Assembly: GCA_045660965.1 (NCBI GenBank)
Contig: JAZRES010000004.1
Location: forward strand, 6,396 to 70,395
DNA length: 64,000 bases
Source: Acutalibacteraceae bacterium
Lineage (GTDB): Bacteria > Bacillota > Clostridia > Oscillospirales > Acutalibacteraceae
Direction: 5' to 3'
Shown: positions 1 to 64,000 of the stretch, one piece after another
Position numbering within the stretch: the stretch's first letter is position 1
How the letters are laid out: every line of letters begins with the position of its first letter
Notes under the pieces: generated by a model
What the model was told of the DNA's origin: nothing
Databases searched by the model: none
The model's input: the letters and a program-made list of their open reading frames with translations, nothing else
Program-made: the position numbers and the translations under genes

Positions 1-62
1 AGTTCGTCTTGGGACAGACCGTGCTGGGTGCGTAGGGGCAACAGAATATCTTTCGTTTGCAT
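1..62 (-). CDS. 5' end of an XRE-type helix-turn-helix regulator (partial, runs off the window start)
   Basis: Reverse complement reads GAGGTG-N6-ATG, then MQTKDILLPLRTQHGLSQDEL. The 'GLSQ.EL' stretch is typical of the first helix of XRE/Cro HTH domains. Only ~20 codons are visible. Confidence 0.35.
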   Translation of the reverse strand, partial: MQTKDILLPLRTQHGLSQDE

Positions 63-147
63 TTCAATCACCTCTAGGGTATTGTACCACGCGCCCATCC
101 CCGAGACAAGCAACCGCTTGTTTCCTCTTGCATAATTGCGGTAGATA

Positions 148-381
148 TTGTATACTCTAATTGAAAGGTTGGTGATACCCATGGCGGTACGACTGAATGA
201 GAATAAAGAGATTGTGGATCGCATTAAGGCGGGACTAAAAGCCAAGGACGGCTACTGTCCCTGTCGTTTACCCAAGACCGAGGAGTTCAAGTGCATCTGC
301 AAAGAGTTCCGTGAGCAGATTGCCGACCCCAACTTTGAGGGGTATTGCCACTGTCTGCTGTATTATAAGAGTAAAGATTGA
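148..381 (+). CDS. Ferredoxin:thioredoxin reductase catalytic-subunit-like small Cys-rich protein
   Basis: The ORF has CPC...CIC...CHC cysteine spacing (CPCRLPKTEEFKCICKEF...GYCHC) like the FTR catalytic chain. It lies directly upstream of thioredoxin. The true start may be the internal ATG at 181. Confidence 0.6.
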   Translation: MYTLIERLVIPMAVRLNENKEIVDRIKAGLKAKDGYCPCRLPKTEEFKCICKEFREQIADPNFEGYCHCLLYYKSKD

Positions 382-393
382 GGAGGTATTCGT

Positions 394-705
394 ATGTCTG
401 TTTTGCACATTACCGAAGAGAATTTTGAAACCGAGATCCTAAAAGCGGAAAAGCCGGTGCTGATTGATTTCTGGGCCACCTGGTGTGGACCTTGTATGAT
501 GATGGCTCCCATCCTGGAGGAGTATGCCGAAGCCCACCCCGAGTACATCGTGGGCAAGGTGGACGTGGACGAGCAGGGTGCCTTGGCAGCCGCCTTCCAG
601 ATTCAGAGCATCCCCACTCTGGTGGTGATTAAGGCCAGCAAGGCCACCGCTATGGCGGTAGGCGTCCAAACTCCTGAGCAATTGGACGCTTTGATGGCGC
701 AATAA
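394..705 (+). CDS. trxA: Thioredoxin
   Basis: 103 aa with the canonical WCGPC active site and a GAGGAGG RBS 7 nt upstream. Confidence 0.92.
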   Translation: MSVLHITEENFETEILKAEKPVLIDFWATWCGPCMMMAPILEEYAEAHPEYIVGKVDVDEQGALAAAFQIQSIPTLVVIKASKATAMAVGVQTPEQLDALMAQ

Positions 706-726
706 CGCTGTAAAGCGAATCGGCTT

Positions 727-762
727 CACACCCATTGGCGGTATCGCCGATGGGTGTTTTTC
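727..762 (+). terminator. Rho-independent terminator after trxA
   Basis: Hairpin cacccattggcg-gtat-cgccgatgggtg followed by TTTTT. Confidence 0.6.
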
Positions 763-813
763 TATGCTCCGAAACTCCTCGTAAACCCCACAACCGTGCG
801 GTTTGTCGGTTTC

Positions 814-820
814 TGTCGAA
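814..820 (+). promoter_or_regulatory. Consensus Spo0A box (TGTCGAA) upstream of spo0A
   Basis: Exact TGTCGAA heptamer ~100 bp upstream of the spo0A ATG. A single 7-mer could occur by chance. Confidence 0.35.
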
Positions 821-849
821 TGAAAATGCCATTTTTTGCCATTTTTGTA

Positions 850-878
850 TTGCCAAAAAATGGCATTTGTGCTAGAAT
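850..878 (+). promoter_or_regulatory. Candidate sigma-A promoter of spo0A
   Basis: TTGCCA-17 nt-TAGAAT with an extended -10 TG (tGcTAGAAT), ~40 bp upstream of the ATG at 917. Confidence 0.45.
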
Positions 879-916
879 TATCTTGCCGGCAAAAAACAAA
901 GGAGAATCGGAGAACT

Positions 917-1681
917 ATGAGCAGAAAAATCAGTGTCCTTTTAGCGGACAACAGCGAGTATTTTGCCATACCTTGCGCCAATGCCATGAAGGCGCAGGGT
1001 CTGGATGTGACGATGACGGAAAAGGACGGACGGGCGGTGCTGGACGCTTTGGAGAGTTGCCACCCGGACGTATTGTTGATGGACGTATTTCTACCTCGGC
1101 TGGATGCGCTGGGCGTGCTGGAGGGAATCCAAAAGCAAGAGATTGTACCTCGCCCACGGGTGATGATTATGTCCGGATTTGATAACCCCACCCTGGAGCG
1201 GGAGGTGATGGCCGCCGGTGCGGACTATTACTTCCTAAAACCTTTTGACGCCACGGCTATGGCCGGGCGGATTCTGTCCCTGTGGGGTGGAGATACCGAT
1301 GCCTGTGCCACCGCCGGAACAGGCAACCGCAACCTGGAGATGCAGGTCACCGAGATCATCCACCAGATTGGTGTTCCTGCCCACATCAAGGGGTATCAGT
1401 ATCTGCGGGATGCCATCCTGATGGCCATCGAGGACGGCGAGATTATCAATGCGGTCACCAAACGGCTGTATCCTGCCGTGGCAAAGCGCCACAGCACCAC
1501 CTCTTCTCGGGTGGAGCGTGCCATCCGCCACGCCATTGAGGTGGCGTGGGATCGGGGTGACGTGGACACCCTCACCGCTTATTTTGGATACACAATCCAT
1601 AATGAGCGTGGTAAGCCCACAAACTCGGAGTTTATTGCGATGATATCCGACAAATTCCGCCTACAACTGAAAATATCCTAA
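917..1681 (+). CDS. spo0A: Sporulation master regulator Spo0A (receiver domain + Spo0A C-terminal DNA-binding domain)
   Basis: The C-terminal sequence [20 protein letters not shown]...[15 protein letters not shown]...KPTNSEFIA is the Spo0A signature, and the N-terminus is a CheY-like receiver. The start is placed at [11 protein letters not shown] (GGAGAA RBS) rather than the ORF-track start at 836. Confidence 0.95.
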
Positions 1682-1829
1682 CCCTTGGTAATTTCTACCA
1701 GTAAATTGGCATAATTTTCTCCCTAAACCAATAAAATAAGTTGTCCGCTACGGTTGACAAACCCTTGGTTTGTCGGTAAAATTAAGTTATTATGCGGAAA
1801 TGGTCGCAAAATGGGGGGAATAGCAGGAT

Positions 1830-2432
1830 ATGAAACACAGAGTCATTGCCATCAGCCGGGAATACGCCAGTGCCGGAAGTGAAATCGGAAAGCGTTTGGC
1901 GGCCGAATTGGGCATTCCGTTCTACGATCGTGAATTTGTGGACCAAGAGGTCAAGAACAGCGGTCTGTCCAATGAGTTTGTCCAGCAGGAGGAGCAGAAG
2001 TTCATCAGCAGTTTGCTGTTTAATCTGTCCACCGGCGGTTATCACTATGCCAATGACCGGTCTATGTCCGACCAGATTCATATCGCAGAGTGCAACGCCA
2101 TTAAAAAGGTGGCTGCCCAGGGTCCTTGCGTGATTGTGGGTCGTTGCGCCGATTACATACTGCGTGACGAGGTCGAGGTGTTCAGCGTGTTTGTTTGCGC
2201 CGATATGCCCTCTCGCGTCCGTCGTTGCATCGAGGAATACGGCAAGGAAGAGCGTCGTATCGAGCAGTACATTCGAGAAAAGGATCGTACCCGTGCCCGC
2301 CATTATGAGTATTATACCGACCGCAATTGGGGTGACCGCAAGAATTATCATCTGTGTGTCAACTCCGGTCGCTTGGGCATTGAAAAGGCGGTACAGCTGA
2401 TTCGTCAGGCTGTAGAACTGACCGAGGAATAA
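1830..2432 (+). CDS. Cytidylate-kinase-like family protein
   Basis: The N-terminus VIAISREYASAGSEIGKRLAAELGIPFYDRE resembles the clostridial 'cytidylate kinase-like' family with a degenerate P-loop. Confidence 0.65.
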   Translation: MKHRVIAISREYASAGSEIGKRLAAELGIPFYDREFVDQEVKNSGLSNEFVQQEEQKFISSLLFNLSTGGYHYANDRSMSDQIHIAECNAIKKVAAQGPCVIVGRCADYILRDEVEVFSVFVCADMPSRVRRCIEEYGKEERRIEQYIREKDRTRARHYEYYTDRNWGDRKNYHLCVNSGRLGIEKAVQLIRQAVELTEE

Positions 2433-2448
2433 AGGAAGGATTACAAGG

Positions 2449-2739
2449 ATGGGTAACAATAGACACGGCAATCATCACAGAGCACCCCGGGAGCGGGAGA
2501 TGTACGTATACGGCGAGCACGACATCGGCAACCGCCACTATCGGTTTAAATACGATGGTCGGGTATACCACATCACCGAGCAGGTGATGATCCCGGAGCA
2601 GGAGACCGAGGAGAAGGTGCTGCTGGAAGAGGTAGAGAGCCGTCCCGCCTACGAGGCCTGGAACCACATCAAGCGTCCTGAGCGTTTCGGTGGCATTGTG
2701 GTGCTCCCGGACCCCGATGCGGTAGAAGAGGACGAATAA
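2449..2739 (+). CDS. Small hypothetical protein (acidic C-terminus)
   Basis: 96-aa ORF 17 nt after the preceding gene, with an AAGGAAGGA RBS region, followed by a strong terminator. No recognisable motif. Confidence 0.45.
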   Translation: MGNNRHGNHHRAPREREMYVYGEHDIGNRHYRFKYDGRVYHITEQVMIPEQETEEKVLLEEVESRPAYEAWNHIKRPERFGGIVVLPDPDAVEEDE

Positions 2740-2756
2740 TCCATAACGTAAAAAGT

Positions 2757-2787
2757 AAAACAGGTGTCTGCGGACACCTGTTTTTTT
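2757..2787 (+). terminator. Rho-independent terminator
   Basis: aaaacaggtgtc-tgcg-gacacctgttttttt, a perfect stem plus T-tract. Confidence 0.8.
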
Positions 2788-2912
2788 GTTGCCTTTTGCA
2801 AGGGCGATTACTTGTGTTGCCCACTCCACCCACCGGCTCAATTTTCTCCTTGCACTTTCGACAAAAAAGAGGTACAATAAAAGGTACGAACAAAAAGAGA
2901 GGCGGACGCTGT

Positions 2913-4301
2913 ATGCTGCTGCAAAAGAATCAACTAATTGAATTGACCGTCACCGGTGTCACCGGCGAGGGAAACGGCGTAGCTCGGTACGTGGCGGAGG
3001 AATACCCCGCACCGGGCTTTGTGGTATTTATCCCCGGTACCGCTCTGGGTGACCGGCTGATTTGCCGTATCCTCAAGGTGCAGAAAAACCACGCTTTTGG
3101 TAAATTGGAAGAACTGCTGGAGGCTTCTCCCGACCGTAAGAACCACGTGGATTGCCCGGCCTATGGCAAGTGTGGCGGTTGCAATTGGCGTCACGTAACC
3201 TATGAGGCCGAGTGCCGGTATAAGCAGGACTGGGTACAGGATACCATCCGCCGTGTGGGTGGCATCGATGCTCCGGTATTGCCCCTGATGGGCGGTACCC
3301 GTTCCAACCGCTACCGCAATAAGGCTCAGTTCCCGGTGGCACCCGGCCCGGACGGACGTCCTGTCATCGGTTTCTATGCGCCTCGCAGCCACCGCATTAT
3401 CCCTTGCCGGGATTGCCGTCTGCAGCCCAAGGGGTATGCCGCCGTGCTGGATGCGGTGGAGAAGTGGATGGTGGATTGCGACGTACCCGCCTACGACGAG
3501 GTAGCCCACACCGGTTTGGTGCGCCACATTTACATACGTCAGGCCGCCGTTACCGGTGAGATGATGGTGTGCATCGTCTGTACCGCCCGTAAATTGCCGG
3601 ATGAGGAGACCTTGGTGTCTCTGCTGATTGAGGCAGCACCCCAGATGGTATCCCTGTCGGTGAACATCAACCCGGATAAAACCAATGTGATTTTGGGCAA
3701 GCGCACCGTCACCCTGTGGGGTGCGGATTCCATCGTGGATCGTCTGTGCGGTCTGCATTTTCGCCTATCGCCCCACTCTTTCTATCAGGTCAACCACGCC
3801 CAGACCGAGCGTCTGTATCGCCTGGCGGCTAAGGCTGCCGCACTGACCGGTAAGGAGACTCTGCTGGATCTGTATTGCGGCACCGGCACCATCGGTCTGT
3901 CTATGGCCCATACCGCCGGTTGCGTCATCGGCGTAGAGGTGGTAGAGGCCGCCGTCCGTGACGCTAAGAAGAATGCCACCGCCAACCGTGTGCGCAATGC
4001 TCGGTTTATCTGTGCCGATGCGGCGCAGGCGGCCGTACAGCTGGCGGCAGAGGGCACCCATCCGGACGTGGTGATTTTGGATCCTCCCCGCAAGGGTTGT
4101 TCTCCCGATTTGATCGATACCGTGGCCGGTATGGCGCCGGAGCGGGTGGTGTACGTGTCTTGCGACCCGGCCACCTTGGCACGGGATTTGAAATTATTTG
4201 CAGAAAAAGGCTATCAGACTCAGTGGGTACAGCCGGTGGATCTATTCCCCCGCACCGCCCATTGTGAGAACGTGGCCAGCTTGGTGAAAGAAAGCAATTG
4301 A
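2913..4301 (+). CDS. 23S rRNA (uracil-C5)-methyltransferase, RumA/RlmD type with N-terminal TRAM domain
   Basis: TRAM-like N-terminus, Fe-S Cys motif CPAYGKCGGCNW, SAM motif LLDLYCGTGTIGL, and catalytic DPPRKG and SCDPATLARD motifs. The start is moved to MLLQKNQ because a terminator lies inside the longer ORF-track version. Confidence 0.85.
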   Translation: MLLQKNQLIELTVTGVTGEGNGVARYVAEEYPAPGFVVFIPGTALGDRLICRILKVQKNHAFGKLEELLEASPDRKNHVDCPAYGKCGGCNWRHVTYEAECRYKQDWVQDTIRRVGGIDAPVLPLMGGTRSNRYRNKAQFPVAPGPDGRPVIGFYAPRSHRIIPCRDCRLQPKGYAAVLDAVEKWMVDCDVPAYDEVAHTGLVRHIYIRQAAVTGEMMVCIVCTARKLPDEETLVSLLIEAAPQMVSLSVNINPDKTNVILGKRTVTLWGADSIVDRLCGLHFRLSPHSFYQVNHAQTERLYRLAAKAAALTGKETLLDLYCGTGTIGLSMAHTAGCVIGVEVVEAAVRDAKKNATANRVRNARFICADAAQAAVQLAAEGTHPDVVILDPPRKGCSPDLIDTVAGMAPERVVYVSCDPATLARDLKLFAEKGYQTQWVQPVDLFPRTAHCENVASLVKESN

Positions 4302-4308
4302 GGAACGT

Positions 4309-5457
4309 ATGAGTAAATTACAGATCAAATGCCCCCACGGCAAAAAGTGCGGTGGCTGTCAACTATTGAATATGACCTACGAGCGTCAGCTCAGTTTTAA
4401 ACAGGTTAAGGTGATCAAACTGCTGGGCAAATACCGCCACGTGGACGAGATCATCGGTATGAAAACGCCCTATCACTACCGCAACAAGGTGCAGGCGGCT
4501 TTTGGTGAACGGGGTAAGGATATTATCTCCGGTATCTACCAGTCCTCCACCCACAAGATTGTGCCGGTGGACAGTTGCCTGATTGAGGACGAAAAGGCGG
4601 ACGAGATTATCGTCACCATTCGCAAACTGGTGAAGAGTTTTAAACTGCGCGCCTTTAACGACGTAGCGATGAAGGGTTTTCTGCGCCACGTACTGATTAA
4701 AAGAGGATTCTCCAGCGGTCAGATTATGGTGGTGCTGGTTACCGGCACCATGGAGTTCCCCAAGCAGGACTCCTTTGTGAACGCCCTGCTTTCTCGTCAC
4801 CCGGAGATTACCACCATCGTGCAGAATGTGAATAACAAGCGCACCAGCCTATTGTTGGGTCAGGAGAGCCGTGTGCTGTTTGGTGATGGGTATATCGAAG
4901 AGGATTTGTGCGGATTCCGTTTCCGCATTTCGCCTAAGGCGTTTTATCAGATTAACCCCACCCAAACCGAGATTCTGTACAACAAGGCGCTGGATTTTGC
5001 TGAGTTGACCGGTAAAGAGACGGTGCTGGATGCCTATTGCGGTACCGGCACCATCGGTATCATCGCCTCACCCAAAGCCAAAAAGGTGGTGGGCGTAGAG
5101 GTGAATGCCGATGCCGTCAAGGACGCCAAGGTGAATGCCGAACTGAATAAGGTGGATAACATCACCTTCTATGAGGACGATGCCGGCCGCTTTATGGTGA
5201 AAGAGGCGCAGAAAGGCGCAAAATACGACGTGGTGATTATGGACCCGCCCCGTGCCGGCGCCAGTTTAGAGTTCCTCAAGTGCCTGGTGACCCTCGCACC
5301 CAAAAAGGTGGTTTATATTTCTTGTAACCCCGAGACCCAGGCTCGTGACCTGGCGCATTTGGTGAAGAACGGCTATCGGGTGAAAAAGATTCAGCCGGTG
5401 GATATGTTCCCCCACACCGAACACGTAGAATGCGTGGTCAGTTTGGTGCGCAAATAA
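4309..5457 (+). CDS. Second RumA/TrmA-family RNA (uracil-C5)-methyltransferase paralog, no TRAM domain
   Basis: CPHGKKCGGCQL Cys motif, VLDAYCGTGTIGI, DPPRAG, SCNPETQARD. Starts 8 nt after the previous gene. Confidence 0.85.
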   Translation: MSKLQIKCPHGKKCGGCQLLNMTYERQLSFKQVKVIKLLGKYRHVDEIIGMKTPYHYRNKVQAAFGERGKDIISGIYQSSTHKIVPVDSCLIEDEKADEIIVTIRKLVKSFKLRAFNDVAMKGFLRHVLIKRGFSSGQIMVVLVTGTMEFPKQDSFVNALLSRHPEITTIVQNVNNKRTSLLLGQESRVLFGDGYIEEDLCGFRFRISPKAFYQINPTQTEILYNKALDFAELTGKETVLDAYCGTGTIGIIASPKAKKVVGVEVNADAVKDAKVNAELNKVDNITFYEDDAGRFMVKEAQKGAKYDVVIMDPPRAGASLEFLKCLVTLAPKKVVYISCNPETQARDLAHLVKNGYRVKKIQPVDMFPHTEHVECVVSLVRK

Positions 5458-5502
5458 TTTCACGAAACAACACATACTATTCAAGCAAAGGAGGTGTTCC
5501 TA

Positions 5503-6887
5503 TGGAGCGCAACGACAAATACGTTGAGATGACCACCGCTCCGGTGGGTCGTCTTATCGGCAAGTTGGCGGTGCCCACCGTCATCACGATGCTGATCACC
5601 TCCATCTACAATATGGCGGACACCTTCTTTGTGGGTTTGCTGGACAATACCAGTGCCACCGGTGCGGTGGGCGTGGTGTTTTCCTTTATGGCGATTATCC
5701 AGGCCTGCGGCTTCCTATTTGGTCAGGGTTCCGGCAACTACATTTCCCGTATGCTGGGTCGCCAGGAGCGGGAAAAGGCGGAGAATATGGCCGCTGTGGC
5801 CTTTTATTCATCCATTGCGACGGGTCTGCTGATTATGACCCTGGGTCTGATTTTTCTAGATCCGCTGGCACGGTTGTTGGGCGCTACCGACACCATTTTG
5901 CCCTATGCCCGGGATTATCTGCGGATTATTCTGCTGGGTGCACCCTATATGACCGCTGCCCTGACCCTCAATAACCAGTTGCGGTTCCAGGGTGCGGCTT
6001 TTTACAGTATGATCGGTATCGGTTCCGGCGGTGTGCTGAATATCCTGCTGGATCCGGTATTTATCTTCGGCTTGGATATGGGCGTCACCGGCGCGGCGGT
6101 GGCCACGATTATCAGCCAGGCAATCAGTTTCTTACTGCTTTTGTTCGGCACGTTCCAAAAGGATAATCTGCGTGTATCTCTGCGGAATTTCCGTCCTCGA
6201 TTGGCGGATTTTGCCGAGATGTTGCGGGGTGGTTTTCCGTCCTTGTGCCGACAGGGTCTGTCCAGCCTGTCCACCATTATGATGAATCTGGTGGCGGGTC
6301 ACTTTGGGGGTGACGCCGCCATTGCAGCTATGTCCATTGCCGGTCGTGTGATGCATATGGCCTTTGCGGCGATTCTTGGCTTCGGTCAGGGATTTCAGCC
6401 GGTGTGCGGCTTCAATTACGGCGCCGGTTTGTATAACCGGGTCAAACAGGCTTTTTGGTTCTGTGTTCGTCTGGGCACGGTGCTGCTCTCTGTGGCCTCG
6501 GTGGCCGGTTTTATCTTTGCGCCCCAGTTGGTGCGGCTGTTCAGTAGCGACCCGGCGGTGCTGGAATACGGTCGTGTGGCACTGCGGTGCCAGTGCGTCA
6601 GTTTCCCGTTGACCGCTTGGTTTGTGATGTGCACGATGTTGACCCAGACCATTGGTCGGGTGGTGCCGGCCAGTTTTCTATCTCTGGCACGACAGGGTCT
6701 ATTTTTCATCCCGCTGGTGGTGGGTTTGCCCACGCTGATTGCGTATTTCTTGCCGGACGTAGGCCCCATTTTCGGCGTCCAGATTGCCCAGCCGTTGTCG
6801 GACCTTTTGACGGCGGTGGTATCGGTGCCGGTGTGCATTACGGTGATGAAACGATATTTAATTGAAAAGACCGAAAAAAACTCTTGA
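5503..6887 (+). CDS. MATE family efflux transporter
   Basis: ~12 TM protein with the MATE N-terminal signature (PVGRLIGKLAVPTVITMLITSIYNMADTFFVG). The start is set at MERNDKY, after a GGAGG RBS. Confidence 0.85.
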
Positions 6888-6911
6888 CAAAGGCAAAAAA
6901 TGTGGTAGAAT
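6884..6911 (+). promoter_or_regulatory. Near-consensus sigma-A promoter for the tRNA pair
   Basis: TTGACA-16 nt-TAGAAT with an extended -10 TG. The -35 box contains the MATE stop codon (TGA, 6885-6887). It lies ~30 bp upstream of the first tRNA. Confidence 0.55.
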
Positions 6912-6940
6912 ATGTGAGTGACTTGAAAAGTCCGTCCTAT

Positions 6941-7017
6941 GGGCCTTTAACTCAGTTGGTTAGAGTAGCCGGCTCATAACCGGTCAGTCCCGGGTTCAAG
7001 TCCCTGAAGGCCCACCA
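6941..7017 (+). tRNA. tRNA with CAT anticodon (elongator Met or lysidine-modified Ile2), CCA encoded
   Basis: Manual cloverleaf: acceptor GGGCCTT/AAGGCCC, D-arm ACTC..GAGT, anticodon stem GCCGG/CCGGT with loop CTCATAA, T-loop TTCAAGT, 3' ACCA. The GGGCC...GGCCCA acceptor looks Ile-like. Confidence 0.9.
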
Positions 7018-7081
7018 GCGTTCAACCGGTCCCTGTGGCCTGTTTCACATAGCGGCCCGCTTTTGCGGTGCTCGCCCATAT

Positions 7082-7157
7082 AGGGGTATAGCTCAGTTGG
7101 TAGAGCAGCGGTCTCCAAAACCGCGTGTCGTGAGTTCGAATCTTACTGCCCCTGCCA
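7082..7157 (+). tRNA. tRNA-Trp (CCA anticodon), CCA encoded
   Basis: AGGGGTA acceptor, GCTC/GAGC D-stem, anticodon loop CTCCAAA, T-loop TTCGAAT, 3' GCCA. Confidence 0.92.
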
Positions 7158-7196
7158 AACAAAAAAGCCGTCCAAAAGGACGGCTTTTTTGTTTGG
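7155..7196 (+). terminator. Rho-independent terminator after the tRNA operon
   Basis: ccaaacaaaaaagccgtcc-aaaa-ggacggcttttttgtttgg, a long perfect palindrome with T-tract. Confidence 0.85.
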
Positions 7197-7367
7197 CAGA
7201 AGGAGAAAGCAGTCACTCCGCCACGCCGAAATGTGCCACAGGCACATTTCTCAAGGAGTTGCGCTAGCACAAACTACGATAAGCACAAGCCGCAAAACGA
7301 TTATCGCTCCATCGTAGAAGCGATTATGAGAGAGTACGGACAGAAATGATGAGACGATGGGTGGATT

Positions 7368-7901
7368 ATGACTCATAAGAAAGTGGGAGAGGTACCTCTC
7401 CCGACCAAAAAACAGGTTGAAACAGAGCGAAAACGGTATCGCCGTCAAAAAGCCTATAACAAGGCGCTGAGCGGAACGGTTTACGTGCTGACCATTGTGG
7501 CGGCCGTGGCGGTTCTGGTGGCCACGTTGATATTGCCCGTTCTTCAAATCGAAGGCACCAGTATGGAGCCGTCTCTGTCGAATGGCGATATTGTGTTGCT
7601 GGCAAAGACCACACGTTTTAGCCCTGGTGACCTTTGCGGATTCACCTGGAACAACAAATTATTGGTCAAGCGGGTTATCGGCACTCCGGGCGATTGGATT
7701 GAGATCGACACCGATGGCAACGTATACCGCAACGGCGAAAAACTAGAAGAGCCCTACGTTCAGGTGCACGCTTTGGGGGAATGCGATTTGGAATTCCCCT
7801 TCCAAGTGCCACAGGAACAGTATTTTGTAATGGGAGATATGCGAGAGAGTTCCTTTTTGTGTTACCCGTCTTGCAAATGGGCGGGATTTGTGGTATACTA
7901 A
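7368..7901 (+). CDS. lepB: Signal peptidase I (S26), C-terminal region atypical or short
   Basis: N-terminal TM, then EGTSMEPSL (Ser box), LLVKRVIG (Lys box) and YFVMGDMRESS. The expected GDNR..S.DSR box and tail are divergent or truncated. Confidence 0.8.
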   Translation: MTHKKVGEVPLPTKKQVETERKRYRRQKAYNKALSGTVYVLTIVAAVAVLVATLILPVLQIEGTSMEPSLSNGDIVLLAKTTRFSPGDLCGFTWNNKLLVKRVIGTPGDWIEIDTDGNVYRNGEKLEEPYVQVHALGECDLEFPFQVPQEQYFVMGDMRESSFLCYPSCKWAGFVVY

Positions 7902-7944
7902 CAGACAATGGATTTCACATCATTTCCAGAAAGAGGTGGCTTTT

Positions 7945-9381
7945 TTGAAAAAAACCTACGTAACGTCTATGCCCAACCACATTGGTGCTTTTTTGAAAGC
8001 CAGTAAGTGCTTTTCCGAGCTGGGTATCAACATTACTCGTGTAAGTTATAACAAGGCGGTGGACTCCCATACCCTGTTTATCGACGCCGAGGGCACTCAG
8101 GAGCAACTGGAAAAAGCGGATATCGAACTGGAGAAGATTGGCTATTTACAGAGCAGTGGTAGCAAGACCAGCATCGTATTGTTGGAGTTCTGCATCGAGG
8201 ATATCCCCGGTAGCGTCGCCAACGTGCTGACCATGATTGACGACTTCAATTTCAACATTTCCTACATCAGCTCTCAGGAGAACGGCACGGATTATCAGCT
8301 GTTCAAGATGGGCTTGTACGTGGATGACTTTGATAAGATTACCGCGTTCTTGAAAGAAGTCAAGAAGCTGTGTAAGGTGCGCGTTTTGGACTATAACAGT
8401 TCGGAAAAGGTCTTTGACAACAGCATCTTTTACAGCACCTACGTCAATGGTTTGGCCCAGGTGGTGGATCTGCCGGAGGAACGGCGTCAAGAACTGTTGG
8501 TACACGTAAACTTGGCTATGCAAACCTTGGACGAGCAGGGTCTTTCTCCCTACCGCACCTTTGATAACATCAGCAAGTTTGCGGAGCTTTTGGGCACCTC
8601 CAGAGGAGAGAATTTCGATCCTCGTATCAGTAAGCACAAGATTGGTGACGAAACAGAAATCATCGTCATCGAGCCGCCTTGCGGTAGCAACACAACCATC
8701 ATTAAGAGCGGCGGCAAACTGCTGTTTGTGGATACCGGTTACGCTTTCTATCAAGAAGAAATGCTGGCCATTTTCAGACAGTTGATTCCGGATTTTGACA
8801 CCATTGAGAAAACGGCGCTGATCACCCACGCCGACCTGGACCACTGTGGTTTGTTGCCTATGTTTGACCGGGTGCTCGCCAGCGCCAAGTCTGCTCAGTG
8901 TTTGGCGGATGAATACGCCGGAAAGCCTTGCCCCAGAGAAGAAAACCCCTTGCATAAGCCCTATATCGGCATTTGTAAGATTCTCACCTCTTATAAGCCG
9001 GTAAACCCCGAAAAGGTGACCGTTTTGTGGGATGAGCAACCCAACCAAAAGGCACCGCTGACCCAAATCGGCTTTTTCGATTTTGGCGAACTGCACTTCG
9101 AGGTGTACGAGGGCAAGGGCGGTCATCTGCCGGGCGAGATTGTGCTCATTGATTACAACCAGCACATTGCCATCACCGGCGATATCTATATCAACGTCCA
9201 CGGCCTGACGGCACGCCAGGCCGCCCACAACCGCTATGCGCCCAAATTGATGATGTCGGTGGATACCGATCCGGTTATGTGCGCAGTGGAGAGAGAGGCT
9301 ATCATGCAACGCCTTGGCGTTGGCCAGTGGCAGATCTTCGGCGGTCACGGCTATAAAAAAGACTATACCGTCAGCCGATAA
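7945..9381 (+). CDS. ACT-ACT-metallo-beta-lactamase-fold hydrolase fusion protein
   Basis: Two ACT-like small-molecule-binding repeats (MPNHIGAFLKASKCFSELGINITRVSY...; IPGSVANVLTMIDDFNFNISYISS...) are followed by an MBL fold with ITHADLDHCG (HxHxDH-type motif, first His replaced). A TTG start at 7945 follows a GAGG RBS. ATG 7969 or the ORF-track start at 7888 are alternatives. Confidence 0.7.
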   Translation: MKKTYVTSMPNHIGAFLKASKCFSELGINITRVSYNKAVDSHTLFIDAEGTQEQLEKADIELEKIGYLQSSGSKTSIVLLEFCIEDIPGSVANVLTMIDDFNFNISYISSQENGTDYQLFKMGLYVDDFDKITAFLKEVKKLCKVRVLDYNSSEKVFDNSIFYSTYVNGLAQVVDLPEERRQELLVHVNLAMQTLDEQGLSPYRTFDNISKFAELLGTSRGENFDPRISKHKIGDETEIIVIEPPCGSNTTIIKSGGKLLFVDTGYAFYQEEMLAIFRQLIPDFDTIEKTALITHADLDHCGLLPMFDRVLASAKSAQCLADEYAGKPCPREENPLHKPYIGICKILTSYKPVNPEKVTVLWDEQPNQKAPLTQIGFFDFGELHFEVYEGKGGHLPGEIVLIDYNQHIAITGDIYINVHGLTARQAAHNRYAPKLMMSVDTDPVMCAVEREAIMQRLGVGQWQIFGGHGYKKDYTVSR

Positions 9382-9393
9382 TACTGCACAATA

Positions 9394-9421
9394 AAAAGGC
9401 ACCCGATCGGGTGCCTTTTTT
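9394..9421. terminator. Bidirectional rho-independent terminator between convergent genes
   Basis: aaaaaggcaccc-gatc-gggtgcctttttt, flanked by A- and T-tracts. Confidence 0.85.
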
Positions 9422-9436
9422 CTGTCTCAAATAGGG

Positions 9437-10021
9437 TTAGAACCAACTGGTGATGAAGATCTCCAAACCGATAAAGATAAGGATTACACCGCCCAGGATG
9501 CCGGCTTTTCCGGCCATAGAGGTGCCCACTTTTTTACCGATAATCAGACCGGCATAGCAGATGACAAAGGTGACCGCACCGATAAGCGCACAGGCCAGCA
9601 GAGCCTCGGCCCAGTTGTATTCCGCAATGGTAAAGCCTACCGAAAGGGCATCGATGGAGGTGGCTACGCCCTGTATCAGCAGCGCGGTCAGACCCACCGC
9701 CGCTTGCTCGCAGGGGCAACCCTGGTGGCGGATGCCCTCGATCAGCATCTTGCCACCGATATAGCCCAGCAGCGCCAGGGCAATCCAGGGGATGCACTTT
9801 TCAAAAGCGGTGAAATACTGGGCAACGGTATGGACACAGAACCAGCCGATAAGGGGCATCAGCAACTGGAATCCGGCAAAGATGCCGGCCACGCCCATCA
9901 TCTTACGTTGTTTCATACAGGGTTCACCCAAGCCGTTAGCCAGCGACACCGAAAAAGCGTCCATAGCCAGGCCCACGCCCAGGGCCATATTGGTAAAGAA
10001 AAAGGAAAAACTCAAATTCAT
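9437..10021 (-). CDS. mntP: Manganese efflux pump MntP (DUF204 repeats)
   Basis: 194 aa, 6 TM. It has the MntP signature LGVGLAMDAFSVSLANG and a second repeat, SIDALSVGFT. Confidence 0.85.
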   Translation of the reverse strand: MNLSFSFFFTNMALGVGLAMDAFSVSLANGLGEPCMKQRKMMGVAGIFAGFQLLMPLIGWFCVHTVAQYFTAFEKCIPWIALALLGYIGGKMLIEGIRHQGCPCEQAAVGLTALLIQGVATSIDALSVGFTIAEYNWAEALLACALIGAVTFVICYAGLIIGKKVGTSMAGKAGILGGVILIFIGLEIFITSWF

Positions 10022-10146
10022 TTTCTGTCCTCCCGTGTGTTGCTATATGATTTTGCAATCACACTCACGGCGGTTATTGTACCACACTGTCCGTAACTTT
10101 TCAAGAAATAATTGTATCTTCCCGGTTTGGTGCGCCGTGCTCTCGG

Positions 10147-10175
10147 TTGACGAAACGATAGGTGTATGGTATATT
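10147..10175 (+). promoter_or_regulatory. Candidate sigma-A promoter for the first GH-A/CBM cassette
   Basis: TTGACG-17 nt-TATATT with an extended -10 TG, ~45 bp upstream of the ATG at 10219. Confidence 0.5.
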
Positions 10176-10218
10176 TTACTTAAGTATATATTTACGTATT
10201 AGAGAGGAAGTGCATAGA

Positions 10219-12126
10219 ATGAGCAAACGGGTACGTAGCTTGTTGTCGCTGTTGTGCGTGGTTTCTATGGTGTTTTCTTTGGCCGGTTGCGGTATGCAGG
10301 CATCCGGCGGTATGGATCCCACCATCGAGCCCAACAGCGTGGCTAACATCCTAGAGCGAGACGGCTATCTGGACGGTATCTGGTGGCCTTGGTTTACCCA
10401 TGACGATTTAGGACACGGCCTTACCGCTAACGAGACCATGGTCAAATACGTGGGTAACACCTGGTCTACGGTGGGCATTGATAGCTATAGTGATGGATAC
10501 TTGCTTAAGCAGATTTATAATCTGAAGGCTTTGGGATTCAACATTATGGGCTATGAGGGCTCTATCTACGCCGAGGGCGTCATCTTTGATGACAACGGCG
10601 ACGTAGTGGGCATCAAGGAGGATTATCTCCAAAATGTCCGCCGTTTGCTGAATCTGTGCCGTCAGGTCGGTATGCCGGTGTTGTGGACGGTGTGTTGCCA
10701 CTCCACTTCGGCGGTGAATTATTACAATCTGGAGGTCTGGTATCGAATGACCCAGATGTATGCCGTCAAAGAGGTGGCTGACCACTATGCCGAGCGGTTT
10801 GTAAAACCTCTGTGCGATGTGCTGGCAGAGTATCCCGACGTGGTGGTGATGTGCGCCGCTGCCTCTGAGGTAGAGAATGAGATGAACGACCCGGATATGG
10901 GCAACTTCACCGATAGCCGTGAGACCTACGGTGTTACCCGGGATAGTATGCTGTACTTTGTGAACAAGGTGGTGGATACCCTGGCAGAGAAATTGCCGGA
11001 CGTGGATCGTACGCTCTGCGGTAGTACCGACAATATGACCATGTATTCCGAGACCGGCCTGACCTATGTCGGTCACCAGGAGTACAATTCTGCCGGTAAT
11101 GCCGACGACATTTCCAAATTCCGTTCTCCGCTTCCTATGATTGCAACCGAGTTTGGCCTTGGTGACGAGCAGTATCCCGATGAGCAGACCTTGGCGGATA
11201 AGCAGATTTTGTTCCGTGAGAATTTCCGTAGCAAGGGTTGGACCGGTTGGCTGATGTGGTGTTGGTCGCCCAAGTCCAGCGGTAGTTCTTACGATTTGAT
11301 AAAAAAGGATGGTGCACTCACCGACTTCCGTTTGTTTGCCTATGAGCTTCACGATTATCTAGAGGACTATCGGGCTGATCATCGGGGTGAAACTGTCTAC
11401 GTTAATACGCCCAGTATGTTCTACAATGCCGGTGATGGCGTGGTGGAGTGGATCAAACCCACCCAGCCCCACACCTATAAGCTGGAGCGGGCTATCAATG
11501 GTGGTGCTTGGACCACCGTGACCACCTCCGGTGCCGCAGTGGATGCCTTAGGCCGCAAGTATACCTACAAGGATACCATTCTGCCGGCTTCCGGTACGGT
11601 GCAGTATCGTGTCACCGTTACCTCTGATGGCGATACGGCTTCCTCCACCTCTAATGTGGCGGACATTATACCTCCTGCGGTTAATTTGGTGACCAACAAT
11701 AGTTTTGAGGATGGCTTGAATGGCTGGGCTCTCTATGGCAATAATGGCGCCTATCGTGCCACCTCTGCTACTGCTCGCACCGGGTCCTACAGTTTGGAAC
11801 TGGATTACGGCAGTGTCGAATGGCAGGGTGCTTATCAGTCCTACATCACGGTCAAGCCCAATACCAACTATACCTTGAGTTATTATTACAAGCACGCTGC
11901 GGACGACACCGCCAACAACTGCTATTGCTTTATCCGTGGCGGTAACGGTACCATCGACGATGCCGTCATCACCTCAGCTTATATGAATGGCGGAAATTAT
12001 AACGAGTGGAAGAAGGAAACCATCACCTTCCGCACCGGTGACAGCACGAAATTGTGTGTCGATTTCCGTGTAGTGGCCGGTACTCATACCTATATCGACG
12101 ACGTCGAGTTGTACGAAGCACAGTAA
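10219..12126 (+). CDS. Secreted lipoprotein: clan GH-A (GH5-like) glycoside hydrolase + Fn3-like domain + C-terminal CBM4_9-like module (cassette 1 enzyme)
   Basis: Lipobox SLAGC. (beta/alpha)8 clan-A hallmarks: acid/base SEVENEMND (N-E) and nucleophile IATEFGLGD. C-terminal NLVTNNSFEDGLNGW...YIDDVELYE module. Paralogous to 34681 and 41698. Confidence 0.8.
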   Translation: MSKRVRSLLSLLCVVSMVFSLAGCGMQASGGMDPTIEPNSVANILERDGYLDGIWWPWFTHDDLGHGLTANETMVKYVGNTWSTVGIDSYSDGYLLKQIYNLKALGFNIMGYEGSIYAEGVIFDDNGDVVGIKEDYLQNVRRLLNLCRQVGMPVLWTVCCHSTSAVNYYNLEVWYRMTQMYAVKEVADHYAERFVKPLCDVLAEYPDVVVMCAAASEVENEMNDPDMGNFTDSRETYGVTRDSMLYFVNKVVDTLAEKLPDVDRTLCGSTDNMTMYSETGLTYVGHQEYNSAGNADDISKFRSPLPMIATEFGLGDEQYPDEQTLADKQILFRENFRSKGWTGWLMWCWSPKSSGSSYDLIKKDGALTDFRLFAYELHDYLEDYRADHRGETVYVNTPSMFYNAGDGVVEWIKPTQPHTYKLERAINGGAWTTVTTSGAAVDALGRKYTYKDTILPASGTVQYRVTVTSDGDTASSTSNVADIIPPAVNLVTNNSFEDGLNGWALYGNNGAYRATSATARTGSYSLELDYGSVEWQGAYQSYITVKPNTNYTLSYYYKHAADDTANNCYCFIRGGNGTIDDAVITSAYMNGGNYNEWKKETITFRTGDSTKLCVDFRVVAGTHTYIDDVELYEAQ

Positions 12127-12139
12127 GGAGGGGTAGACA

Positions 12140-14695
12140 ATGAAAATCAAATACGTTTTAGCGACCATTGTATCTCTCTGCTTGGTGTGCGTTTTTTTGA
12201 TGACGATGCCCGCATCGGTGCTGGCGGCGGATAACCTAGCCGTTAACGGCGACCTGGAGATGGGCAACGACAATGGCTGGAAACTCAATAATGCCACTAT
12301 TGCCCCTGCAGAGTACTGGGACGTCCACAGTGGCAATTACGCCTTGTGCTTGAATCCGGCTTCGGATTATTTTGAGAGTGCATTGAAAACGGTTCCCGTA
12401 GGCAAGAATGCCACGGTAACGGTATCTTTATACTATACGTATTGGGGTTATGGTGAGTTCCACGTGTACACGTATAAGGGTGCGGATACGTCTGTAGGCG
12501 CCTATACCGACGGAGCGGATGCTTCTCTGGCGTATAGCTTCCGGTGGAAAAAGATTTCTTATACGTTCAATAGTGGCGATTATGACTACATTACGTTAAA
12601 ATTCTGTCCGGTAGGTGCCGACGATCGCTGTACCATTGACGATTTGGTGGTTACCGCCGTGGGCGGTGCTCCAGTAGAGGAAGACCCCTATCTTACCTCT
12701 TTCGGCACCAAATACAACCGTCCCAAGAATGATGCTTCCAATTTGCTCGTGAACGGTGGCTTTGAGTCTGCCGGTGGCGCTCAGTGGAACACCAATTCGT
12801 TTATTAAAGGCAATCTGTCCGTGGTGGCGGATTCTACCGCTCCCGAGGGTTCAAAATCGCTGTATTTTGACAGCGGTAATGTGACAACCCCCGTATGGCA
12901 CACGTTCCCTGTGACGGTGGAGCGCAATACAATATACACTTTCTCCGCTTGGGTGAAATCTCCTCGCTTGAGCGCTATCAACGATGCTACCGCTACGTTC
13001 GGTGTGATGAATGCCGAAACCGGCAAATTCTTGGTTTACGAACCCTATAATGGAAACGGTTATGGTTCCGCTTCCTTGTCTACCGAGACGATGCAGTTGA
13101 TGGCCACCTCTCCGGATGGAGAGTGGCATCTGCGTTCGGTGACCTTTAATTCCGGCTCCCACACCACGTTGTATATTGGTGTCTATGGCGCCGAGAGCCA
13201 GCTGTATTTGGACGACGTAGCCCTCTATAAGAGCGCCTATGGTATGGAATACATTAGCGATCTGCGTGCCGGTAGCATCACCGCCAGAGAGAATACCGGC
13301 AACAAGTATTGCGCAGATGAAGATTCTCTGGTTCCCAACCCGCAGATGAGCGGTCAGGCAGCTAAGAACCATTGGTCCTCCAACCCCGCTTGGCGAAACG
13401 GTTTTCTGTCTTTCAAAGAGTCTGCTGACGAACACGGCACGGTGCTGAAATACAGCAGCGAATCCGGCTTGGGACTGACCTACGTGGACTGGATTGACGT
13501 AGAGCCCAATACCTCGTATACGTTCACAGTTGACGTGTGTTCTTTCGGTTATACCGACAATAGCCGCATTGCTCTGTTGGATGATAACCCCTTGTCACCT
13601 GCCGAGTTTTACAGCATCTATTTTGAGTATGCCGATGATGAGTGGTTGACCTATTCCATCACTTTTAATACCGGCGTGTATTCCCGCATCGGTTTGGCCA
13701 TTATGGATTTTGGCGGCGAGGCGATGATCGACAACGTACGCCTGTTTGAAACGTCCAGAGGTATCGCCGATGAGCCGGAAGATGTTGGTACTCCTACGCT
13801 GAAGCCTACCGGTGGCAAGACCAGCGTTATGGAGATGGTAGCCGGTCCTACCAACGTGGTTGGCAATGGTGGCTTTGAGGATGGCTTTAACAGCTTTGAT
13901 GTGTACCAGTTTACCACGCTATCTGCCGATGCGGCCCATAGTGGTGCCAATGGCGCTCACCTAAAAGGTGACGGTGGCTGGGGCGCTATGGTGGAAAAGA
14001 CCAACATCCCCGTTAAAGACGGCAAAACCTACACCGTTTCCTATTGGTACAAGGCCAATGCCAGTGGCGCCAACATCTCCGTTATAGGTACGGATAGTGG
14101 CGTCCAATACGCTTATGTATGGGCGAGCAGAGGTCAGTGGACAAACGTGACGGCTACCTTTACGGTAGATGGCGATACCAGTGTAAGATTCAATGCTTGC
14201 GGTAGCGGTACCGGTGTGGCGGAGGACGTATATCTGGATGATATTTCCATTATGGAAAATACCGAGGGATTGCTGGGCATTGCCTTCTTGATGGAGTTAC
14301 AGGCGTATAACGTAACTCGCAACGAGCAGGGTGTTGCAAACCTGAATAACGCCACTGTGGACGTCTTTGGCAATGATGGGAGATACCGCCTGGTGCAGAT
14401 GGGCGCCGTTATGACCAATAAGGCCTGGATTGGAACCAATAAGCGTCAGTTTACACGGGAATACGCCGTGGATGGCAACGTAGTGCTTGTAGATATCCCG
14501 GCAAAGTATCTGAACAGTACCGACCGATTCTCTACCAACTTTGCGGTGCGTGTTATTAACGTACCCACTGGTAGCGCTGACGTGGTGATTTACGCCCGTC
14601 CCTATTACGTGTTTGAAAAGGATGGAGAGTTGTTCACAGTATACGGCGATATCTACAGCCGTAGTTACAACGACCCCGCTATTTCTATGGATTGA
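12140..14695 (+). CDS. Secreted CBM4_9-like module array (4 modules) ending in the 'YARPYY' module (cassette 1 partner)
   Basis: Signal peptide, then modules starting DNLAVNGDLEMGNDNGW, NLLVNGGFESAGGAQW, SLVPNPQMSG..., NVVGNGGFEDGFNSF. The C-terminus is ...MGAVMTNK...FAVRVINVP...IYARPYYVFEKDGELFTVYGDIY. Starts 14 nt after the hydrolase gene, with an AGGAGG RBS. Confidence 0.8.
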   Translation: MKIKYVLATIVSLCLVCVFLMTMPASVLAADNLAVNGDLEMGNDNGWKLNNATIAPAEYWDVHSGNYALCLNPASDYFESALKTVPVGKNATVTVSLYYTYWGYGEFHVYTYKGADTSVGAYTDGADASLAYSFRWKKISYTFNSGDYDYITLKFCPVGADDRCTIDDLVVTAVGGAPVEEDPYLTSFGTKYNRPKNDASNLLVNGGFESAGGAQWNTNSFIKGNLSVVADSTAPEGSKSLYFDSGNVTTPVWHTFPVTVERNTIYTFSAWVKSPRLSAINDATATFGVMNAETGKFLVYEPYNGNGYGSASLSTETMQLMATSPDGEWHLRSVTFNSGSHTTLYIGVYGAESQLYLDDVALYKSAYGMEYISDLRAGSITARENTGNKYCADEDSLVPNPQMSGQAAKNHWSSNPAWRNGFLSFKESADEHGTVLKYSSESGLGLTYVDWIDVEPNTSYTFTVDVCSFGYTDNSRIALLDDNPLSPAEFYSIYFEYADDEWLTYSITFNTGVYSRIGLAIMDFGGEAMIDNVRLFETSRGIADEPEDVGTPTLKPTGGKTSVMEMVAGPTNVVGNGGFEDGFNSFDVYQFTTLSADAAHSGANGAHLKGDGGWGAMVEKTNIPVKDGKTYTVSYWYKANASGANISVIGTDSGVQYAYVWASRGQWTNVTATFTVDGDTSVRFNACGSGTGVAEDVYLDDISIMENTEGLLGIAFLMELQAYNVTRNEQGVANLNNATVDVFGNDGRYRLVQMGAVMTNKAWIGTNKRQFTREYAVDGNVVLVDIPAKYLNSTDRFSTNFAVRVINVPTGSADVVIYARPYYVFEKDGELFTVYGDIYSRSYNDPAISMD

Positions 14696-14698
14696 TGG

Positions 14699-14742
14699 AA
14701 AAACCCGGATGCCGAAAAATTGGTATCCGGGTTTTCTTTTTG
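14699..14742 (+). terminator. Rho-independent terminator
   Basis: aaacccggat-N14-atccgggtttt, then a T-rich tail. Confidence 0.8.
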
Positions 14743-14750
14743 TTGGCTCG

Positions 14751-14779
14751 TTGACAGAGTTTTTTTGCTATGTTATAAT
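14751..14779 (+). promoter_or_regulatory. Consensus sigma-A promoter
   Basis: TTGACA-17 nt-TATAAT, both hexamers perfect, ~48 bp upstream of the ATG at 14827. Confidence 0.65.
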
Positions 14780-14826
14780 ATACAATATGTGTGACAAAAC
14801 ATCACTAAGTGAAAATGAGGGATAGT

Positions 14827-16203
14827 ATGAAACGAATAATCGGCCTGTTGATGGCGTGTACTTTATTACTGGCGATGGTTGGTTGTTCCGGTGGCAAGTC
14901 CAACCGGGAGGAGCCTTACGCTCCGCTGGAACCGCTGACCTATACCGGTTTACCCACAGAGCTTAAGGCAGAACCGCTGGGATCGCTTAGCGGCGAGATT
15001 AGCCTGACCAGCAACGGTATTATCTACCGTGAGGGCGAAAAATACGGTATCATCACCCCGGATGGCAAGGTGGATTCCGGTGCGATTTACGCCCAATATG
15101 AGCTTAAGAACGATTATTTCCTGGTGTCCAAGAGTAAGCCCTCTGCCATTAACGGCATCGAGGGTATGAACGTGACCGGTGTGGTGGATGCTGCCGGTAA
15201 CGTACGGATTCCCTTGGAGTATGCACAGATTATGATGATGGACGACCGCTTTGCTCGTGTGGTAGAGATTACTGCCACTGTAGAGAGCGAAAAAGAGGGC
15301 GTTATTGCGTATGTGGACGATAATGGCGAAAAGGTGCATTGCGCCGGCACTTGGTATATCTACGATATGCAGACCGGCGAAAAGGTGCCCGGTGCCACCG
15401 GTACCACCCGCTACGCTACCTATACCTATGGCAGTTACGTCAAATACGTCACCGATGACAAAAAGGTGGTCGTTTCTACCCCCGGTGGTAAAGAAATCCC
15501 GGAAAAAGCCGTGCATTTGCTGAACGGTTATTACGTTATTGAAGAAGAAAATGCCGTGTATAACGGCGATGGCGAGCAGATATTCACTTACGATCCCGCC
15601 GGCTATATCCCCTGCGAGAGTAAGGATTATGATCAGTATATCTTAGCCAAGAAGCAAGTGGATGGCAAAGATTCCTTTGTTTTGATGGATCTCACCGGCA
15701 AGGTGGTGACCACCGCCTTTGCCGTGCAGCCTCGTGTGTATGGCGAGTTGTTGTTGGTGGGCAGCAATTTGGTGGCTTTTAATGGCACTGTTGTGGCAGA
15801 AAACAACATTGTGGTGTACTGGGAGTCACTGTACGGGCAGTGCTGGGTATCTCAGACCAAAGATGCACGCAAGGCCATTTCCAAGGATGGCACTGTCCTC
15901 TATGAGGGCGGTGAAGAGGACCCCGCTCTGGATGTTCACGATATGCTGTTGAGCAAGAAGGTAGACGGTAAAGAGGTCTTCTATTCTGTTAAAGATAAGG
16001 ACTACACGCTGACCGGTGTGGCTATGGCTCCTTTCATCGTAAAAGTGTCTAATGGCGAGTCCTATTACGACCTGGTCAACGTGCTGACCGGCGAGGTAAT
16101 TCTGGGCGGTTACACGGATTATAGAGTGAAAATTATCGGTGGCGTTTTGTATGTATATGCAATTGAGCCTGAGAATAATTTTCAAGTCTATGCCATTCGC
16201 TGA
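14827..16203 (+). CDS. Lipoprotein with WG-type beta-strand repeats
   Basis: Lipobox AMVGCSGG. Repeated G.I..dGK-type units (GEKYGIITPDGKV, VVDAAGNVRIPLEY, ...) resemble WG/KWG repeat proteins. Confidence 0.6.
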   Translation: MKRIIGLLMACTLLLAMVGCSGGKSNREEPYAPLEPLTYTGLPTELKAEPLGSLSGEISLTSNGIIYREGEKYGIITPDGKVDSGAIYAQYELKNDYFLVSKSKPSAINGIEGMNVTGVVDAAGNVRIPLEYAQIMMMDDRFARVVEITATVESEKEGVIAYVDDNGEKVHCAGTWYIYDMQTGEKVPGATGTTRYATYTYGSYVKYVTDDKKVVVSTPGGKEIPEKAVHLLNGYYVIEEENAVYNGDGEQIFTYDPAGYIPCESKDYDQYILAKKQVDGKDSFVLMDLTGKVVTTAFAVQPRVYGELLLVGSNLVAFNGTVVAENNIVVYWESLYGQCWVSQTKDARKAISKDGTVLYEGGEEDPALDVHDMLLSKKVDGKEVFYSVKDKDYTLTGVAMAPFIVKVSNGESYYDLVNVLTGEVILGGYTDYRVKIIGGVLYVYAIEPENNFQVYAIR

Positions 16204-16223
16204 TTGCGTATTGTGTATAAAAA

Positions 16224-16258
16224 GAGCACCTGCCACCGTCTGTGGCGGGTGCTTTTTT
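16224..16258 (+). terminator. Rho-independent terminator
   Basis: gcacctgccac-cgtct-gtggcgggtgc followed by TTTTTT. Confidence 0.7.
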
Positions 16259-16362
16259 ATACGGTGGTTTTGCCACATACCGACCTTAAACAACCGCATA
16301 GAGCAAGACTCTTGTATGGTTAGACGTTGTATGATATGCTTACTTACGAAAGGAGGCGTGCT

Positions 16363-16794
16363 ATGAAAGTGACAACCATTCTGGATCCCGATCGAGAAGA
16401 GGAAGTGATTATCTTTACACGGGAGAGAAATCAGCTGGTGGAGGAGATTGAACGGCTAGTGTCTCGAAACACCGCAGAATTAGTGGGGTTTTATAACGAT
16501 TCTGCTACAATTCTCGACTATGTAAAGATTGTCCGCTTTACAGTGGAGAATGGCAAAATCTACGCCGTAGTAGGGAATAAACGCTATCAGATTCGCCGAC
16601 GGCTGTACCAATTGGAGCAACAGATGCCGGCCAGTTTTATCAAAATCAACCAATCTTGTTTGGCGAACGTTCGTCACATTGTTCGCTTCGAGGCTGCCTT
16701 TTCCGGAACCTTACGGGTGGTGTTTAAAAACGGGGATATCGACTACGTTTCTCGTCGCAATCTCAAACAAATCAAAGAAAGGTTCGGTTTATAA
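16363..16794 (+). CDS. Stand-alone LytTR-family DNA-binding protein (no receiver domain)
   Basis: The C-terminal FIKINQSCLANVRHIVRFE...LRVVFKNGDIDYVSRRNLKQIKE is the LytTR domain pattern. Start at MKVTT after an AGGAGG RBS. Confidence 0.8.
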   Translation: MKVTTILDPDREEEVIIFTRERNQLVEEIERLVSRNTAELVGFYNDSATILDYVKIVRFTVENGKIYAVVGNKRYQIRRRLYQLEQQMPASFIKINQSCLANVRHIVRFEAAFSGTLRVVFKNGDIDYVSRRNLKQIKERFGL

Positions 16795-16797
16795 AGT

Positions 16798-17202
16798 ATG
16801 AATAATTATGCAAAGATATTCATTCGCAGAGGGTTGGTGTTCGGTGGCTTTGGACCGGTGGTAGCGGGCATCGTTTTTGCTTGCGTTCCGGATGTGATGC
16901 TGTCCGGCGGCGAGGTGCTGTTGGCGGTGCTGTCCACCTATTTGCTGGCCTTTGTTCACGCAGGCGCCAGTGTGTTCAATCAGATCGATCATTGGCCACT
17001 CCCCAAATCCTTGCTCTGTCATTTCGGTTCGTTGTACCTGGCGTATTCCTTGTGTTACGTGCTCAATTCTTGGATTCCTTTCGAGCCGTTGGTGTTGGGG
17101 ATTTTCACCCTGTTATTTGTGGTGATTTATTTTGTGATATGGGGTATCGTATACCTCTGTGTCCGTGGTGAAAGCCGAAAGTTAAACGACAAACTGGAAT
17201 AA
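16798..17202 (+). CDS. Small 4-TM membrane protein (DUF3021-like), partner of the LytTR regulator
   Basis: 134 aa with four hydrophobic helices. Starts 4 nt after the LytTR stop. Confidence 0.6.
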   Translation: MNNYAKIFIRRGLVFGGFGPVVAGIVFACVPDVMLSGGEVLLAVLSTYLLAFVHAGASVFNQIDHWPLPKSLLCHFGSLYLAYSLCYVLNSWIPFEPLVLGIFTLLFVVIYFVIWGIVYLCVRGESRKLNDKLE

Positions 17203-17210
17203 GCAAACGA

Positions 17211-17247
17211 AAAGACGCCTTTCCCGATAGAGGAAAGGCGTCTTTTT
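17211..17247. terminator. Bidirectional terminator between convergent genes
   Basis: aaaagacgcctttcc-cgatagag-gaaaggcgtctttttt. Confidence 0.85.
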
Positions 17248-17257
17248 TATTGTTATA

Positions 17258-17953
17258 TCAGCGGGTCAGACCCTCACGATAGAGGTGGGCATCGCTGGCG
17301 TGCTGCAGAATTTGGGGAATTACCACACCGTCGCCGTGGTGGTAGAACAGGATTTCAGTAGTGCCGGTCAAACCAATGTTAAAGCGGGGATAGAACACGT
17401 TATAGGGGATGTCCATCACACTGCTGAGGAAGGCCAGACCGAAGCCGTAGTGGGCAAACAGCGCCACACGATTGGGGTTTTTATCAATGATGTGATAGCA
17501 GGCATTTTCTCGGTCGTGGCGCAGACCCAATTGCTCCATAAAGGCGTCAACAGCGGCGTCTACACGCTTAACACCACGCTCAAAGTTGGTGTCGGCAAAA
17601 TAGGGGTGGGTGTACCACTCACGACCCAACTTGCGCACCTCGGGAGAGTTGAGTTTTTTCACCATATCCGGCACTTCCAGAATCCACTGATCCTTGCCCT
17701 CGCTGTCCTTGGCCTTGAAATCGTCAAAGGCGTACATTTCGTGTGCCCAATCGCAGATGATGGGCTCTTTCTGTAGCAGATCACAGGTGGGCTGGGCGGT
17801 CTGGATGGCACGGGTGGAAGAAGAGGCGTACACCGCATCCAAGCCGTTAAGCAAAAAGCGTTTAGACAGGGCTTTTGCCTGTTCGTGACCCAGGGGGGTC
17901 AGGCTGTCCGGATCGTAGATGGGCTGACCGTGGCGGACAAAAAATAATCTCAC
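17258..17953 (-). CDS. Histidine phosphatase superfamily protein (phosphoglycerate-mutase-like), paralog A
   Basis: N-terminal catalytic RHG motif (FFVRHGQPIY), LTPLGHEQA, and a second His in LFAHYG. ~40% identical by eye to 33626-34354. Confidence 0.85.
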   Translation of the reverse strand: MRLFFVRHGQPIYDPDSLTPLGHEQAKALSKRFLLNGLDAVYASSSTRAIQTAQPTCDLLQKEPIICDWAHEMYAFDDFKAKDSEGKDQWILEVPDMVKKLNSPEVRKLGREWYTHPYFADTNFERGVKRVDAAVDAFMEQLGLRHDRENACYHIIDKNPNRVALFAHYGFGLAFLSSVMDIPYNVFYPRFNIGLTGTTEILFYHHGDGVVIPQILQHASDAHLYREGLTR

Positions 17954-18254
17954 GTTTCAACACTCCTTTTCGGTGATTTTTTCTGCTTTTTATCCTACCA
18001 TTTTCCGCCTAAAAAATCAACCGTTTTCGGCGGTTTTTTTACAGAGAAAAATCCCGTGATTTCTAGGCATTTTGCACAAAAAATCAGGGCATTTGTCTGT
18101 TTTGACGAAAGTAAAATTTTTATTGTGTAAAATGCTAAAGTCAGAGGGTCGAAAAGCGACACTTTCTCCAAAATGTTTAGCATTTTTATCAAAAAAGCAC
18201 CTCGATAGATGTATATATCGTTAAATTTTTATATGCGATAATAAATAAATACTA

Positions 18255-21166
<2,912 letters not shown>

Positions 21167-21248
21167 GACTCCCACTAATTTCTTTATTATTCTATTAGTA
21201 TATGACCTGCTGCGACAGCAAAATTTCTAAGAAAGAGAGATGTAGACC

Positions 21249-24164
21249 ATGAGACGCTTTGGAACAGCCTTGTGTGTGGTTGCCCTGTTGTGTCAGTCCC
21301 TGCTGGTTTTCCCGGTGGCTGCAGAGCCGGCCGCCGACAGCACGTTGACTACCGGCGCAGCGCAGACCACCGCGACCGTGACGACGGCGGACAACGATTA
21401 CAACGCATACATCGAGAGTATGCCCAATAACCTGGGTACCCAGGCTATTACTCTGGGTGTTGCAGACGCCACCTTGAATGCCGGCGTTAAGAAGAAAAAA
21501 GACGCCGTTTTGATGAGTGACAACGGCGCTGTCACCTGGAAGGCAGAGATTCCTGCCGCCGGTTGGTACACTGTATCCTACACCTACTCCGGTGTAGAGG
21601 GTACTTCCGGTGCCGATATCGAATTGGGCCTGAAAGTGGATGGCAAATACCCTTATGCCGAGGCAGAGCGCTTTGTACTGCCCCGTATCTGGGTTAACGA
21701 CGGTGGTTTCCGTCAGGACTCCAACGGCAACCAGTTTGCCCCGGAGCAGAAAGAGCATTATGAGGCTCGCAAATATCCTATGCGCGACGTTAACGGCTTC
21801 ACCAGTGAGGACCTGCGTGTATACCTGACCGCCGGTACCCACACCCTGAAGGTTGAGACCTTTGGTGAGGACCTGTTGCTGTATGCCCTGCACCTGGACG
21901 TGCCCGTAGTTCTTCCCACCCTGGAGGAGAAGAAGGCCGAGTGGGAGTCTAAGGGCCTGTATTACACCGGCGATGAGATCGTGGTGGAAGTTGAGGGCGT
22001 GGATGTAAACATTGAGAAGAGCGACCGCTCCATCATTGGTCAGTCCGACAACAGCACCCCCGGCGTTCTGCCTCCCAACGGCAAGGCCGACGCTTTCATT
22101 CAGCAGGTGAACTACATCGGCGGTGCCAACTGGTCCCTGCCGGATGAGACCATCACCTGGAAGGTGATTGCTCCCAAGGCTGGCGTATATAAGGTGGGTA
22201 TGCATTTCCGTCAGAACTACCTGATCAACGCTACCTCTTACCGTAGCATTAAGGTTAATGGTCAGCATCAGTATATCGAGCAGACCAGTCTGGCTTTTGA
22301 TTATAAGAACAGCTGGCAGTTCGGTGACAAGTTCGCCAACGGCCAGGAGCTGTTGGTTGAGCTGAACGAGGGCGAGAACATCATCAGCCTGGCCGTTACT
22401 CTGGGCGAGATGAACCAGTTCAGCGCCAAAATGGAGAGCCTGATTCTCCGCTTGGGTCAGATGTATCGTGAGATTATCGCCATCACCGGTGAGACTCCCG
22501 ATGCCGGCCGTGACTACGACCTGTTCACCCGCATTCCCGATCTGGCCGATCGTATGAACGCTTTCTATGCCGAGATCGAGGGCATGATTGCTGAGCGTAC
22601 CGACGAGAATGGCGACATCGACGACATTGCCGCACTTCTGAAGAAGATGAATGTGGTTCTGGATAAGATGGTAACCAAGGGTTACGAGGCTCAGAAGTAT
22701 AAAGGTAACTATTACGATAACTATTCCGGTCTGAGTGCCCAGCTGCAGGATATGAAGAATATGGCTCTGGACATCGACTGTATGGTCTTCGCCGCTCCTG
22801 AAAAAGAGTACGTCCGCAATGGCGGTACCTTCTGGGAGAAGACCTGGTTCGGCATCGAGCGTTTCATCGCTTCCTTCCTGCTGGACTACAACACCGCTGC
22901 CGGTGTTGAGGGCGAGGACATCACCAAGCTGACCCTGTGGGTTAACTGGTCTCGTGACCAAACGCTGGTTCTGAACTCTCTGATTAACGGTCACTTCTCC
23001 AGCGAGAATCCCAACATCAGTGTTACCGTTCGTATGACCAACGCCTCTCTGTTGCAGGGTATTATGTCCGGCAACGGTCCCGACTGTAGCCTGTCCGACG
23101 CCCGTGTAACTCCCGTTAATATGGCTATGCGTGGCGCTCTGGTGGACCTGTCTCAGTTCCCCGACTACGAGGAGGTTTCCAAGTGGTTCGTAAAGGGTGC
23201 CGACGTACCCTATCGCTATGAGGGCGGTGTCTATGGCCTGCCTTCTACCCAGCAGTTCTATATGCTGTTCTACCGTACCGACATCTTCGAGCAGTATGGT
23301 CTGACCGTTCCCAACACCTGGGAAGAGTTCCTGGAGGTTGCCAGTATCCTGATGCTGAACAACATGCAGGTGGGTCTGCCCTACACCGAGCTGAAGGATA
23401 TCGGTTTGACCAACGGTGGTGTGGCTTCTCTGAACATTTTCCCCACTCTGCTGCTGCAGAAGGATCTGTCCCTGTATAACTCCACCAACACCGGTACTTC
23501 TTTCACCGAGGTTGACGTTATGCAGACCTTCGAGGATTGGACCGATTACTATACCAAGTATAACCTGCCTAAGGAATACAACTTCTTCAACCGTTTCCGT
23601 ATCGGTCTGGTGCCCATGGCTATCCAGTCCTACGGTCAGTACTCTGCTCTGTCCGCTGCTGCCCCTGAAATCAAGGGTAAGTGGGATATGGCTGAGATCC
23701 CCGGCACTCTGCGTGAGGATGGCACCATCGATCGCACCCAGGCCGGCTTCGGTAATGCCTGTATGATTCTGGAGCTGTCCGAGCACAAGGAAGAGGCTTG
23801 GGAGCTGCTGAAGTGGTGGATGCGCGAGGATACCCAGTACCGTTACGCTTTGGACATCGAGTCCATTCTGGGCGTTGCCGGTCGTTATACCTCTGCGAAT
23901 ATGGCCGCTACCCTGTCTCTGGACTGGGGTAAGGGTGCCAATAAGACTCTGGAGCGTCAGTGGAACAATGTGGAAGAGGTTGCCGAGATCCCCGGTGGCT
24001 ACTACGTTGCCCGTGCCGTTGACCAGGCTTTCTGGAACGTGCTGTCCATGAACGCCAACCCCAAGGATATGATGAAGAAGTGGGGCGAGGTTGCTGACGT
24101 GGAGATCACCACCAAGATCAATCAGTATAAAAAAGACGATGTAAAGGAGGGGGCTGACGAATGA
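21249..24164 (+). CDS. Giant extracellular ABC solute-binding protein with ~550-aa N-terminal extension containing two CBM6/35-like beta-sandwich regions
   Basis: Signal peptide. The N-terminal part contains AVTWKAEIPAAGWYTVSYTYSG and ETITWKVIAPKAGVYKVGMHFRQ (typical CBM6/35-style strands). The C-terminal ~415 aa (from TLWVNWSRDQ) looks like a family-1 sugar SBP. Confidence 0.75.
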   Translation: MRRFGTALCVVALLCQSLLVFPVAAEPAADSTLTTGAAQTTATVTTADNDYNAYIESMPNNLGTQAITLGVADATLNAGVKKKKDAVLMSDNGAVTWKAEIPAAGWYTVSYTYSGVEGTSGADIELGLKVDGKYPYAEAERFVLPRIWVNDGGFRQDSNGNQFAPEQKEHYEARKYPMRDVNGFTSEDLRVYLTAGTHTLKVETFGEDLLLYALHLDVPVVLPTLEEKKAEWESKGLYYTGDEIVVEVEGVDVNIEKSDRSIIGQSDNSTPGVLPPNGKADAFIQQVNYIGGANWSLPDETITWKVIAPKAGVYKVGMHFRQNYLINATSYRSIKVNGQHQYIEQTSLAFDYKNSWQFGDKFANGQELLVELNEGENIISLAVTLGEMNQFSAKMESLILRLGQMYREIIAITGETPDAGRDYDLFTRIPDLADRMNAFYAEIEGMIAERTDENGDIDDIAALLKKMNVVLDKMVTKGYEAQKYKGNYYDNYSGLSAQLQDMKNMALDIDCMVFAAPEKEYVRNGGTFWEKTWFGIERFIASFLLDYNTAAGVEGEDITKLTLWVNWSRDQTLVLNSLINGHFSSENPNISVTVRMTNASLLQGIMSGNGPDCSLSDARVTPVNMAMRGALVDLSQFPDYEEVSKWFVKGADVPYRYEGGVYGLPSTQQFYMLFYRTDIFEQYGLTVPNTWEEFLEVASILMLNNMQVGLPYTELKDIGLTNGGVASLNIFPTLLLQKDLSLYNSTNTGTSFTEVDVMQTFEDWTDYYTKYNLPKEYNFFNRFRIGLVPMAIQSYGQYSALSAAAPEIKGKWDMAEIPGTLREDGTIDRTQAGFGNACMILELSEHKEEAWELLKWWMREDTQYRYALDIESILGVAGRYTSANMAATLSLDWGKGANKTLERQWNNVEEVAEIPGGYYVARAVDQAFWNVLSMNANPKDMMKKWGEVADVEITTKINQYKKDDVKEGADE

Positions 24165-25090
24165 GCACAAAAGTAGATGCAAAGGGTCGTCTGAAGCAGA
24201 AAAAGGTATCTTTTTCTCAGGACGCATTGCGGACGCCTTATGTGGTGTTGCTGCTGCCCTTCCTGATTCTGTTCCTGGTATTTACTATTATTCCTATTGC
24301 TTACTCTGTGGTTCTGAGCTTCTTCGATTACGACGTAGTTAACACGCCTACCTTTACCGGCTTGGCCAACTACCTGAAGATGTTCGTTAACGACTACGAG
24401 TTCCCCATCGCTGTGGCCAACACACTGAAGTTTGCGTTGGTGACCGGTCCTATCAGCTTTGCCCTGGCTTTCTTGCTGGCATGGATGATCAACGAGTTCG
24501 GTCCCAAGACCCGCAGTGTGCTGTCCTTCCTGTTCTATTCTCCCGCTCTGGTGGGTAACGGTTACTTCATTTGGCAGATTATGTTCTCCGGTGATAGCTA
24601 CGGTTACATCAACAGTCTGTTGCTGTCCATGAACCTGATCACCGAGCCTGTCGTGTGGTTCCGTGATCCTACTTACGCATTCTGGATTGTTATGATCGTC
24701 CAGTTGTGGATGAGTATGGGTATCTCCTTCCTGGCAAACATCGCCGGTCTGAACAACGTGGACGAGGCGATGTACGAGGCGGGTGCCATCGACGGTATCC
24801 GCAACCGTTGGGCCGAGCTGTGGTACATCACCATTCCTTCTATGAAGAGCATTTTGCTGTTCTCGGCGGTTATGCAGGTGCAGTCCACCTTCTCTATCAG
24901 TGCGGTGGCTACCACTCTGACCGGCTTCCCCAGCGTTAACCACTCTACCGAAACGATTTTGACCCACATCACTGACGTTGGTACCATTCGTTTCGACATG
25001 GGTTATGCATCGGCTCTGTCGGTGTTCCTGTTTGCAATGATGATGATCGTCCGTCTAGGTCTGGGACGATTGTTAATAGATAAGGAATAA
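24161..25090 (+). CDS. Carbohydrate ABC transporter permease (MalF/LplB-like), pair 1
   Basis: 6 TM. EAA-type loop EAMYEAGAIDGIRNRWAELWYITIP. The ATGA start overlaps the SBP stop. Confidence 0.9.
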   Translation: MSTKVDAKGRLKQKKVSFSQDALRTPYVVLLLPFLILFLVFTIIPIAYSVVLSFFDYDVVNTPTFTGLANYLKMFVNDYEFPIAVANTLKFALVTGPISFALAFLLAWMINEFGPKTRSVLSFLFYSPALVGNGYFIWQIMFSGDSYGYINSLLLSMNLITEPVVWFRDPTYAFWIVMIVQLWMSMGISFLANIAGLNNVDEAMYEAGAIDGIRNRWAELWYITIPSMKSILLFSAVMQVQSTFSISAVATTLTGFPSVNHSTETILTHITDVGTIRFDMGYASALSVFLFAMMMIVRLGLGRLLIDKE

Positions 25091-25105
25091 GGAGGGGAGA
25101 GCGTA

Positions 25106-25999
25106 ATGGAAAAACAGAAAAAATTGCGAATGAAAGTCGCTAAGAAAAAGAGTTACAAACGCTTTACCCGTTCTCGTGCAGCCAACGTCTTGTTTGTGTC
25201 TTTCCTGTTGTTGGCCGGCTTGTTCATGGTCTTGCCTCTGATTTACTCGGTGATGACCTCTTTCAAGCCTCTGGACGAGTTGATGGCCTTCCCGCCTAAG
25301 TTCTACGTGACTCGACCCACCCTGCAGAACTACTTGGTTCTGCCCAGTCTGCTGGATAACCTGCAGGTTCCCTTCTCTCGCTACGCTTTTAACAGCTTGT
25401 TTATCAGTGTGGCCATCACGGTGGGCCATATCATTATCGCCGGTATGGCATCCTTCTCTCTGTCTTTCTGCAAGAGCAAGTTCATCTCCGTGGTGTTCTG
25501 GTCTGTTCAGGTGGCTTTGTTGTTCAACGGCTATACCCTGGGTATTCCCCAGTATCTGATTTTCTCCAAGTTGGGCATTATCGATACATATTGGGTATAT
25601 ATCCTGCCGGCTCTGCAATCCACCACCGGTGTCTTCCTGATGAAGCAGTATATGGACGTCAGTATTCCTAAGGCTCTGATGGAAGCGGCGCTGTTGGATG
25701 GCGCCGGATACTACCGTATTTTCTGGCGTTTGGTGATGCCCCTGGTAAAACCGGCGTGGCTGACCCTGGCCCTGTTCGCATTCCGTGACGCTTGGGCAAT
25801 CCAGCCCAGCGGCACCATCTTCAGCGAAAGTCTGAAGACTTTGCCCGTTGCTATGAACCAGATTGCTGCCAGCGGTATCGCCCGTTCCGGTAGCGTGATG
25901 GCGGCTACGGTGCTGCTGATGATACCTCCGATTGCCGTTTATCTGGTTTCCCAGTCCAACGTTATGGAGACCATGAGCTCGGCCGGTATGAAGGATTAA
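25106..25999 (+). CDS. Carbohydrate ABC transporter permease (MalG/LplC-like), pair 1
   Basis: 6 TM. EAA loop EAALLDGAGYYRIFWRLVMPLVKP. Confidence 0.9.
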   Translation: MEKQKKLRMKVAKKKSYKRFTRSRAANVLFVSFLLLAGLFMVLPLIYSVMTSFKPLDELMAFPPKFYVTRPTLQNYLVLPSLLDNLQVPFSRYAFNSLFISVAITVGHIIIAGMASFSLSFCKSKFISVVFWSVQVALLFNGYTLGIPQYLIFSKLGIIDTYWVYILPALQSTTGVFLMKQYMDVSIPKALMEAALLDGAGYYRIFWRLVMPLVKPAWLTLALFAFRDAWAIQPSGTIFSESLKTLPVAMNQIAASGIARSGSVMAATVLLMIPPIAVYLVSQSNVMETMSSAGMKD

Positions 26000-26040
26000 A
26001 ATATGAGTAGTATGATACGAATTGAAAGGGGGATTGCAGG

Positions 26041-28248
26041 ATGATACTGAAAAACATCAAAAAGCCTGCCAAGATGGCATGGCGCATCCTTGCCTTGACC
26101 ATGGCACTGCTGATGCTGTGCGGTATGGTTGCTTCGGCAGCGGATGTTGAGGATGTTCCGTATTATTCCTATACGTATTGGGAAGGTCCCAGCCGTTTTG
26201 AGGCTGTTCCCATGCGTCCTATGTATGAGGCAGAAGCCCAGATTACCGGTGACTCTCTGGGCATCGAAGCTATGAATGATCCGACCCACGTGTGTTTGTC
26301 TAAGGATGGTAAGACTCTGTTCATTTTGGATGGTGGCAATAGCCGCATCCTGGCTGTGAACACCGACGACTTCACCCTGAACACCAACTACGGTAAGGGC
26401 GGTATCATTGGTCAGATCGAGTCCGCCGACGGCGCTCTGGATTACACCAAGGCTACCGGCGTGTACGTGTCTGACGACAACAAGATTTACATTGCTGACA
26501 CCGAAAACTACCGTTTGCTGATTACCGATGCATCCGGTAAGTTGATCCACACCCTCACCAAGCCCACCGACATCGGTGTGCCGGAGGATCTGGAGTTTAT
26601 GCCTTCCCGTATTATGATGGATAGCAAGGGCTATCTGTACGTGGTGGCTAAGGCATGCTACTATGGTATGCTGGTGTACGATAAGGATTACAATTTCATG
26701 GGCTTCCACGGCTCTTATAAGGTTGAGCAGAACGTGATGGACACGGTTAAAGAGTGGGTCACCAGTCTGTTTATGACCAACGAGAAGAACGCCGTATCCC
26801 AGAAGAAACTGCCTGCCGAAATCGTGGATATCGCCATCGATTCTGACGGTATGCTGTACACCCTGTCTTCTGCCAACTATGGCCAGATCAAGCGTCTGGG
26901 CCTGAGTGGTAGCCAGACCCTGAACTATAAGTTCGGTTTCTCCAACAGCAGCGGTGACCTGACCAACTTCGGTGAGACTCCCGCCGCTTATTGGCACAAG
27001 CACTATCAGTACATTCAGAGCTTGCAGGGCATTGCTCTGGATCCTGAAGGCTTTATCTATTCCATTGATAAGGTACGTGGTCGTGTCTTTATGTACGACG
27101 AAGAGTGCCGTGTTATCAGCGTGTTCGGTACCGGTTTCGGCGGTGGTGACCAGGTTGGTACCTTTACCACTCCCGAGGCTGTTGCTACCAGCAGCGACTC
27201 TCTGTACGTGCTGGACTTCGCCGCTAAGAACGTGACCGTATTCAAACTGACTGAGTATGGTAAGCTGTTCAAAGAGGCCGATATCCTCACCATGGCCGGC
27301 GAATACAGCCAGGCCCAGCCCATTTGGGAACAGGTTCTGAAGCTGGATGAGAACAATCAGCGTGCCTACGAGGGTATTGCTAAGTCCCTGTTGGCTCAGG
27401 CCAACGCCGCTAAGTCTGCCGGCGATATGGATACCGCTCTGGAGCTGTACAGAGACACCATGGAGTACGCCGAGCAGGGTAATGACCAGCAGACCTACTC
27501 TCAGGCTTATGAGGTTATCCAGAAGGATTGGATCAGCGTCAACTTCTGGTGGATCTTCTTGCTGTGCTTGGCAGCTGTTGGCGGTATCGCCGCTCTGCTG
27601 GTGCTGTCCAAGAAGCGCAAGATCTTTGAGATCAAGAACGAGAAGCTGAGAACGGCTCTGTCCGTGCCGCTGCATCCCTTCCAGGCATTCCAGTCCCTGC
27701 GTTATCAAAAGACCGGTTCTATCCGTCTGGCCATCCTGTTTATCGTGCTGTTCTATCTGAGCAGCGTATCCGAGGACCTGTACGGCGGCTTTATGTACGT
27801 GCTGACCGACACCTCTACTTACAATGCGCTGTTCACCCTGATCGGCACAGTGGGTGTGCTGCTCCTGTGGGTTATCGTTAACTGGGGCATCTGCATCCTG
27901 AATGAAGGTAAGGGTTCTCTGAAGGACATCTTCTGTATGTCTGCATACAGTATGGCTCCCATGATCATTTACTCGGTCATCTTCACGGCGGCATCTCACT
28001 TGATTCCCGCTACCGACACCTCCACCTTCACCATCATTAGCGCCATTATGGCTATCTACACCGTGCTGTTGCTGCTCATTGGTATGACGGTTGTACACGA
28101 GTACACCTTCTTCAAGGCCATGGGTATGGCAGTGCTGTGCGTGGCTTGTATGTTGTTGGCCGCTTTTGTTATCTTCTCGGTGGTTCTGTTGAGCCAGCAG
28201 TTCATTTTCTTCATCGTCGGCGTTGTCGACGAGTTGATGTTACGCTAA
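26041..28248 (+). CDS. Membrane protein: signal/anchor + six NHL-like beta-propeller repeats + TPR segment + C-terminal Yip1-like multi-TM domain
   Basis: Six units of the type LFILDGGNSRILAV / IYIADTENYRLLITD / LYVVAKACYYGMLVYD / LYTLSSANYGQIKRL / IYSIDKVRGRVFMYD / LYVLDFAAKNVTVFK. These are followed by a helical TPR-like stretch (AGEYSQAQPIWEQVLKLDENNQRAYEGIA...) and then ~6 TM helices. Confidence 0.65.
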   Translation: MILKNIKKPAKMAWRILALTMALLMLCGMVASAADVEDVPYYSYTYWEGPSRFEAVPMRPMYEAEAQITGDSLGIEAMNDPTHVCLSKDGKTLFILDGGNSRILAVNTDDFTLNTNYGKGGIIGQIESADGALDYTKATGVYVSDDNKIYIADTENYRLLITDASGKLIHTLTKPTDIGVPEDLEFMPSRIMMDSKGYLYVVAKACYYGMLVYDKDYNFMGFHGSYKVEQNVMDTVKEWVTSLFMTNEKNAVSQKKLPAEIVDIAIDSDGMLYTLSSANYGQIKRLGLSGSQTLNYKFGFSNSSGDLTNFGETPAAYWHKHYQYIQSLQGIALDPEGFIYSIDKVRGRVFMYDEECRVISVFGTGFGGGDQVGTFTTPEAVATSSDSLYVLDFAAKNVTVFKLTEYGKLFKEADILTMAGEYSQAQPIWEQVLKLDENNQRAYEGIAKSLLAQANAAKSAGDMDTALELYRDTMEYAEQGNDQQTYSQAYEVIQKDWISVNFWWIFLLCLAAVGGIAALLVLSKKRKIFEIKNEKLRTALSVPLHPFQAFQSLRYQKTGSIRLAILFIVLFYLSSVSEDLYGGFMYVLTDTSTYNALFTLIGTVGVLLLWVIVNWGICILNEGKGSLKDIFCMSAYSMAPMIIYSVIFTAASHLIPATDTSTFTIISAIMAIYTVLLLLIGMTVVHEYTFFKAMGMAVLCVACMLLAAFVIFSVVLLSQQFIFFIVGVVDELMLR

Positions 28249-28269
28249 TCGGCAAAGAAAGGAGAGCGA

Positions 28270-30528
28270 ATGTTTATGTTTAAACGTAGAACAGTTTGTC
28301 TGTGCTTAGCGCTGTTGCTCTTATTGCCGATGGTGTTAACCGGATGCAGTAATGCAGTAGCCAAAGTCACTTTGGACTATACCGGCGAGTTTGACCCCGC
28401 TGTGCGCTATTATGGCCCCAACGGCGACGGTGTCATCGCTGAAAACAACAATTTCCGGCTGTTGTGGGACGACGGTGCCCAGTGCGCTCTGTTGTTTGAT
28501 AAGGTAAACAACAAGTGGTACGGCACCACTCCCTACGACTATTATGCGGCTATGCCGGATAACTATTATGCAGATTCTCAGATGTACGCTCCCATTTCGG
28601 TCAGCTATGTTAAGACCGATGAGGATACCAACGTCAAGAACGTTGCCTATGTGAGCGGCTATGAGGATGCTATCACCGATGGCTCTGTTGTCAGCGAGGC
28701 CATCGAAAACGGTGTCCGCATCACCTATTATTTCACTGACGTTGAGATTGCGGTTTCTCTGGAGTTGACTCTGACCGAGTCCGGTATCCGTGCCAACATC
28801 CCCATGGACCGCATTCAGGAGAACAAGAATAAGGTGTTTGAGATTTCCGTGCTGCCCTATGCTGCAGCCGCTACCCTCGATACCGATTCTTATCTGATGG
28901 TTCCCTCCGGCGGTGGCGCCTTGATCAACGCCAAGACCTTGGCCGAAGCCAAGTCCTACAAAGAGGCTGTGTACGGCAGAGACCTGTCCGAGCCGGTCAC
29001 CATGCTGAAAGAGGACTACGACCAGGCTTATCTGCCGGTGTTTGGCGCTAAGGACCGTGACAACGGTATGCTGGGTATCATCACCCAGGGTGCTTCCTGC
29101 GCTTACATCAACGCTACCACCGGTGATTACGAGATCGGTTATGCTGCCGCTTACGCTTCCTTCCGCATCCGTGGTGAGGAAGAGATTCTGTACGATAACG
29201 CACAGAGCCAGCAGGAGAACGTATCCACCACTTACAGCGACCAGATTGTAAATTACAAGGAGCTGTCTGTGGAGTATATGCCTCTGACCGGCGACGTTAC
29301 CTACGTAGGTATGGCTAACCGCTATCGTCAGCATCTCCAGGCTAACGGTTATCTGCAGGAGCGTCCCGAGAACGTTCCCGCTCTGTCCGTCAACTTCCTG
29401 GGTGCTACCCAGACTAAGAAGTCTTTCTTCGGTATCCCTTATGAGAACGATACCGCTACCACCACCCTGAAGCAGACCAAGGCCATCACCGAGGAGCTGA
29501 AGGCACTGGTAGGGGAGGACACTCTGCTGATTAACCTGCTGGGTTATGGTCAGGGCGGTCTGGCCAACACCACTGTGGGCGGCGGCTTTAAGCTGTCCGG
29601 CAAGGTTGGCAGCAAGAAAGATTGGAATGCTCTGCGTGAGTATACCGCTGCCAATAACGTGGTTATGGCTCTGGACTTCGAACTGGCTAAGTTCCAGAAG
29701 GGTGGCAACGGCTTTACCGTGAACAATGCCGCTTCTCTCAGCTTGTCCAAGCTGGACGCTAAGCTGAAGAACTACGTACTGAACACCGCTGTTGAAGAAG
29801 AGGACGGCAACGTTTGGTACCTGCTGGCTCGTGGCCGTCTGGCCGAGGCCGTCAGCAAGGCTATTGCTTCTGCTAAAAAGCAGAATGCCACCGCCATCTC
29901 TCTGGGTTCTCTGAGCAATATTTCCTATTCCGATTATCGCAAGAAGGCTACCTATGCTTCTATGTCGGATATGGATACCGACGTGGCTAACGCTCTGATC
30001 CAGTGCGATCAGAACGGTCTGACCGTAGTGGCTAACAAGGCTAACGATTATGCAGCCCTGAATGCCGACTACATCACCGAGATTCCCATGTCTTCTTCCA
30101 AGCAGGCTATCCTGAGCAAGGAGATTCCCTTCTATGCGCTGGTGTTCCAGGGCTATAAGAGTATGACCTCTATCGCCATCAACACCGCCGCTAACACCCG
30201 CAACGCCTATCTGCAGGCTGTGGCCACCGGTCTGACCCTGCAGTTTACCCTGTGCGATACCACCCACGATTCTGTGCAGTTTGAACAGGATACCGCTTAC
30301 ATCACCAGCCGTTATTCCGCTTGGAAAAACGATATCGCTACTATGGTGAATGAGAGCGCTGACCTGCACAAGAAGGTGGGTAACCAGGCCATCGTTCAGT
30401 ACACGGAGGAGAATGGCGTTTCCACCACCGTGTTTGAGAATGGCGTGACCGTTTACGTTAACTACACCAACAAAGCCGTGCGTTGCCCCTTGGGCGAGAT
30501 TCCCGCACAGAGCTTTGTATACGGCTGA
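28270..30528 (+). CDS. Large lipoprotein of unknown function (DUF5696-like from memory, unverified)
   Basis: Lipobox VLTGCSN. 752 aa with no motif I can assign. It sits between the two permease pairs. Confidence 0.6.
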   Translation: MFMFKRRTVCLCLALLLLLPMVLTGCSNAVAKVTLDYTGEFDPAVRYYGPNGDGVIAENNNFRLLWDDGAQCALLFDKVNNKWYGTTPYDYYAAMPDNYYADSQMYAPISVSYVKTDEDTNVKNVAYVSGYEDAITDGSVVSEAIENGVRITYYFTDVEIAVSLELTLTESGIRANIPMDRIQENKNKVFEISVLPYAAAATLDTDSYLMVPSGGGALINAKTLAEAKSYKEAVYGRDLSEPVTMLKEDYDQAYLPVFGAKDRDNGMLGIITQGASCAYINATTGDYEIGYAAAYASFRIRGEEEILYDNAQSQQENVSTTYSDQIVNYKELSVEYMPLTGDVTYVGMANRYRQHLQANGYLQERPENVPALSVNFLGATQTKKSFFGIPYENDTATTTLKQTKAITEELKALVGEDTLLINLLGYGQGGLANTTVGGGFKLSGKVGSKKDWNALREYTAANNVVMALDFELAKFQKGGNGFTVNNAASLSLSKLDAKLKNYVLNTAVEEEDGNVWYLLARGRLAEAVSKAIASAKKQNATAISLGSLSNISYSDYRKKATYASMSDMDTDVANALIQCDQNGLTVVANKANDYAALNADYITEIPMSSSKQAILSKEIPFYALVFQGYKSMTSIAINTAANTRNAYLQAVATGLTLQFTLCDTTHDSVQFEQDTAYITSRYSAWKNDIATMVNESADLHKKVGNQAIVQYTEENGVSTTVFENGVTVYVNYTNKAVRCPLGEIPAQSFVYG

Positions 30529-30549
30529 TGAAAGGAGGATGATTACACC

Positions 30550-31440
30550 ATGAAAAAATCTTTAAGAGACTTTAGTCAAAGAAAAAGAATGTACGGCCGG
30601 TTGTTCATCCTGCCTTGGGAGATTGGTTTTGTTATCTTCTTTATGATCCCCCTGATTCAGTCGCTGACCTTCGTATTCTCTAAGGTAGATATCGGTGAAT
30701 TCAACTTCGATACCACCTGGGTCGGTTTTGATAACCTGTATCGTATTTTCTTCGTCAACTCCAAGTTTGTTGACAACCTGATCGAGTCCTTGACTTCGTT
30801 CACCTATTCCATTCCTCTGGTTGTGGCACTGAGCTTGATCGTGGGCGTATTGCTGAACCAGAAGTTTAAAGGAAGAATTGTGTTCCGTTCCATTTTCTTC
30901 CTGCCGGTTATCGTGGCTACCGGTGTGGTTATGACCTACATCCAGGGCGACGCTTCTGCTGCCAGCATGCGTGGTGGCGCAGAGATGGCCGGTAGCGGTG
31001 TGGATGTTACCGCCATTCTGGAGGGTATGCACCTGTCCACTGAGATTACCGAGTTCTTGGTTGGCTTCGTTAACCAGATCTTCGACCTGTTCTGGGATTG
31101 CGGTGTGCAGATCGTTCTGTTCATTTCCGGTCTGCAGTCCATCCCCGAGCAGCTGTACGAGGTTTGCCGTGTTGAGGGCGCTAACAAGTGGGAAGAGTTC
31201 TGGTATGTTACCTTCCCCATGCTGAGCGGTACCACCATTCTGGTTATGATTTTCACAGCAATTGAGATTTTCACGGATTCCACCAACCTGGTTATCAACC
31301 AGGGTTACGCCGCTATGAAGCAGAACCTCTACGATGAGAGTTCCGCTATGTTGTGGGTGTACTTCGCTCTGGTTGGTTTGATTCTGGGCGTGGCTGTTCT
31401 GCTGCTGCAGAAGTTCGTGTTCTCGAAGTGGTCTACTTGA
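30550..31440 (+). CDS. Carbohydrate ABC transporter permease, pair 2 (MalF-like)
   Basis: 6 TM. EAA-like loop EQLYEVCRVEGANKWEEFWYVTFP. Confidence 0.85.
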   Translation: MKKSLRDFSQRKRMYGRLFILPWEIGFVIFFMIPLIQSLTFVFSKVDIGEFNFDTTWVGFDNLYRIFFVNSKFVDNLIESLTSFTYSIPLVVALSLIVGVLLNQKFKGRIVFRSIFFLPVIVATGVVMTYIQGDASAASMRGGAEMAGSGVDVTAILEGMHLSTEITEFLVGFVNQIFDLFWDCGVQIVLFISGLQSIPEQLYEVCRVEGANKWEEFWYVTFPMLSGTTILVMIFTAIEIFTDSTNLVINQGYAAMKQNLYDESSAMLWVYFALVGLILGVAVLLLQKFVFSKWST

Positions 31441-31455
31441 GAGAGGTGATGAAGA

Positions 31456-32442
31456 ATGTTTAAGAATAAAACTGAAGCCGAAAAAGCCCAGTCTATCCTG
31501 CTGATGAAAAAGCGGGGTCTGAACATTGTTATCTCCTTTGTTCGGTACTTCTTCTTGCTGGCACTGAGTTACGTGGTTCTTTTCCAGCTGATTTATATGA
31601 TCAGCTACTCTGTCCGTCCCGCAGTGGACGAGTTCAACCCCAGCGTTGTATGGATTCCTTCTCAGTTTACGTCTGCGAACTTCGACATCGCTTGGACTTC
31701 TCTGGATTATCTGAACGCCGGCTGGAACTCTGTATGGATCATGCTGGTCAGCGCCTTGATCGAGGTGTTTACCTGCGCTGTGGTCGCTTACGGTTTTGCC
31801 CGTTTCGAGTTTAGAGAGAAGAACATTCTGTTCTTCCTGGTGCTCATCACCATCATGGTGCCCACCCAGATGCTGATCATCCCCATGTTCCTGAACTATT
31901 CTCACTTTGATATTCTGAGCATTGGTGATGGCATCCGTCAGCTGACCGCATCCTTTGGTTGGAACGAGGGCCTGGGTATCGACCTGCGTCCGATGCTGCT
32001 GAATACCGCGGCTACCTTCTATCTGCCTTCTCTGTTTGCAGTGGGTATCCGTTCCGGTTTGTTCATCTTCATCTATCGTAAGTTCTTTGAGGGTCTGCCC
32101 CGTGAGTTGGAAGAGGCTGCCTACGTGGACGGTGCCGGTCCTTTCCGCACCTTCCTGTCGGTTATCCTGCCTTCCTCCGGCGTAGTATTCCTGACCGTTA
32201 CCATTTTCTCCTGCATTTGGCACTGGAATGAGAGCTATCAGGCCGGTATGTATCTGCAGGGCAATCCCACTCTGGCGGTTATGCTGGAGCGCTTCTCCGA
32301 TTCCGCAAAGAACAATGGCGGTGACACCCGTATGGCTCGTATGGCAGCCTGCTTGCTGTTCATCGCTCCCATGATGCTGTTGTACATGGTTCTGCAGCGT
32401 AAGTTCGTACAGAGCATCGATCGCGTCGGTATCGTTGGTTAA
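31456..32442 (+). CDS. Carbohydrate ABC transporter permease, pair 2 (MalG-like)
   Basis: 6 TM. EAA loop ELEEAAYVDGAGPFRTFLSVILP. Confidence 0.85.
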   Translation: MFKNKTEAEKAQSILLMKKRGLNIVISFVRYFFLLALSYVVLFQLIYMISYSVRPAVDEFNPSVVWIPSQFTSANFDIAWTSLDYLNAGWNSVWIMLVSALIEVFTCAVVAYGFARFEFREKNILFFLVLITIMVPTQMLIIPMFLNYSHFDILSIGDGIRQLTASFGWNEGLGIDLRPMLLNTAATFYLPSLFAVGIRSGLFIFIYRKFFEGLPRELEEAAYVDGAGPFRTFLSVILPSSGVVFLTVTIFSCIWHWNESYQAGMYLQGNPTLAVMLERFSDSAKNNGGDTRMARMAACLLFIAPMMLLYMVLQRKFVQSIDRVGIVG

Positions 32443-32483
32443 TTGTATTGGTTTTTAAAATAAACATATAAGGAGTAATTATT

Positions 32484-33470
32484 ATGGCTAAGATTATCAA
32501 TGGTGTTTCCTTGCCCAACATCCCCTGGCAGGATCGTCCTGAAGGCAGCAGCGACGTCGTATGGCGTTACGATGCCAACCCCATCATCAAGCGCAACCCC
32601 GCTAAAGGCTGCCAGCGTGTGTTCAACAGCGCTGTTGTGCCGTGGGGCGATGAGTTTATCGGTGTGTTCCGTGCCGATACCACCATCACCACCCCCAACC
32701 TGCACGTAGGCCACTCCAAGGATGGTATCAACTGGGAGATCGAGCCTGAGGCCATCGACTGGCGTGATGAGAACGGCGAGCCCTTCACCTCTATGTACTA
32801 CTACGATCCTCGTGTAACCTGGATTGAGGATGCTTACTACGTAATGTGGTGCACCGAGCAGGGTGGCCCCGTTCTGGGTCTGGGTAAGACCACCGACTTC
32901 AAGAACTTCACCCGTCTGCCCAACGTTACCCTGCCCTTCAACCGTAACGGTGTTCCCTTCCCCCGTAAGGTTAACGGCAAGTACCTGATGTTCAACCGTC
33001 CCTCTGACGATGGCCATACTCCTTTCGGTGACATTTGGCTGTCCGAGTCTCCCGACCTGGTATACTGGGGCAACCACAAGCACGTAATGGCTCGTGGCAC
33101 CAACATTTGGTGGGAGTCCACTAAGATCGGCGCCGGTAACGTTCCGATCGAGACCGACGAGGGCTGGCTGGTATTCTACCACGGCGTTATCAACACCTGT
33201 AATGGTTTCGTATACTCCTTCGGCGCTATGCTGTGCGAACTGGACGATCCCTCCAAGGTTATCTATCGCAGCCGTGAGTACCTGATCACTCCCGAGATGG
33301 ATTACGAGACCGTTGGCTTTGTTCCCAACGTTTGCTTCCCCTGCGCTTGCCTGGCTGATGCCGATACCGGTCGTATCGCCATCTACTACGGCGCTGCTGA
33401 TACTTATGTGGCTCTGGCCTTCACCACTTTGGATGAGGTTCTGGACTACCTGAAGAACAATCATCAGTAA
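32484..33470 (+). CDS. GH130 beta-mannoside phosphorylase/hydrolase family protein (cytoplasmic)
   Basis: 328 aa with GH130 hallmarks: VFNSAVVPW, YYYDPRVTW (catalytic DPR), NRNGVPFPRKVNGKY, IWLSESPDLVYWG, GWLVFYHGV. Confidence 0.9.
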   Translation: MAKIINGVSLPNIPWQDRPEGSSDVVWRYDANPIIKRNPAKGCQRVFNSAVVPWGDEFIGVFRADTTITTPNLHVGHSKDGINWEIEPEAIDWRDENGEPFTSMYYYDPRVTWIEDAYYVMWCTEQGGPVLGLGKTTDFKNFTRLPNVTLPFNRNGVPFPRKVNGKYLMFNRPSDDGHTPFGDIWLSESPDLVYWGNHKHVMARGTNIWWESTKIGAGNVPIETDEGWLVFYHGVINTCNGFVYSFGAMLCELDDPSKVIYRSREYLITPEMDYETVGFVPNVCFPCACLADADTGRIAIYYGAADTYVALAFTTLDEVLDYLKNNHQ

Positions 33471-33478
33471 TTTGCATT

Positions 33479-33510
33479 AAAAATGCCCCTGCTTCGGCAG
33501 GGGCATTTTT
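33479..33510 (+). terminator. Rho-independent terminator ending the GH2-ABC-GH130 operon
   Basis: aaaaatgcccctgc-ttcg-gcaggggcattttt. Confidence 0.88.
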
Positions 33511-33625
33511 GCATCCATTTTACGGAAATCGTGATATTTTACTATGACAAGGGTGGATTTTATAATGAAAACCCCCGATTCTTGCGGTATAATGATTCTA
33601 ATTACAAAGCAAGGAGGAACTCACA

Positions 33626-34354
33626 ATGATTTTCTTTTATGTTCGCCATGGTGACCCGATCTACAACCCCGACAGCCTGACCCCCTTGGGTGAGCGCCAG
33701 GCAGAGGCGGTGGCCAAGCGTCTGTGTATGCACGGCGTTAATAAGGTGTATGCTTCCACCTCCAATCGGGCGATTTTGACCGGTAAGCCCACCTGCGACA
33801 TTATGGGCAAAGAGCCGAAATTGTTGGAGTTCTGTAATGAGGCCAATATCGCCAAAGATTTTATGATAGGGGAGTGGCCTCATCCCGATCAGGACTGGGC
33901 CTGGAACCACAAGGACACCCGTAAATTGTTGCTGGACCCCGAGGTGGTGGCTATGGGGCACGACTGGTACAAGCACCCCAAACTGGCAGAATACACCTTC
34001 GAGCACGGCGTACAGGCTATGTACGAGGGCGTGGACGAGCTCTTTGCCGAATTGGGCTATGAGCACGACCGCTATACCGGTATTTACAAGCCGACACGGG
34101 ATAACGACGACCGTGTGGCGCTATTTGCCCACCAGGGCTGCAGCACCGTGTTTATGAGCTGTCTGCTGGATATCCCGTACCCCATTTTTGCCACTCGTTT
34201 CGATATGTGCCACAGCGCCTTTACCGCCATCGATTTCCACCCTGACCGCTATGGCAACGTGGTTCCTCGTGTAATGTCCCTGTCCAACGATTCCCACCTG
34301 TATCGTGAGGGCTTGCCTCTGCGCTACAACCACAACGATCGTTGCCGATTCTAA
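33626..34354 (+). CDS. Histidine phosphatase superfamily protein, paralog B
   Basis: FFYVRHGDPIYNPDSLTPLGERQA and LFAHQG. Paralog of 17258-17953, in the opposite orientation. Confidence 0.85.
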   Translation: MIFFYVRHGDPIYNPDSLTPLGERQAEAVAKRLCMHGVNKVYASTSNRAILTGKPTCDIMGKEPKLLEFCNEANIAKDFMIGEWPHPDQDWAWNHKDTRKLLLDPEVVAMGHDWYKHPKLAEYTFEHGVQAMYEGVDELFAELGYEHDRYTGIYKPTRDNDDRVALFAHQGCSTVFMSCLLDIPYPIFATRFDMCHSAFTAIDFHPDRYGNVVPRVMSLSNDSHLYREGLPLRYNHNDRCRF

Positions 34355-34362
34355 AATTTTAC

Positions 34363-34397
34363 AAACAGCCGACCATTATGGTCGGCTGTTTTTTTAC
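34363..34397 (+). terminator. Rho-independent terminator
   Basis: aaacagccgacc-atta-tggtcggctgttttttt. Confidence 0.85.
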
Positions 34398-34680
34398 TTT
34401 CCGAGATGGTTTTTATATAAAATACAGAAATTTCAAAAAAACTTCATCATTTTTCAACTTTTTATATAAAAAAGGATTGCATTTTACAAAATCATTTGGT
34501 ATGATAACAATGTGTTGTATTATGGGCTGATAGAATACCCACATATCTGTGTTATCAAATCACGATACAACAGATACCGAGCTTTTGCCGCGGAAAAGGG
34601 CAAAAATCCCATAAGACAGCGGATGGCGCCTGCGGGTGGCCACCGCAAAAAATATCTTTTTGAGAGGAAGCGTGAAACAC

Positions 34681-36324
34681 ATGCGTAGAATCGCGAAAAA
34701 AGTTCTGTTGCCGGTTCTCTGTGCCGTGGCTCTGTTTGTCAGCGCCTTTGGTATGATGAGCATCGTCGGTACTGCCGCTGATGAGGCTAAGGCCACCGAG
34801 ATCCTGAACAAGTACGATGTCGACTCTTGGAACGGCACCATCCAGACCGGTAAGGCCAACGATGGCATCGTTACCGCCTGGGACATCCTGAAGGTGGACG
34901 GCTACATCGAGGGCGTTTGGCTGCCCTGGCTGACCCACTCTTGGTTGGGTAGCTCTCTGGCTGCTAACCCCGATATGGAGAATAACGATAGCTGGACTTT
35001 GGCCGATGGCACCACCAAGGACTATTGGCAGGTTATGACCCAGATCGGTATTGACAACTATAACAACACCCAGCTGGAGCAGGAGATCTTCAACCTGCGT
35101 GCTCTGGGCTACAATATGCTGGCTTATGCCGGTTCTCCCTGGGCCGAGGGTCGCGTTAACGACACCAACACTTGGGAGTGCACCGGTGTCCGTGACGATT
35201 ATCTGAAGAATATTCGTCGTCTGCTGGACATCTGCCGTAAGGTCAATATGCCTGTCTGCTGGTACATCCACTTCCACTCTTCCGCAGTGCCGGAGTACGC
35301 CAGCTTGGATATGCACTATCGTATCGACCAGGTTAAGGGCAACAAGGCTTATGCCGATTCCTATGCCGAGAACTTCGTTAAGCCCGTTATGCAGGTTCTG
35401 GGTGAGTACCGTGACGTGGTCGTGATGTGCGGTATCGCCGATGAGACCTTCAACGAGATCAACGACTCTGAGGCCGGCGACAAGTTCAAGGAGGGTTCTC
35501 GTGAGCAGTACGGTGTAACCCAGGAACTGTCCATGTACTTCCACGCTCAAATTGGTAAGATGGTCAAAGAGGTTCTGCCCGATATGCCCACTACCTGCGC
35601 CGACAACGCCGACCAGTACGCTATGTACGGCGATGCTATTCTGGATATGCCCGGTCGTAACCAGTATTCTTCCGGCACCAACCCCTCTTCCTCTGTTACT
35701 GAGGCTTGGGCTACCGGTCCTCTGCTGGCCGGCGAGTATGGTTTGGGTAACAGCACCCAGACCGAGGACGTTTGGGCCGAGACCATCACCGGTAAGCGTC
35801 AGAAGTATCTGGATGCCGGTTACAGTGGCTTCTTCCAGTGGGCTTACGAGCCTACCTTTAAGGCTAATGAGGGTCCCTCCGGTAACCAGATGACCAAGCA
35901 GGGCGCTACCACTCCCTACGATCTGCGTAAGGGTGCTTGGGAGGGCTACTATTGGGCCGAGACCAAGATGAATGCTCTGGGCGACAGCTCTAAGAACACC
36001 ACTGGTAAGCCCTCTGCTCTCTACTTCTGCGGTCAGTCTATGACCTATAACATCACCAATTCTTCCGGTACCAAGACCACCTCTACCACCAGCCTGAACG
36101 GTAAGGTCTATTGGATTCAGCCCAAGGGTGTGACCACCTACAAGGTAGAGCGTTCTGTCAATGGCGGTTCTTGGACTCAGGTTTCCGGTTCTGTTTCTAT
36201 CGATTCCAACACCGGTAGCTACCGTTACTGCATGACCGATCCCAGCCCTGTTACCAGTGGCACCGTGCAGTATCGTATCACTGTAAATAACAAGACTGAC
36301 TACACCAACGTGTGGACTTACTAA
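34681..36324 (+). CDS. Secreted clan GH-A (GH5-like) hydrolase + Fn3-like domain (cassette 2 enzyme)
   Basis: Signal peptide. Paralog of 10219/41698 (DGYIEGVWLPWLTHSWLG; acid/base ETFNEINDSE; nucleophile LLAGEYGLGN). C-terminal YKVERSVNGGSW...GTVQYRITV. Confidence 0.8.
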   Translation: MRRIAKKVLLPVLCAVALFVSAFGMMSIVGTAADEAKATEILNKYDVDSWNGTIQTGKANDGIVTAWDILKVDGYIEGVWLPWLTHSWLGSSLAANPDMENNDSWTLADGTTKDYWQVMTQIGIDNYNNTQLEQEIFNLRALGYNMLAYAGSPWAEGRVNDTNTWECTGVRDDYLKNIRRLLDICRKVNMPVCWYIHFHSSAVPEYASLDMHYRIDQVKGNKAYADSYAENFVKPVMQVLGEYRDVVVMCGIADETFNEINDSEAGDKFKEGSREQYGVTQELSMYFHAQIGKMVKEVLPDMPTTCADNADQYAMYGDAILDMPGRNQYSSGTNPSSSVTEAWATGPLLAGEYGLGNSTQTEDVWAETITGKRQKYLDAGYSGFFQWAYEPTFKANEGPSGNQMTKQGATTPYDLRKGAWEGYYWAETKMNALGDSSKNTTGKPSALYFCGQSMTYNITNSSGTKTTSTTSLNGKVYWIQPKGVTTYKVERSVNGGSWTQVSGSVSIDSNTGSYRYCMTDPSPVTSGTVQYRITVNNKTDYTNVWTY

Positions 36325-36344
36325 TTGAGAGGAGGAACTGAATT

Positions 36345-38573
36345 ATGAAACATTTTAGAAAAGTTTGTTCCGTCCTCTTGGTTGCTGTGATGGTAGCCGT
36401 TATGCTGCCCTCCTTTATCAGCATCAACACCCCCATTGACGCTGCCGCCGCTGGCGAAGTGACCAATGGTGGCTTCGATTCCTACTCTTCCTACACCGGT
36501 AGCAGCGGTCAGACCGCTTGGAAAGCTGACGGTTGGGACGTGCGTGATTGGGGTAACACCTTGGGTGTATCCGGTCAGAGCGGTAAGGGCGTTCAGATTT
36601 CTAAGGATAGTTCCCACAAGGATGCTACCCAGTTGACCCAGGTTGTGCCTGTCAACACCAACGCCACCTACACCTTCTCTTTCTATGCAAAGGCCGCCAA
36701 GACCGACTGCGCTTACGTCGCTTGTTTCACCTACTCTTTGGATCTGGGTACCACTTCCGGTAACTGCAATGAATCCGTGGTGTCTAAGGCTACCGTCGAT
36801 TGTGGTGGCTCTAGCTGGAAGCAGTTCACCTACACCGTCACCACCGGTTCTAATAAGTACCTGAAGATTCGTTTCATCGGCACCGGTGTCGGTTCCGGTG
36901 ACTCCTATCTGGATACCGTCGCCCTGTCTGTTGTTAACGCCGGTGACGAGGGTACCCATGGTAAGGCTTCTTTGACCGGTTTTGCCACCGAGAAGAACCG
37001 TCCTTCTTCCGATAGCTACAACTACGTTAAGGAGCCCGGCTTTGAGGGCACCACCAACGCTCAGTGGAACACCTCCGGCTTCTTGACCAACGGTGTTTCT
37101 CGTGTGACCGGCGATGCCGCCGGCGCTCACTCCGGTAGCGCTTACCTGAAGTATTATCGCGGTAGTGTGGCTCCCACCACCTGGTCTATGTTCGAGGTGA
37201 CCTGTCCCACCGCCGGTGAGTACGTCTTCTCTGCTTGGGTGCGTACTCCCAACCTGTCTAAGAACAACGTTGGTAAGGCCAGTATCGGTGTTATCGACAG
37301 CGATACCGGTAAGTTCCTGACCTATGAAGGTTCTTATGACGGTCACTACTCCAACAAGGAGATTCAGTTGCGTTCCACCACCCCCGATAACCAGTGGCAC
37401 CTGCGTTCCGTTACTTTCTACGTTGGTGCGAACAACTCCAACATCAAGATCGGTATGTACGGTCTGACCTCTGAGATGTACGTGGACGATATCTCCATCC
37501 ACCTGCTGGCCAACGGTGTTACCTATTCCGGTAACCAGAAGGGTACTTTGACCGGTTCTACCTCCAGCACCAATAAGTACTGCGAGTCTGACAAGAACCT
37601 GATTGCCGACTGTAACATGAACAGCTCTGCCGCCAAGGATTTCTGGTCCAAGGCTTCCGGTTGGAACCTGGGTATGATGGAGTTCACTAAGGATCCCCAG
37701 AATGCTGCCCATGGCACCACCCTGCACTATAAGGGTACCAACACCGGCTCTAACAAGTTGTATAACTACATCAAGTTCATCTATGTAGAGCCCAACACCA
37801 GCTACACCGTGTCCTTCGACTATCGTGTGGCTGCTGCCGGTAACCAGCTGATGTTTATCGATAACAACATCGATTCTCCTCAGGTGTTCCACACTCCCTC
37901 TCTGGGTTCTGCCAGCAACAGCTGGAAGACCTACACCTTCTCCTTCAACTCCGGCAACTACAAGCGTATTGGTATCGTTCTGCGTAACCACGCTTCTGCC
38001 GAGCTGTATTTGGATGACTTCCGCTTCTTCAAGACCTCTGACGCCATCACCACCGAGCCTGCTGAAGAGGTTATTGCCTCTCTGAAGCACACCGGCGGCG
38101 AGAAGTCCCGTATGGAGACCGACGGCGGCACCTACGGTCTGGCCTTCAAGTTCGCTCTGAAGACCACCGGCGTCACCAAGAACAACAAGTTCATTGGCGA
38201 CCTGACCAACGCTACCGTGGATGCTCTGCTGGACGGCAACCAGTACAAGCTGGTTAAGATGGGCGCTGTGATCACCAACAAAGAAGAGGTTGGCGAGGAC
38301 GAGTCTAAGTTCAACTTGAACAATCTGGACACTGCCAAAAATACGGTTATCGACATCAATGCCGAGAAACTGTACAACGTCACTGCCACCGAGTCCTTCT
38401 ATGCAGTGCGTGTTATCAACATCCCCGAGGACCATAAGGGTGACAAGATCTATGCTCGTCCCTACTATGTCTTTGAGTTCGAGGGTAATCAGATCACCGT
38501 CTACGGTGATATCTACTCCGACTCCGCTGTGGGTGTGCCGGATATCAACGACGGTTGGCTGGAGTGGGATTGA
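36345..38573 (+). CDS. Secreted CBM4_9-like module array (3 modules) ending in the YARPYY module (cassette 2 partner)
   Basis: Signal peptide. Shares the two-module core of 12140 and of the C-terminal half of 43783 (NRP...WHLRSVTF...; NLIADCNMNSS...FNSGNYKRIGIVL). The C-terminus is YGLAFKF...MGAVITNK...YAVRVINIP...IYARPYYVFEFEGNQITVYGDIY. Confidence 0.8.
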   Translation: MKHFRKVCSVLLVAVMVAVMLPSFISINTPIDAAAAGEVTNGGFDSYSSYTGSSGQTAWKADGWDVRDWGNTLGVSGQSGKGVQISKDSSHKDATQLTQVVPVNTNATYTFSFYAKAAKTDCAYVACFTYSLDLGTTSGNCNESVVSKATVDCGGSSWKQFTYTVTTGSNKYLKIRFIGTGVGSGDSYLDTVALSVVNAGDEGTHGKASLTGFATEKNRPSSDSYNYVKEPGFEGTTNAQWNTSGFLTNGVSRVTGDAAGAHSGSAYLKYYRGSVAPTTWSMFEVTCPTAGEYVFSAWVRTPNLSKNNVGKASIGVIDSDTGKFLTYEGSYDGHYSNKEIQLRSTTPDNQWHLRSVTFYVGANNSNIKIGMYGLTSEMYVDDISIHLLANGVTYSGNQKGTLTGSTSSTNKYCESDKNLIADCNMNSSAAKDFWSKASGWNLGMMEFTKDPQNAAHGTTLHYKGTNTGSNKLYNYIKFIYVEPNTSYTVSFDYRVAAAGNQLMFIDNNIDSPQVFHTPSLGSASNSWKTYTFSFNSGNYKRIGIVLRNHASAELYLDDFRFFKTSDAITTEPAEEVIASLKHTGGEKSRMETDGGTYGLAFKFALKTTGVTKNNKFIGDLTNATVDALLDGNQYKLVKMGAVITNKEEVGEDESKFNLNNLDTAKNTVIDINAEKLYNVTATESFYAVRVINIPEDHKGDKIYARPYYVFEFEGNQITVYGDIYSDSAVGVPDINDGWLEWD

Positions 38574-38610
38574 TCTCTCGTTTAGAGGATTAACCTACAA
38601 CTAAATGACT

Positions 38611-38647
38611 AAAAATCCCGGTCGCGGTTTCCGTGGCCGGGATTTTT
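38611..38647 (+). terminator. Rho-independent terminator (imperfect stem)
   Basis: aaaaatcccggtcgcgg-tttc-cgtggccgggattttt. Confidence 0.65.
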
Positions 38648-38684
38648 AAGGCGTTTGGGTATTTTTGTAAAAAGAGGTTTCGTT

Positions 38685-39545
38685 ATGGAAATGTTTAATG
38701 CGTGGCTTCAAGAAATCCAGACGGTGAGCAGCGGCGACCCGGGTCGTGCTTTGTACAATAGTACCGGCACCGTTTGCACCATATTGATGTATTTGGCTAT
38801 CCTTCTGTACACCTGGCGTCAGCGCCTGAACCCTTTGAAGACCTTTGTGATTGGCTATCTGGTTAAGATGTTCCTGGTCTATGGTCAGCATCTGGTGACC
38901 TGGTATCGTCGAGATTTTGCTTGGGATAACTATTTTGGCACGGATAACATCGGCTACGCCTTTATTCTGTTGCCCGTCTTTTGCTGGTTGTGCGATAAAG
39001 CCTTTAATCTCTCCGACGGCACGTCCGGTGAATTGGCCGCAATCTCTACTCTCGCTTGGCATTTTGTGGGTCGTTCCGGCTGCACTTTCACCGGTTGTTG
39101 CTACGGCATTGATTGCAGTTGGGGTATCTATTCCCACTACGCCCAGGGCAACACCTTCCCAGTTTGTTGGGTGGAGAGTCTGCTCTCTCTGGGCATCTTG
39201 ATTTTCCTGGTGGTGCGCATACTCCGTCGTGGCTACGCCCCGGAGGGTAAGCAGTTCCGTTATCGCTTGCTGAATTGGTATTACAGCAAGCCCCGTCTGC
39301 CGGATGACGGCAGAGCACTGGCTTATTTGCTGCTGTTCTACGGTGGCGGTCGTGTCGTTACCGAGTTCTTGCGTTATCATGATGCGGAGTACAAACTGTT
39401 TGGCTTCTTGCCGTCTCTCTCCGTTGTAGCTTTGTTGATGGCGATGGTCGGCGGTCTTATGCTGTATTTCATTACCAAAAAGGAGAAGACTGCTGCTGCG
39501 ATGGCAGAACCTTCTCTCCCGGAGCTGAAAGGACAGCGCCACTAA
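38685..39545 (+). CDS. Lgt-like (prolipoprotein diacylglyceryl transferase family) polytopic membrane protein
   Basis: ~7 TM. GCCYG motif and C-terminal GRVVTEFLRYHD, resembling the Lgt R..EF.R.D signature. Start at MEMFNAW after an AAGAGG RBS. Confidence 0.55.
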   Translation: MEMFNAWLQEIQTVSSGDPGRALYNSTGTVCTILMYLAILLYTWRQRLNPLKTFVIGYLVKMFLVYGQHLVTWYRRDFAWDNYFGTDNIGYAFILLPVFCWLCDKAFNLSDGTSGELAAISTLAWHFVGRSGCTFTGCCYGIDCSWGIYSHYAQGNTFPVCWVESLLSLGILIFLVVRILRRGYAPEGKQFRYRLLNWYYSKPRLPDDGRALAYLLLFYGGGRVVTEFLRYHDAEYKLFGFLPSLSVVALLMAMVGGLMLYFITKKEKTAAAMAEPSLPELKGQRH

Positions 39546-39556
39546 TAAATAACGCT

Positions 39557-39587
39557 AAAAAGCTGTGGCTTTTGCCACAGCTTTTTT
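39557..39587 (+). terminator. Rho-independent terminator
   Basis: aaaaagctgtggc-tttt-gccacagctttttt. Confidence 0.85.
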
Positions 39588-39746
39588 CTTTGTTTTTGGT
39601 CCAAAACAGGCGATGGGGCAGGGGATAAAACCGGCTAAAAATTGTCAATTTTTTGACACTCTCCAACTGAGAGAATGCCACCCCAAAACACCAGTAAAAT
39701 TATCTAGAAATCGTGAAATTTTGACACATTTTCTAGCCGAAAAGTC

Positions 39747-39775
39747 TTGCAAAAAACAGACCCTTATGTTATGAT
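39747..39775 (+). promoter_or_regulatory. Candidate sigma-A promoter of the orphan SBP gene (implies a ~270-nt leader)
   Basis: TTGCAA-17 nt-TATGAT. I saw no better promoter nearer the ATG at 40054. Confidence 0.4.
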
Positions 39776-40053
39776 AATAATGCAGAATAGCATCAGTGTG
39801 GGTTTTTGTCCCTATGGCAACTAAAAGCGGCGCTTTTATTTGCGATTTCGGCCCACATCCAGGGCTGTACGCTTACCGCGCTGCGATGCTGTTTGGATTG
39901 GCTTTCGCCCCATTGATATTGTCTTCAGAGAGCCAACGAAATCTGCTACACGCTAGAACAAGGAGGTGCAAGAAAAGGGCATAGACGGATTGGCCATCCG
40001 GGATTTTAATGATTTTGTTTCTAAAAAATTTTTAATTTTAGGAGGAAACCACT

Positions 40054-41607
40054 ATGAAAACAGCAAAGTCCAGTCGCGTAATGAGCCTGCTGGCCCTGTT
40101 GCTCGTTGCCGCTATGATGCTGACTATGGTCGGCTGCGGTGGCAAGACTGAGGAGCCCGCTGCTAATGGCGACGTATCCACCACCACTGAGGCCACTACC
40201 GAGGCCACCACTGAGGCTTCCACTGAGGCTTCTACTGAGGCTTCCACTGAGGCTTCTACCGAGGCTTCTACCACTACTACTCAGGCTGCTTCCACCACCA
40301 CCGGTGCCGGCCTGCGTCAGACCACTACCACCACCACCACTACCGGTGCTACTACCACCACCACTACCATGGCTGCTGGTAAGAACGTGCTGGAGATGGT
40401 TCCCGCTTCCCTGAAGGGCACCAAGGTCAAGATGCTGATCTGGTGGACCAAGGCTAGCGACGACGACGATAAGGCTAAGGCCTTTAAGGATGCTACCGGT
40501 ATCGAGGTTTCTTACGAGACCGCTGCAATGGATAAGTATCAGACCAACCTGTCTGCTAAGGTTATGGCTCAGAACTCTCCCTCCATTGCCGCTATCATCA
40601 ACGAGTGGTATCCCCAGCCCATCACCCGTGGCTTGATGCAGTCCCTGAAGGGCATGAAGATCGAGGGTGGCCTGGACTTCACCGATGGCGACGTATTCGC
40701 TCTGAGCCTGATGGATCAGTTCGGCTACAAGGGTGAGCACTTCGGTCTGAACCTGAAGACCTCCACCAACTGTACTTTCCACGTGATGTTCTTCAACAAG
40801 GACATCCTGAAGAGCAAGGGCGTTAAGGAAGATCCCTATCAGCTGTGGAAGGCTGGTAAGTGGAACTGGGATTCCTGCCTGGAGATTGCTAAGAAGTGTA
40901 CCGATGCTAAGCGCGGCCTGTCCGGTCTGACCAACGTTGGTCAGTACGTCTGGATGCTGTCCGCCGGTGAGGACTATGTTAAGTCCACCAAGGCTGGTCT
41001 GAAGAGCAACATCAACGCTTCCGGCGTTCTGAACGCTTGGAACTGGAACTGGGATATGATCAACACTCACAAGGTTGTTGATACCTCCTTCACCGGTCAG
41101 ACCCCCTTCTTCCAGGGCAAGGCTGCTATGCTGGGCGCTGGTTCCTACATGATGCAGGCTGAGGCTAGCCGCACCAACTACGTTCCCCAGAACATGAAGG
41201 ACGACTGGAGCGTCGTTCCCTTCCCCTCTCCCAAGGGCAAGACCATCGCTGCTGCTGACGGTACCGTTTGGGGCTTCCCCACTCGCGTATCCGGCAACAC
41301 TCTGTCTGCTGCCGCTTGGTACCTGCGTTACTATCTGGACGAGTTCAACATCCCCGCCATCAAGGCTAAGTTCTATGATTCCAAGCATCCCGAGTGCTGG
41401 GAGATCATGGACTGGATGTGGGATCAGACCATCCAGTCTTACAACTCCGTTGGTGTTCTGACCTACGGCGGTGAGTACGATGCTTACTCCATCCAGTACT
41501 CTCTGCTGGACGAGGCCGACACCAAGGCTAAGATTAAGACCAACCTGGATTCCTGGACCTCCGTTCTGGAGTCTAACATCGCTAAGATCGAGAGCGAGTT
41601 GGGCTAA
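40054..41607 (+). CDS. Extracellular sugar ABC solute-binding lipoprotein with a long Thr/Glu/Ala repeat linker (no adjacent permeases)
   Basis: Lipobox TMVGCGG, then (TEA[TS])n and poly-Thr, then a family-1 SBP body (KVKMLIWWTKASDD...). Confidence 0.85.
   Translation: MKTAKSSRVMSLLALLLVAAMMLTMVGCGGKTEEPAANGDVSTTTEATTEATTEASTEASTEASTEASTEASTTTTQAASTTTGAGLRQTTTTTTTTGATTTTTTMAAGKNVLEMVPASLKGTKVKMLIWWTKASDDDDKAKAFKDATGIEVSYETAAMDKYQTNLSAKVMAQNSPSIAAIINEWYPQPITRGLMQSLKGMKIEGGLDFTDGDVFALSLMDQFGYKGEHFGLNLKTSTNCTFHVMFFNKDILKSKGVKEDPYQLWKAGKWNWDSCLEIAKKCTDAKRGLSGLTNVGQYVWMLSAGEDYVKSTKAGLKSNINASGVLNAWNWNWDMINTHKVVDTSFTGQTPFFQGKAAMLGAGSYMMQAEASRTNYVPQNMKDDWSVVPFPSPKGKTIAAADGTVWGFPTRVSGNTLSAAAWYLRYYLDEFNIPAIKAKFYDSKHPECWEIMDWMWDQTIQSYNSVGVLTYGGEYDAYSIQYSLLDEADTKAKIKTNLDSWTSVLESNIAKIESELG
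40186..40269 (+). repeat. Seven tandem 12-bp coding repeats (ACYGAGGCYWCY) encoding (TEA[TS])7
   Basis: Direct reading: actgaggccact accgaggccacc actgaggcttcc actgaggcttct actgaggcttcc actgaggcttct accgaggcttct. Confidence 0.9.
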
Positions 41608-41697
41608 TCTCCGACAGACTGTTCATAAACGAGTGATTTAAGCTCCCGGCGGGACCCCGGATTTGCCGAGGTCCCGCTTTGGGATAATTAAGAAAGG

Positions 41698-43767
41698 ATG
41701 AGTGAGATGAGTAGAACCACTTTTAAGGTAATACTGCCCATTCTGTGCTCAATTGCCTTGCTGTTCAGTGTTGTGGGTACCGTGATGGTATCCGGTGGCG
41801 GCGCTACCGTCCAGACCTGGCGCGATGACGTCAACGGTGTAGAGAAGATTCTGCAGCGTGACGGTTACATCGAGGGTATCTGGTATCCCTGGTTCCGTCA
41901 CTCTTGGTTGGGTCACTGCCTGACCGGTAACGATATGGCTGCTGAAGTTTTGGGCAGCGACAACTGGATGCAGGTTGGTATCGATCAGTACGGCGAGATC
42001 AACATCTACCGTGAGATCTACAACCTGAAGGCTTTGGGCTTCAACATCCTGGGCTATGAGGGTTCTCCCTATGGCGAGGGTGTCATCTATGACAAGAACG
42101 GCGACGTTCTGGGCATCAAAGAGGAGTACATCAAAAACGTACGCCGTCTGCTGGACATCTGTAAAGAGGTCGGTATGCCGGTTCTGTGGAGTGTTTGCTT
42201 CCACACCTCTTCTTTCAACGAGGTTATCGGCGATAACCCCAAGAACAAGATGGTTTGGGACCGTGTAGCTCAGGCTTACGGTAACCCCGAGGTGGCTGAC
42301 CATTACGCCGAGCGTTATGTTAAGCCCCTGTGCAAGGTGCTGGCTGAGTACCCTGAGACCGTTATTATGATTTCTTCCGGTGTTGAGCTGGAGAACGAGA
42401 TCAACGATAGTGATATCGGTAACCACTTCGATATGCGTGAGACCTACGGCGTAACCAAAGACGATATGCTGTACTTCATGAAAGCGATTACCGATACCGT
42501 GCGCAAGGAATTGCCCCACGTATCTATCACCAACTCCGGTAACGCTTCCGATATGACCTGGTACGAGGACCTGGATTTCGATTTTGTGGGCCGTAACCAG
42601 TACACCGTTAGCGCTACTCCTCAGCGCATCGACGAGATGCGTGCCACCGCTCCCATCATCGCTACCGAGTTCGGTCTGGGCGATGGCGTTGTGGTGGATG
42701 ACGAACTGTGGACCATTAAGCAGGTTCAGTTCCGTGATAACTTCATCAACGAGGGTTATACCGGCTGGATGTATTGGTGCTGGTCCAACCAGGGCTACGG
42801 CGGTGTCTACGACCTGCTGACCGCTGGTGGTAAGTCCACTACCGATTTCCGCGCCGGTGCTTACACCATTCACTACTATGCCGAGTCCTATCGTGCCGCA
42901 CACCGTGGCGAGGACGTGATCCTGGATAAGAACGTGCTGTTCTGTAACAAGGGTTCCGGTACGGTAGAGTGGATCTCTTCCCGTCAGGCCACTTCCTTGA
43001 GCATTCTCCGTTCTCTGGACGGCGGTAAGACCTGGAAGACCCTGAAGAAGGGTATGGATCCCTATGAGTACGAGGTAAACTTCAAGGGCACCTATATTGA
43101 CGAGGAAGTTGCCAATATGCAGCCCGACGGCACCACCGTTATGTATAAGATGATCGCTTATGACGATGATGGTAACGTAGCCGAGTCCGATCCCACCAAC
43201 GAGGCCGTTGTTACCGGTCCTCCTGTCAACCTGTTCGCTAACTACAACTGCGACTTCGAGGATGGCCTGGAAGGCTGGACCGAGTTCGGTACCAATGGTG
43301 AGGGCGGTAACTACACCGCTAAGGTTATCGAGGTTAAGGATGCTCCCAGTGGCAAGAAGGTTCTGGAGTTCAAGAAGAATTCCGGCGGCGGCGACTGGTC
43401 CGGTATCCACCTGGATGGTGTTGACGTTAAGCCCAACACCTCTTACAAGATCGTGCTGAAGTACAAGATCGCTCCCGATGCTGAGTTTGAGTATGACGAG
43501 TCCGATGAGGTTAACAAGATGTCCGGTTACCTGTTCCTGCGCTATCAGAATTCTAAGGGCGAGGGTACCGGTCTGGGTGACCTCTACGACGAGTCCGAGA
43601 CCGCTCTGTATATGCTGCGTGGTAGCAAGAACGAGTGGAGAGAGGACAGCGCCATCTTCAAGACTAACGCAAGTGGCAAGCTGGGTCTGGACTTCCGTGC
43701 AGTTAGCTATCTGGGCGTTCCCGTACACTACTACATCGACAGCATCGAGCTGTATGAGATTATTTAA
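41698..43767 (+). CDS. Secreted clan GH-A (GH5-like) hydrolase + Fn3-like domain + CBM4_9-like module (cassette 3 enzyme)
   Basis: N-terminal signal/anchor. DGYIEGIWYPWFRHSWLG; acid/base VELENEINDSD; nucleophile IIATEFGLGD. C-terminal NLFANYNCDFEDGLEGW...YIDSIELYE. Confidence 0.8.
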   Translation: MSEMSRTTFKVILPILCSIALLFSVVGTVMVSGGGATVQTWRDDVNGVEKILQRDGYIEGIWYPWFRHSWLGHCLTGNDMAAEVLGSDNWMQVGIDQYGEINIYREIYNLKALGFNILGYEGSPYGEGVIYDKNGDVLGIKEEYIKNVRRLLDICKEVGMPVLWSVCFHTSSFNEVIGDNPKNKMVWDRVAQAYGNPEVADHYAERYVKPLCKVLAEYPETVIMISSGVELENEINDSDIGNHFDMRETYGVTKDDMLYFMKAITDTVRKELPHVSITNSGNASDMTWYEDLDFDFVGRNQYTVSATPQRIDEMRATAPIIATEFGLGDGVVVDDELWTIKQVQFRDNFINEGYTGWMYWCWSNQGYGGVYDLLTAGGKSTTDFRAGAYTIHYYAESYRAAHRGEDVILDKNVLFCNKGSGTVEWISSRQATSLSILRSLDGGKTWKTLKKGMDPYEYEVNFKGTYIDEEVANMQPDGTTVMYKMIAYDDDGNVAESDPTNEAVVTGPPVNLFANYNCDFEDGLEGWTEFGTNGEGGNYTAKVIEVKDAPSGKKVLEFKKNSGGGDWSGIHLDGVDVKPNTSYKIVLKYKIAPDAEFEYDESDEVNKMSGYLFLRYQNSKGEGTGLGDLYDESETALYMLRGSKNEWREDSAIFKTNASGKLGLDFRAVSYLGVPVHYYIDSIELYEII

Positions 43768-43782
43768 GGAGGTGGAGAGAAT

Positions 43783-46700
43783 ATGTTTATGAAGAATATG
43801 AAAAAAGCATTGGCTCTCCTGGCCTCTCTGCTGATTCTCTGCACCTTGATCCCTGTTGGTGCTTTGCTGAACGCTAACGCTGACGTGGACAATATAATTG
43901 TCAACGGTAGCTTTGAAGATGGTGAGAGCAACTGGGTATTCAATAGTGGCTCTCACGAGATCGTCACCGATGCCAAAGACGGCGAAAAGGCTCTGTCTTT
44001 GACCAATCCCTCCTACTATGGCGAGGCTGCTTTGCAGACCGTCACCTTGGAGGCTAACGCCGATTATAAGATCGTCTGGTATTCCAAGCGTGTAGCTGGT
44101 ACCGGTGCTTTCAACCTGATTGTTTGCGGCACTGAATCTCCTTGGCCGAATGCTGACATTGTTAGCGGCAAGAACTGGATGAACGAGACCTCAGGTAATT
44201 GGGTTAAGAATGAGATTGTAATCAAAACCAAGGATGTAACTAGTTACTTCATCAAGTTGACCTCTGAAGCTGCCGGTGATGCCGGCACCATTCTGCTGGA
44301 TAACTTCGTTATGACCAAGATTGGTGGCGGTTCCGGTAATGAGCCTGTTTCCAGCAATCTGGTTACCAATGGTGACTTTGAGACTGGTAACACCGATGGC
44401 TGGGAGACTTGGCAGTCTACTAAGGTGGATGCCGACTCCGCTCACGACGGTTCTTATGGTGCTCACCTGATCGGTAATGGTAGCTGGAATGGTTTGCTGA
44501 ACCAGACCATCCCCGCCACCGCCGGTAAGAAGTATGAGATTACCGTTTGGGTTAAGGTTATCAAGAATGGCGTCAACGTTCAGATTAAGGATGGCAATAG
44601 CAGCGCTGCTGTGCTGGATAAGGCTACTATCTTTGCTGTTGACGCTTCCGACTGGACTAAGAAAACCTTTACTGTCACTCCTTCCGGCAACGCTATTTTC
44701 CTGAACTTTAGCGGTATTGGCGGTTCCGGTGAGGCTGACGCCAGCAAGGCTGAAGAGGCTTATTTGGACGATATCACCGTTTGTGAGGTGACTACTCCTG
44801 ATGTGCCTGTTTCCGAAAACTTGGTTGTCAACGGTGACTTTGAGACCGGTAACACCGATGGCTGGGAGACTTGGCAGTCTACTAAGGTAGATGCCGACTC
44901 CGCTCACGACGGTTCTTATGGTGCTCACCTGATCGGTAATGGTAGCTGGAACGGTTTGATGAACCAGACCATCCCCGCCACCGCCGGTAAGAAATATGAG
45001 ATTACCATTTGGGTTAAGGTTATCAAGAACGGCGTCAACATCCAGATTAAGGATGGCAATAGCAGCGCCGCTGTGCTGGATAAGGCTACCGTTTTTGCAG
45101 CGGATGCTTCCAATTGGACTAAGAAAACCTTTAAGGTTACTCCCACCGGCAACGCCATCTTCCTGAACTTCAGTGGTATTGGCGGTTCCGGCGAGGCAGA
45201 TGCCAGCAAGGCCGAAGAGGCTTATTTGGATGATATCACTGTCTACGAAACCAATGGTACTCCCGACGAGCCTGATCAGCCTGATGAGCCCGACAACCCC
45301 GTTAATCCTCCCGTAGGACCTTCTGCTAGCTTGGTTAACGGTAACTTCGAGACCGGCGATAGCACCGGTTGGGAGACTTGGCAGTCTAGCAAGATTACCA
45401 AGAGCGCCAAGCACAAGGGTTCCTATGGTGCTCACCTGGTTGGTGGCGGTACCTATGGTGGTTTGATCAACCAGAGTATCGTTGCTAAGCCCGGTACCAG
45501 CTATGAGATCACCTTCTGGGTTAAGGTTAATGCCAATGGTATTAACTTCCAGGTTAAAGATGGCGATGGCAATGGCAAGGTGCTGGCAGGCGAATGGATT
45601 GAAAAGAAGGCTGCCGAAAAGTGGACTCAGAAGAGCTTTATTGTTACTCCCGCTACTGAGGCAATTTACATCAACTTCTGTGGCGCCGGTAACAACATTG
45701 CCGAAGATGCTTATGTGGATGACATCACCGTTACCGCACTGAAAAAGGCATCTTTCGATGGCTACATCACCAACGGTGACTTTGAGACCGGTAAGACGGA
45801 TGGCTGGGAGAACCTGTGGAACAGCAACACCGTAACCATCGTTGACGGTTACGAGAGTGATAACGCTGTTAAGGTTGAGGCCAAAGAGTATACCCACTTC
45901 CGTCAGAAGGTTAAGGTTGAGCCTAAGACCGACTACGTTGTTTGGGTAATGCACAAGTCCTCCAGCAAGATGGCCCTGCTGGTTAAGGACGGCGGCGATA
46001 GCGTTAATATTGCACAGTCTGTTTTGGCTTCCGGTGCCAACTGGGCATTTACCTCTATGGAGTTCAACTCCGGTGACTACACCGAGATTTACTTGAGCGT
46101 TATGGGTAATGACGCTGTTGCTGGCGGTATCTATGATAACTTCCAGATGTTCAAGAAGGGCGACGAGCCCGAAGAACCCGAGATTCCCGATGGCCCCGAC
46201 GTTCCCGTCTATGGCGAGTTCAAGAACGGTGACTTCGAGAAGGGTGACGAGGGCTGGACTCTGAACAAGAGCTTTGCCAGCATCGTAAGTAAAGATGCCC
46301 GCAATGGCAAAAAGGCTTTGAAGTTGGATAACCCCACTGCTTGGGCTGAGGCTGCTCTGCAGACCTTTGACGTTTCCAAGAACAGCACTTACGTGATTAC
46401 TTGGTACGCCAAGCGCGTATCCGGCACTGGTCCCTTCAACCTGATTCTGATGAATGATTCTGACGTGAACTACTCTTGTGACGGTCAGAACTGGATGAAC
46501 GAGACCTCCGGCGATTGGGTTAAGTATGAGGTGATCATCAACACCGAAAAGAATGCGGCTGTTAAGTTTAAGTTCACCTCTGAAAAGGCTAACTCCGGCG
46601 TTATCTTGATCGATGACATCACCGTGACCAAAGAGGGCGACGAGCCCGGTCCTGCCGATGGCAACCTGATCAAGAACGGTAGCTTCGAGAATGGTAAGGA

Positions 46701-48585
46701 CGATTGGAACTGGTTTGGCAAGACCGACCTGTCCAAGGATTCTTTCATCGGTGAAGCTTCTGCTAAGCTGGACTTTGACAAGGCTTATGGCGAGGCTCTG
46801 ACCCAGGTGGTCAAGATTGAGCCTAACACCGAGTACGTGATCATTTGGCACACTCGTCGTGTGTCCGGTGCCGGTGCTTGGGATATGTTCCTGATGGACT
46901 ACGATACCATCAACAAGACCAATGAGAACATTGATCCCACCGAGGGTCAGAAGTGGTTCAGCCAGACCGATAAGGAGTGGCAGGAGCATCGTCTTACCTT
47001 CAAGTCTGGAAAGACTACCAAGCTGTTCATCAAGTTTGGTCCCGAGGCCGACGATGCCGGCGTATTCCTGCTGGACGAGGTTGCCATGTACGTTAAGGGC
47101 ACCGAGCCTACCGATCCCGTGGTTCCTCCCGAGCCGCCTAAGACCTCTATGTACATGACTTCTTATGGTGTGGTAAACAACCGTCCCATCAATGCCGATA
47201 GCAACCTGCTGTACAACGCCAGCTTCGAGAACGCTAAGGGCGGTCAGTGGCAGGATGGCTTCACCGGCAAGACTGTGTCTGTTGTGAACGATAAGACCAC
47301 CAAGTTCGGTAAAAAGAGTCTGTATTTCAACACCTCCGGTAAGAAAGAGCAGACCAAACTGGTCTTCTGGCTGGAGCTGGAGGCTGATACCTCTTACGTA
47401 TTCTCCACCTGGCTGAAGGGTAAGTACCTGTCTGACAAGAACATCGGTGATGCAACCATCGGTGTTGTGGACGATAGCGGTGCTTATCTGGAGATGGACG
47501 GCTACGCCATTCTGAATGGTGAGCGCCAGATCGTTCCCACCGCTTGGGATGACGATTGGCACCTGCGTAGCATCGAGTTCAATACCGGTAGCAACACCAA
47601 GGTTGGTATTGCCATCAGCGGTATCGATTCTCAGATGTACATCGACGATATGGCTCTGTTTGCCGTTGGTCAGGGTACCAAGTATATGTCCGAGAATATG
47701 AAGGGTTCTATCAACCTGAGCTATTCTATGGACTACTATGCTTGCGCTAACAAGGATTCTTTGATTCCCGATCCCAACTTCAATACCAAGGATAAGTCCG
47801 GTTTCTGGGCTGACAGCTACGGCTGGAGAAATGGTGTTCTGTCCTTTGTTGACAACAAGTATGAGTATGGCACTTCTATGAAGTACACCGCTTCTGATAG
47901 CCGTGCCGCTCTGTCCACCATTAAGTGGATCAGCGTTGAGAAGGATACCCAGTATGTATTCGTTGTAGACCTGAAGATTCTGCAGGATGGTTTTGGTAAG
48001 CTGGTTCTGTTCGACGATAAGTTGAAGGATAAGCTCAACTTCCTGGAGATCAGCTTCGACTCTTACGACTACAACGAGGAGAACAGTAGAGACGGTTGGT
48101 ACACCATTGGTACCAGCTTCAACACCGGTGTGTACGATCGCATTGGTATCGCTATCGTAGACGATGGCGGTGAGGTCCTGCTGGACAACATGCGTTTGTT
48201 CAAGGAGTCTGATGGTGCCGACGTGAACGATAAGTTCATCCCGTTGCCCACCACCACGACTACTACCGAGCCCACCGAGGCTCCTACCGAGGCTCCCACC
48301 GAGGCTCCTACCGAGGCTCCCACCGAGCCCTACTACCCGCTGGAGGAGCCCACCGAGACCGAGCCTGTAACGGTTCCCACCGAGGTGACCACTACTACTG
48401 TGGCTCCCACCGAGGCTCCCACCGAGCCCACTCAGCCCGTTGAAGAGGGCAACGATGTATTCGCCACGGTTATGCTGTGGGTTGGCATCGGTGCTGGTAC
48501 GGCTGCTGTGTTGGCAGGCGGTGGTGTTGGCGCAATGGTGCTGATCAAAAAGCGCAAAAAAGCCAGTGCCACTCCCGAGGAATAA
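43783..48585 (+). CDS. 1600-aa cell-surface protein: signal peptide, ~9 CBM4_9-like modules, Pro/Thr/Glu/Ala linker, C-terminal TM tail anchor (cassette 3 partner)
   Basis: Module starts: NIIVNGSFEDGESNW, NLVTNGDFETGNTDGW, NLVVNGDFETGNTDGW, SLVNGNFETGDSTGW, GYITNGDFETGKTDGW, GEFKNGDFEKGDEGW, NLIKNGSFENGKDDW, NLLYNASFENAKGGQW, SLIPDPNFNTKDKSGFW. Then (TEAP)n, then VMLWVGIGAGTAAVLAGGGVGAMVLIKKRKK. Confidence 0.85.
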   Translation: MFMKNMKKALALLASLLILCTLIPVGALLNANADVDNIIVNGSFEDGESNWVFNSGSHEIVTDAKDGEKALSLTNPSYYGEAALQTVTLEANADYKIVWYSKRVAGTGAFNLIVCGTESPWPNADIVSGKNWMNETSGNWVKNEIVIKTKDVTSYFIKLTSEAAGDAGTILLDNFVMTKIGGGSGNEPVSSNLVTNGDFETGNTDGWETWQSTKVDADSAHDGSYGAHLIGNGSWNGLLNQTIPATAGKKYEITVWVKVIKNGVNVQIKDGNSSAAVLDKATIFAVDASDWTKKTFTVTPSGNAIFLNFSGIGGSGEADASKAEEAYLDDITVCEVTTPDVPVSENLVVNGDFETGNTDGWETWQSTKVDADSAHDGSYGAHLIGNGSWNGLMNQTIPATAGKKYEITIWVKVIKNGVNIQIKDGNSSAAVLDKATVFAADASNWTKKTFKVTPTGNAIFLNFSGIGGSGEADASKAEEAYLDDITVYETNGTPDEPDQPDEPDNPVNPPVGPSASLVNGNFETGDSTGWETWQSSKITKSAKHKGSYGAHLVGGGTYGGLINQSIVAKPGTSYEITFWVKVNANGINFQVKDGDGNGKVLAGEWIEKKAAEKWTQKSFIVTPATEAIYINFCGAGNNIAEDAYVDDITVTALKKASFDGYITNGDFETGKTDGWENLWNSNTVTIVDGYESDNAVKVEAKEYTHFRQKVKVEPKTDYVVWVMHKSSSKMALLVKDGGDSVNIAQSVLASGANWAFTSMEFNSGDYTEIYLSVMGNDAVAGGIYDNFQMFKKGDEPEEPEIPDGPDVPVYGEFKNGDFEKGDEGWTLNKSFASIVSKDARNGKKALKLDNPTAWAEAALQTFDVSKNSTYVITWYAKRVSGTGPFNLILMNDSDVNYSCDGQNWMNETSGDWVKYEVIINTEKNAAVKFKFTSEKANSGVILIDDITVTKEGDEPGPADGNLIKNGSFENGKDDWNWFGKTDLSKDSFIGEASAKLDFDKAYGEALTQVVKIEPNTEYVIIWHTRRVSGAGAWDMFLMDYDTINKTNENIDPTEGQKWFSQTDKEWQEHRLTFKSGKTTKLFIKFGPEADDAGVFLLDEVAMYVKGTEPTDPVVPPEPPKTSMYMTSYGVVNNRPINADSNLLYNASFENAKGGQWQDGFTGKTVSVVNDKTTKFGKKSLYFNTSGKKEQTKLVFWLELEADTSYVFSTWLKGKYLSDKNIGDATIGVVDDSGAYLEMDGYAILNGERQIVPTAWDDDWHLRSIEFNTGSNTKVGIAISGIDSQMYIDDMALFAVGQGTKYMSENMKGSINLSYSMDYYACANKDSLIPDPNFNTKDKSGFWADSYGWRNGVLSFVDNKYEYGTSMKYTASDSRAALSTIKWISVEKDTQYVFVVDLKILQDGFGKLVLFDDKLKDKLNFLEISFDSYDYNEENSRDGWYTIGTSFNTGVYDRIGIAIVDDGGEVLLDNMRLFKESDGADVNDKFIPLPTTTTTTEPTEAPTEAPTEAPTEAPTEPYYPLEEPTETEPVTVPTEVTTTTVAPTEAPTEPTQPVEEGNDVFATVMLWVGIGAGTAAVLAGGGVGAMVLIKKRKKASATPEE
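44353..45276 (+). repeat. Two-copy tandem duplication, period 462 bp (154 codons), inside the 1600-aa gene
   Basis: GGTGACTTTGAG starts at 44371 and again at 44833. Hand alignment of ~420 nt gives ~38 mismatches, including a ~125-nt stretch with only 2. Confidence 0.88.
48265..48330 (+). repeat. Tandem 12-bp coding repeats (ACCGAGGCTCCY) encoding (TEAP)n linker
   Basis: accgagccc accgaggctcct accgaggctccc accgaggctcct accgaggctccc accgagccc. Confidence 0.85.
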
Positions 48586-48602
48586 TCCTTGATTCGGTTC
48601 TA

Positions 48603-48635
48603 AAAAATCCCCCGGTCATTTGACCCGGGGATTTT
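48603..48635 (+). terminator. Rho-independent terminator after the 1600-aa gene
   Basis: aaaaatcccccggtc-attt-gacccggggatttt. Confidence 0.7.
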
Positions 48636-48664
48636 CCCTTTGAAACAATTTGTTTATAAGATGC

Positions 48665-48699
48665 AAAAGGCTCCTATCCCTTAGGATAGGATCCTTTTT
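48665..48699 (-). terminator. Terminator for the minus-strand AraC gene
   Basis: aaaaggctcctatcc-ctta-ggataggatccttttt, a palindrome with flanking A/T tracts. Confidence 0.65.
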
Positions 48700-48701
48700 A
48701 A

Positions 48702-49619
48702 TCAAACAAATTCATAAGATTCGGCAATTTCGGTAATGGTACCCACACCAAGGGTTTGCACCTTGTTTTGGCTCTGGTACTCTTTCGGGGTGATACCGTA
48801 TTTCTTGCGGAATACCGAAATGAAATAGGAAGCCGCCGAAAAACCGGATTGTGCCGAGATGGTCTCGATATTCAGGTTGGGATTCTCCAACAGTTTGGTG
48901 GCGTATTGCAACCGCAGATCGGCAATCATCTGCATACAGGTGGTGCCGGTAGACTGTTTAAACAGTAGCGCCAGGTGGTTGGGGGATACGTGGGCCTTTT
49001 CGCCCAGTTCCTGCATGGTAATCTTCTTGCGGAAGTTGTAGAAGATGTATTGCAGGGTCTGATGCACCACCGGATTGGTGGCGGTATAGGCGGGCATTAG
49101 GGTATCTTCTTGGGGGCTCTCGCGGATGATATGTAGGCACAGATAGGAGAGCATCAATTGAATGCTTAGGCTCTGGGTATTGTTTACCTCAAAGCAGTGG
49201 AGCAGTTCGTTTAGCTGGGTTAATAACCGATCAAAATCGTTCTCATTCAGTTTTACCGAATGTACGTGGTTGTGCTGGAGCAACAGATCCCGCACCTCGC
49301 CGAAAATGGCCTGTTCATCAAACCGCAGATGCACTACGTGTAGATCGGTGCCGGGGTCGGGGATAAGGGCGTGGATGTCCATAGGCGTCAGCAGATAGGC
49401 ACAGCCTACCGATAGGGGATAGTTGGTGCCGTTATACTGGTGGATACCGGTACCGCTGAGCACGATCTCTACCTCAAAATAGTCGTGCCAATGCAGTTCG
49501 CGGCTGTTCCATTGGCTGTTGACAATACGCTCGTCAATGGCTAGAAAAAAAGGGCTCTGCATCCGGTACATATACCGCTGATCTGCAGAGATAAAACGAG
49601 AGGGGATGCTTGCGTTCAT
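48702..49619 (-). CDS. AraC-family transcriptional regulator (cupin sensor + HTH), AraC-1
   Basis: The C-terminus ISAQSGFSAASYFISVFRKKYGITPKEYQ is the AraC HTH. The N-terminal region is cupin-like. The start is set at MNASIPS because GGAGG lies 6 nt upstream. The ORF-track start is 49631. Confidence 0.85.
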   Translation of the reverse strand: MNASIPSRFISADQRYMYRMQSPFFLAIDERIVNSQWNSRELHWHDYFEVEIVLSGTGIHQYNGTNYPLSVGCAYLLTPMDIHALIPDPGTDLHVVHLRFDEQAIFGEVRDLLLQHNHVHSVKLNENDFDRLLTQLNELLHCFEVNNTQSLSIQLMLSYLCLHIIRESPQEDTLMPAYTATNPVVHQTLQYIFYNFRKKITMQELGEKAHVSPNHLALLFKQSTGTTCMQMIADLRLQYATKLLENPNLNIETISAQSGFSAASYFISVFRKKYGITPKEYQSQNKVQTLGVGTITEIAESYEFV

Positions 49620-49740
49620 AGTTACCTCCATAGGGTGACAAAAGCAAAACTCTATCTGAAGATATATCCCATTATATACATTTTTCTACGAAAATCAAGA
49701 GTTTTTGTTATCAAAATGCTAGTTTTTACCGAAAAATGAT

Positions 49741-49785
49741 AAAAAATGAAAACCCCTGCAACGGAATTTCCGTTGCAGGGGTGTT
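49741..49785 (-). terminator. Rho-independent terminator of giant paralog P1
   Basis: The minus strand reads cccctgcaacgg-aaatt-ccgttgcagggg followed by a T-rich tract (ttttcatttttt). Confidence 0.85.
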
Positions 49786-49812
49786 TAACTTAGAGTGTAA
49801 AGCTAGATCGCT

Positions 49813-52800
49813 TTAGTCCTCGTACTTACGGTCGTCGGTGGCAGTAACCACACGATAGGACTCGTATACGGTGGGGTCAGCTTCCATGATATCGCCACGT
49901 TCGGTGTTCTTAACACCGGCAGCCTTCAGGGCGTGGATGCCGTTCTCATCGTAACGACCGATGATGACAGAGCCATCCTTCTGAATGCGGAAGACGGTCA
50001 TGGTCAGCGCACCGTCAGCGCCACCGGTGGTGGAGCCGTAGTAGCCGATATAACCAGCGGTCATATAGGTGAAGTTCAGGGTGACAGCTTCGGGAGTGGT
50101 GTAGTCGATGTAGCTGGGCACCAGCATAGTGTCGCCCTTCTTCAGATAGACAGAACCACCGCCGATGTAGTTATCGTAACCGCCGGAGTGGTTATGGCCG
50201 AACAGGAAGATGATGTTCAGACCGGCAGCACCGGCCTCATTCAGAGCCTCCACGATGGGCATAGCGGTACGGGCATTCTGACCGGATACGGTACGCATAG
50301 AGAAGTTCAGCGGCACGTGGCAGACCACGAAGATGGGCTTGTTGCCCCAACCGCCGTTGATCTTAGCGTCGAAGTAGTTGGTCAGTTCCTTGGCTACGTT
50401 CTCGCCGCCGGCACCGGTATCGGCGTAGTTATCCTCGTTGATGAGGAACAGGCCGTAGGGAGCGCCGAAGGGATCGTTGTTGCCGTGCTGGGTCAGACCC
50501 ACGGTAGCCTCGGGATCGTGGTTACCCTGAGAATAGAACTTGTTGTTGTACACAACCTTAGAGATCTCCTCGTCCAGACCGGCCAGACCTTCAGAGGTCA
50601 GATCGGCAGTAGTGCCGCCGGAATAGTCACCGCCGGACATAAAGCCGTCGAACAGACCATAGCCGGCGTCTGCCATAGCGCCCAAGATGTTGCTTACGGT
50701 GCGACGACCGGCAGCCACGTCGTTGTTCTTGGGCTGGAAGTCGGAACCTGCCAGCAGAACAACCTCGGACAGGTCAGCAATCGCATAGGGATCGTACATA
50801 GCGTGAGCTACGGAACGAGCGATGTCGTAATAGTCGTTGGCAACCTCAGCGGGGTAATAGTCGGCCTGATCCAGGGTCTCGCCGGTGATGGCAGCAAACC
50901 AAGCCAGCATATTGATATACCCCTTGATGCTGTCGTTTGCAGCAACGCCAGTACCGATAAAGTTCTGGGTAGCGGTATAGGAGTAGATGGCCTCGGCATT
51001 GTTCAGAGTGGTCTGGGCCATATCCTCGTCGTTATCCCAGAAGAGAACGGCATCATTGGTGGCAGCATCCACTTCATTGATATAGGCCTGATCCTCGGAA
51101 TCAACGATTACGTAATCCCAATCCTCAGCCAGTGCAGACTGGGCATCGGCGTTGGTCCACTCGCCATACTGATAGCGGGCATAGTCGTCGCCAGACAGGC
51201 TACCCAGTACTACGTTATCGTAGTCGGCACTCTCCAGAATGCCGGCCAGGTAAGCCTGCATAGCATCGGCAGAGCTGTCGTCGCCAATAGCCAGAACGCT
51301 AATGGCCTTGTGCTCGCCGGTAACGCCAGCGTAGTTGTTGTGAGCCAGAGCACCGTACACCACAATCTCCTCGCCATTTACGTCATAGACGTAATAGGGG
51401 CGGGCATAGATCTCGGTACCGGTCTTGTCCTCGGGGATGTTGACGATACGCACGGCATAGCCGAAGGAATTGCCCTCCAGATCGATCAGGTACTGGGCGT
51501 TGACGTCAATCACAGAGGTGCCGTTAACGGCATCCAGAGTGAAGGTATCGTAGTTGGCGCCGATGTCAGCCTTGTTGGTGACCACAGCACCCATACGCAC
51601 CAGAGCGCCGATGGCCTGACGGTTCTTGTACAGGTCAATGGTACCGGTGCCGGGCACATACTGGTTGTGCTTTATAACCTGTACGCCGTTGGCAGCCACA
51701 GTGAAGCGGAAAGCCAGACCACGGTTGTTGTCAGCCACGTCACGGACGCTGACACCGGTGTTCTTGGTGTTCTCCTTGCGGATGTTCTCTTCACCGTTTA
51801 CGTTGACGATGGAGACGTTATCGATGTACATCTCGTCGGCAGAGGAATTACCGCTACCGCAGAAGTTCAGGGTGACCTTGGTGGTGTAGCCCACGTTAAA
51901 GGTCTTCTCATACAGCATCCAGTCGGTACCCTTGCTGGTGCTCAGATATTCGCTGGTGATCTTACTGCTGTCGGCAGCATTCAGAATCTGCATGTTGATA
52001 CCGTTAGAGATAGGCTTGTACCAGAAGCTTACCTTATAGGTGTTGCCCATATCCACGTTGAAGGTCTGGTTGATGGTACCACCCCAACCGGTGCCCTTCA
52101 TAACCACGCCGGCAGAGCCTTCATAGGCAGCCTTGGTGGACAGGATGGTCTGCTGGTGGGTGTTCCAATTGACGGTGGTGCCGGCCTCAAAGTCGCCGTT
52201 GTAGATATAACCGTCAAAGGAAGAACCCTTGGGAGCAGACAGAACTACGAACATATCGTCAGCATAGACGCTTTCAGCCACGCCGGTACCGCTACCGCAC
52301 ATATTGATGCGGGTGGTGGTGCCCTGGGCCACGAACTTCAGCTGGACAACGCTCCAGCCGGTCTTGCTGAAATAGGTGGAGATCAGCTTGTTGCCGGAGG
52401 CCTGATCCAGAATTTGGATGTTGGCGCCGGCAGCATTGGCCTTGAAGAAGCCGTAGAAGTAATAGTTCTCACCGGGTACGGTGGTGATGTCCTGATAGGC
52501 AAAACCGCCCCAACCGCCGTTACCGGACAGGTGCAGGCCATACTCGCCGTTGCAGGCAGCAGCATCAGAGACCTCGGTGGTCTGGGAGATGTTCCAGGGA
52601 GAAGCCTTACCGGTCTCCAGGTCACCATTGTACAGATAACCATCAAAGGCAGGCTCTTTCAGCTCTTCCACAGTGATATCATCGATGAGGATGGTGCCGG
52701 CGTTGGCAGCCTCAGAGGTGAACTTGATCAGCATCTGAGAGTTGTCACCGGAGTTGTACACGCAGGTGTTCTTTACCCAGCCCTTGTCGGCGGATTTGTT

Positions 52801-54090
52801 CATCCAGTTTTCACCGGACAGACGCTCAAAGTTGGTCCAGGGAGAAGTGGTCTGGCACACAATCAGGTTGAAGGCGCCGGTGCCGGATACACGCTTGGAC
52901 CACCAGGAAATCTCATACTGAGTGTTGGGCTTTACGCCGATGGTGCGCACAGCAGCCTCGCCCCAAGCGGAGGGATTGGACAGCTGCAGAGCATAGTTGC
53001 CGCTATGGGCGTCGGTGACAATGGCAGAGGTACCGCTGTTGCAGGACCAGCCGGTCTTGTCACCGGTCTCAAAGTCACCGTTGGTGAGCAGAGGAGCTTT
53101 GATGACGACGATGTCGTCCACGTAGACATCTTCGGCAACGCCGTTACCACCGCCGCAGAAGTTCAGGAAGAGGGCGTTGGTGGTGGGGGTGACGGAGTAG
53201 GTCAGATAGGTCCACTCGGTCTTGGTGAACCAGGTGCCGCCCAGCTTAGTGCCGTTGGTGTTGCCGTCCTTAATCTGGACATTAACGCCGTTGGAAACAG
53301 CCTTAATCCACATAGATACCTGATAGCTCTGATCGGCGGTAACCGGTACAGTCTGGTTCAGCATACCGCCCCAGCCGCCGTTACCCTTCAGGTTGATACC
53401 GTAGTAGCCGGTATAGGCAGCGTCGGCAGAGATGGCAGAGGACTGATGAACTTCCCAACCGGTCTTGTTACCGGTCTCAAAGTTGCCGTTCTCCACCAGG
53501 TTACCCTTTACCTCGGGTACGGGGTTGGCGGGCTGATCGGGCAATACTTCGGGCTCGGGACCTACAAAAGAGAAATCGTCGAAGTAGTAGGTGCCACCGT
53601 CGCTGGCGGTGCGGTTCTGCATCACCAGGGTCAAGGTGGTGTAGTCACCGGAGTTGACGGTGTAGGACACCTTAGTCCAGGCGCTACCAGAAGGAGATAC
53701 ACGACTGTAGTCGTCGTTCAGAGTAACGCTCTCGTTACCATCTTTCACAATTGCGTAGAAAGAGGGGCTGCTGTTAGAGCCAGCATATTTGTACCAGAAG
53801 GTGATGACGTAATCCGTGTTGGCCTTCACGTCGAAGGTCTGACGCATCATCAGCTGATACTTGGTGCTGGTGTTGGCGGTCTTGATGGCATAGCTACCGC
53901 CATGTTTTTCGGACGAGGTAACAGACGTACCGCTTTCCAGCTTCCATCCGTTACCGTTGCCGGTCTCAAAGTTACCGTTCTGCAGCAGATCTACGTTTGC
54001 GGCAGAAACCAGAGAACTCAGAGGCAGCAGGGTGCACAGCATGGCCACGGTCAGGACCACAGCCAATACTTTGCGCAGGTTGTTTTGCAT
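49813..54090 (-). CDS. Giant secreted protein P1: 5 CBM4_9-like modules + YARPYY module + degenerate DUF4886/SGNH-like region + C-terminal metallophosphoesterase domain
   Basis: Signal peptide MQNNLRKVLAVVLTVAMLCTLLPLSSLVSA. Module starts: DLLQNGNFETGNGNGW, NLVENGNFETGNKTGW, PLLTNGDFETGDKTGW, GYLYNGDLETGKASPW, GYIYNGDFEAGTTVNW. Then RGLAFRF...IYARPYYVYD, then AIGDDSS. MPE motifs: GSDFQ, GGDYS, GNHD, CHVPL, GHNHSG. Confidence 0.85.
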   Translation of the reverse strand: MQNNLRKVLAVVLTVAMLCTLLPLSSLVSAANVDLLQNGNFETGNGNGWKLESGTSVTSSEKHGGSYAIKTANTSTKYQLMMRQTFDVKANTDYVITFWYKYAGSNSSPSFYAIVKDGNESVTLNDDYSRVSPSGSAWTKVSYTVNSGDYTTLTLVMQNRTASDGGTYYFDDFSFVGPEPEVLPDQPANPVPEVKGNLVENGNFETGNKTGWEVHQSSAISADAAYTGYYGINLKGNGGWGGMLNQTVPVTADQSYQVSMWIKAVSNGVNVQIKDGNTNGTKLGGTWFTKTEWTYLTYSVTPTTNALFLNFCGGGNGVAEDVYVDDIVVIKAPLLTNGDFETGDKTGWSCNSGTSAIVTDAHSGNYALQLSNPSAWGEAAVRTIGVKPNTQYEISWWSKRVSGTGAFNLIVCQTTSPWTNFERLSGENWMNKSADKGWVKNTCVYNSGDNSQMLIKFTSEAANAGTILIDDITVEELKEPAFDGYLYNGDLETGKASPWNISQTTEVSDAAACNGEYGLHLSGNGGWGGFAYQDITTVPGENYYFYGFFKANAAGANIQILDQASGNKLISTYFSKTGWSVVQLKFVAQGTTTRINMCGSGTGVAESVYADDMFVVLSAPKGSSFDGYIYNGDFEAGTTVNWNTHQQTILSTKAAYEGSAGVVMKGTGWGGTINQTFNVDMGNTYKVSFWYKPISNGINMQILNAADSSKITSEYLSTSKGTDWMLYEKTFNVGYTTKVTLNFCGSGNSSADEMYIDNVSIVNVNGEENIRKENTKNTGVSVRDVADNNRGLAFRFTVAANGVQVIKHNQYVPGTGTIDLYKNRQAIGALVRMGAVVTNKADIGANYDTFTLDAVNGTSVIDVNAQYLIDLEGNSFGYAVRIVNIPEDKTGTEIYARPYYVYDVNGEEIVVYGALAHNNYAGVTGEHKAISVLAIGDDSSADAMQAYLAGILESADYDNVVLGSLSGDDYARYQYGEWTNADAQSALAEDWDYVIVDSEDQAYINEVDAATNDAVLFWDNDEDMAQTTLNNAEAIYSYTATQNFIGTGVAANDSIKGYINMLAWFAAITGETLDQADYYPAEVANDYYDIARSVAHAMYDPYAIADLSEVVLLAGSDFQPKNNDVAAGRRTVSNILGAMADAGYGLFDGFMSGGDYSGGTTADLTSEGLAGLDEEISKVVYNNKFYSQGNHDPEATVGLTQHGNNDPFGAPYGLFLINEDNYADTGAGGENVAKELTNYFDAKINGGWGNKPIFVVCHVPLNFSMRTVSGQNARTAMPIVEALNEAGAAGLNIIFLFGHNHSGGYDNYIGGGSVYLKKGDTMLVPSYIDYTTPEAVTLNFTYMTAGYIGYYGSTTGGADGALTMTVFRIQKDGSVIIGRYDENGIHALKAAGVKNTERGDIMEADPTVYESYRVVTATDDRKYED

Positions 54091-54137
54091 AGTGTTTTCC
54101 TCCTTTTATTAAAATTTTATGCAATTTGCCACCTTTG

Positions 54138-54166
54138 AGTATAGCAAAAAGACACCCAAAAAGCAA
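54138..54166 (-). promoter_or_regulatory. Candidate sigma-A promoter of P1
   Basis: The minus strand reads TTGCTT-17 nt-TATACT, ~45 bp upstream of the P1 ATG and downstream of the P2 terminator. Confidence 0.45.
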
Positions 54167-54219
54167 GTAGCTATATAGTAATGGATAGTATTTTAATACC
54201 TATATATAGAAAAATACCG

Positions 54220-54260
54220 AAAAAAGCCCCCTGCAACAGAATTGCCTGTTGCAGGGGGCT
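54220..54260 (-). terminator. Rho-independent terminator of giant paralog P2
   Basis: The minus strand reads gccccctgcaacag-gcaatt-ctgttgcagggggc followed by TTTTTT. Confidence 0.85.
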
Positions 54261-54291
54261 TAGGGTTAGCTATAAAGTGAAATCACTTTAC

Positions 54292-57200
54292 TTAGTCCTC
54301 GTACTCCTCGTCTTTATAGGCGCCAACAATACGAGAGGACTCGTATACGCGGCCATCGGCTTCGGTGTACTCGGTGTAGTCACGATCGTAGGGGGACAGA
54401 GCACCGGCACTCTTCAGGTTATGCTCGCCGTTCTTGTCATAACGGGTGACAATGACGTCGCCATTCTCCTGAATGCGGAAGGTACACATGGTCAGAGAGG
54501 TGTCAGCACCCTCGCCCATATCGTTGTAGTAAGCAACGTAACCGCAGTTCATATAGGTGAACTTCAGTTCGGTCTCGATGGGGGCATTCTTGTAGTTAGC
54601 GACATCGGGAACCAGGATGGATTCTCCCTTGGGAATGTAGATAGCGGCACCGCCCAGATAATCGTCATAACCGCCGGAGTGGTTGTGAGAGATCAGGAAG
54701 AAGATGTTCAGGCCGGCCTCGCTGGCACTGTTCAGCGCATCGATGATGTAGGCAGCAGACTTAGCACCGCCGTCCTTCATGGTACGATAGTTGTAGTGCA
54801 GGGGCAGGTGGCTGACCACGAAGATGGGCTTGTTGCCCCAGCCATTAGCCAGCTTCTCGTTGAAGTAGGCGGTCAGGTCGGCAGCAACCTGCTGACCACT
54901 ACCACCATAGGCGTTGTAGTTATCCTCGTGTACCAGGAACACGCCATAGGGAGCGCCCTTGGGATCGTTATTGCCGTAGGGATCCAGCAGATCGATACCG
55001 GCAGCGTCGTGGTTACCCTGGGCATAGTGTCTGTCGAAGTTGACGGACTTGCTGATCTCGTTCTCAAGGACGTGCAGACCCTCGTTACTGGAGTCGAAGT
55101 CACTACCCAGAGCCTGAGTATAGTCACCACCAAACAGCAGACCATCGAAGGAGCTGTAGCCACTGTTGGCCTTCACAGAATTGGTCAGGCCCTGCAGGGT
55201 TTCGATACCCTTTTCCCAAGTGTTGGGCTGGAAGTCGGAACCGGACAGCAGTACGGTCTCGGTCAGGTCATAGACCTTGTTGGGGTTAGCATACGCACGT
55301 GCGGCGGCACGATACATATTGTAGTTGTCGCTGTCGCTGAAGTTGGCATTATAGTCGACCAGTTCCAGGCTCTCGCCGCCGGACAGGGACAGGAACCAGG
55401 TCAGAGCGGCGGTGTACTCATCCTGCTCATCGCTGGCATCCAGAACAGTATCCAGGTTAGCCAGAGCGGTATCCACGGCCACGTCGTCGCCGTAGTACAG
55501 CACCTGAGCATCAGCGGGCTTGTTGGCGTTGGCCCAAGCCAGGTCGGCATCGTTGGTGACGACGATGTACTGCCAACGCTCGTCGGCCATCAGGTCGGCC
55601 TGAGCGATGGAGCCGGAGACCCACTTGCCGTTGTCGTCGTTCTTCTTATAGGCGCCGTCGTTGTAGCTGCCCAGGATGACCTGGTCATAGTCGGCATCCT
55701 TCAGTACGTCGTACAGATAAGTCTCAAAGCCATCGGTCTCACCAATGGTCAGCACACGCTTGGTGCGGCGGGTGGCCTCAACAGCCAGATAATTGTTGTT
55801 GGCGATGGTACCATAGATGGTGAACTCCTCGCCGTCAACCTCGTAGACGTAGTAGGGACGGGCATAGATTTCGTTGCCCAAGTTTGCATCGGGGATGTTC
55901 AGGATACGCACAGCAAAGCTGAGAGCATCGTCATCCAGAGACAGCAGGTACTTGGCGTTAACGTCGATGACGTTGGAGCCGTTGACGCTATCCAACTTAA
56001 AGGCGTCGGCGTCGGTACCCACAGCGGCCAGGTTGGTGACCACAGCACCGAAGCGCTTCAGGTTACCAATGACCTCAGCGTACTTGTACAGCTTCAGGTT
56101 ACCGGTGCCGGCTACGTACTGGTTGCCATTCTCGATCTGGATGTTGGTAGCCAGCATATCGAAGCCGAAAGCCAGAGCGGGCAGATCGTTCTCGTCGCGG
56201 ATAGAAGCACCCTTGGGGGTGGTGATCTCGACACGATCCATCTCGCTACCGGACAGGTTGACCAGACGGACGTCGTCAATCAGAACCTCGTCATTGGTAC
56301 CGTTCTGTTTGCCGGAACCGGAGAAGGTCATCTCGATTTCGGTGGCGGTACCGGCCTCGAAGGTTACCTCGTGGTAGGTCCACTGGGCAACCTTGTTGGA
56401 ATCCATATACAGGCTGTCGAAGCTGACGCTCTCATCGGTGGTGCGCAGCTTGTAGTTGACACCGTTGGAAACGGGCAGATACCAGAAGGACAGGGTATAG
56501 GTCTTACCGGCCTCCAGGGTGATGGTCTGATACAGCAGATGACCGCCCCAGTCGCCAACGCCCTTAACAGAGGCAGAATAGATGCCGGTGTGAGCTTCAT
56601 TGGAGATGGAGGACAGAGAGCTGTTGTTCTTCTGCCATTTGCCGAAGACGCCGGTCTCGAAGTCGCCGTTGTAGATGTAGCCGTCGAAGGAGGGATCCTT
56701 CAGAGCTACCAGACGAAGGTCATCGATGGTGGCGGCACCGTTGCCGGACTCCTGACCCATAAAGCCCAGGTACAGGGAGCTGTTGTCGCCGGAGTTGAAG
56801 GTATAGGTAATCTGAGTCCAAGTAGAACCGGCAGAAATGCTTCTCTGAGCATAGTTCTGATCGGTAACACCGGTCTTCAGAATCAGGGTGATGTCGGTGG
56901 TGTCCTTAGCCCACAGGGTCAGCTCATAGTCGGTGTTGGGCTCAACAGTGATCTTCTGGCGAACCTGGTTCCAGGTGCCGGCCTTGATGCTCAGGGCCTG
57001 AGAACTGTTGTGACCCTCTACCAGAGAGACGGTACAGGCGTTGTTGGTGTTGATCCAGTGGGTGGACCAGTCACGATACTCAAAGTCACCGTTGATGATA
57101 TAACCATCGGAAGAAGCAGACTTCTGCTCCACCAGAGTGATGGAGTCGATGTATACATCCTCAGCCAGGCTGGCATTGGCAGAGCCACTACCGCCGATAC

Positions 57201-59265
57201 CGCTGAAGTTCAGCTTGATGGCGGAGTCACCGTTGGAGGTGACGGTGGTGGTGTACTGGGTCCAAGTGCCGGTGGGGGACTTGATGGACTTGTTCTGATA
57301 CATGGTGCCGGACTGTACGCCCTGCAGCTGCAGGGTGAAGCCGTTGGCGTTAATCTTGTACCAGAAAGACAGCTCATAGGTCTTGCCGTTCTTGACGGCC
57401 ATATTCTGGTTCAGCATACCGCCCCAAGAGCCGTTACCCTTCAGGTTAACGCCGTAGTTGCCTTCATAGGCAGCGTTGGCGGAGATGGTGGTGGACTGCC
57501 ACTTCTCCCAGCTGGACAGGTCGCCGGCCTCAAAGTCGCCGTTGCTGATCAGAGGAGCTTCGGTGACGGAGACGTCATCGATATAGGCAACCTCATACTC
57601 GCCGTTACCGGCGCCGCAGATGTTGATGAACAGAGCGTTGGTGGTGGGGGATACCACGAAACTAATCTGAGTCCAGTCAGCATAGCTGGAAGCGGAACAC
57701 CACTTGCCGGCAAGAGAGGCGCCGGAATCGTTGGTCTCTTTGACCTGGATGTTGACGCCTACGCTCTTGACCTTCAGCCACATCGTAACCACGTAAGACT
57801 TGCCGATAACGGCGTCAACGGTGGTGTACAGCAGAGAGCCATAGGAGCCCTTGCCGGACAGGTAAGCACCATAGTTACCGGTCTTGGCAGCCTCGGTGTT
57901 TACGGTAGTAGACTGGTTGGCGTGCCAGCCGGTGGTATCACCGGTCTCGAAGGTGCCGTTAATGACCAGGTTGCCGGACACAACGGGAGCATCGGGATTG
58001 GCGGGGGTGTCGGGGTTCTCCGGCTCTTCCAGGCCGGGCTCAACAGTACCGTCGGCACGTACCAGATACACATCATCGAAGTAGTACTGACCGGCGTTGG
58101 CACGGTAGTTGGAGAAGGTAATGGTGGTGTTGGAAATATCACCGGAGTTGAAGGGAATCTCCACAGAGCACCATTTGTTACGAGCGCTGGAACTGGTAGC
58201 AGTGAAGCGCACGCGGGTGCTGGAGGAGCTGGACACCGTCTTTACTTCCAGACCGCCGGTGGTGACGTTGGAGGTGCTGTAGGTAACAGCGTTGGTACCC
58301 AGAGTCACCCAGAAACCGGGAGAGGAAGAGGCGGTGGAGTAGACGTAAGTCTTAAACTTCAGAATGTAATCGGTGTTGGGGGACATACTGGCAACGGACT
58401 GATAGAACATCTCGTTGCCGGAACCACCGTCAGAGGTGTTGTTGGCGTCGGTCTTCATCACCAGACCTTGGTTAGAAGAGGTGGGATCGCTCACAACAGA
58501 GGTGGCGATGGTGCTGGAGTTGATCAGGGTCCAGTTGGCACCGCCCTGCTCAAAGTCACCATTCTTCAGCATGTTGTAGCCTTCGGGAGCCAGTTCAGAG
58601 GGCTCGTCGGGAGTCTCAGGCTCGTCGGGCTCAACGGGGGTCTCAGGCTCGTCGCCGCCAACCTTGGTCAGCACCACGTCATCAAAGTAGTAGTAACCCT
58701 GCAGAGTGCGGTAGTTACAGAAGATGATGCGGGAGTTGGTAGCAGAACCGGAGTTGAAGGGGATGGATACGTCCACCCACTTGCCGGTATTGCTGTTGAC
58801 GTTCAGACGAACACGGATGGCAGAGCTACTGTCGATGTTCTGACAACCGAAACCGGTTACGTCGGCGGTGTTGTAGCTCACCTTGTTGCCGGTGTCTTTA
58901 TCATAGAAAGAGATGATAAAGGCGGCGTTGCTGGCGGTGGAGTAGCAGTAGGCCTTAAAGGTCAGCACGTAATCGGTGTTGGCCTCCAAGCCGGGCTGCT
59001 GATAGAACATATCGTCACGGCCGTTAGAGTTGTTATAGGTGGACACGGTGTGCATCACCTTACCCTGACCGGCGCCGGTGGGATCGTCTATCACTTCGGT
59101 GGCGGTGTCATCGTCGTTGATCAAAGTCCAACTGGTAGCACCGTTCTCAAAGTCTCCGTTTGCAATCAGATTATCTGCGGCGAAAACCATCGCAGACAGG
59201 GGCAGTATGCTGCACAGCATCAATACCGACAACAGTACTGCCAAAGCTTTGCGGAATTGCTTCAT
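54292..59265 (-). CDS. Giant secreted protein P2: 6 CBM-like modules (two of a distinct N-terminal class) + YARPYY module + degenerate SGNH-like region + metallophosphoesterase domain
   Basis: Signal peptide MKQFRKALAVLLSVLMLCSILPLSAMVFA. Module starts: NLIANGDFENGATSW, NMLKNGDFEQGGANW, NLVINGTFETGDTTGW, PLISNGDFEAGDLSSW, GYIINGDFEYRDW, GYIYNGDFETGVFGKW. PE-rich linkers. Then PALAFGF...IYARPYYVYEVDGEEFTIYG, then TIGETDG. MPE motifs: GSDFQ, GGDYT, GNHD, SHLPL, SHNHSG. Confidence 0.85.
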   Translation of the reverse strand: MKQFRKALAVLLSVLMLCSILPLSAMVFAADNLIANGDFENGATSWTLINDDDTATEVIDDPTGAGQGKVMHTVSTYNNSNGRDDMFYQQPGLEANTDYVLTFKAYCYSTASNAAFIISFYDKDTGNKVSYNTADVTGFGCQNIDSSSAIRVRLNVNSNTGKWVDVSIPFNSGSATNSRIIFCNYRTLQGYYYFDDVVLTKVGGDEPETPVEPDEPETPDEPSELAPEGYNMLKNGDFEQGGANWTLINSSTIATSVVSDPTSSNQGLVMKTDANNTSDGGSGNEMFYQSVASMSPNTDYILKFKTYVYSTASSSPGFWVTLGTNAVTYSTSNVTTGGLEVKTVSSSSSTRVRFTATSSSARNKWCSVEIPFNSGDISNTTITFSNYRANAGQYYFDDVYLVRADGTVEPGLEEPENPDTPANPDAPVVSGNLVINGTFETGDTTGWHANQSTTVNTEAAKTGNYGAYLSGKGSYGSLLYTTVDAVIGKSYVVTMWLKVKSVGVNIQVKETNDSGASLAGKWCSASSYADWTQISFVVSPTTNALFINICGAGNGEYEVAYIDDVSVTEAPLISNGDFEAGDLSSWEKWQSTTISANAAYEGNYGVNLKGNGSWGGMLNQNMAVKNGKTYELSFWYKINANGFTLQLQGVQSGTMYQNKSIKSPTGTWTQYTTTVTSNGDSAIKLNFSGIGGSGSANASLAEDVYIDSITLVEQKSASSDGYIINGDFEYRDWSTHWINTNNACTVSLVEGHNSSQALSIKAGTWNQVRQKITVEPNTDYELTLWAKDTTDITLILKTGVTDQNYAQRSISAGSTWTQITYTFNSGDNSSLYLGFMGQESGNGAATIDDLRLVALKDPSFDGYIYNGDFETGVFGKWQKNNSSLSSISNEAHTGIYSASVKGVGDWGGHLLYQTITLEAGKTYTLSFWYLPVSNGVNYKLRTTDESVSFDSLYMDSNKVAQWTYHEVTFEAGTATEIEMTFSGSGKQNGTNDEVLIDDVRLVNLSGSEMDRVEITTPKGASIRDENDLPALAFGFDMLATNIQIENGNQYVAGTGNLKLYKYAEVIGNLKRFGAVVTNLAAVGTDADAFKLDSVNGSNVIDVNAKYLLSLDDDALSFAVRILNIPDANLGNEIYARPYYVYEVDGEEFTIYGTIANNNYLAVEATRRTKRVLTIGETDGFETYLYDVLKDADYDQVILGSYNDGAYKKNDDNGKWVSGSIAQADLMADERWQYIVVTNDADLAWANANKPADAQVLYYGDDVAVDTALANLDTVLDASDEQDEYTAALTWFLSLSGGESLELVDYNANFSDSDNYNMYRAAARAYANPNKVYDLTETVLLSGSDFQPNTWEKGIETLQGLTNSVKANSGYSSFDGLLFGGDYTQALGSDFDSSNEGLHVLENEISKSVNFDRHYAQGNHDAAGIDLLDPYGNNDPKGAPYGVFLVHEDNYNAYGGSGQQVAADLTAYFNEKLANGWGNKPIFVVSHLPLHYNYRTMKDGGAKSAAYIIDALNSASEAGLNIFFLISHNHSGGYDDYLGGAAIYIPKGESILVPDVANYKNAPIETELKFTYMNCGYVAYYNDMGEGADTSLTMCTFRIQENGDVIVTRYDKNGEHNLKSAGALSPYDRDYTEYTEADGRVYESSRIVGAYKDEEYED

Positions 59266-59402
59266 GGTCTTTTCCTCCTTTTAATATATGGCGAGCAGAA
59301 TCCCCCTCTGCTCATAAAATAGGCCAATATCATTATATACTATATTTATAACGACAAAAAGATACAAAATAGAGAAAAAGCGGTACAAAACGAAAGTTTT
59401 TC

Positions 59403-59431
59403 ATTGACAAAAGAGGAGTAGCCATATAGTA
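59403..59431 (+). promoter_or_regulatory. Candidate sigma-A promoter of AraC-2, in the divergent region shared with P2
   Basis: TTGACA-17 nt-TAGTAT, ~40 bp upstream of the ATG at 59473. Confidence 0.5.
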
Positions 59432-59472
59432 TGGTAGTATAAAAAGTACCTAATATAAAGGTAGGTGAAAGT

Positions 59473-60327
59473 ATGTACGTGTATCGTGGTGATTTGGGCA
59501 ATTACGTGGATGCCATTGTGGACACCACCACACCGCTGTTGATTACCTCAGCCGGCAATATTCGCCCTCGTAGTGCAGCGAAATTCTATACCACCCGTCC
59601 GGAAGGGCGAGAGGATTATCAGCTCCTTTACGTGGCGGATGGATTCATCCATTTCGAGTTTCACAGTGAGGAGCGGGTGGTGGAAAAAGGCCATCTGGTT
59701 ATGTATTGGCCGGGTGAGAGCCAGTACTATAAAATGTATGCCGCCGACCAGGCAGAATTCTATTGGGTGCACTTCACCGGCTACGACGTAGAGCGCTTGT
59801 TGGCAGAGTGGGGGATACCCCGTGGGCAGAACGTGTTTTGGGTGGGTACCGACTCGGATTATCGGTGGCTGTTCCACCAGATGATTCGGGAATTGCAGTT
59901 ACGCCACAGCAAATACGAAGAGGTCACCCGTATGAATTTGCGCCACCTTTTCCTGCTGATAGAGCGCCATTTGACCGAGTCGGAAGAGGATATCAGCGCC
60001 GATTTCCACGGCGAAATTATCCAGGCCATCACTTGGTTTGACCGCCATTGGCGTGAGCCCATCTCCATCGAGGATTACGCTACCAGAAACCGTATGACCC
60101 CCTGCTGGTTCCGGCAAAAATTTAAGCACCAGACCGGCGTCAGTCCTATGCAATACGTTACCAATCTGCGCATCACCAACGCCATGAATCTCATAGAGAA
60201 TACCGACTATAACATCTCCCAGATTGCTGAGGCGGTAGGGTATGAAAACCCCACCTATTTCCGCCGTTTGTTCCATAAGCACACCGGTATGTCCCCTTCG
60301 GAATATAAGAAGCAAAAACGCAAATAA
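59473..60327 (+). CDS. AraC-family transcriptional regulator (cupin sensor + HTH), AraC-2
   Basis: N-terminal AraC-binding/cupin pattern (REDYQLLYVADGFIHFEF...GHLVMYWPGE). C-terminal HTH ISQIAEAVGYENPTYFRRLFHKHTGMSPSEYKK. Confidence 0.88.
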   Translation: MYVYRGDLGNYVDAIVDTTTPLLITSAGNIRPRSAAKFYTTRPEGREDYQLLYVADGFIHFEFHSEERVVEKGHLVMYWPGESQYYKMYAADQAEFYWVHFTGYDVERLLAEWGIPRGQNVFWVGTDSDYRWLFHQMIRELQLRHSKYEEVTRMNLRHLFLLIERHLTESEEDISADFHGEIIQAITWFDRHWREPISIEDYATRNRMTPCWFRQKFKHQTGVSPMQYVTNLRITNAMNLIENTDYNISQIAEAVGYENPTYFRRLFHKHTGMSPSEYKKQKRK

Positions 60328-60375
60328 AAAAAGAAATCCCCGGCAACGGAAAATCCGTTGCCGGGGATCTTTTTA
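60328..60375. terminator. Bidirectional terminator between AraC-2 (+) and giant paralog P3 (-)
   Basis: aaaaaaagaa-atccccggcaacgga-aaa-tccgttgccggggat-cttttt. Confidence 0.85.
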
Positions 60376-60401
60376 GGTTTTATTTACCGCTTTAACCGGA
60401 A

Positions 60402-63400
60402 TTAGCCGGTGTACTCCTCATCGGTAGTAGCGGTAACAATGCGCTGGGGACCGTAAACGGTCTCGTTTACGGGGATGTAGTCGATATACTCGTTGGGGTT
60501 GTGAGCCTGACCCTTAGCCTTCAGGTTGTGGTAGCCATCCTTGTCGTAACGAGTGATGATGACAGAACCATCCGCCTGAATCTTAAAGGTGGTCATGGTC
60601 AGAGTCCAGTCGGGACCCTGCTCTACGTGATAGCCAACGTAACCGGAGTTCATATAGGTGAACTTCAGCTCGACTTCCTGATACTCCTTGTAGTTCTCAG
60701 GCTTAGCGATCAGCATGGTGTCGCCCTTAGCCAGGTAGATAGAACCACCGCCCAGGTAAGAGTCATAGTCACCGGAGTGGTTATGACCGAACAGGAAGAT
60801 AACGTTAAAGCCGTTCTCGCCACCGTAGTTCAGAGCCTCTACAATACCCTGAGCGTTCTTACCAGCGCCGTAGTCGCTGATGGTACGCCAGTTGAAGTGT
60901 AGCGGCACGTGAGTCAGCACGAAGATGGGCTTGTTACGATTCCAGTTGTTCTCGATTTTCTCGTTGAAGTAAGCCATCAGGTCGGCAGCGGGATCGTTGG
61001 CACTGGTGCCACCGAACTGACCGTAGTCTTCCTCATGGATAACGAAGGCGCCATAGGTGCCGCCCACGGGATCGTTGTTGCCATAGGGGCTCAACTTCTC
61101 AACGGTGGGAGCGTCGTGGTTACCCTCAGAGAAGACCTTGTTACCGATGATGAAGCCGTTGGTGAAGTTATCCAGCTCGGCAATACCCTCGGTAGCGTTG
61201 TCGTGACCGTGGTTGGGAGTGTAGTCACCGGTGAACAGCAGACCATCGAACAGCTCATAGCCGTCGGTATTCTTGATACCGCCCAGGATGCTGTTGATGT
61301 TGTTGAAGTTCTTCTCCCAGGTGCTGGCCTGGAAGTCGGTACCGGCCAACAGGATGGTATCACCCATGTTGGAGATCTCATAGGGGTTGATGATGGCACG
61401 GCCAACAGCACGCTTGATGTTGAATACATCGTTGGTGACAGAGGCGGGAGCATAATCAACCAGATCCAGGCTCTCACCGGTGATGGCAGCGTACCAGGTC
61501 AGAGAGGCGGTATAATCGCCGTGCTGATCGTTCAGGTGGTAGCCGTCAGCGGTCAGAGTGTCGCCCAGAGCGGTCTGACGCAGGTTCTGGATAGCAGTAC
61601 CGGCGGGGATGACACCGTCGATGCCCTCTACGTTCAGAACAGTGCCCTGAACAGCGTTCACGATGGCATTGTACATAGTCATCTGATCGCTACCGTAGTT
61701 GGGGAATGCCTCGTGGGTGCTATCCTGCTGATAGGCCCAAGTCATATGCCACATAACCTTGGCATCGGGGTTGGTCTTGTACTGGTTGACCCAGTCAACG
61801 ATATTCTGCAGGTTGCCGAAGGTCTCGGGCTGGCCGGAGTTGGAGGAAACCTGCTGCACGGTGATGACATCCCAGTTCTCATCCTGCAGAGCGGTCAGAG
61901 CCTGAGTGCCGTAGGTGGTCTCCCACTTACCGTTGTCCTCGTTCTTGTGATACTCATAAGAACCGGACTTGTTGCTGATGTAGCCCCAGTGCTGGTCCAG
62001 AGAGCAACCGCCGACGTACAGGTTACCCAGGATGACCTGGTCGTAGTCAGCGCTCTTCAGAACGTCGTACAGATAGTTGCGCATAGCGTCAACAGAGAAG
62101 GAGTTGCCGATGGCCAGAACCTTCAGAGAGCGGCGTACGCTGGCAACAGCGTCGTAGCTCTCGTTGGCGGTCTCACCGTAAATGGTAACTTCCTCGCCGT
62201 TGATCTCGTAGGTGTAGTAGGGACGAGTGTAGATCTCGTCAGCGGTATGACCGTCGGGGATGTTGACGATACGGATGGCATAGAACATGTCACCGTTATC
62301 CTCGTAGTCGGTCATATACTTGGCAGCAACCTTGATAACGTTAGTGCCGTTGACGTCAGCCAGGGTCATATCGCCGGAGCCGATAGCAGCCTGGTTGGTA
62401 ACGACAGCGCCGGACTCGATCAGAGTACCGATAGCGTCGTCGTAGTTGAACAGCTTCATGGTACCGGTACCGGAGATGTACTGGTTGCCGTTCTCGAACT
62501 GAGCGCCGATAACATTGGTGGCAAAGCGGAAGGCCAGACCACGGTTGTCGTCGCTGACGTCACGGATGGAGGTGCCGGAGTTCTTCAGAATCTCGCAACG
62601 GTCCATCTCGTCGCCGGACAGGCACTCGATCTTGATGTCGTCGATCCACAGCTCGTCGACAGCGCTGGGATTGCTCTCAGCCTTACCGGAGCCGGAGAAG
62701 TTCAGGATCAGCTTGGTAACGTAGCCGGACTCGAAGGTGGCCTCGTACAGAGTCCAATCCTGCTTACCGCTCAGATAGTTACCGGCCAGCTTGGTGTTCT
62801 GGTTGTCCTGATCCTTCAGGGTCATGTTCAGACCGTTCTTGGGGGTCTTGTACCAGAAGGACAGCTTGTAGGTCTTACCAACCTCAACAGCGATGTCTCT
62901 CTGGGTCAGCAGGCCGCCCCAGTTAGCGGTACCCTTCAGGATAGCGCCGTACTTGCCGTTCTTGGCGGCGGTGGCGGACAGAGCGGTCTCTTTGTTGGTC
63001 TCCCAACGGGTCATGGAGCCGGCCTCGAAGTCGCCGTTCCAGATATAGCCGTCGAAGGAGGGATCCTTAACCTCAACAACCTTGAAGTCGTCGAAGTAAA
63101 CCTTATCGGTTACGTTGTTACCGCTACCGCAGATGTTGATCTTGGCAGTGGTGCCGGTGGCGGTAAACTCCAGGGTGTGAGTAGCCCAAGAGGTGCCGCT
63201 TACATACTTGCTGGCTAGGGTGGCGCCATCCTGCTTGATCTGTACGTTTACACCGCTGGAAACAGCCTTGTAGCTGAAGGAAACGGCATAACGATGGCCA
63301 GCCTCGGTAGCGAAGTCCTGATAGGCCAGACCGGGATAGCCGGAGCCGTTACCGGTAGCTACCAGACCATACTTGCCGGCGTTAGCAGCCTCTTTGGCTA

Positions 63401-64000
63401 CAGTAGTCTGCAGGTAAGAGGTCCAGCCGGAGAGCTCGCCGGTCTCGAAGTCGCCGTTCTTGATGAAGCCATCGTCAGAAGCGATCTTCTCGCCAACCAG
63501 CTTGATGTCGTCGATCAGGACGTCCTCAGCCACGCCGTTACCGCCGCCGCAGAAGTTGAAGCAGATGGTGTTGGTGGTGGGGGTCACGTCCCAGGACAGC
63601 TGAGTCCACTCGGTAGCGGTGAACCACTTGCTGGCCAGGTTGGCGCCGGAGGTGCCGCCGTCCTTAATCTGGACGTTGACGCCGTTCTGGTTGGTCTTCA
63701 GCCACAGGCTGACGGTATAGGTCTGGCCGGCCACAACAGTGACGTTCTGGTCCAGCATACCGCCCCAACCGCCGGTACCCTTTACGTTAACAGCATAGGA
63801 ACCGCTGTGAGCGTTGGTGGAGATGACGGTGGACTGGTGCTTGTTCCAGCCGTTCAGGTTGCCCAGCTCGAAGTCGCCGTTGTTCACCAGGTTATCATCT
63901 TCCTCAACCTCGGGCAGGATGATCTTAGCAATGTACAGGTCGTCAACCCAAACGTCCTGGGCAACGCCGGTATCCTGGAACTTAAAGCGCATCTTGCCTT
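60402..64000 (-). CDS. Giant secreted protein P3 (5' end beyond the window): >=4 CBM4_9-like modules + YARPYY-type module + intact-looking DUF4886/SGNH domain + metallophosphoesterase domain
   Basis: Module starts: NLVNNGDFELGNLNGW, GFIKNGDFETGELSGW, GYIWNGDFEAGSMTRW. Then RGLAFRF...IYTRPYYTYEINGEEVTIYG. SGNH blocks AIGNSFS and ADGYHLND. MPE motifs: GTDFQ, TGDYT, GNHD, THVPL, GHNHSG. The reading frame is still open at 64000. Confidence 0.85.
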   Translation of the reverse strand, partial: GKMRFKFQDTGVAQDVWVDDLYIAKIILPEVEEDDNLVNNGDFELGNLNGWNKHQSTVISTNAHSGSYAVNVKGTGGWGGMLDQNVTVVAGQTYTVSLWLKTNQNGVNVQIKDGGTSGANLASKWFTATEWTQLSWDVTPTTNTICFNFCGGGNGVAEDVLIDDIKLVGEKIASDDGFIKNGDFETGELSGWTSYLQTTVAKEAANAGKYGLVATGNGSGYPGLAYQDFATEAGHRYAVSFSYKAVSSGVNVQIKQDGATLASKYVSGTSWATHTLEFTATGTTAKINICGSGNNVTDKVYFDDFKVVEVKDPSFDGYIWNGDFEAGSMTRWETNKETALSATAAKNGKYGAILKGTANWGGLLTQRDIAVEVGKTYKLSFWYKTPKNGLNMTLKDQDNQNTKLAGNYLSGKQDWTLYEATFESGYVTKLILNFSGSGKAESNPSAVDELWIDDIKIECLSGDEMDRCEILKNSGTSIRDVSDDNRGLAFRFATNVIGAQFENGNQYISGTGTMKLFNYDDAIGTLIESGAVVTNQAAIGSGDMTLADVNGTNVIKVAAKYMTDYEDNGDMFYAIRIVNIPDGHTADEIYTRPYYTYEINGEEVTIYGETANESYDAVASVRRSLKVLAIGNSFSVDAMRNYLYDVLKSADYDQVILGNLYVGGCSLDQHWGYISNKSGSYEYHKNEDNGKWETTYGTQALTALQDENWDVITVQQVSSNSGQPETFGNLQNIVDWVNQYKTNPDAKVMWHMTWAYQQDSTHEAFPNYGSDQMTMYNAIVNAVQGTVLNVEGIDGVIPAGTAIQNLRQTALGDTLTADGYHLNDQHGDYTASLTWYAAITGESLDLVDYAPASVTNDVFNIKRAVGRAIINPYEISNMGDTILLAGTDFQASTWEKNFNNINSILGGIKNTDGYELFDGLLFTGDYTPNHGHDNATEGIAELDNFTNGFIIGNKVFSEGNHDAPTVEKLSPYGNNDPVGGTYGAFVIHEEDYGQFGGTSANDPAADLMAYFNEKIENNWNRNKPIFVLTHVPLHFNWRTISDYGAGKNAQGIVEALNYGGENGFNVIFLFGHNHSGDYDSYLGGGSIYLAKGDTMLIAKPENYKEYQEVELKFTYMNSGYVGYHVEQGPDWTLTMTTFKIQADGSVIITRYDKDGYHNLKAKGQAHNPNEYIDYIPVNETVYGPQRIVTATTDEEYTG

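Follow-up and report, generated by a model that had tools for sequence, protein, structure and literature searches.

Gene content of the locus

From ~10.1 kb to the end of the window (the whole 64,000-nucleotide stretch of DNA analysed here), an uncultured Acutalibacteraceae (Oscillospirales) bacterium of the herbivore gut carries a chromosomal locus of secreted and membrane carbohydrate genes. The inventory in the first-pass annotation, which was read from the sequence alone, was borne out by Pfam and NCBIfam scans and an all-vs-all BLASTP. It comprises three paralogous cassettes of an enzyme and a CBM array, three minus-strand giant paralogs, GH2, GH130, two solute-binding proteins (SBPs), four permeases arranged as two pairs, two AraC regulators, two histidine phosphatases and one Lgt-like protein. 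A DUF5696 lipoprotein, an NHL/TPR/Yip1 protein, a LytTR regulator and the lipoprotein at 14809-16203 had been omitted. The features are as follows.

10162..12126, +: cassette 1 enzyme, a lipoprotein (lipobox LAGC; likely true start 10219) with a divergent GH5-like (β/α)8 catalytic domain, an Ig-like domain and one C-terminal CBM_4_9 module
12140..14695, +: cassette 1 partner, secreted, starting 13 bp past the enzyme gene; four CBM_4_9-type modules and C-terminal module X (~14252-14692)
14809..16203, +: lipoprotein of unassigned family (lipobox MVGC)
16327..16794, +: LytTR DNA-binding protein (E 1.4e-19)
17258..17953, -: histidine phosphatase paralog 1 (His_Phos_1; Pfam and BLASTP), cytoplasmic
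18302..21166, +: LacZ-type GH2, cytoplasmic (Glyco_hydro_2_N/_C, LacZ_4, Bgal_small_N)
21249..24164, +: secreted SBP of 971 aa; SBP_bac_1 at aa 575-863 after a ~570-aa N-terminal extension
24161..25999, +: ABC permease pair 1 (24161-25090, 25106-25999)
26041..28248, +: membrane protein; NHL/TPR region outside the cell, Yip1 multi-TM domain at the C-terminus
28270..30528, +: DUF5696 lipoprotein (E 2.9e-126; lipobox LTGC)
30550..32442, +: ABC permease pair 2 (30550-31440, 31456-32442)
32484..33470, +: predicted GH130_2-type β-1,4-mannoside phosphorylase, cytoplasmic; strong terminator-like hairpin at 33478-33511
33626..34354, +: histidine phosphatase paralog 2, cytoplasmic; terminator-like hairpin at 34363-34391
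34636..36324, +: cassette 2 enzyme; GH5-like catalytic and Ig-like domains without a CBM, hydrophobic N-terminus (anchor or signal)
36345..38573, +: cassette 2 partner, secreted; three CBM_4_9-type modules and C-terminal module X (~38112-38570)
38655..39545, +: Lgt-like membrane protein; terminator-like hairpin at 39557-39586
40054..41607, +: lipoprotein SBP (lipobox MVGC; PDB match to SBP Lmo0181 at 5e-7)
41698..43767, +: cassette 3 enzyme; N-terminal hydrophobic helix, then GH5-like barrel (aa ~47-405), Ig-like domain (412-500) and CBM (514-689)
43783..48585, +: cassette 3 partner; nine CBM_4_9-type modules, PT-rich linker and a TM + KKRKK C-terminal tail anchor (~48457-48585)
48702..49631, -: AraC-family regulator (Pfam/NCBIfam scan)
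49813..54090, -: giant 1; five CBM modules, module X (~51301-51738), degenerate DUF4886/SGNH (Ser/His lost), metallophosphodiesterase
54292..59265, -: giant 2; six CBM modules, module X (~55771-56208), degenerate SGNH-region remnant, metallophosphodiesterase
59473..60327, +: AraC-family regulator (Pfam/NCBIfam scan)
60402..63992, -: giant 3, running off the window end; at least three CBM modules, module X (~62133-62585), intact DUF4886 SGNH (~61410-62123), metallophosphodiesterase (~60405-61355)

This content supports a locus that is extracellular, dominated by CBMs, built from paralogs and directed at carbohydrate. GH2 opens a tightly spaced gene run that reaches to GH130. Gaps between enzyme and partner genes measure 13-20 bp in all three cassettes, and terminator-like hairpins lie at four sites, 3' of GH130, HisPhos, the Lgt-like gene and the tail-anchored array gene; we counted both as operon-structure support for the explanation preferred below.

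The predicted GH130 phosphorylase matched TM1225 (1.4e-155), the β-1,4-mannooligosaccharide phosphorylase RaMP2 (3e-128) and UhgbMP (7e-121), and its counterparts in syntenic loci share 91-97% identity with it. Identity between the two His_Phos_1 proteins is 44%. Similarity of the Lgt-like protein to prolipoprotein diacylglyceryl transferase is partial and below threshold; its gene is kept at the same position in eight loci. The lipoprotein SBP contains a (T/E/A)-rich tandem-repeat linker at 40184-40272. The DUF5696 lipoprotein had no PDB match by sequence or profile, and we found no paper on its family. The lipoprotein at 14809-16203 had no Pfam, NCBIfam or PDB match, and it shares 40-45% identity with its orthologs in four syntenic loci.

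The cassette enzymes are remote relatives of GH5

The three cassette enzymes share 34-43% mutual identity (BLASTP), with 43% between those of cassettes 1 and 3. None had a Pfam, NCBIfam or PDB sequence match, and Pfam Cellulase (PF00150) misses them at E<=0.01. An AF2 model of the cassette 3 enzyme (pLDDT 88.6) formed a (β/α)8 barrel, and its best compact Foldseek matches were the GH5_10 β-mannanases 2c0h, 4ooz, 3vup and 5y6t together with an exo-mannosidase GH5 (TMt ~0.6, E 1e-11). Model and search thus uphold the clan GH-A fold proposed earlier for these paralogs. The Foldseek list also holds GH5_4 endoglucanases, GH30, GH1 and GH140 within 2-3 orders of magnitude of E-value.

A search with a profile of the three paralogs retrieved only 232 relatives among 1.84 billion representatives; a small set of uncultured Clostridia accounts for the whole family. 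Distant relatives among the 232 score as Pfam Cellulase/GH5. One distant relative, P0270, forms a sequence bridge: its match to the Mytilus mannanase 2c0h is at 1e-17, and hhalign places it on the paralog profile at a probability of 98.2% (E 4e-14), the NE and E residues lining up. These catalytic residues are conserved in the cassette enzymes, and 46 homologs show no variation at N233-E234 and E324. The three enzymes are remote GH5 relatives with a clan GH-A fold, the GH5_10 β-mannanases being nearest in modelled fold and by the sequence bridge. Like these endo-β-1,4-mannanases (Mytilus edulis Man5A 2c0h, Aplysia 3vup, Cryptopygus 4ooz and Eisenia 5y6t), the window enzymes combine the (β/α)8 clan GH-A fold with an aligned NE acid/base and E nucleophile, but structural identity is only 11-14%, and they have an added Ig-like domain and CBM. 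GH5 is a polyspecific family.

Binding modules outnumber catalytic domains

A hand count had arrived at roughly thirty CBM4_9-like modules. An HMM iterated on the locus itself agreed, finding 32 full modules in eight proteins and one truncated at the window edge; 23 were matched directly by Pfam CBM_4_9, with per-protein E as low as 3e-69. Inside the cassette 3 partner gene, a 462-bp tandem duplication spans 44339-45239. The top PDB match of the modules is 8xmz, an uncharacterised T9SS protein module, and their profiles match CBM16 of ManA (2zex/2zey) at 7e-11 and also a GH26-associated module. The best functionally characterised match is this CBM16 of Caldanaerobius polysaccharolyticus ManA (2zew/2zex/2zey/2zez), which shares the CBM_4_9 superfamily and β-sandwich fold with the window modules and may share their ligand specificity. 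ManA has two modules appended to its catalytic domain, whereas the window locus has up to nine in non-catalytic proteins. Judged by their sequences, the N-G-x-F-E modules are genuine CBM_4_9-superfamily members closest to mannan/glucan-binding CBM16, in line with their first reading. CBM16 binds β-1,4 chains of both gluco- and manno-configuration.

Five window proteins, two cassette partners and the three giants, also contain module X, an unannotated β-sandwich of ~150 aa. It is C-terminal in the cassette 1 and 2 partners and internal in the giants. Its structural resemblance to known folds is weak and limited to CBM21 and CBM56 (TM ~0.45-0.48).

Giant proteins join CBM arrays to a metallophosphodiesterase

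The giants are 38-41% identical over ~1200 aa. Their description as CBM-SGNH-phosphoesterase proteins fits giant 3; in the other two, the SGNH Ser and His are lost and the phosphoesterase motifs persist. The giant 3 SGNH domain keeps both the GNSFS Ser and the DGYH His, and it resembles BACUNI_01406 (4i8i), the only solved DUF4886 SGNH-fold protein, at 38% identity, TM 0.91 and 1.8 Å rmsd. Unlike in BACUNI_01406, DUF4886 is here fused to CBM arrays and a phosphodiesterase. The DUF4886 family is without known activity (PMC9487903).

The C-terminal phosphoesterase domain had no PDB sequence match. Its nearest folds by Foldseek are the calcineurin-like metallophosphodiesterases Lmo2642 (2xmo, E 7e-7) and SMPDL3A (5ebe, E 2e-5), at 9-14% identity. 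Their metal-binding motifs also occur in the giants, where D / GD / GNHD / H / GHNH are largely retained in all three, with PLN for PLH in one giant and SHNH for GHNH in another. To our knowledge, fusion of such a metallophosphodiesterase to CBM arrays has not been described before. In a related MAG, a CBM-array giant of the sister locus L001 carries a fusion of an Exo_endo_phos domain with a CE2 esterase.

Retention at the cell surface

No Dockerin, Cohesin, SLH, Gram_pos_anchor or CW_binding domain was found at E<=0.01 in any window protein (Pfam/NCBIfam), nor any LPxT[GAS]/NPxTG motif or choline-binding repeat. The first-pass annotation was therefore right that dockerin, cohesin, SLH and LPXTG are missing from the window, but its wider claim that there is no anchoring system holds at the level of such motifs only. 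Identifiable sequence signals suggest retention through lipoboxes in four proteins (10162, 14809, 28270 and 40054), N-terminal hydrophobic anchors and the sole C-terminal tail anchor (43783-48585). The topology read from signal peptides, lipoboxes and this tail anchor also supports the explanation preferred below. In relatives, versions of the same proteins bear tail anchors (37 cases), (S/P)PxTG-like sortase signals, choline-binding repeats, dockerins or SLH domains.

Conservation and comparison with known systems

Several Acutalibacteraceae/Oscillospiraceae MAG species from ruminant guts, and also SVON01000003.1, show the entire locus in collinear order together with its housekeeping flank, so the locus is clade-typical. 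Cassettes and GH130 core are linked in unchanged order across species, and genomes with the collinear locus hold 6-8 loci with such GH5-like genes each. The scale and cassette amplification, earlier singled out as unusual, are thus no one-off. We found no collinearity with any characterised locus, and the cluster belongs to a known kind of polysaccharide-utilisation system, of which it is an unusual variant, rather than to a new kind.

The β-mannan loci of Roseburia intestinalis combine a surface endo-mannanase with CBMs, an SBP/ABC importer, SGNH esterases and GH130_2 (PMC6385246). These loci, MULL/MULS, and an analogous Faecalibacterium prausnitzii system are Gram-positive like the window locus. 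Both MULL/MULS and the window locus have a surface endo-acting enzyme with CBMs, SBP-dependent ABC oligosaccharide import, SGNH-type esterase(s), a cytoplasmic GH130_2 phosphorylase and a transcriptional regulator, but the two are not collinear. The surface enzyme is GH26 in MULL/MULS, compared with three paralogs of a remote GH5 relative in the window, and two binding modules stand against 32, mostly in separate multi-CBM proteins. The window esterase is extracellular and of DUF4886 type, and GH113, GH36, GH3, GH130_1 and the epimerase are missing; extra are the phosphodiesterase giants, DUF5696, the Yip1/NHL protein, the LacZ-type GH2 and the histidine phosphatases. Cellulosomes, amylosomes and the SGBPs of Bacteroidota PULs likewise place many binding modules and few catalytic domains at the cell surface, and the separate non-catalytic CBM proteins of the window may, by analogy, work like Bacteroidota SGBPs. 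In contrast to those systems, the window locus has no cohesin-dockerin pairs, SusC/D or outer membrane, and tethering is by lipid, TM helices or unexplained means.

Target glycan

From the domain architectures, folds, paralogy, synteny and retention signals at the locus, we infer a substrate, an order of events and roles for the CBM partners and phosphodiesterases. The target glycan had been called not obvious. Its identity still has to be read indirectly, but there is now a lead: GH130_2 identity, the nearness of the enzymes to GH5_10 and the CBM16-like modules make a β-mannan-type substrate the leading hypothesis. With moderate confidence, we regard the locus as a conserved polysaccharide-utilisation locus whose most likely target is a β-1,4-mannan-type glycan. 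Three membrane-tethered, highly divergent GH5-related enzymes (one lipoprotein, two with N-terminal hydrophobic anchors), presumably retaining with their NE acid/base and E nucleophile, would cut the polymer at the cell surface. Each would be co-transcribed with a separate non-catalytic protein of 3-9 CBM16-like modules acting as a surface glycan-binding partner, one tail-anchored and two ending in the β-sandwich module X. Two SBP-dependent ABC systems would import the oligosaccharides, from which the GH130_2 phosphorylase would release mannose-1-phosphate in the cytoplasm, alongside the LacZ-type GH2 and two histidine phosphatases. The three secreted giants may bring an Lmo2642/SMPDL3A-like metallophosphodiesterase, and one of them a presumably active DUF4886 SGNH esterase, to the same CBM-recognised material, presumably stripping ester or phosphodiester decorations.

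Several observations count against β-mannan. We know of no established role in plant β-mannan breakdown for a LacZ-type β-galactosidase, two histidine phosphatases or three CBM-targeted phosphodiesterases. The low structural identity, the polyspecificity of GH5, the dual binding of CBM16 and the action of GH130_2 on Man-β1,4-GlcNAc weigh in the same direction, as do the functionally blank DUF5696, Yip1/NHL protein, module X and lipoprotein 14809-16203. The window also lacks GH26, GH113, GH36 α-galactosidase, GH130_1, epimerase, phosphomannomutase and mannose-6-P isomerase, all found alongside GH130_2 in the characterised Firmicute mannan loci (PMC6385246).

The target might instead be a decorated glycan bearing phosphodiesters and acyl groups, with β-mannosides and β-galactosides, such as a phosphoglycan or wall polymer of microbes, fungi or protozoa, or the head groups of plant glycosyl-inositol-phosphoryl-ceramides. 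CBM-targeted phosphodiesterases would then cut phosphodiester links extracellularly, and the cytoplasmic histidine phosphatases would clear leftover phosphomonoesters from imported oligosaccharides. Such a target would fit the retention of phosphoesterase motifs in all three giants (two with a single substitution) as the SGNH site decayed in two, the phosphodiesterase Lmo2642 and acid-sphingomyelinase-like SMPDL3A as nearest folds, the unrelated phosphoesterase fold in the same architectural slot of the L001 giant, the two conserved His_Phos_1 proteins adjoining GH2 and GH130, and a LacZ-type GH2 in place of an α-galactosidase. We nevertheless consider it unlikely: no result points to a candidate polymer, both phosphoesterase folds are common in nucleases and nucleotidases, so that phosphate or nucleotide scavenging could explain them, and the nearest GH130 relatives belong to plant-mannan pathways. 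About equally improbable is that the enzymes and CBM arrays act on another β-glycan (β-glucan, xyloglucan, galactan or host N-glycan) and that the GH130/ABC core is a separate, embedded module scavenging manno-oligosaccharides or Man-GlcNAc. The other families in the Foldseek list, the xylan-, β-1,3-glucan- and galactan-binding relatives in the CBM_4_9 superfamily, and the hairpins parting the GH2-to-GH130 run from the cassettes would allow this, as would the additional activity of UhgbMP-like GH130_2 enzymes on the Man-β1,4-GlcNAc of N-glycan cores. However, fold ranking and sequence bridge agree on the same GH5_10 mannanases, the conserved linkage of cassettes and core speaks against separate modules, and window scans found no GH18, GH85, GH20, GH33 or other N-glycan enzymes.

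Slightly less probable again, the CBM arrays and giants could be mainly adhesins, or scaffold parts of a cellulosome-like complex with a new docking pair in which module X might take part. No partner of module X was identified and window scans found no cohesin or scaffoldin; its internal position in the giants and its weak likeness to CBM21 and CBM56 favour another sugar-binding module. Nonetheless, module X occurs in exactly those five window proteins that have no lipobox or TM anchor, and some distant relatives bear dockerins. Across 60 related loci, module X and a C-terminal TM anchor never occur together: 21 CBM-X and 7 GH-CBM-X proteins have the former, and 13 CBM+Ctm and 24 GH-CBM+Ctm proteins the latter.

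Layout of the locus

From about 10.1 kb to the end of the window, regulators (two AraC and one LytTR), a transporter, and extracellular and intracellular CAZymes are co-localised, the GH5-like enzymes being secreted and the GH2 and GH130 enzymes cytoplasmic. The region is a Gram-positive polysaccharide utilisation locus, and so of a known kind, and four of its elements have genuinely received little description: a GH5 offshoot that escapes standard annotation, separately encoded multi-CBM partner proteins, a β-sandwich domain that we call module X, and giant proteins with DUF4886 and putative CBM-targeted metallophosphodiesterase domains. Its principal features are:

10162-12126, GH5-like enzyme, cassette 1
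12140-14695, non-catalytic CBM array, cassette 1
34636-36324, GH5-like enzyme, cassette 2
36345-38573, non-catalytic CBM array, cassette 2
38655-39545, Lgt-like membrane protein
41698-43767, GH5-like enzyme, cassette 3
43783-48585, non-catalytic CBM array, cassette 3
49813-54090, minus strand, giant 1
54292-59265, minus strand, giant 2
60402-63992, minus strand, giant 3, cut by the window end

The three enzyme paralogs share 34-43% identity (BLASTP), and the CBM-array gene of each cassette starts 13-20 bp downstream of the enzyme gene. The giants are 38-41% identical across about 1200 residues. Further genes encode a LacZ-type GH2, a GH130, two SBPs (one recognised solely through a PDB match to Lmo0181), four permeases and two His_Phos_1 proteins that are 44% identical to each other. 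ORF listing, Pfam and NCBIfam scans and all-versus-all BLASTP reproduced the inventory of the first-pass annotation, which had omitted a DUF5696 lipoprotein (Pfam E-value of 3e-126), an NHL/TPR/Yip1 membrane protein, the LytTR protein and a lipoprotein without a family. Its observation stands, and its interpretation is borne out in part.

Long ORFs overlap on both strands of this stretch because of its GC content of about 52%. The giants were placed on the minus strand since all domains are carried by minus-strand ORFs; the overlapping plus-strand ORFs (49933-54138, 54181-59322 and 60909-63218) have no Pfam matches and were rejected as genes.

Between 18302 and 33470, the gene order is GH2, SBP, two permeases, Yip1/NHL, DUF5696, two permeases and GH130, with gaps of at most 82 bp, and the run terminates at a strong terminator-like hairpin (33478-33511). 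Similar hairpins close cassette 2 (enzyme, array and Lgt-like gene) and cassette 3 (SBP, enzyme and array). An Rfam scan found no riboswitch, its sole matches being two tRNAs upstream of the locus. The Yip1/NHL and DUF5696 pair between the two permease pairs looks like a candidate transporter-associated module. For DUF5696, neither sequence nor a three-sequence profile matched the PDB, and a literature search gave no paper. The lipoprotein at 14809-16203 had no match in Pfam, NCBIfam or PDB. The SBP at 21249-24164 (971 aa) is extended by about 570 aa on the N-terminal side of SBP_bac_1; it has a cleavable-looking signal peptide and lacks a lipobox.

A highly divergent GH5-related enzyme family

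The N-terminal, predicted catalytic regions of the three enzyme paralogs (about 450 aa) gave no match in Pfam, NCBIfam, PDB phmmer or PDB full-length profile searches. Pfam Cellulase (PF00150) matched none of the paralogs at E ≤ 0.01, and for 34636-36324 not even at E ≤ 10. Their homologs are all unnamed proteins from uncultured Clostridia. An AF2 model built on 46 of these homologs (pLDDT 88.6, pTM 0.86) begins with a helix, continues through a (β/α)8 barrel and an Ig-like domain, and ends in a CBM. With this model, Foldseek gave 606 matches in the PDB (E ≤ 1e-3); clan GH-A families, among them GH5, GH30 and GH1, were prominent near the top. The best compact matches were the GH5_10 β-mannanases 2c0h, 4ooz, 3vup and 5y6t and one GH5 exo-mannosidase; the GH5 matches had a TM-score of about 0.6 on the target and an identity of 11-14%.

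When 1.84 billion cluster representatives were searched with a profile built from the three catalytic domains, no more than 232 proteins reached E ≤ 1e-3. Seven of the 60 distant family members that we scanned scored with Pfam Cellulase/GH5 (best 1.1e-17). One of these seven, P0270, matches a Mytilus mannanase at 1e-17 and aligns to the paralog profile with an hhalign probability of 98.2% (E-value of 4e-14), with the NE acid/base motif and the nucleophile E in register. The bridge to GH5 thus came solely from the fold search and this profile search, the direct sequence routes all being negative. N233-E234 and E324 are invariant in the 46 homologs and present in all three window paralogs, and they fit the clan GH-A pattern of an Asn-preceded acid/base Glu at the end of β4 and a nucleophile Glu at the end of β7. 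The fold, these residues and the bridge through P0270 show that the clan GH-A call made in the first-pass annotation was correct. We conclude that the paralogs are a small and very divergent offshoot of GH5 with predicted catalytic activity, whose nearest relatives by modelled fold and by sequence are β-mannanases. Because the Pfam GH5 model fails on them, we do not file them as outright GH5 members.

CBM modules and partner proteins

Pfam CBM_4_9 matched seven proteins at 31-232 bits (cut-off 25.9), covering 23 modules directly, and an HMM iterated on the locus converged on 32 modules across eight proteins. The top match of the CBM profiles was the uncharacterised module 8xmz, followed by the CBM16 pair of ManA (7e-11), CBM22, a GH26-associated module, CBM4 and CBM61. 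The ManA pair binds mannan and cellulose, and the likeness of the window modules to it is one of sequence similarity only. A literature search for PDB code 8XMZ returned nothing relevant.

Within the nine-module array of cassette 3, a 462-bp unit of one CBM plus linker is tandemly duplicated at 44339-45239 (2.0 copies, 90% nucleotide identity), and the duplicated modules are 92% identical. This duplication is recent and is evidence of ongoing module amplification. Predicted binding capacity in the locus is outsourced to separate proteins of three to nine CBMs, one co-transcribed with each enzyme, an arrangement that is rare in Firmicutes.

Predicted substrate

The GH130 enzyme (Pfam Glyco_hydro_130, 1e-81) scored 521 bits against TM1225, 431 against RaMP2, the β-1,4-mannooligosaccharide phosphorylase of R. 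albus, and 407 against UhgbMP, compared with at most 150 bits against β-1,2-mannoside enzymes and about 103 bits against GH130_1. Judged by these scores, it is a predicted member of GH130_2, which comprises β-1,4-mannooligosaccharide and Man-GlcNAc phosphorylases.

A β-mannan utilisation system has been characterised in Roseburia intestinalis (PMC6385246). Like that system, the locus combines a CBM-bearing surface endo-enzyme with import by ABC transporters, an SGNH esterase and phosphorolysis by GH130_2, all mechanistic roles here being inferred. Unlike it, the window contains no GH26, GH113, GH36, GH3, GH130_1 or epimerase, and it encodes, in addition, a GH2 of β-galactosidase type, histidine phosphatases and predicted phosphodiesterases. 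Because the resemblance is incomplete, we infer a β-mannan-type glycan as the substrate with only slightly more belief than doubt. A literature search for Acutalibacteraceae and mannan returned nothing relevant.

Surface retention and module X

The first-pass annotation described the locus as having no recognisable anchoring system. This holds for classical anchoring domains: Dockerin, Cohesin, SLH, Gram_pos_anchor and CW_binding were absent from all window proteins at E ≤ 0.01, and no LPxT[GAS] or NPxTG motif occurs in the locus proteins. The window proteins thus show the features of neither a cellulosome, nor sortase anchoring, nor SLH or choline binding. The description does not hold for retention devices in general, as lipoboxes, hydrophobic helices and a tail anchor are present. 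Four proteins carry a lipobox (one enzyme, the second SBP, the DUF5696 protein and one protein without a known family), and the other two enzymes have a hydrophobic helix at the N-terminus. The nine-CBM array at 43783-48585 ends in a C-terminal TM segment and a KKRKK tail, without a sortase motif. Directly after the lipobox of the SBP lipoprotein, a 12/36-bp tandem repeat (40184-40272) encodes a (TEA/TEATTEAS)n linker.

Among the proteins of 60 related loci taken as a census (986 kb), 37 of GH5-like or CBM-array type terminate in a PT-rich linker, a TM segment and an (R/K)KKK tail. In three orthologs of 43783-48585 (loci L007, L008 and L009) and a related tail-anchored CBM-array protein (L017), the motif SPATG, SPDTG, SPVTG or PNTGDS stands directly before the TM segment and basic tail. 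We take this SPxTG/PNTG motif to resemble the (S/P)PxTG signals of clostridial sortases. Choline-binding repeats were found in three relatives (P0091, P0095 and a 1450-aa protein of locus L001) and SLH in another (P0388); dockerins were found only in distant relatives elsewhere.

Module X is present in all five secreted window proteins that lack an anchor, and within the window in no others:

14252-14692, module X in the cassette 1 CBM array
38112-38570, module X in the cassette 2 CBM array
51301-51738, minus strand, module X in giant 1
55771-56208, minus strand, module X in giant 2
62133-62585, minus strand, module X in giant 3

Module X is a conserved β-sandwich of about 150 aa with the motifs GLAFRF…GAVVTN…VRVINIP…YARPYYVFE…TVYGD. 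A Pfam search at E ≤ 10 gave only noise, a homolog search gave 11 short unannotated fragments, and Foldseek showed weak resemblance to CBM21 and CBM56 only. In the 60-locus census, module X and a C-terminal TM anchor never occur together. This distribution is suggestive of module X as an alternative, still unproven, retention or partner-binding device.

The Lgt-like protein at 38655-39545 matches its family partially and below the cut-offs. Its gene shares a transcription unit with cassette 2 and occupies the same position in eight related loci (39-65% identity). A possible role is that of a lipid-modification enzyme or other transferase dedicated to the surface proteins of the locus.

Giant proteins with a putative phosphodiesterase

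The C-terminal 760 aa of giant 3 were modelled with a pLDDT of 85.9 and form three units: module X, a DUF4886 SGNH domain and a calcineurin-like phosphoesterase with the αββα sandwich fold. The SGNH domain (Pfam DUF4886, 1e-82) superposes on 4i8i with a TM-score of 0.91 and 38% identity. DUF4886 has no known activity (PMC9487903). In an alignment with homologs, the SGNH Ser of block I (GNSFS) and His of block V (DGYH) are kept in giant 3 only, both being lost from giants 1 and 2.

The phosphoesterase domain of giant 3 reaches 26.3 bits with Pfam Metallophos (1.2e-5, cut-off 21.5), and its closest fold matches in Foldseek are the Listeria phosphodiesterase Lmo2642 and SMPDL3A. The metal-binding motifs SDFQ/TDFQ, GDY, GNHD, H-PLH and GHNH align in the three giants and in full-length homologs, with single substitutions in giant 1 (PLN) and giant 2 (SHNH). 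Because these motifs persist in all three giants, whereas the SGNH Ser and His persist only in giant 3, the conserved working part of the giants is, as predicted from sequence, a phosphodiesterase. The breakdown of plant β-mannan offers no explanation for such an enzyme. With phosphoesterase motifs retained beside a decaying esterase, the locus gives DUF4886, and a putative CBM-targeted metallophosphodiesterase, their first functional context. In a sister locus of a related MAG, a CBM-array giant has Exo_endo_phos fused to a CE2 esterase; there, the slot is filled by a phosphoesterase of another fold. A reading in which the glycan would carry phosphodiester decorations is motivated by this recurrence and by the presence of two histidine phosphatases in the cytoplasm.

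The giants also share similar acidic C-terminal tails (…RVVTATDDRKYED, …RIVGAYKDEEYED and …RIVTATTDEEYTG, at 49816-49860, 54295-54340 and 60405-60450), a motif visible in the homolog consensus too.

If module X is added as a novel device for retention, this reading becomes a proposal in which CBMs guide phosphodiesterases to a β-mannoside glycan with phospho-decorations; as a whole, we consider it unlikely. The unclassified GH5-related enzymes would each work with a multi-CBM "surface glycan-binding" partner of their own, encoded by a separate gene and kept at the surface by module X or by tail anchors. Phosphodiesterases from a fold family known for nucleotide and sphingomyelin-type diesters would be guided by CBMs to remove phosphodiester-linked decorations from a β-mannoside-containing phospho-glycan. 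The whole would be a previously undescribed Gram-positive surface apparatus and, if real, would represent new glycan-foraging enzymology in herbivore guts, beyond ordinary hemicellulose use. Action of the phosphodiesterases on a glycan decoration would add a new activity class to polysaccharide utilisation; should they act otherwise, the locus would still be worth exploiting for divergent mannanase-like enzymes and for CBM arrays of high avidity.

Distribution and evolution

All MAGs in which the GH5-like family was detected are labelled Acutalibacteraceae, Oscillospiraceae, Ruminococcus or Clostridia, and several of them come from goat caecum and sheep rectum. Invisible to standard annotation, the family nevertheless occurs at six to eight loci per single genome in ruminant-hindgut Acutalibacteraceae, which points to an overlooked fibre-degrading guild.

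The locus might be a chance assemblage or an assembly artefact, or, as the first-pass annotation had it, an unusual cassette amplification. Chance and artefact were rejected, since independent MAGs of different studies share this gene order. A unique amplification is contradicted by SVON01000003.1 and other contigs, which are collinear with the window throughout, housekeeping genes upstream of 10 kb included. Identity to the SVON01000003.1 orthologs is 85-97% for the cytoplasmic enzymes but falls to 44-76% for the extracellular enzymes, CBM arrays and lipoproteins. Given this collinearity and this contrast in identity, we conclude that the locus is ancestral and clade-typical, with fast-evolving surface components.

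The sister locus L001/L012 (JAZOWI010000023.1, 14.4-36.4 kb) matches the window in one gene only, at about 72% nucleotide identity, and the housekeeping proteins of that contig are about 78% identical to those of the window. It encodes three tandem SBP-like lipoproteins, a GH5-like enzyme, a CBM array of 1450 aa with choline-binding repeats, stand-alone Lipase_GDSL_like and DUF4886 proteins, and the CBM–Exo_endo_phos–CE2 giant. Locus L033 (JAFXFF010000020.1) and the overlapping L046 contain five tandem genes for tail-anchored GH5-like–CBMx2 proteins of about 1000 aa, an alternative route of expansion for the family.

The housekeeping flank upstream of the locus is syntenic with related MAGs. 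Two adjacent paralogs in this upstream region (2796-5457) share 39% identity over about 380 aa and are followed by one more gene and then by tRNA genes at 6941-7014 and 7082-7154.

Follow-up and report, generated by a model that had tools for sequence, protein, structure and literature searches.

Positions 21249-32442 of the window (the whole 64,000-nucleotide stretch of Acutalibacteraceae DNA that was analyzed) carry a copy of a seven-gene module that is deeply conserved in monoderm Firmicutes. The organism encodes Spo0A and is therefore a Firmicute. The core genes specify a giant SBP, two permeases (P1 and P2), an NHL/TPR/Yip1 membrane protein (the Yip protein), a DUF5696 lipoprotein and two further permeases (P3 and P4). 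These seven genes co-diversify, and copies of the module sit beside varying CAZymes and AraC regulators. We infer, as the somewhat favored reading of its function, that the cassette serves the uptake of complex glycans through surface capture, trimming and import powered by a shared ATPase, and it appears to be a Gram-positive glycan-uptake machine of a type not described before.

Gene order in the window and across genomes

In the window, the seven core genes are flanked by genes for a GH2 and a GH130 enzyme, and all of these ORFs lie on the + strand. An ORF check, Pfam and NCBIfam confirmed the ORF coordinates, strand and domain calls of the earlier note, which had described the region as an ABC sugar-importer operon with two permease pairs. 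Its account of the operon structure was also borne out: the ATGA overlap between the SBP and P1 genes lies at 24161-24164 (we find an AAGGAGG ribosome-binding site ahead of it), the other intergenic gaps are short (15-82 nt), and an intrinsic terminator-like hairpin at 33478-33511 (+; 15-bp stem with 7 G-C pairs and a T-tail), which ends the transcription unit, is the sole strong terminator 3' of the genes. The operon promoter is likely the putative site at 18255-18283 (+; TTGCCA-17-TATTAT, 10/12 matches, called by consensus match only), which lies 5' of the GH2 gene in a 350-nt AT-rich gap past a divergent His_Phos gene. GH2 and GH130 share a transcription unit with the permeases; in a Gram-positive PUL, too, transporter and glycoside hydrolase genes are co-located. 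The nearest regulators encoded in the window are AraC proteins at 48702-49631 (-) and 59473-60327 (+), at least 15 kb away.

We compared 81 loci, i.e., the window and 80 related genome-collection loci from different species-level genomes; 71 of these (70 related loci and the window) were complete, and the other 10 were cut by contig ends. The order SBP-P1-P2-Yip-DUF5696-P3-P4 and the strand were identical in 71/71 complete loci, a recurrence that places the arrangement far from chance. Core-gene order held down to about 30% identity, and median intergenic gaps within the cassette were 2-14 nt in the related loci. The identical order was also found in more distant loci, reached via Yip homologues of 25-27% identity, and in cultured Paenibacillus (carriers include Paenibacillus uliginis N3/975 and Paenibacillus sp. 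JCM 10914), so that both gut Clostridia and Paenibacillus carry the cassette and the statement in the earlier note that the neighborhood recurs in these two groups was correct. The association of both inserted genes with ABC permeases, whose lack of conservation would have refuted the reading of them in that note as transporter partners, is conserved. At least nine genomes (assemblies) contain two to three cassette copies each. The flanks differ by locus and include GH2, GH130, GH36, GH38, CBM_4_9 proteins and AraC or LacI regulators, with an adjacent AraC regulator in 21 related loci. In the papers searched, we found no mention of DUF5696, PF18952 or the gene combination of the cassette.

Finally, the operon had been said to encode no nucleotide-binding subunit, and no ORF with Walker A and ABC signature motifs was found in the 64-kb window. 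An ABC ATPase was likewise absent within 10 kb either side of all 80 genome-collection loci; the missing ATPase is a property of the whole family and not of the window alone. Firmicute CUT1 importers commonly share an orphan ATPase, such as MsmX in Bacillus subtilis and MsmK in streptococci.

The core proteins

The giant SBP (core gene 1; 21249-24164, +; 971 aa) matches SBP_bac_1 only in residues 575-863. An N-terminal type-I signal peptide precedes a pair of CBM6/35-like beta-sandwiches (residues about 60-217 and 244-384), and a helical bundle (386-545) separates these from the class-I oligosaccharide SBP domain (556-965). Its AF2 model (pLDDT 84) matched oligosaccharide SBPs in Foldseek with TM 0.75-0.81, and sequence matches were found in the PDB. 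Among 35 homologues, Golvesin_C was matched in 18, CBM_35 in 6 and CBM_6 in 3. A lipobox is present in just 6/74 orthologues, and the window copy has no lipid anchor. As judged from its sequence, this protein, always found in the module, is a predicted secreted, non-lipidated receptor of roughly 970 aa, whose signal peptide may be cleaved or may serve as a membrane anchor. Without a lipobox, it would need a tether in a monoderm cell.

The permeases form two pairs: P1 (core gene 2; 24161-25090, +; MalF/GlcT-type, with the conserved EAA-like loop YEAGAIDG) and P2 (core gene 3; 25106-25999, +; MalG/UgpE-type, with the canonical loop EAALLDGAG), then P3 (core gene 6; 30550-31440, +; MalF/UgpA-type, with the EAA-variant loop EVCRVEGAN) and P4 (core gene 7; 31456-32442, +; MalG/UgpE-type, with the canonical loop EAAYVDGAG). 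All four are BPD_transp_1 proteins; P1 and P2 fall under the Pfam gathering cut-off but are clearly of MalF/MalG type by NCBIfam. The EAA loop is the docking site for the ABC ATPase, and EAA or EAA-like loops were kept in all four permeases (74-80 orthologues each). P3 is 25% identical to P1, and P4 is 22% identical to P2. The module always contains both of two anciently diverged MalF/MalG-type heterodimers, and the F/G permease pairs with EAA loops, together with a class-I sugar-binding protein, are CUT1 importer traits.

Between the pairs, the Yip protein (core gene 4; 26041-28248, +; 735 aa) matches Yip1 (5e-16), NHL (8.7e-11) and, weakly, TPR models. The Yip1 domain (PF04893) scores 59.5 bits against a cut-off of 28.6 and covers residues 543-710, and NHL propellers in the PDB match the protein. 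Its layout is a signal peptide, NHL beta-propeller, TPR, one TM helix, cytoplasmic loop and 5-TM Yip1 domain; hydropathy showed the signal peptide and six hydrophobic segments, five of which come after the anchor helix. This predicted topology places the propeller and TPR on the outside of the cell. The basic cytoplasmic loop (526-563; 8 K/R) contains an HPFxxF motif, with conservation of at least 95% for its His, Pro and final Phe. In three loci (L084, L087 and L088), a pair of neighboring genes occupies the unchanged position instead of a single one: one of them encodes the NHL and TPR parts with an anchor at the C-terminus, and the other encodes Yip1.

YknW, a member of the Yip1 family, modulates how the ABC transporter YknXYZ is assembled (PMC4887032), and we propose that the Yip protein is a hub or scaffold. 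That it is instead a sensor or enzyme, i.e., a propeller that binds a substrate or converts it in lactonase-like fashion, or a protein of transmembrane glycan signaling, we consider very improbable. Its propeller does match SGL/gluconolactonase-type propellers weakly, one Paenibacillus orthologue is annotated 'Gluconolactonase', and HPFxxF is conserved in the basic loop; however, the SGL matches are far under threshold (18 bits vs 26), no signaling output domain is recognizable in the protein, and the AraC or LacI regulators have genes of their own, which vary between loci. Furthermore, the TPR repeats suggest protein-protein contacts, and YknW is a precedent for an assembly role (PMC4887032).

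The DUF5696 lipoprotein (core gene 5; 28270-30528, +; 752 aa; lipobox LTGC) matches PF18952 at 423 bits (422.9 against a gathering cut-off of 25.6) over model positions 6-612 of 612, and a lipobox is present in 76/81 orthologues. Its AF2 model (pLDDT 88, pTM 0.89) shows an N-terminal beta-sandwich, a (beta/alpha)8 barrel and a C-terminal beta-sandwich, as in GH129. The best Foldseek matches of the model were 5opq/8rzk (E 7e-31) and 5wzp-5wzr, with NagBb at E 4e-25; TM values against GH129/GH101 structures were 0.6-0.73 at 12-13% identity. The catalytic domains of GH129 and GH101 are alike (PMC8106489). At the sequence level, a single-sequence PDB search gave no match, the family profile gave weak GH129 matches in the PDB (ZgGH129 at E 0.002, another at E 0.14), and Pfam assigned DUF5696 alone at E <= 0.01, outside GH129. 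Among 206 DUF5696 sequences, D555 was kept in 204 (99%; Asn in the other two) and D238 in 203 (98.5% Asp; 100% Asp or Glu), and E184 was 98% conserved, position 618 was D/E in 96% and D600 was D or E in 85% (D555, D600 and position 618 lie in the barrel), the catalytic residues being putative and placed by conservation and approximate position only. The protein thus models as a remote GH129/GH101-like glycosidase fold with near-invariant Asp and is not featureless.

Flanking genes, co-evolution and a proposed mechanism

The GH2 protein is LacZ-type beta-galactosidase-like (18302-21166, +; Glyco_hydro_2_C at 7.7e-76 and Bgal_small_N; 696 bits against NCBIfam Bga2A, under its cut-off of 999), and the GH130 protein is beta-mannoside phosphorylase-like (32484-33470, +; Pfam 1e-81, NCBIfam matches under their cut-offs). 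Neither has a signal peptide, which predicts a cytoplasmic location for both. GH2 adjoins the cassette in 17 loci only, and GH130 follows P4 in 14 only; they are variable cargo outside the core cassette. A histidine-phosphatase-superfamily gene (33626-34354, +; Pfam His_Phos_1) is terminated separately at 34363-34391, and its place behind GH130 is conserved in the sub-family of the window. Cluster 6, to which it belongs, comprises 13 members from 12 loci; 12 members occupy the second position past P4, and the 13th is the upstream paralogue in the window.

We amend one claim. The previous count of a single SBP holds inside 21249-33470 but not beyond it: a second, lipoprotein SBP (SBP2; 40054-41607, +; 517 aa), located 7.6 kb downstream and missed by Pfam, which alone gave no SBP match, belongs to the locus. 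It scored 294 bits against an HMM built from the 40 downstream SBPs, matched the Lmo0181 SBP in the PDB (5e-07), and has a lipobox (MVGC) and an approximately 80-aa Thr/Glu/Ala/Ser-rich linker. SBP2 orthologues lie directly after P4 in 39/76 loci (about half), and about 20 loci have no SBP2 within roughly 8 kb. Many loci without a second SBP would be explained if DUF5696 were a non-enzymatic, glycosidase-fold lipoprotein that binds and delivers glycans as a surrogate SBP for P3/P4. Its gene lies directly 5' of P3 (median gap 2 nt), where an SBP gene would be expected, the protein is lipid-anchored as are Gram-positive SBPs, and the DUF5696-P4 partial correlation is 0.22. Nevertheless, we regard this role as quite improbable: the acidic residues in or near the barrel (D555, D238, E184 and position 618) are near-invariant and are accompanied by conserved Tyr and Asn, as is typical of an active site, and we know of no glycosidase-fold protein that docks on a type-I ABC importer.

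Mean identity between loci was 34.5% for DUF5696, 40% for Yip, 43% for the SBP and 60-62% for P1/P2, and the fastest divergence in the extracellular parts is as expected if those parts are substrate-specific. Partial Mantel correlations, which over-state significance on related sequences and are computed from identities that are less noisy for longer proteins, were 0.45 for SBP-Yip, 0.44 for SBP-P2, 0.31 for SBP-P1, 0.31 for Yip-P3 and 0.29 for Yip-DUF5696 (permutation p = 0.001), 0.22 for DUF5696-P4, and about 0 for SBP-P3 and SBP-P4. The lack of co-evolution of the giant SBP with P3/P4, as opposed to P1/P2, is consistent with two ordinary, independent CUT1 importers that are merely co-transcribed, with DUF5696 and Yip as co-regulated cargo untied to the channels. 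So are the 22-25% identity of P1/P3 and P2/P4 and the position of SBP2 directly past P4 in 39/76 loci, which makes a classical permease-permease-SBP unit beside an SBP-permease-permease unit. However, true cargo (GH2, GH130, GH36 and others) turns over fully between loci, while the Yip and DUF5696 genes stay between the pairs in 71/71 complete loci across Clostridia and Bacilli, and Yip co-evolves with SBP, P3 and DUF5696 beyond common history. Two independent importers are thus an unlikely account, and from synteny and co-evolution we infer that DUF5696 and the Yip protein work physically with the transporter.

In the glycan-uptake mechanism that we propose, the CBM-bearing giant SBP would capture glycan at the cell surface, and the DUF5696 lipoprotein would cleave or trim it. 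The giant SBP would pass an oligosaccharide to P1/P2, and a second product would enter via P3/P4, delivered by the lipoprotein SBP2 where present (in the window, 40054-41607). The Yip1 protein would act as a membrane hub at which the receptor, itself untethered, and the lipoprotein stay close to both channels, which an MsmX/MsmK-type ATPase encoded elsewhere would drive as a shared subunit. In the window copy, GH2, GH130 and the His-phosphatase-family enzyme would finish the imported sugars in the cytoplasm, and their presence points to oligosaccharides containing beta-galactosides or beta-mannosides.

More tentatively, the cassette may represent a new class, in which a Yip1-family protein physically joins two ABC importers and an untethered CBM receptor in one complex with a surface glycosidase that belongs to a new GH family. 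If so, it would be an obligatorily multi-component importer and the functional counterpart of the SusC/D core in monoderm bacteria, and it could serve as a genomic marker for glycan-utilization loci in uncultured Oscillospirales and Paenibacillus.

Comparison with known systems

The best match to the three-domain DUF5696 model is GH129 (the NagBb alpha-N-acetylgalactosaminidase and the Zobellia 3,6-anhydro-D-galactosidase) with the related GH101. Unlike GH129 proteins, DUF5696 belongs to PF18952 and not to a GH family, is lipid-anchored and is fixed in a transporter cassette, and its activity is predicted from the model. YknWXYZ of Bacillus similarly encodes a Yip1-family protein with an ABC transporter that needs it for assembly (PMC4887032); that system combines YknW and the membrane-fusion protein YknX with the ABC transporter YknYZ, an exporter of MacB type that has an ATPase of its own. 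In contrast to the cassette protein, YknW has no NHL/TPR ectodomain, and YknWXYZ includes no sugar-binding protein or glycosidase, whereas no membrane-fusion protein, MacB-type permease or ATPase is encoded near the Yip1 gene of the cassette.

With CUT1/MsmX-type importers, as found in Gram-positive PULs, the cassette shares MalF/MalG-type pairs with EAA loops, a class-I oligosaccharide SBP, an ATPase-less operon, neighboring glycoside hydrolases and, in related loci, neighboring AraC/LacI regulators. It differs from ordinary CUT1 systems in that two permease pairs always occur together, the non-lipoprotein SBP adds CBM-like and helical domains to reach about 970 aa, and the NHL/TPR/Yip1 and DUF5696 genes are obligatory and fixed in position. 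Compared with the SusC/SusD PULs of Bacteroidota, the cassette has no TonB-dependent transporter, SusD fold or outer membrane (Pfam gave neither SusC nor SusD for the window genes), and its ABC channels cross a single membrane. The likeness is confined to logic and does not extend to descent: in both, a conserved capture-and-import core is repeated several times per genome beside changing enzymes and regulators, with surface lipoproteins, a surface glycosidase (like SusG) and outward-facing parts that diverge fastest.

Organization of the operon and its fixed seven-gene core

Annotation of the window showed nine closely packed plus-strand ORFs at 18.3-33.5 kb, with assignments backed by Pfam and NCBIfam. 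They encode a GH2 enzyme (18302-21166; Glyco_hydro_2_C, 7.7e-76), a 971-aa sugar-binding protein (giant SBP; 21249-24164) in which the SBP_bac_1 match is limited to residues 575-863, the permeases P1 (24161-25090; MalF/GlcT-like) and P2 (25106-25999; UgpE/MalG-like), a 735-aa NHL/TPR/Yip1 membrane protein (Yip protein; 26041-28248; NHL 8.7e-11, weak TPR, Yip1 5e-16), a 752-aa DUF5696 protein (28270-30528; 423 bits), the permeases P3 (30550-31440; UgpA/MalF-like) and P4 (31456-32442; MalG/UgpE-like), and a GH130 enzyme (32484-33470; 1e-81). The gene order and ORF coordinates of the earlier note proved exact, and each of its assignments was upheld. The ATGA overlap that it reported at 24161 is present and is preceded by an AAGGAGG site, and the terminator that it placed at the operon end was found at 33478-33511, with a 15-bp stem. 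The other gaps within the operon are 15-82 nt, and a promoter-like site lies at 18255-18283. An Rfam scan found no leader RNA for the operon, its only matches being two tRNAs.

Long antisense ORFs on the minus strand (21195-24227, encoding 1,010 aa; 25996-28098; 28336-30369; 30562-32223; and 32439-33464) mirror almost every operon gene. They were ruled out as genes, as the codon model and all domain matches favor the plus strand, and they look like an artefact of codon bias. Upstream, a spo0A gene (836-1681; response regulator and Spo0A_C domains) and two tRNA genes (6941-7154) provide a housekeeping context; the presence of Spo0A indicates a Firmicute with a spore-former-type chromosome.

To assess the conservation of this arrangement, we used a profile built from 32 DUF5696 homologues, which yielded 237 confirmed sites among GTDB species representatives. 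The best 80 of the 237, with 10-kb flanks, were taken as the locus set, and their ORFs were searched with the proteins of the window. Results from these searches showed the order giant SBP-P1-P2-Yip protein-DUF5696-P3-P4, on one strand, at every one of these loci and in the window. Complete cassettes were present at 71 of the 81 loci including the window, the remaining ten being interrupted by contig ends, and median gaps between neighboring genes were 2-14 nt. The nearest species-level genomes are gut-derived Acutalibacteraceae and 'Ruminococcus' MAGs (74-80% identity), and the order was kept down to ~30% DUF5696 identity and at loci found through Yip homologues of only 25-27% identity. It was also present in the cultured Paenibacillus sp. 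JCM 10914 and, judged by 90%-cluster membership, in Paenibacillus uliginis N3/975. Thus, the linkage of Yip1 and DUF5696 genes to CUT1 permeases that the earlier note named for Clostridia and Paenibacillus holds across genomes.

The genes around the cassette vary. GH2 and GH130 flank it at only the 13-17 closest loci; elsewhere, the flanks encode GH36, GH38, GH14/42-like or CBM_4_9 proteins, large Pfam-less proteins, and AraC or LacI regulators. In addition, nine assemblies contributed 2-3 loci each to the best 80 of the 237 sites. The constant order, the changing flanks and the multiple loci per genome together indicate that the seven genes are a fixed core with variable cargo. The DUF5696 family itself comprises 5,741 clusters at 50% identity (E <= 0.001), or 3,542 at E <= 1e-30.

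The earlier note also held that the operon encodes no ATPase, and our searches agree. In a test by motif patterns rather than by profile, no ORF in the 64-kb window has both Walker A and the ABC signature, and no such pair was found within 10 kb of any of the 80 genome-collection loci.

Predicted surface components: receptor, lipoprotein and Yip protein

The model of the giant SBP (pLDDT 84) consists of beta-sandwiches at residues ~60-217 and 244-384, a helical bundle at 386-545 and a complete class-I SBP domain, the fold of which resembles binders of cycloisomalto-, manno- and sophoro-oligosaccharides (TM 0.75-0.81). A fold search with the giant SBP identified no match for the N-terminal sandwiches, since the SBP domain dominated the results; in 35 homologues, the sandwiches gave weak Pfam matches to Golvesin_C (18), CBM_35 (6) and CBM_6 (3). 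Unlike ordinary Gram-positive SBPs, the giant SBP has a type-I signal peptide, and a lipobox occurs in only 6 of 74 orthologues. Therefore, the giant SBP either keeps its signal peptide as an anchor or depends on a partner to stay at the cell surface. At locus L086 (3780-8183), the giant SBP has a 1,467-aa relative that is fused to CBM_35 and a domain of the mannanase family GH26 and is followed by a permease; receptor and enzyme would here be combined in a single chain.

The DUF5696 protein of the window carries the lipobox LTGC, and 76 of 81 orthologues have a lipobox. From the alignment, AlphaFold2 gave a confident model (pLDDT 88, pTM 0.89), whose best fold matches were GH129 enzymes, namely the Zobellia 3,6-anhydro-D-galactosidase (E 7e-31) and Bifidobacterium NagBb (E 4e-25), at TM 0.6-0.73, followed by GH101, GH36 and GH31. 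The family profile matched the Zobellia enzyme among PDB sequences in three collinear segments (E 0.002) and NagBb at E 0.14, and a PDB search with a single DUF5696 sequence gave no match; by sequence, the family falls outside GH129. Acidic residues are strongly conserved among 206 DUF5696 sequences: D555 in 204, D238 in 203 and E184 in 195, with Asp or Glu at position 618 in 96% and at D600 in 85% (Asp in 170 of 206). D555 would occupy the place of the Asp mutated in the Zobellia enzyme (D486N, entry 8rzk), a correspondence interpolated between aligned segments rather than superposed. The fold and these acids suggest that DUF5696 is a glycosidase, probably active, that is anchored at the surface and belongs to an unclassified GH129-related family. 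Alternatively, DUF5696, encoded directly before P3, might be a non-catalytic delivery protein for P3/P4; given the near-invariant acids on a glycosidase fold, we regard this as quite doubtful and favor the glycosidase.

In the Yip protein, a signal peptide precedes six hydrophobic segments. The first segment is followed by a loop with 8 Lys/Arg, which is thus predicted to be cytoplasmic, so that the NHL propeller and the TPR region face the cell exterior. Paenibacillus and two other lineages have two genes in place of one, with the break at this loop: an NHL/TPR gene with a C-terminal anchor (482-490 aa) is followed by a separate Yip1 gene (206-241 aa), and the position in the cassette is unchanged. 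A sequencing frameshift in Paenibacillus was ruled out, because the two other lineages show the same split, where one gene has a proper C-terminal anchor and the other a proper start. This fusion and fission pattern indicates that the ectodomain is functionally tied to the Yip1 domain. For a bacterial Yip1 protein working together with an ABC transporter, the sole precedent is YknW, a modulator of YknXYZ assembly (PMC4887032). An extracellular propeller could also belong to a sensor or an enzyme; beside the YknW precedent, such a role for the Yip protein seems very unlikely.

Permease pairs, a second binding protein and co-evolution

An EAA or EAA-like loop is kept in all four permeases (74-80 orthologues), so P1/P2 and P3/P4 should each dock an ATPase. 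P1 and P3 share 25% identity and P2 and P4 22%, which rules out P3/P4 as a recent duplicate of P1/P2 and indicates that the pairs are old.

In 39 of 76 loci, P4 is directly followed by an SBP of ordinary size (~490 aa, SBP_bac_8). An HMM built from these proteins identified an orthologue in the window, SBP2 (40054-41607, plus strand; 294 bits), 7.6 kb downstream of P4, and SBP2 lies equally far from P4 in the four nearest relatives whose flanks are long enough to show it. SBP2 has no SBP match in Pfam, and a PDB search supports the assignment (Lmo0181, 5e-07). It is a lipoprotein with a linker of ~80 residues rich in Thr, Glu, Ala and Ser (residues ~30-110, after the lipobox; low-complexity, with TEA(T/S) repeats and a Thr run), which may be a spacer for reaching through the cell wall. 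In ~20 loci for which 8 kb downstream were covered, SBP2 was absent; thus, it is frequent but not obligatory.

Tandem SBP2 paralogues follow the cassette at L017 (three, 14087-19389) and L074 (two, 11158-14339), which suggests several alternative ligands for the P3/P4 channel. In the Paenibacillus-type loci L081 (3760-5148) and L084 (7840-9246), an SBP of ordinary size (460 aa) is encoded upstream of the giant SBP and not after P4; where the second SBP sits thus depends on the lineage. The 464-aa lipoprotein encoded at 14809-16203 of the window (plus strand; lipobox MVGC, no Pfam match, a faint 16.8 bits to the SBP2 HMM) could be a very divergent binding protein. Within the glycan locus and just upstream of SBP2, a 296-aa product (38655-39545, plus strand) with a partial Lgt domain (8.6e-10, model positions 96-239 of 240) may be a dedicated prolipoprotein diacylglyceryl transferase paralogue for the many lipoproteins of the locus.

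Pairwise identity matrices of the seven proteins from 70 complete loci were correlated at 0.85-0.96, indicating that the cassette is inherited as a unit. Mean pairwise identity was 60-62% for P1 and P2, 46-49% for P3 and P4, 43% for the giant SBP, 40% for the Yip protein and 34.5% for DUF5696, the outward-facing parts diverging fastest. Partial correlations controlling for the other five components, in tests that are liberal on related sequences, were 0.45 for SBP-Yip, 0.44 for SBP-P2, 0.31 for SBP-P1 and for Yip-P3, 0.29 for Yip-DUF5696 and 0.22 for DUF5696-P4 (permutation p = 0.001 for each), and about 0 for SBP-P3 and SBP-P4. As a lead, these values suggest that P1/P2 is the channel supplied by the giant SBP, with the Yip protein as the connection between the SBP side and the side of DUF5696 and P3/P4. 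Two independent importers with co-regulated cargo would also give old, distinct permease pairs and an SBP uncoupled from P3/P4; the fixed order and the Yip correlations to both sides point to a single machine, and we consider independent importers unlikely.

A proposed glycan machine and its relation to known systems

In the single machine that we propose, the CBM-bearing receptor would capture a glycan at the surface, and the GH129-like lipoprotein would trim it. The products would enter via two ABC channels, with the giant SBP feeding P1/P2 and SBP2, where present, feeding P3/P4, and the Yip protein would hold the parts together. A shared MsmX/MsmK-type ATPase is established for Firmicute CUT1 systems, and such an ATPase, encoded elsewhere, would supply the energy. 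An export or cell-wall role is unlikely, because the subunits are those of an SBP-dependent type-I importer.

In this copy of the cassette, GH2, GH130 and a His-phosphatase-family protein lack signal peptides at their N-termini; they probably complete, in the cytoplasm, the processing of imported oligosaccharides of the beta-galactoside or beta-mannoside type. The operon lies between two paralogous histidine-phosphatase-superfamily genes (17258-17953, minus strand; 33626-34354, plus strand). At 12 related loci, the downstream gene comes after GH130, which suggests a function connected to the sugar-1-phosphate that GH130 produces. Large secreted or lipid-anchored proteins of 460-1,660 aa are encoded at 10162-16203, 34636-38573 and 41698-48585 (plus strand) and at 49813-59265 and 60402-63992 (minus strand). 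Most have up to seven CBM_4_9 repeats, MAM-like, DUF4886 or Metallophos domains, and a few are Pfam-less; Pfam found no recognizable catalytic GH domain in them. Relatives (clusters 0 and 2 of the flanking proteins) flank the cassette at 22-37 other loci, and the large proteins may include unclassified glycan-degrading enzymes.

If the proposal is correct, it would provide the first functional context for DUF5696, probably a new GH129-related glycosidase family, for bacterial Yip1 proteins with ectodomains, and for SBPs bearing carbohydrate-binding modules. It also raises the mechanistic question of how one receptor and two channel pairs are organized without an operon-encoded ATPase. Cultured Paenibacillus carriers make genetics feasible.

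The literature on DUF5696/PF18952, Yip1 proteins with ABC transporters, Acutalibacteraceae PULs and GH129 yielded no published account of the cassette. Its parts are of known kinds, i.e., a CUT1 importer, a glycosidase fold, Yip1, NHL and TPR; for the obligatory set of seven genes, the two channel pairs side by side, the CBM-bearing SBP without a lipid anchor and the proposed Yip1 hub, we found no published description. Glycan use by gut Firmicutes is far less understood than the Sus paradigm of Bacteroidota, and Firmicute glycan loci are hard to recognize because they lack a hallmark gene pair. The fixed seven-gene core could serve as such a hallmark in a large set of gut and rumen Oscillospirales, most of them uncultured. 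Altogether, the cassette is a variant of the Gram-positive ABC-based glycan utilization locus, with a real chance of being a new class of machine.

Follow-up and report, generated by a model that had tools for sequence, protein, structure and literature searches.

What is the role of three neighbouring genes for very large secreted proteins in an uncultured herbivore-gut Clostridia bacterium? The genes lie on the minus strand of the 64,000-nucleotide stretch of DNA analysed here (the window), and the initial annotation proposed that each encodes the same order of parts. The open reading frames and their domain order are as claimed: CBM_4_9 modules are followed by a module designated X135, a DUF4886/SGNH region and a C-terminal metallophosphoesterase (MPE). 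We favour, with moderate confidence, the interpretation that the three proteins are Sec-secreted, glycan-tethered, binuclear-metal phosphoesterases and that gene 3 encodes a deacylase in addition.

Gene organisation and carbohydrate-binding arrays

Gene 1 (49813..54090) encodes 1425 amino acids (aa) and gene 2 (54292..59265) encodes 1657 aa. Gene 3 (60402..64000 and beyond, at least 1198 aa) is cut at its 5′ end by the window edge, up to which its reading frame is open. A signal peptide is visible at the N-termini of genes 1 and 2; for gene 3, whose N-terminus lies outside the window, the claim of a Sec signal in each protein stands through its orthologs only, which begin with the same signal peptide as genes 1 and 2. 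Two plus-strand open reading frames (49933-54138, 1401 aa; 54181-59322, 1713 aa) were rejected as genes, as domain matches occur on the minus-strand products only. The antisense frame over genes 1 and 2 is open because both genes are devoid of TTA, CTA and TCA codons (0/1426 and 0/1658, respectively) and, judging from this codon usage, the long plus-strand frames over the trio are shadows of codon bias. Each gene was thought to have its own terminator, and a strong minus-strand intrinsic-terminator hairpin is indeed present 3′ of each stop codon, at 49752..49782 (gene 1; 14-bp stem and T-run), 54224..54261 (gene 2; 17-bp stem) and 60334..60370 (gene 3; 17-bp stem). The last can also be read as a plus-strand terminator for an AraC-family regulator gene (59473..60327).

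This regulator, which contains a cupin-type AraC_binding domain and HTH_18, is divergent from gene 2, and a 282-288-aa gene is found on the opposite strand at the matching position in related clusters. A second AraC-family regulator (48702..49631, minus strand) is directly downstream of gene 1. On the plus strand, a conserved neighbour (43783..48585) encodes a 1600-aa protein in which 8-9 modules of the same CBM-like type precede a Thr/Pro linker and a transmembrane (TM) anchor at the C-terminus; its counterparts in two related loci (L005 and L018) are CBM-only reading frames of 1425-1426 aa that run to the end of the locus. The window is rich in carbohydrate-active genes, including GH2, GH130, DUF5696, sugar ABC transporters and other CBM proteins. 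The neighbourhoods of the giant genes in relatives vary, and the only recurrent neighbours are AraC regulators with cupin sugar-binding domains.

The CBM arrays span aa 34-761 of gene 1 (51808-53991), aa 32-1001 of gene 2 (56263-59172) and positions 62628-63893 in gene 3, all on the minus strand. Iterated HMM searches identified five CBM_4_9-like modules in gene 1, six in gene 2 (the first two divergent) and, in gene 3, three complete modules and the end of a fourth (at least 3.3 modules within the window), in agreement with the five, six and at least four originally counted. Matches to Pfam CBM_4_9 (PF02018) had E-values of 3.7e-48, 1.6e-51 and 1.8e-40 and whole-protein scores of 163.8, 174.7 and 138.9 bits (cutoff 25.9) for genes 1, 2 and 3, respectively. 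The arrays, in which no ligand-binding residues were assignable, are predicted to bind polysaccharide, although the modules could instead be spacers or bind the cell wall of the producer rather than a substrate. CBM_4_9-like modules occur on many proteins of this organism, one of which consists of an array only, with a TM anchor.

X135 is a lineage-specific beta-sandwich module of ~140 aa, found on the minus strand in gene 1 (aa 775-916, 51343-51768), gene 2 (aa 1015-1155, 55801-56223) and gene 3 (62166-62588). It corresponds to the ~135-aa module with the sequence IY[AT]RPYY noted earlier, which is present in all three genes.

The DUF4886/SGNH region and the metallophosphoesterase

A DUF4886/SGNH-like region had been assigned to each protein; it is complete in gene 3 and reduced to a relic in genes 1 and 2. 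The gene 3 region (61359-62126, minus strand) matches the full Pfam domain (E = 1.1e-82) and PDB entry 4i8i (BACUNI_01406, PF16227) at 2.4e-52 over 253 residues. All four catalytic blocks (GNSFS, VGGCSL, QQVSSN and DGYHLN) follow the pattern of 4I8I (GNSFS, IGGCSL, QQASPL and D-x-YHLD) but, unlike in 4i8i, the domain is located inside a secreted protein of >1,400 aa, between X135 and the MPE. The relics, also unlike 4i8i, have large internal deletions: those of gene 1 (aa ~930-1109, 50764-51303, minus strand) and gene 2 (aa ~1169-1336, 55258-55761, minus strand) are ~170-180 aa in length and lack the Ser, Asp and His blocks. Block I reads GDDSS in gene 1 and GE---T in gene 2, and blocks II and V are deleted in both. 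In the intact domain, block I supplies the nucleophile Ser (GNSFS), block II a Gly (GGC) and block V the Asp and His (D-x-YH). The Pfam scan gave a 34-residue match for gene 1 (20.5 bits, below the cutoff of 26.7) and no DUF4886 match for gene 2. As judged by its catalytic blocks, the SGNH domain is intact in gene 3 only; genes 1 and 2 have lost blocks I, II and V, which restricts the proposed joining of an esterase to a phosphoesterase to gene 3. An intact DUF4886 is also found in two paralog classes of relatives, and the modular nature of the catalytic cassette is illustrated by a sibling paralog in a related locus (L002) with the arrangement CBMx4-X135-DUF4886-DUF4886. The DUF4886 family has no known activity (PMC9487903).

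The C-terminal ~320 aa of each protein (gene 1, aa 1110-1425, 49816-50763; gene 2, aa 1337-1657, 54295-55257; gene 3, 60405-61358; all minus strand) had been proposed to be an MPE, and the structural comparisons bear this out. As modelled with AlphaFold (AF2; pLDDT 93.3, pTM 0.93), the region is an MPE with the alpha-beta-beta-alpha sandwich of the calcineurin-like superfamily (PF00149). The top 44 Foldseek matches in the PDB are all of the MPE fold, 27 of them at E <= 1e-3, and include Lmo2642 (2xmo; 3.5e-8), purple acid phosphatase (4dhl), SMPDL3A/B, GpdQ, Rv0805 and Mre11. The resemblance to solved structures is remote (TM ~0.5, 10-14% identity), and a PDB search with the MPE family profile found no sequence relative below E = 0.1. 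Gene 3 scores 26.3 bits against PF00149 (gathering cutoff 21.5), and no match was listed for genes 1 and 2 at E <= 0.01; these two are 47% identical to gene 3 across a C-terminal alignment of ~700 aa that comprises X135, DUF4886 and MPE.

All three genes contain the motifs listed initially (G[ST]DFQ, GDY, GNHD, H[VL]PL and [GS]HNHSG), motif V of gene 2 being SHNH. Residues D17, Q19, G53, D54, G88, N89, H90, H159, H201 and H203 are invariant among 58 MPE family members, and the motifs are intact in every one of the 40 MPE-bearing giant paralogs (of 48 X135-containing reading frames aligned). Conservation is highest in the MPE, both for the gene-1 class (76-87% to orthologs, compared with 48-80% for the relic) and for the gene-2 class (68-71%, compared with 42-64%).

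Motifs II-V (GD, GNHD, H and GHxH) are normally spaced for PF00149. Motif I, in contrast, is D-x-Q in genes 1-3 and in 58/58 aligned members, in place of D-x-H, the pair of metal-1 ligands; of this pair the Asp is retained, and an invariant Gln takes the position of the His, such that the metal content and even the activity of the MPE are predictions only. Further differences from PF00149 enzymes are a Tyr that directly follows the Asp of motif II and is nearly invariant, about 120 beta-rich residues C-terminal to the core, and a nearly always extracellular location, on anchors or CBM arrays. Purple acid phosphatases are recognised by GDxG / GDxxY / GNH[DE] / VxxH / GHxH, with the Tyr ligand at +3 from the bridging Asp. 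The trio was rejected as members of this group, as the family has SDFQ and GDY, in which the Tyr is adjacent to the Asp; the likeness to 4dhl (12% identity) is at the level of the fold only.

Relatives and comparison with known systems

Tandem arrays of these paralog classes, accompanied by the same AraC gene, were found in 19 contig stretches from 13 metagenome-assembled genomes of Acutalibacteraceae, Oscillospiraceae and Clostridia. The architecture of the trio is real and is common to related gut bacteria, not unique to this one. With 513 clusters among 1.84 billion representatives, the MPE subfamily is a small one, and its members are nearly always surface-displayed, with TM anchors, dockerins, SLH domains or Ig-like stalks. 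Public databases name the relatives 'DUF4886 domain-containing' or 'carbohydrate binding domain-containing' protein, and the MPE is missed. No characterised homolog of the proteins or of the MPE subfamily, and no close homolog with an assigned biochemical function, was found in the literature or the PDB; the view that no characterised protein combines a CBM array with esterase-like and phosphoesterase domains thus holds for these sources.

The glucan phosphatases laforin, SEX4 and LSF2, which combine a CBM with a phosphatase and dephosphorylate glycogen or starch, would share a design principle with the trio, in that CBMs deliver a phosphoesterase to a phosphorylated glycan. This is analogy and not homology: these enzymes are intracellular or plastidial dual-specificity PTPs with Cx5R and CBM20/48, whereas the trio proteins have a binuclear MPE and CBM4/9, and the Pfam scan of the three proteins revealed no DSP/PTP domain. 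Pce/CbpE is the pneumococcal phosphocholine esterase, and B. subtilis PhoD and GlpQ act on teichoic acid. Pce resembles the trio in joining an array of binding repeats to a phosphodiesterase, but it has a metallo-beta-lactamase fold and GlpQ is a GDPD, both unlike the trio MPE. Together with BT3783, which is a sugar phosphatase from the yeast-mannan PUL of B. thetaiotaomicron (PMC4978465) and has an EEP/Tdp2-like fold that is also unlike the trio MPE, these enzymes are precedents for a need for dedicated phosphoesterases in glycan and wall-polymer breakdown. None of the four has a CBM4/9 array or SGNH partner, and no sequence relationship to the trio was detected.

Candidate functions of the trio

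In the interpretation we favour, the CBM4/9-type array and X135 probably tether the catalytic cassette at the C-terminus to the surface of a polysaccharide. The catalytic part common to all three proteins would be a phosphoesterase with a binuclear metal site, from an MPE subfamily not described before (D-x-Q, GDY, GNHD, H, GHxH), that hydrolyses a phosphate mono- or diester on or beside the bound glycan. In gene 3 and the two paralog classes of relatives, the intact DUF4886 SGNH esterase would cleave off an acyl group (O-acetyl, for example); the region of genes 1 and 2, having lost its catalytic blocks, may be kept as a scaffold only. The trio presumably arose by tandem duplication, and control by the interleaved sugar-sensing AraC regulators is probable. 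Domain composition, the MPE fold and its conserved ligand motifs, the state of the SGNH blocks, secretion signals and cluster conservation are observed; catalysis, tethering, substrate and AraC regulation of the trio are inferred.

Most members of the MPE subfamily are without a CBM and are carried on other, generic surface anchors. The chemistry of the MPE therefore need not involve a glycan, which weakens the case for a glycan-specific reaction and keeps a nucleotide or nucleic-acid target alive. The MPE could be an ecto-nuclease, nucleotidase or cyclic-nucleotide phosphodiesterase that scavenges phosphorus or nucleosides from nucleic acids or nucleotides outside the cell while parked by the CBMs on plant fibre or biofilm matrix, a possibility we consider unlikely but serious. 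Its closest structural relatives act on nucleotides, lipids and small phosphoesters, not on glycans, and include the cyclic-nucleotide phosphodiesterases Lmo2642 and Rv0805, SMPDL3A, which hydrolyses nucleotides, and the nuclease Mre11. In Gram-positive bacteria, the MPEs known to be anchored at the surface are nucleotidases (CdnP, AdsA and SntA types), and the occurrence of the subfamily on many anchor types irrespective of CBMs fits a general ecto-enzyme. The likeness to nucleotide enzymes is, however, fold-level only (10-14% identity), and the Pfam scan of the trio detected neither a 5′-nucleotidase C-terminal domain nor a nucleic-acid-binding module. The flanking regulators are of the sugar-type AraC family, no pst or other phosphate-uptake genes are among the annotated window genes, and the fusion to an SGNH esterase, together with the sibling DUF4886-DUF4886 paralog, fits the stripping of glycan decorations better.

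It is improbable that the proteins remodel the envelope of the producer, with the CBM-like modules binding its secondary cell-wall polysaccharide and the MPE cleaving phosphodiester-linked wall polymers or lipid-linked intermediates for turnover or release and not for foraging. UpsH, an MPE of B. subtilis, is a precedent, as it releases undecaprenyl phosphate from wall-teichoic-acid intermediates, but it belongs to a different family (COG1408) and was proposed by its authors to act on the cytoplasmic face (PMC11898649). At 12 loci, the gene immediately after a stand-alone MPE paralog encodes a GtrB/CsbB-like GT2 that has TM helices at its C-terminus, and some giants in relatives are near Glf, DUF4422 and LytR_CpsA_Psr genes. 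The GT2 synteny is not independent evidence, however, because it occurs only in a single clade of close relatives whose GT2 sequences are near-identical (E ~1e-200). It concerns the stand-alone paralogs, which are only ~40% identical to the MPE of the giants. The giants themselves are without a membrane or wall anchor, and their neighbourhoods vary. Least probable of all is a non-catalytic adhesin or scaffold, with the MPE and SGNH relic reduced to binding modules devoid of enzymatic activity: the family-wide motif I substitution, the decay of two of the three SGNH domains (genes 1 and 2) and the many MPE members that head adhesin-like Ig-like or VWA stalk proteins of 2000-3300 aa are in keeping with it, but inactive MPE folds (Vps29, polymerase B-subunits) have lost the remaining metal-ligand and GNHD residues, which are conserved here in the 58 members and the 40 giants, where the MPE is also the best-conserved part of the gene-1 and gene-2 classes.

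Glycan-tethered phosphoesterases thus remain our preferred reading of the trio. The substrates suggested initially (teichoic acid, phosphomannan and capsular phosphoglycans) found no direct support, the neighbourhoods of the giants in relatives sharing AraC genes only, and the idea of a glycan-phosphodiester substrate is neither favoured nor contradicted. A bolder proposal, which we regard as speculative and rather doubtful, is that the trio represents the first carbohydrate-targeted MPE family, a new class of 'glycan phosphoesterase' that strips resistant polymers with a DUF4886 deacylase. Herbivore-gut Clostridia would then use it to clear decorations attached through a phosphate or phosphodiester link; phosphorylated plant glycans, phosphomannan, capsular phosphoglycans and polymers resembling teichoic acid are examples of possible targets. 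Such a class would rank with a new carbohydrate-esterase-type family and give DUF4886 its first function, and the D-x-Q/GDY site might mean an unusual metal centre. Were the substrate nucleic acid or nucleotides, the proteins would be a more ordinary, fibre-tethered ecto-phosphodiesterase.

Phosphate and acyl decorations block glycoside hydrolases, and the enzymes that remove glycan phosphate are few and from unrelated folds. Here, a conserved, multi-copy family of ruminant-gut Clostridia has CBM arrays welded to an uncharacterised phosphoesterase, sometimes together with an intact DUF4886 esterase. The D-x-Q MPE subfamily (about 500 clusters) and DUF4886 both lack an assigned function, and the family offers a way into each; it is also a concrete, testable candidate for a step that is missing from our picture of how phosphorylated glycans are broken down.

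Gene organisation and coding strand

The three tandem genes lie on the minus strand at 49813-54090 (gene 1, 1425 aa), 54292-59265 (gene 2, 1657 aa) and from 60402 to the window edge (gene 3, at least 1198 aa); the frame of gene 3 is still open at base 64000 and its 5′ end is therefore located beyond the window. Each product has the order CBM_4_9 array, X135 module, DUF4886/SGNH region and C-terminal metallophosphoesterase (MPE). A Sec-type signal peptide is present at the N-terminus of the gene 1 and gene 2 products, and orthologues of gene 3 have an N-terminal signal of the same type (MQxKLRKVLA...MLCTLLPLG...A).

Long ORFs also run over these genes on the plus strand, at 49933-54138 (1401 aa, over gene 1), 54181-59322 (1713 aa, over gene 2, exceeding the length of the real gene) and 60909-63218 (769 aa, over gene 3). 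They were rejected as real or overlapping genes, as the domain matches all come from the minus-strand products, which were the products scanned; their translations are of low complexity and rich in Gly, Val and Leu. The codon-aligned antisense frame is open because TTA, CTA and TCA, the reverse complements of the three stop codons, are absent (0 of 1426 codons in gene 1 and 0 of 1658 in gene 2); TCA accounts for 13 of the 1260 Ser codons across the window. After training on the window, a gene caller based on codon log-odds selected the minus-strand genes (scores 904 to 1152). Near-total avoidance of these three codons also explains why antisense shadow ORFs of up to 1713 aa span most of the large genes in the carbohydrate locus. 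Further examples, all on the minus strand, are at 44191-47562, 41749-43956, 21195-24227 and 36321-38435, and automatic ORF callers could take the wrong strand here.

As the initial annotation had proposed, each gene has its own terminator: a strong hairpin followed by a T-run lies 3′ of gene 1 (49752-49782), gene 2 (54224-54261) and gene 3 (60334-60370). All three hairpins share the stem CCCC[TG]GCAAC[GA]G, which has no other occurrence in the window at up to one mismatch, and the 3′ flanks and terminators thus seem to have been duplicated together with the genes. Read on the plus strand, the hairpin at 60334-60370 likewise has a terminator score and may be shared by gene 3 and the convergent AraC gene (59473-60327, plus strand). 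Searches of the whole window with Rfam revealed only two tRNA genes (6941-7014 and 7082-7154, plus strand), and a riboswitch or leader was not detected 5′ of any of the three.

The metallophosphoesterase and DUF4886 regions

The motifs G[ST]DFQ, GDY, GNHD, H[VL]PL and [GS]HNHSG are found in the last ~320 residues of all three products. An AlphaFold model of this domain, built with 58 homologues, has a pLDDT of 93.3 and a pTM of 0.93, and its best 44 Foldseek matches in the PDB are all of the MPE fold, in agreement with the fold originally assigned from the motifs. Matches include Lmo2642, the kidney-bean and lupin purple acid phosphatases, SMPDL3A/B and GpdQ, and further Rv0805, Mre11/SbcD, LpxH and PhoD; all are remote (TM about 0.5, identity 10-14%). 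At the sequence level, the family profile gave no match to PDB sequences below E = 0.1, and in a PDB search with the C-terminal 585 aa the DUF4886 part alone matched (4i8i).

Residues D17, Q19, G53, D54, G88, N89, H90, H159, H201 and H203 are invariant across the MPE family, while Y55 and D91 are nearly so. The canonical metal ligands are all kept except the His of motif I, which is always Gln. Membership of the purple acid phosphatases was ruled out by motif spacing, and the domain represents a previously undescribed MPE subfamily. NCBIfam has no model for it; the CBM region matched only NTTRR-F1 and choice-of-anchor-C and the catalytic part matched nothing. Exact copies of the gene 1 and gene 2 products are present in a public protein collection, and the MPE domain is missed by the public annotation of relatives. 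These bear only the names 'DUF4886 domain-containing' or 'carbohydrate binding domain-containing' and nothing functional is known of them; the earlier statement that no protein of this architecture is known to be characterised still holds. Searches of the literature on MPE together with CBM, dockerin or teichoic acid likewise returned no relevant protein.

The SGNH-like region had been assigned to all three proteins. It is present in each, but is intact in gene 3 only, those of genes 1 and 2 being relics. The gene 3 DUF4886 domain is complete (Pfam, 1.1e-82; PDB 4i8i at 2.4e-52 across 253 residues), with the blocks GNSFS, VGGCSL, QQVSSN and DGYHLN. The blocks tabulated for 4I8I are GNSFS, IGGCSL, QQASPL and D-x-YHLD (PMC10792757), and all four are present in gene 3. 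Internal deletions have removed roughly 75-90 residues from the relics. Block I has become GDDSS (gene 1) or GE---T (gene 2), and neither gene retains block II or V; Pfam finds a sub-threshold 34-residue stub of DUF4886 in gene 1 and no match in gene 2. DUF4886 is listed without known activity (PMC9487903), and a literature search on its function gave nothing relevant.

Binding modules, paralogue classes and distribution

The CBM_4_9 arrays are matched by Pfam at 3.7e-48 (gene 1), 1.6e-51 (gene 2) and 1.8e-40 (gene 3). Iterated HMM searches resolved five modules in gene 1, six in gene 2, where modules 1 and 2 are divergent and longer, and in gene 3 three complete ones together with the tail of another. 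Directly after the array is X135, a module of ~140 aa containing EIY[AT]RPYY, which is also found at the end of two further CBM proteins in the window (36345-38573, aa 582-724; 12140-14695, aa 698-839). In related genomes it forms the N-terminal half of secreted proteins of ~300 aa (16685-17632 and 18711-19622 in locus L012, 9041-10021 in L017 and several in L013) and also follows stand-alone MPEs (L035, L052). X135 is a free-standing building block in this Clostridia lineage. Its AlphaFold (AF2) model, built from five sequences only, is an all-beta sandwich with a pLDDT of 80 and gave no PDB match at E ≤ 1e-3. The module has no Pfam family, a word-indexed search gave a single match, apparently a chimera, and X135 is best regarded as an accessory module specific to the lineage.

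A further protein, encoded at 43783-48585 (plus strand), consists of 1600 aa with 8-9 CBM_4_9-like modules, a (TEAP)n/Thr-rich linker and a C-terminal TM anchor, and nothing else. Its counterparts adjoin giant-gene clusters in loci L005 and L018 as CBM-only ORFs, both cut by the locus end. This protein may be a surface scaffold or binding partner of the secreted giants.

Genes with the order CBMxN-X135-DUF4886-MPE are also present in 13 MAGs, on 19 contig stretches (L001-L019). They stand there in tandem, two to five to an array, and contig ends cut some arrays short; the architecture is conserved within a lineage of gut Clostridia. On sequence comparison the paralogues fall into classes that are orthologous across genomes. 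Class A (gene-3 type) has intact SGNH blocks, and the gene 3 orthologues are 77-88% identical in DUF4886 and 74-81% in the MPE. Class B also has an intact SGNH region, with an MPE starting LGLSDFQ, and has no member in the visible part of the window. The others have relics: class C (gene-2 type, TIGET), with 42-64% identity to gene 2 in the relic and 68-71% in the MPE; class D (gene-1 type, GDDSS), with 48-80% identity to gene 1 in the relic and 76-87% in the MPE; and class E (MVGDAATYG). Given the orthology of the relic classes, the SGNH decay is old and retained and not a recent pseudogenisation, and the identities among orthologues support this. In two siblings in L002 (2301-6233 and 2-2032), which have the order CBMx4-X135-DUF4886-DUF4886, a second DUF4886 takes the place of the MPE, the block I Ser motifs being GNSFS/GHSFS; the C-terminal catalytic cassette is thus swappable.

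Relatives of the MPE numbered only 65 in a word-indexed search of 5.8 billion proteins. When 1.84 billion cluster representatives were searched exhaustively with an HMM, 513 passed E ≤ 1e-30 and 1247 passed E ≤ 1e-3. In GTDB species genomes, 270 encoding stretches were detected; the best match is 82% identical, and the genome that the window comes from is accordingly absent from that set. All 74 retained loci are from MAGs, most labelled ruminant or other herbivore gut, and belong to Acutalibacteraceae, Oscillospiraceae, Clostridia and a few others. Most members are stand-alone, lacking CBMs, with a signal peptide, MPE, Thr-rich stalk and C-terminal TM anchor; others bear dockerin, SLH or InlB-B-repeat domains, or form the N-terminal head of Ig-like or VWA proteins of 2000-3300 aa. 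Extracellular display is common to the family. Type I dockerins on several stand-alone members suggest that in some gut Clostridia a phosphoesterase may be part of the cellulosome; cohesin and dockerin modules are present in the lineage (L019, 11024-12208; L021 and L039; proteins P0041 and P0061). Two database proteins look like assembly chimeras and are not to be read as real architectures: P0011 (311 aa), a Bacteroides-like GH2 N-terminus fused to the C-terminal half of the MPE, and P0066 (226 aa), half of X135 fused to TPR repeats.

Gene neighbourhoods and proposed function

In several clusters, as in the window, a gene of 282-288 aa lies on the opposite strand inside or beside the array, and all four such neighbours scanned (L005, L010, L012 and L018) are of the AraC family. 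AraC is the sole common neighbour of the giants, and a substrate could not be inferred from their neighbourhoods; the others include WYL regulators, a cohesin-dockerin protein, BspA-LRR, NrdD and Glf. The stand-alone, TM-anchored MPE paralogues often occur as tandem pairs, and a GtrB/CsbB-like GT2 of ~320 aa with C-terminal TM helices lies directly 3′ (L020, L024, L025, L027, L031, L034, L036, L037, L038, L040, L044 and L046), sometimes with a TraB/GumN-family gene in between. The enrichment of GtrB-like GT2 is limited to one clade, which makes the meaning of this synteny uncertain.

The carbohydrate genes of the window encode GH2, GH130 and DUF5696, along with two sugar ABC systems and several CBM-bearing proteins of no recognised catalytic type. 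Spo0A is also encoded and, together with the relatives described above, assigns the window to the same Clostridia lineage. The carbohydrate-use block at 18302-34354 encodes a 971-aa solute-binding protein accompanied by two ABC permease pairs, and a membrane protein of NHL/TPR/Yip1 type. It further holds genes for a GH2 beta-galactosidase, DUF5696, GH130 (a mannoside phosphorylase family) and two phosphatases/mutases of the His_Phos_1 family. The GH130, located 16 kb from gene 1, hints at mannoside use. Four secreted proteins without a Pfam catalytic domain, some CBM-ended (41698-43767, 34636-36324, 14809-16203 and 10162-12126, all on the plus strand), may be undescribed glycoside hydrolase families. 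In the first (689 aa), the motifs VELENE and ATEFG recall enzymes of clan GH-A (GH5-like). PDB sequence searches gave no useful match for 41698-43767, none for 34636-36324 and a weak solute-binding-protein match only for 40054-41607.

The best-supported reading of the domain order is a secreted enzyme in which the CBM array would tether the C-terminal phosphoesterase to polysaccharide. Gene 3 would contribute an additional SGNH deacylase step, and genes 1 and 2 would retain the SGNH remnant as scaffold only. The SGNH pairing, the DUF4886-DUF4886 sibling, the AraC regulators of sugar type and the carbohydrate-rich window fit the stripping of non-sugar decorations from a glycan. The earlier interpretation is supported in part, and the glycan phosphodiesters that it proposed are candidate substrates by inference. 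BT3783, a sugar phosphatase of the yeast-mannan PUL, is a precedent in another fold (PMC4978465); it has the EEP fold, unlike the MPE of the giants, and serves as an analogy only. UpsH/YpbG was ruled out as a close model, being a COG1408 member for which action at the cytoplasmic face was proposed by its authors (PMC11898649).

The structural neighbours of the MPE act on nucleotides, lipids or small esters, and a fibre-tethered phosphodiesterase of nucleotides or nucleic acids is an unlikely alternative, though the most probable of three rivals. These structural matches, like the AraC-only neighbourhoods, the one-clade GT2 and a family mostly without CBMs, do not narrow the choice of substrate. 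Remodelling of the cell's own envelope is improbable. Least probable is a non-catalytic adhesin, since the metal-ligand motifs are invariant and the MPE is the most conserved segment in the gene 1 and gene 2 classes, which supports the predicted catalysis. The giants combine known kinds, the modular CBM-bearing secreted enzyme and the MPE superfamily, and their architecture is a good target for biochemistry.
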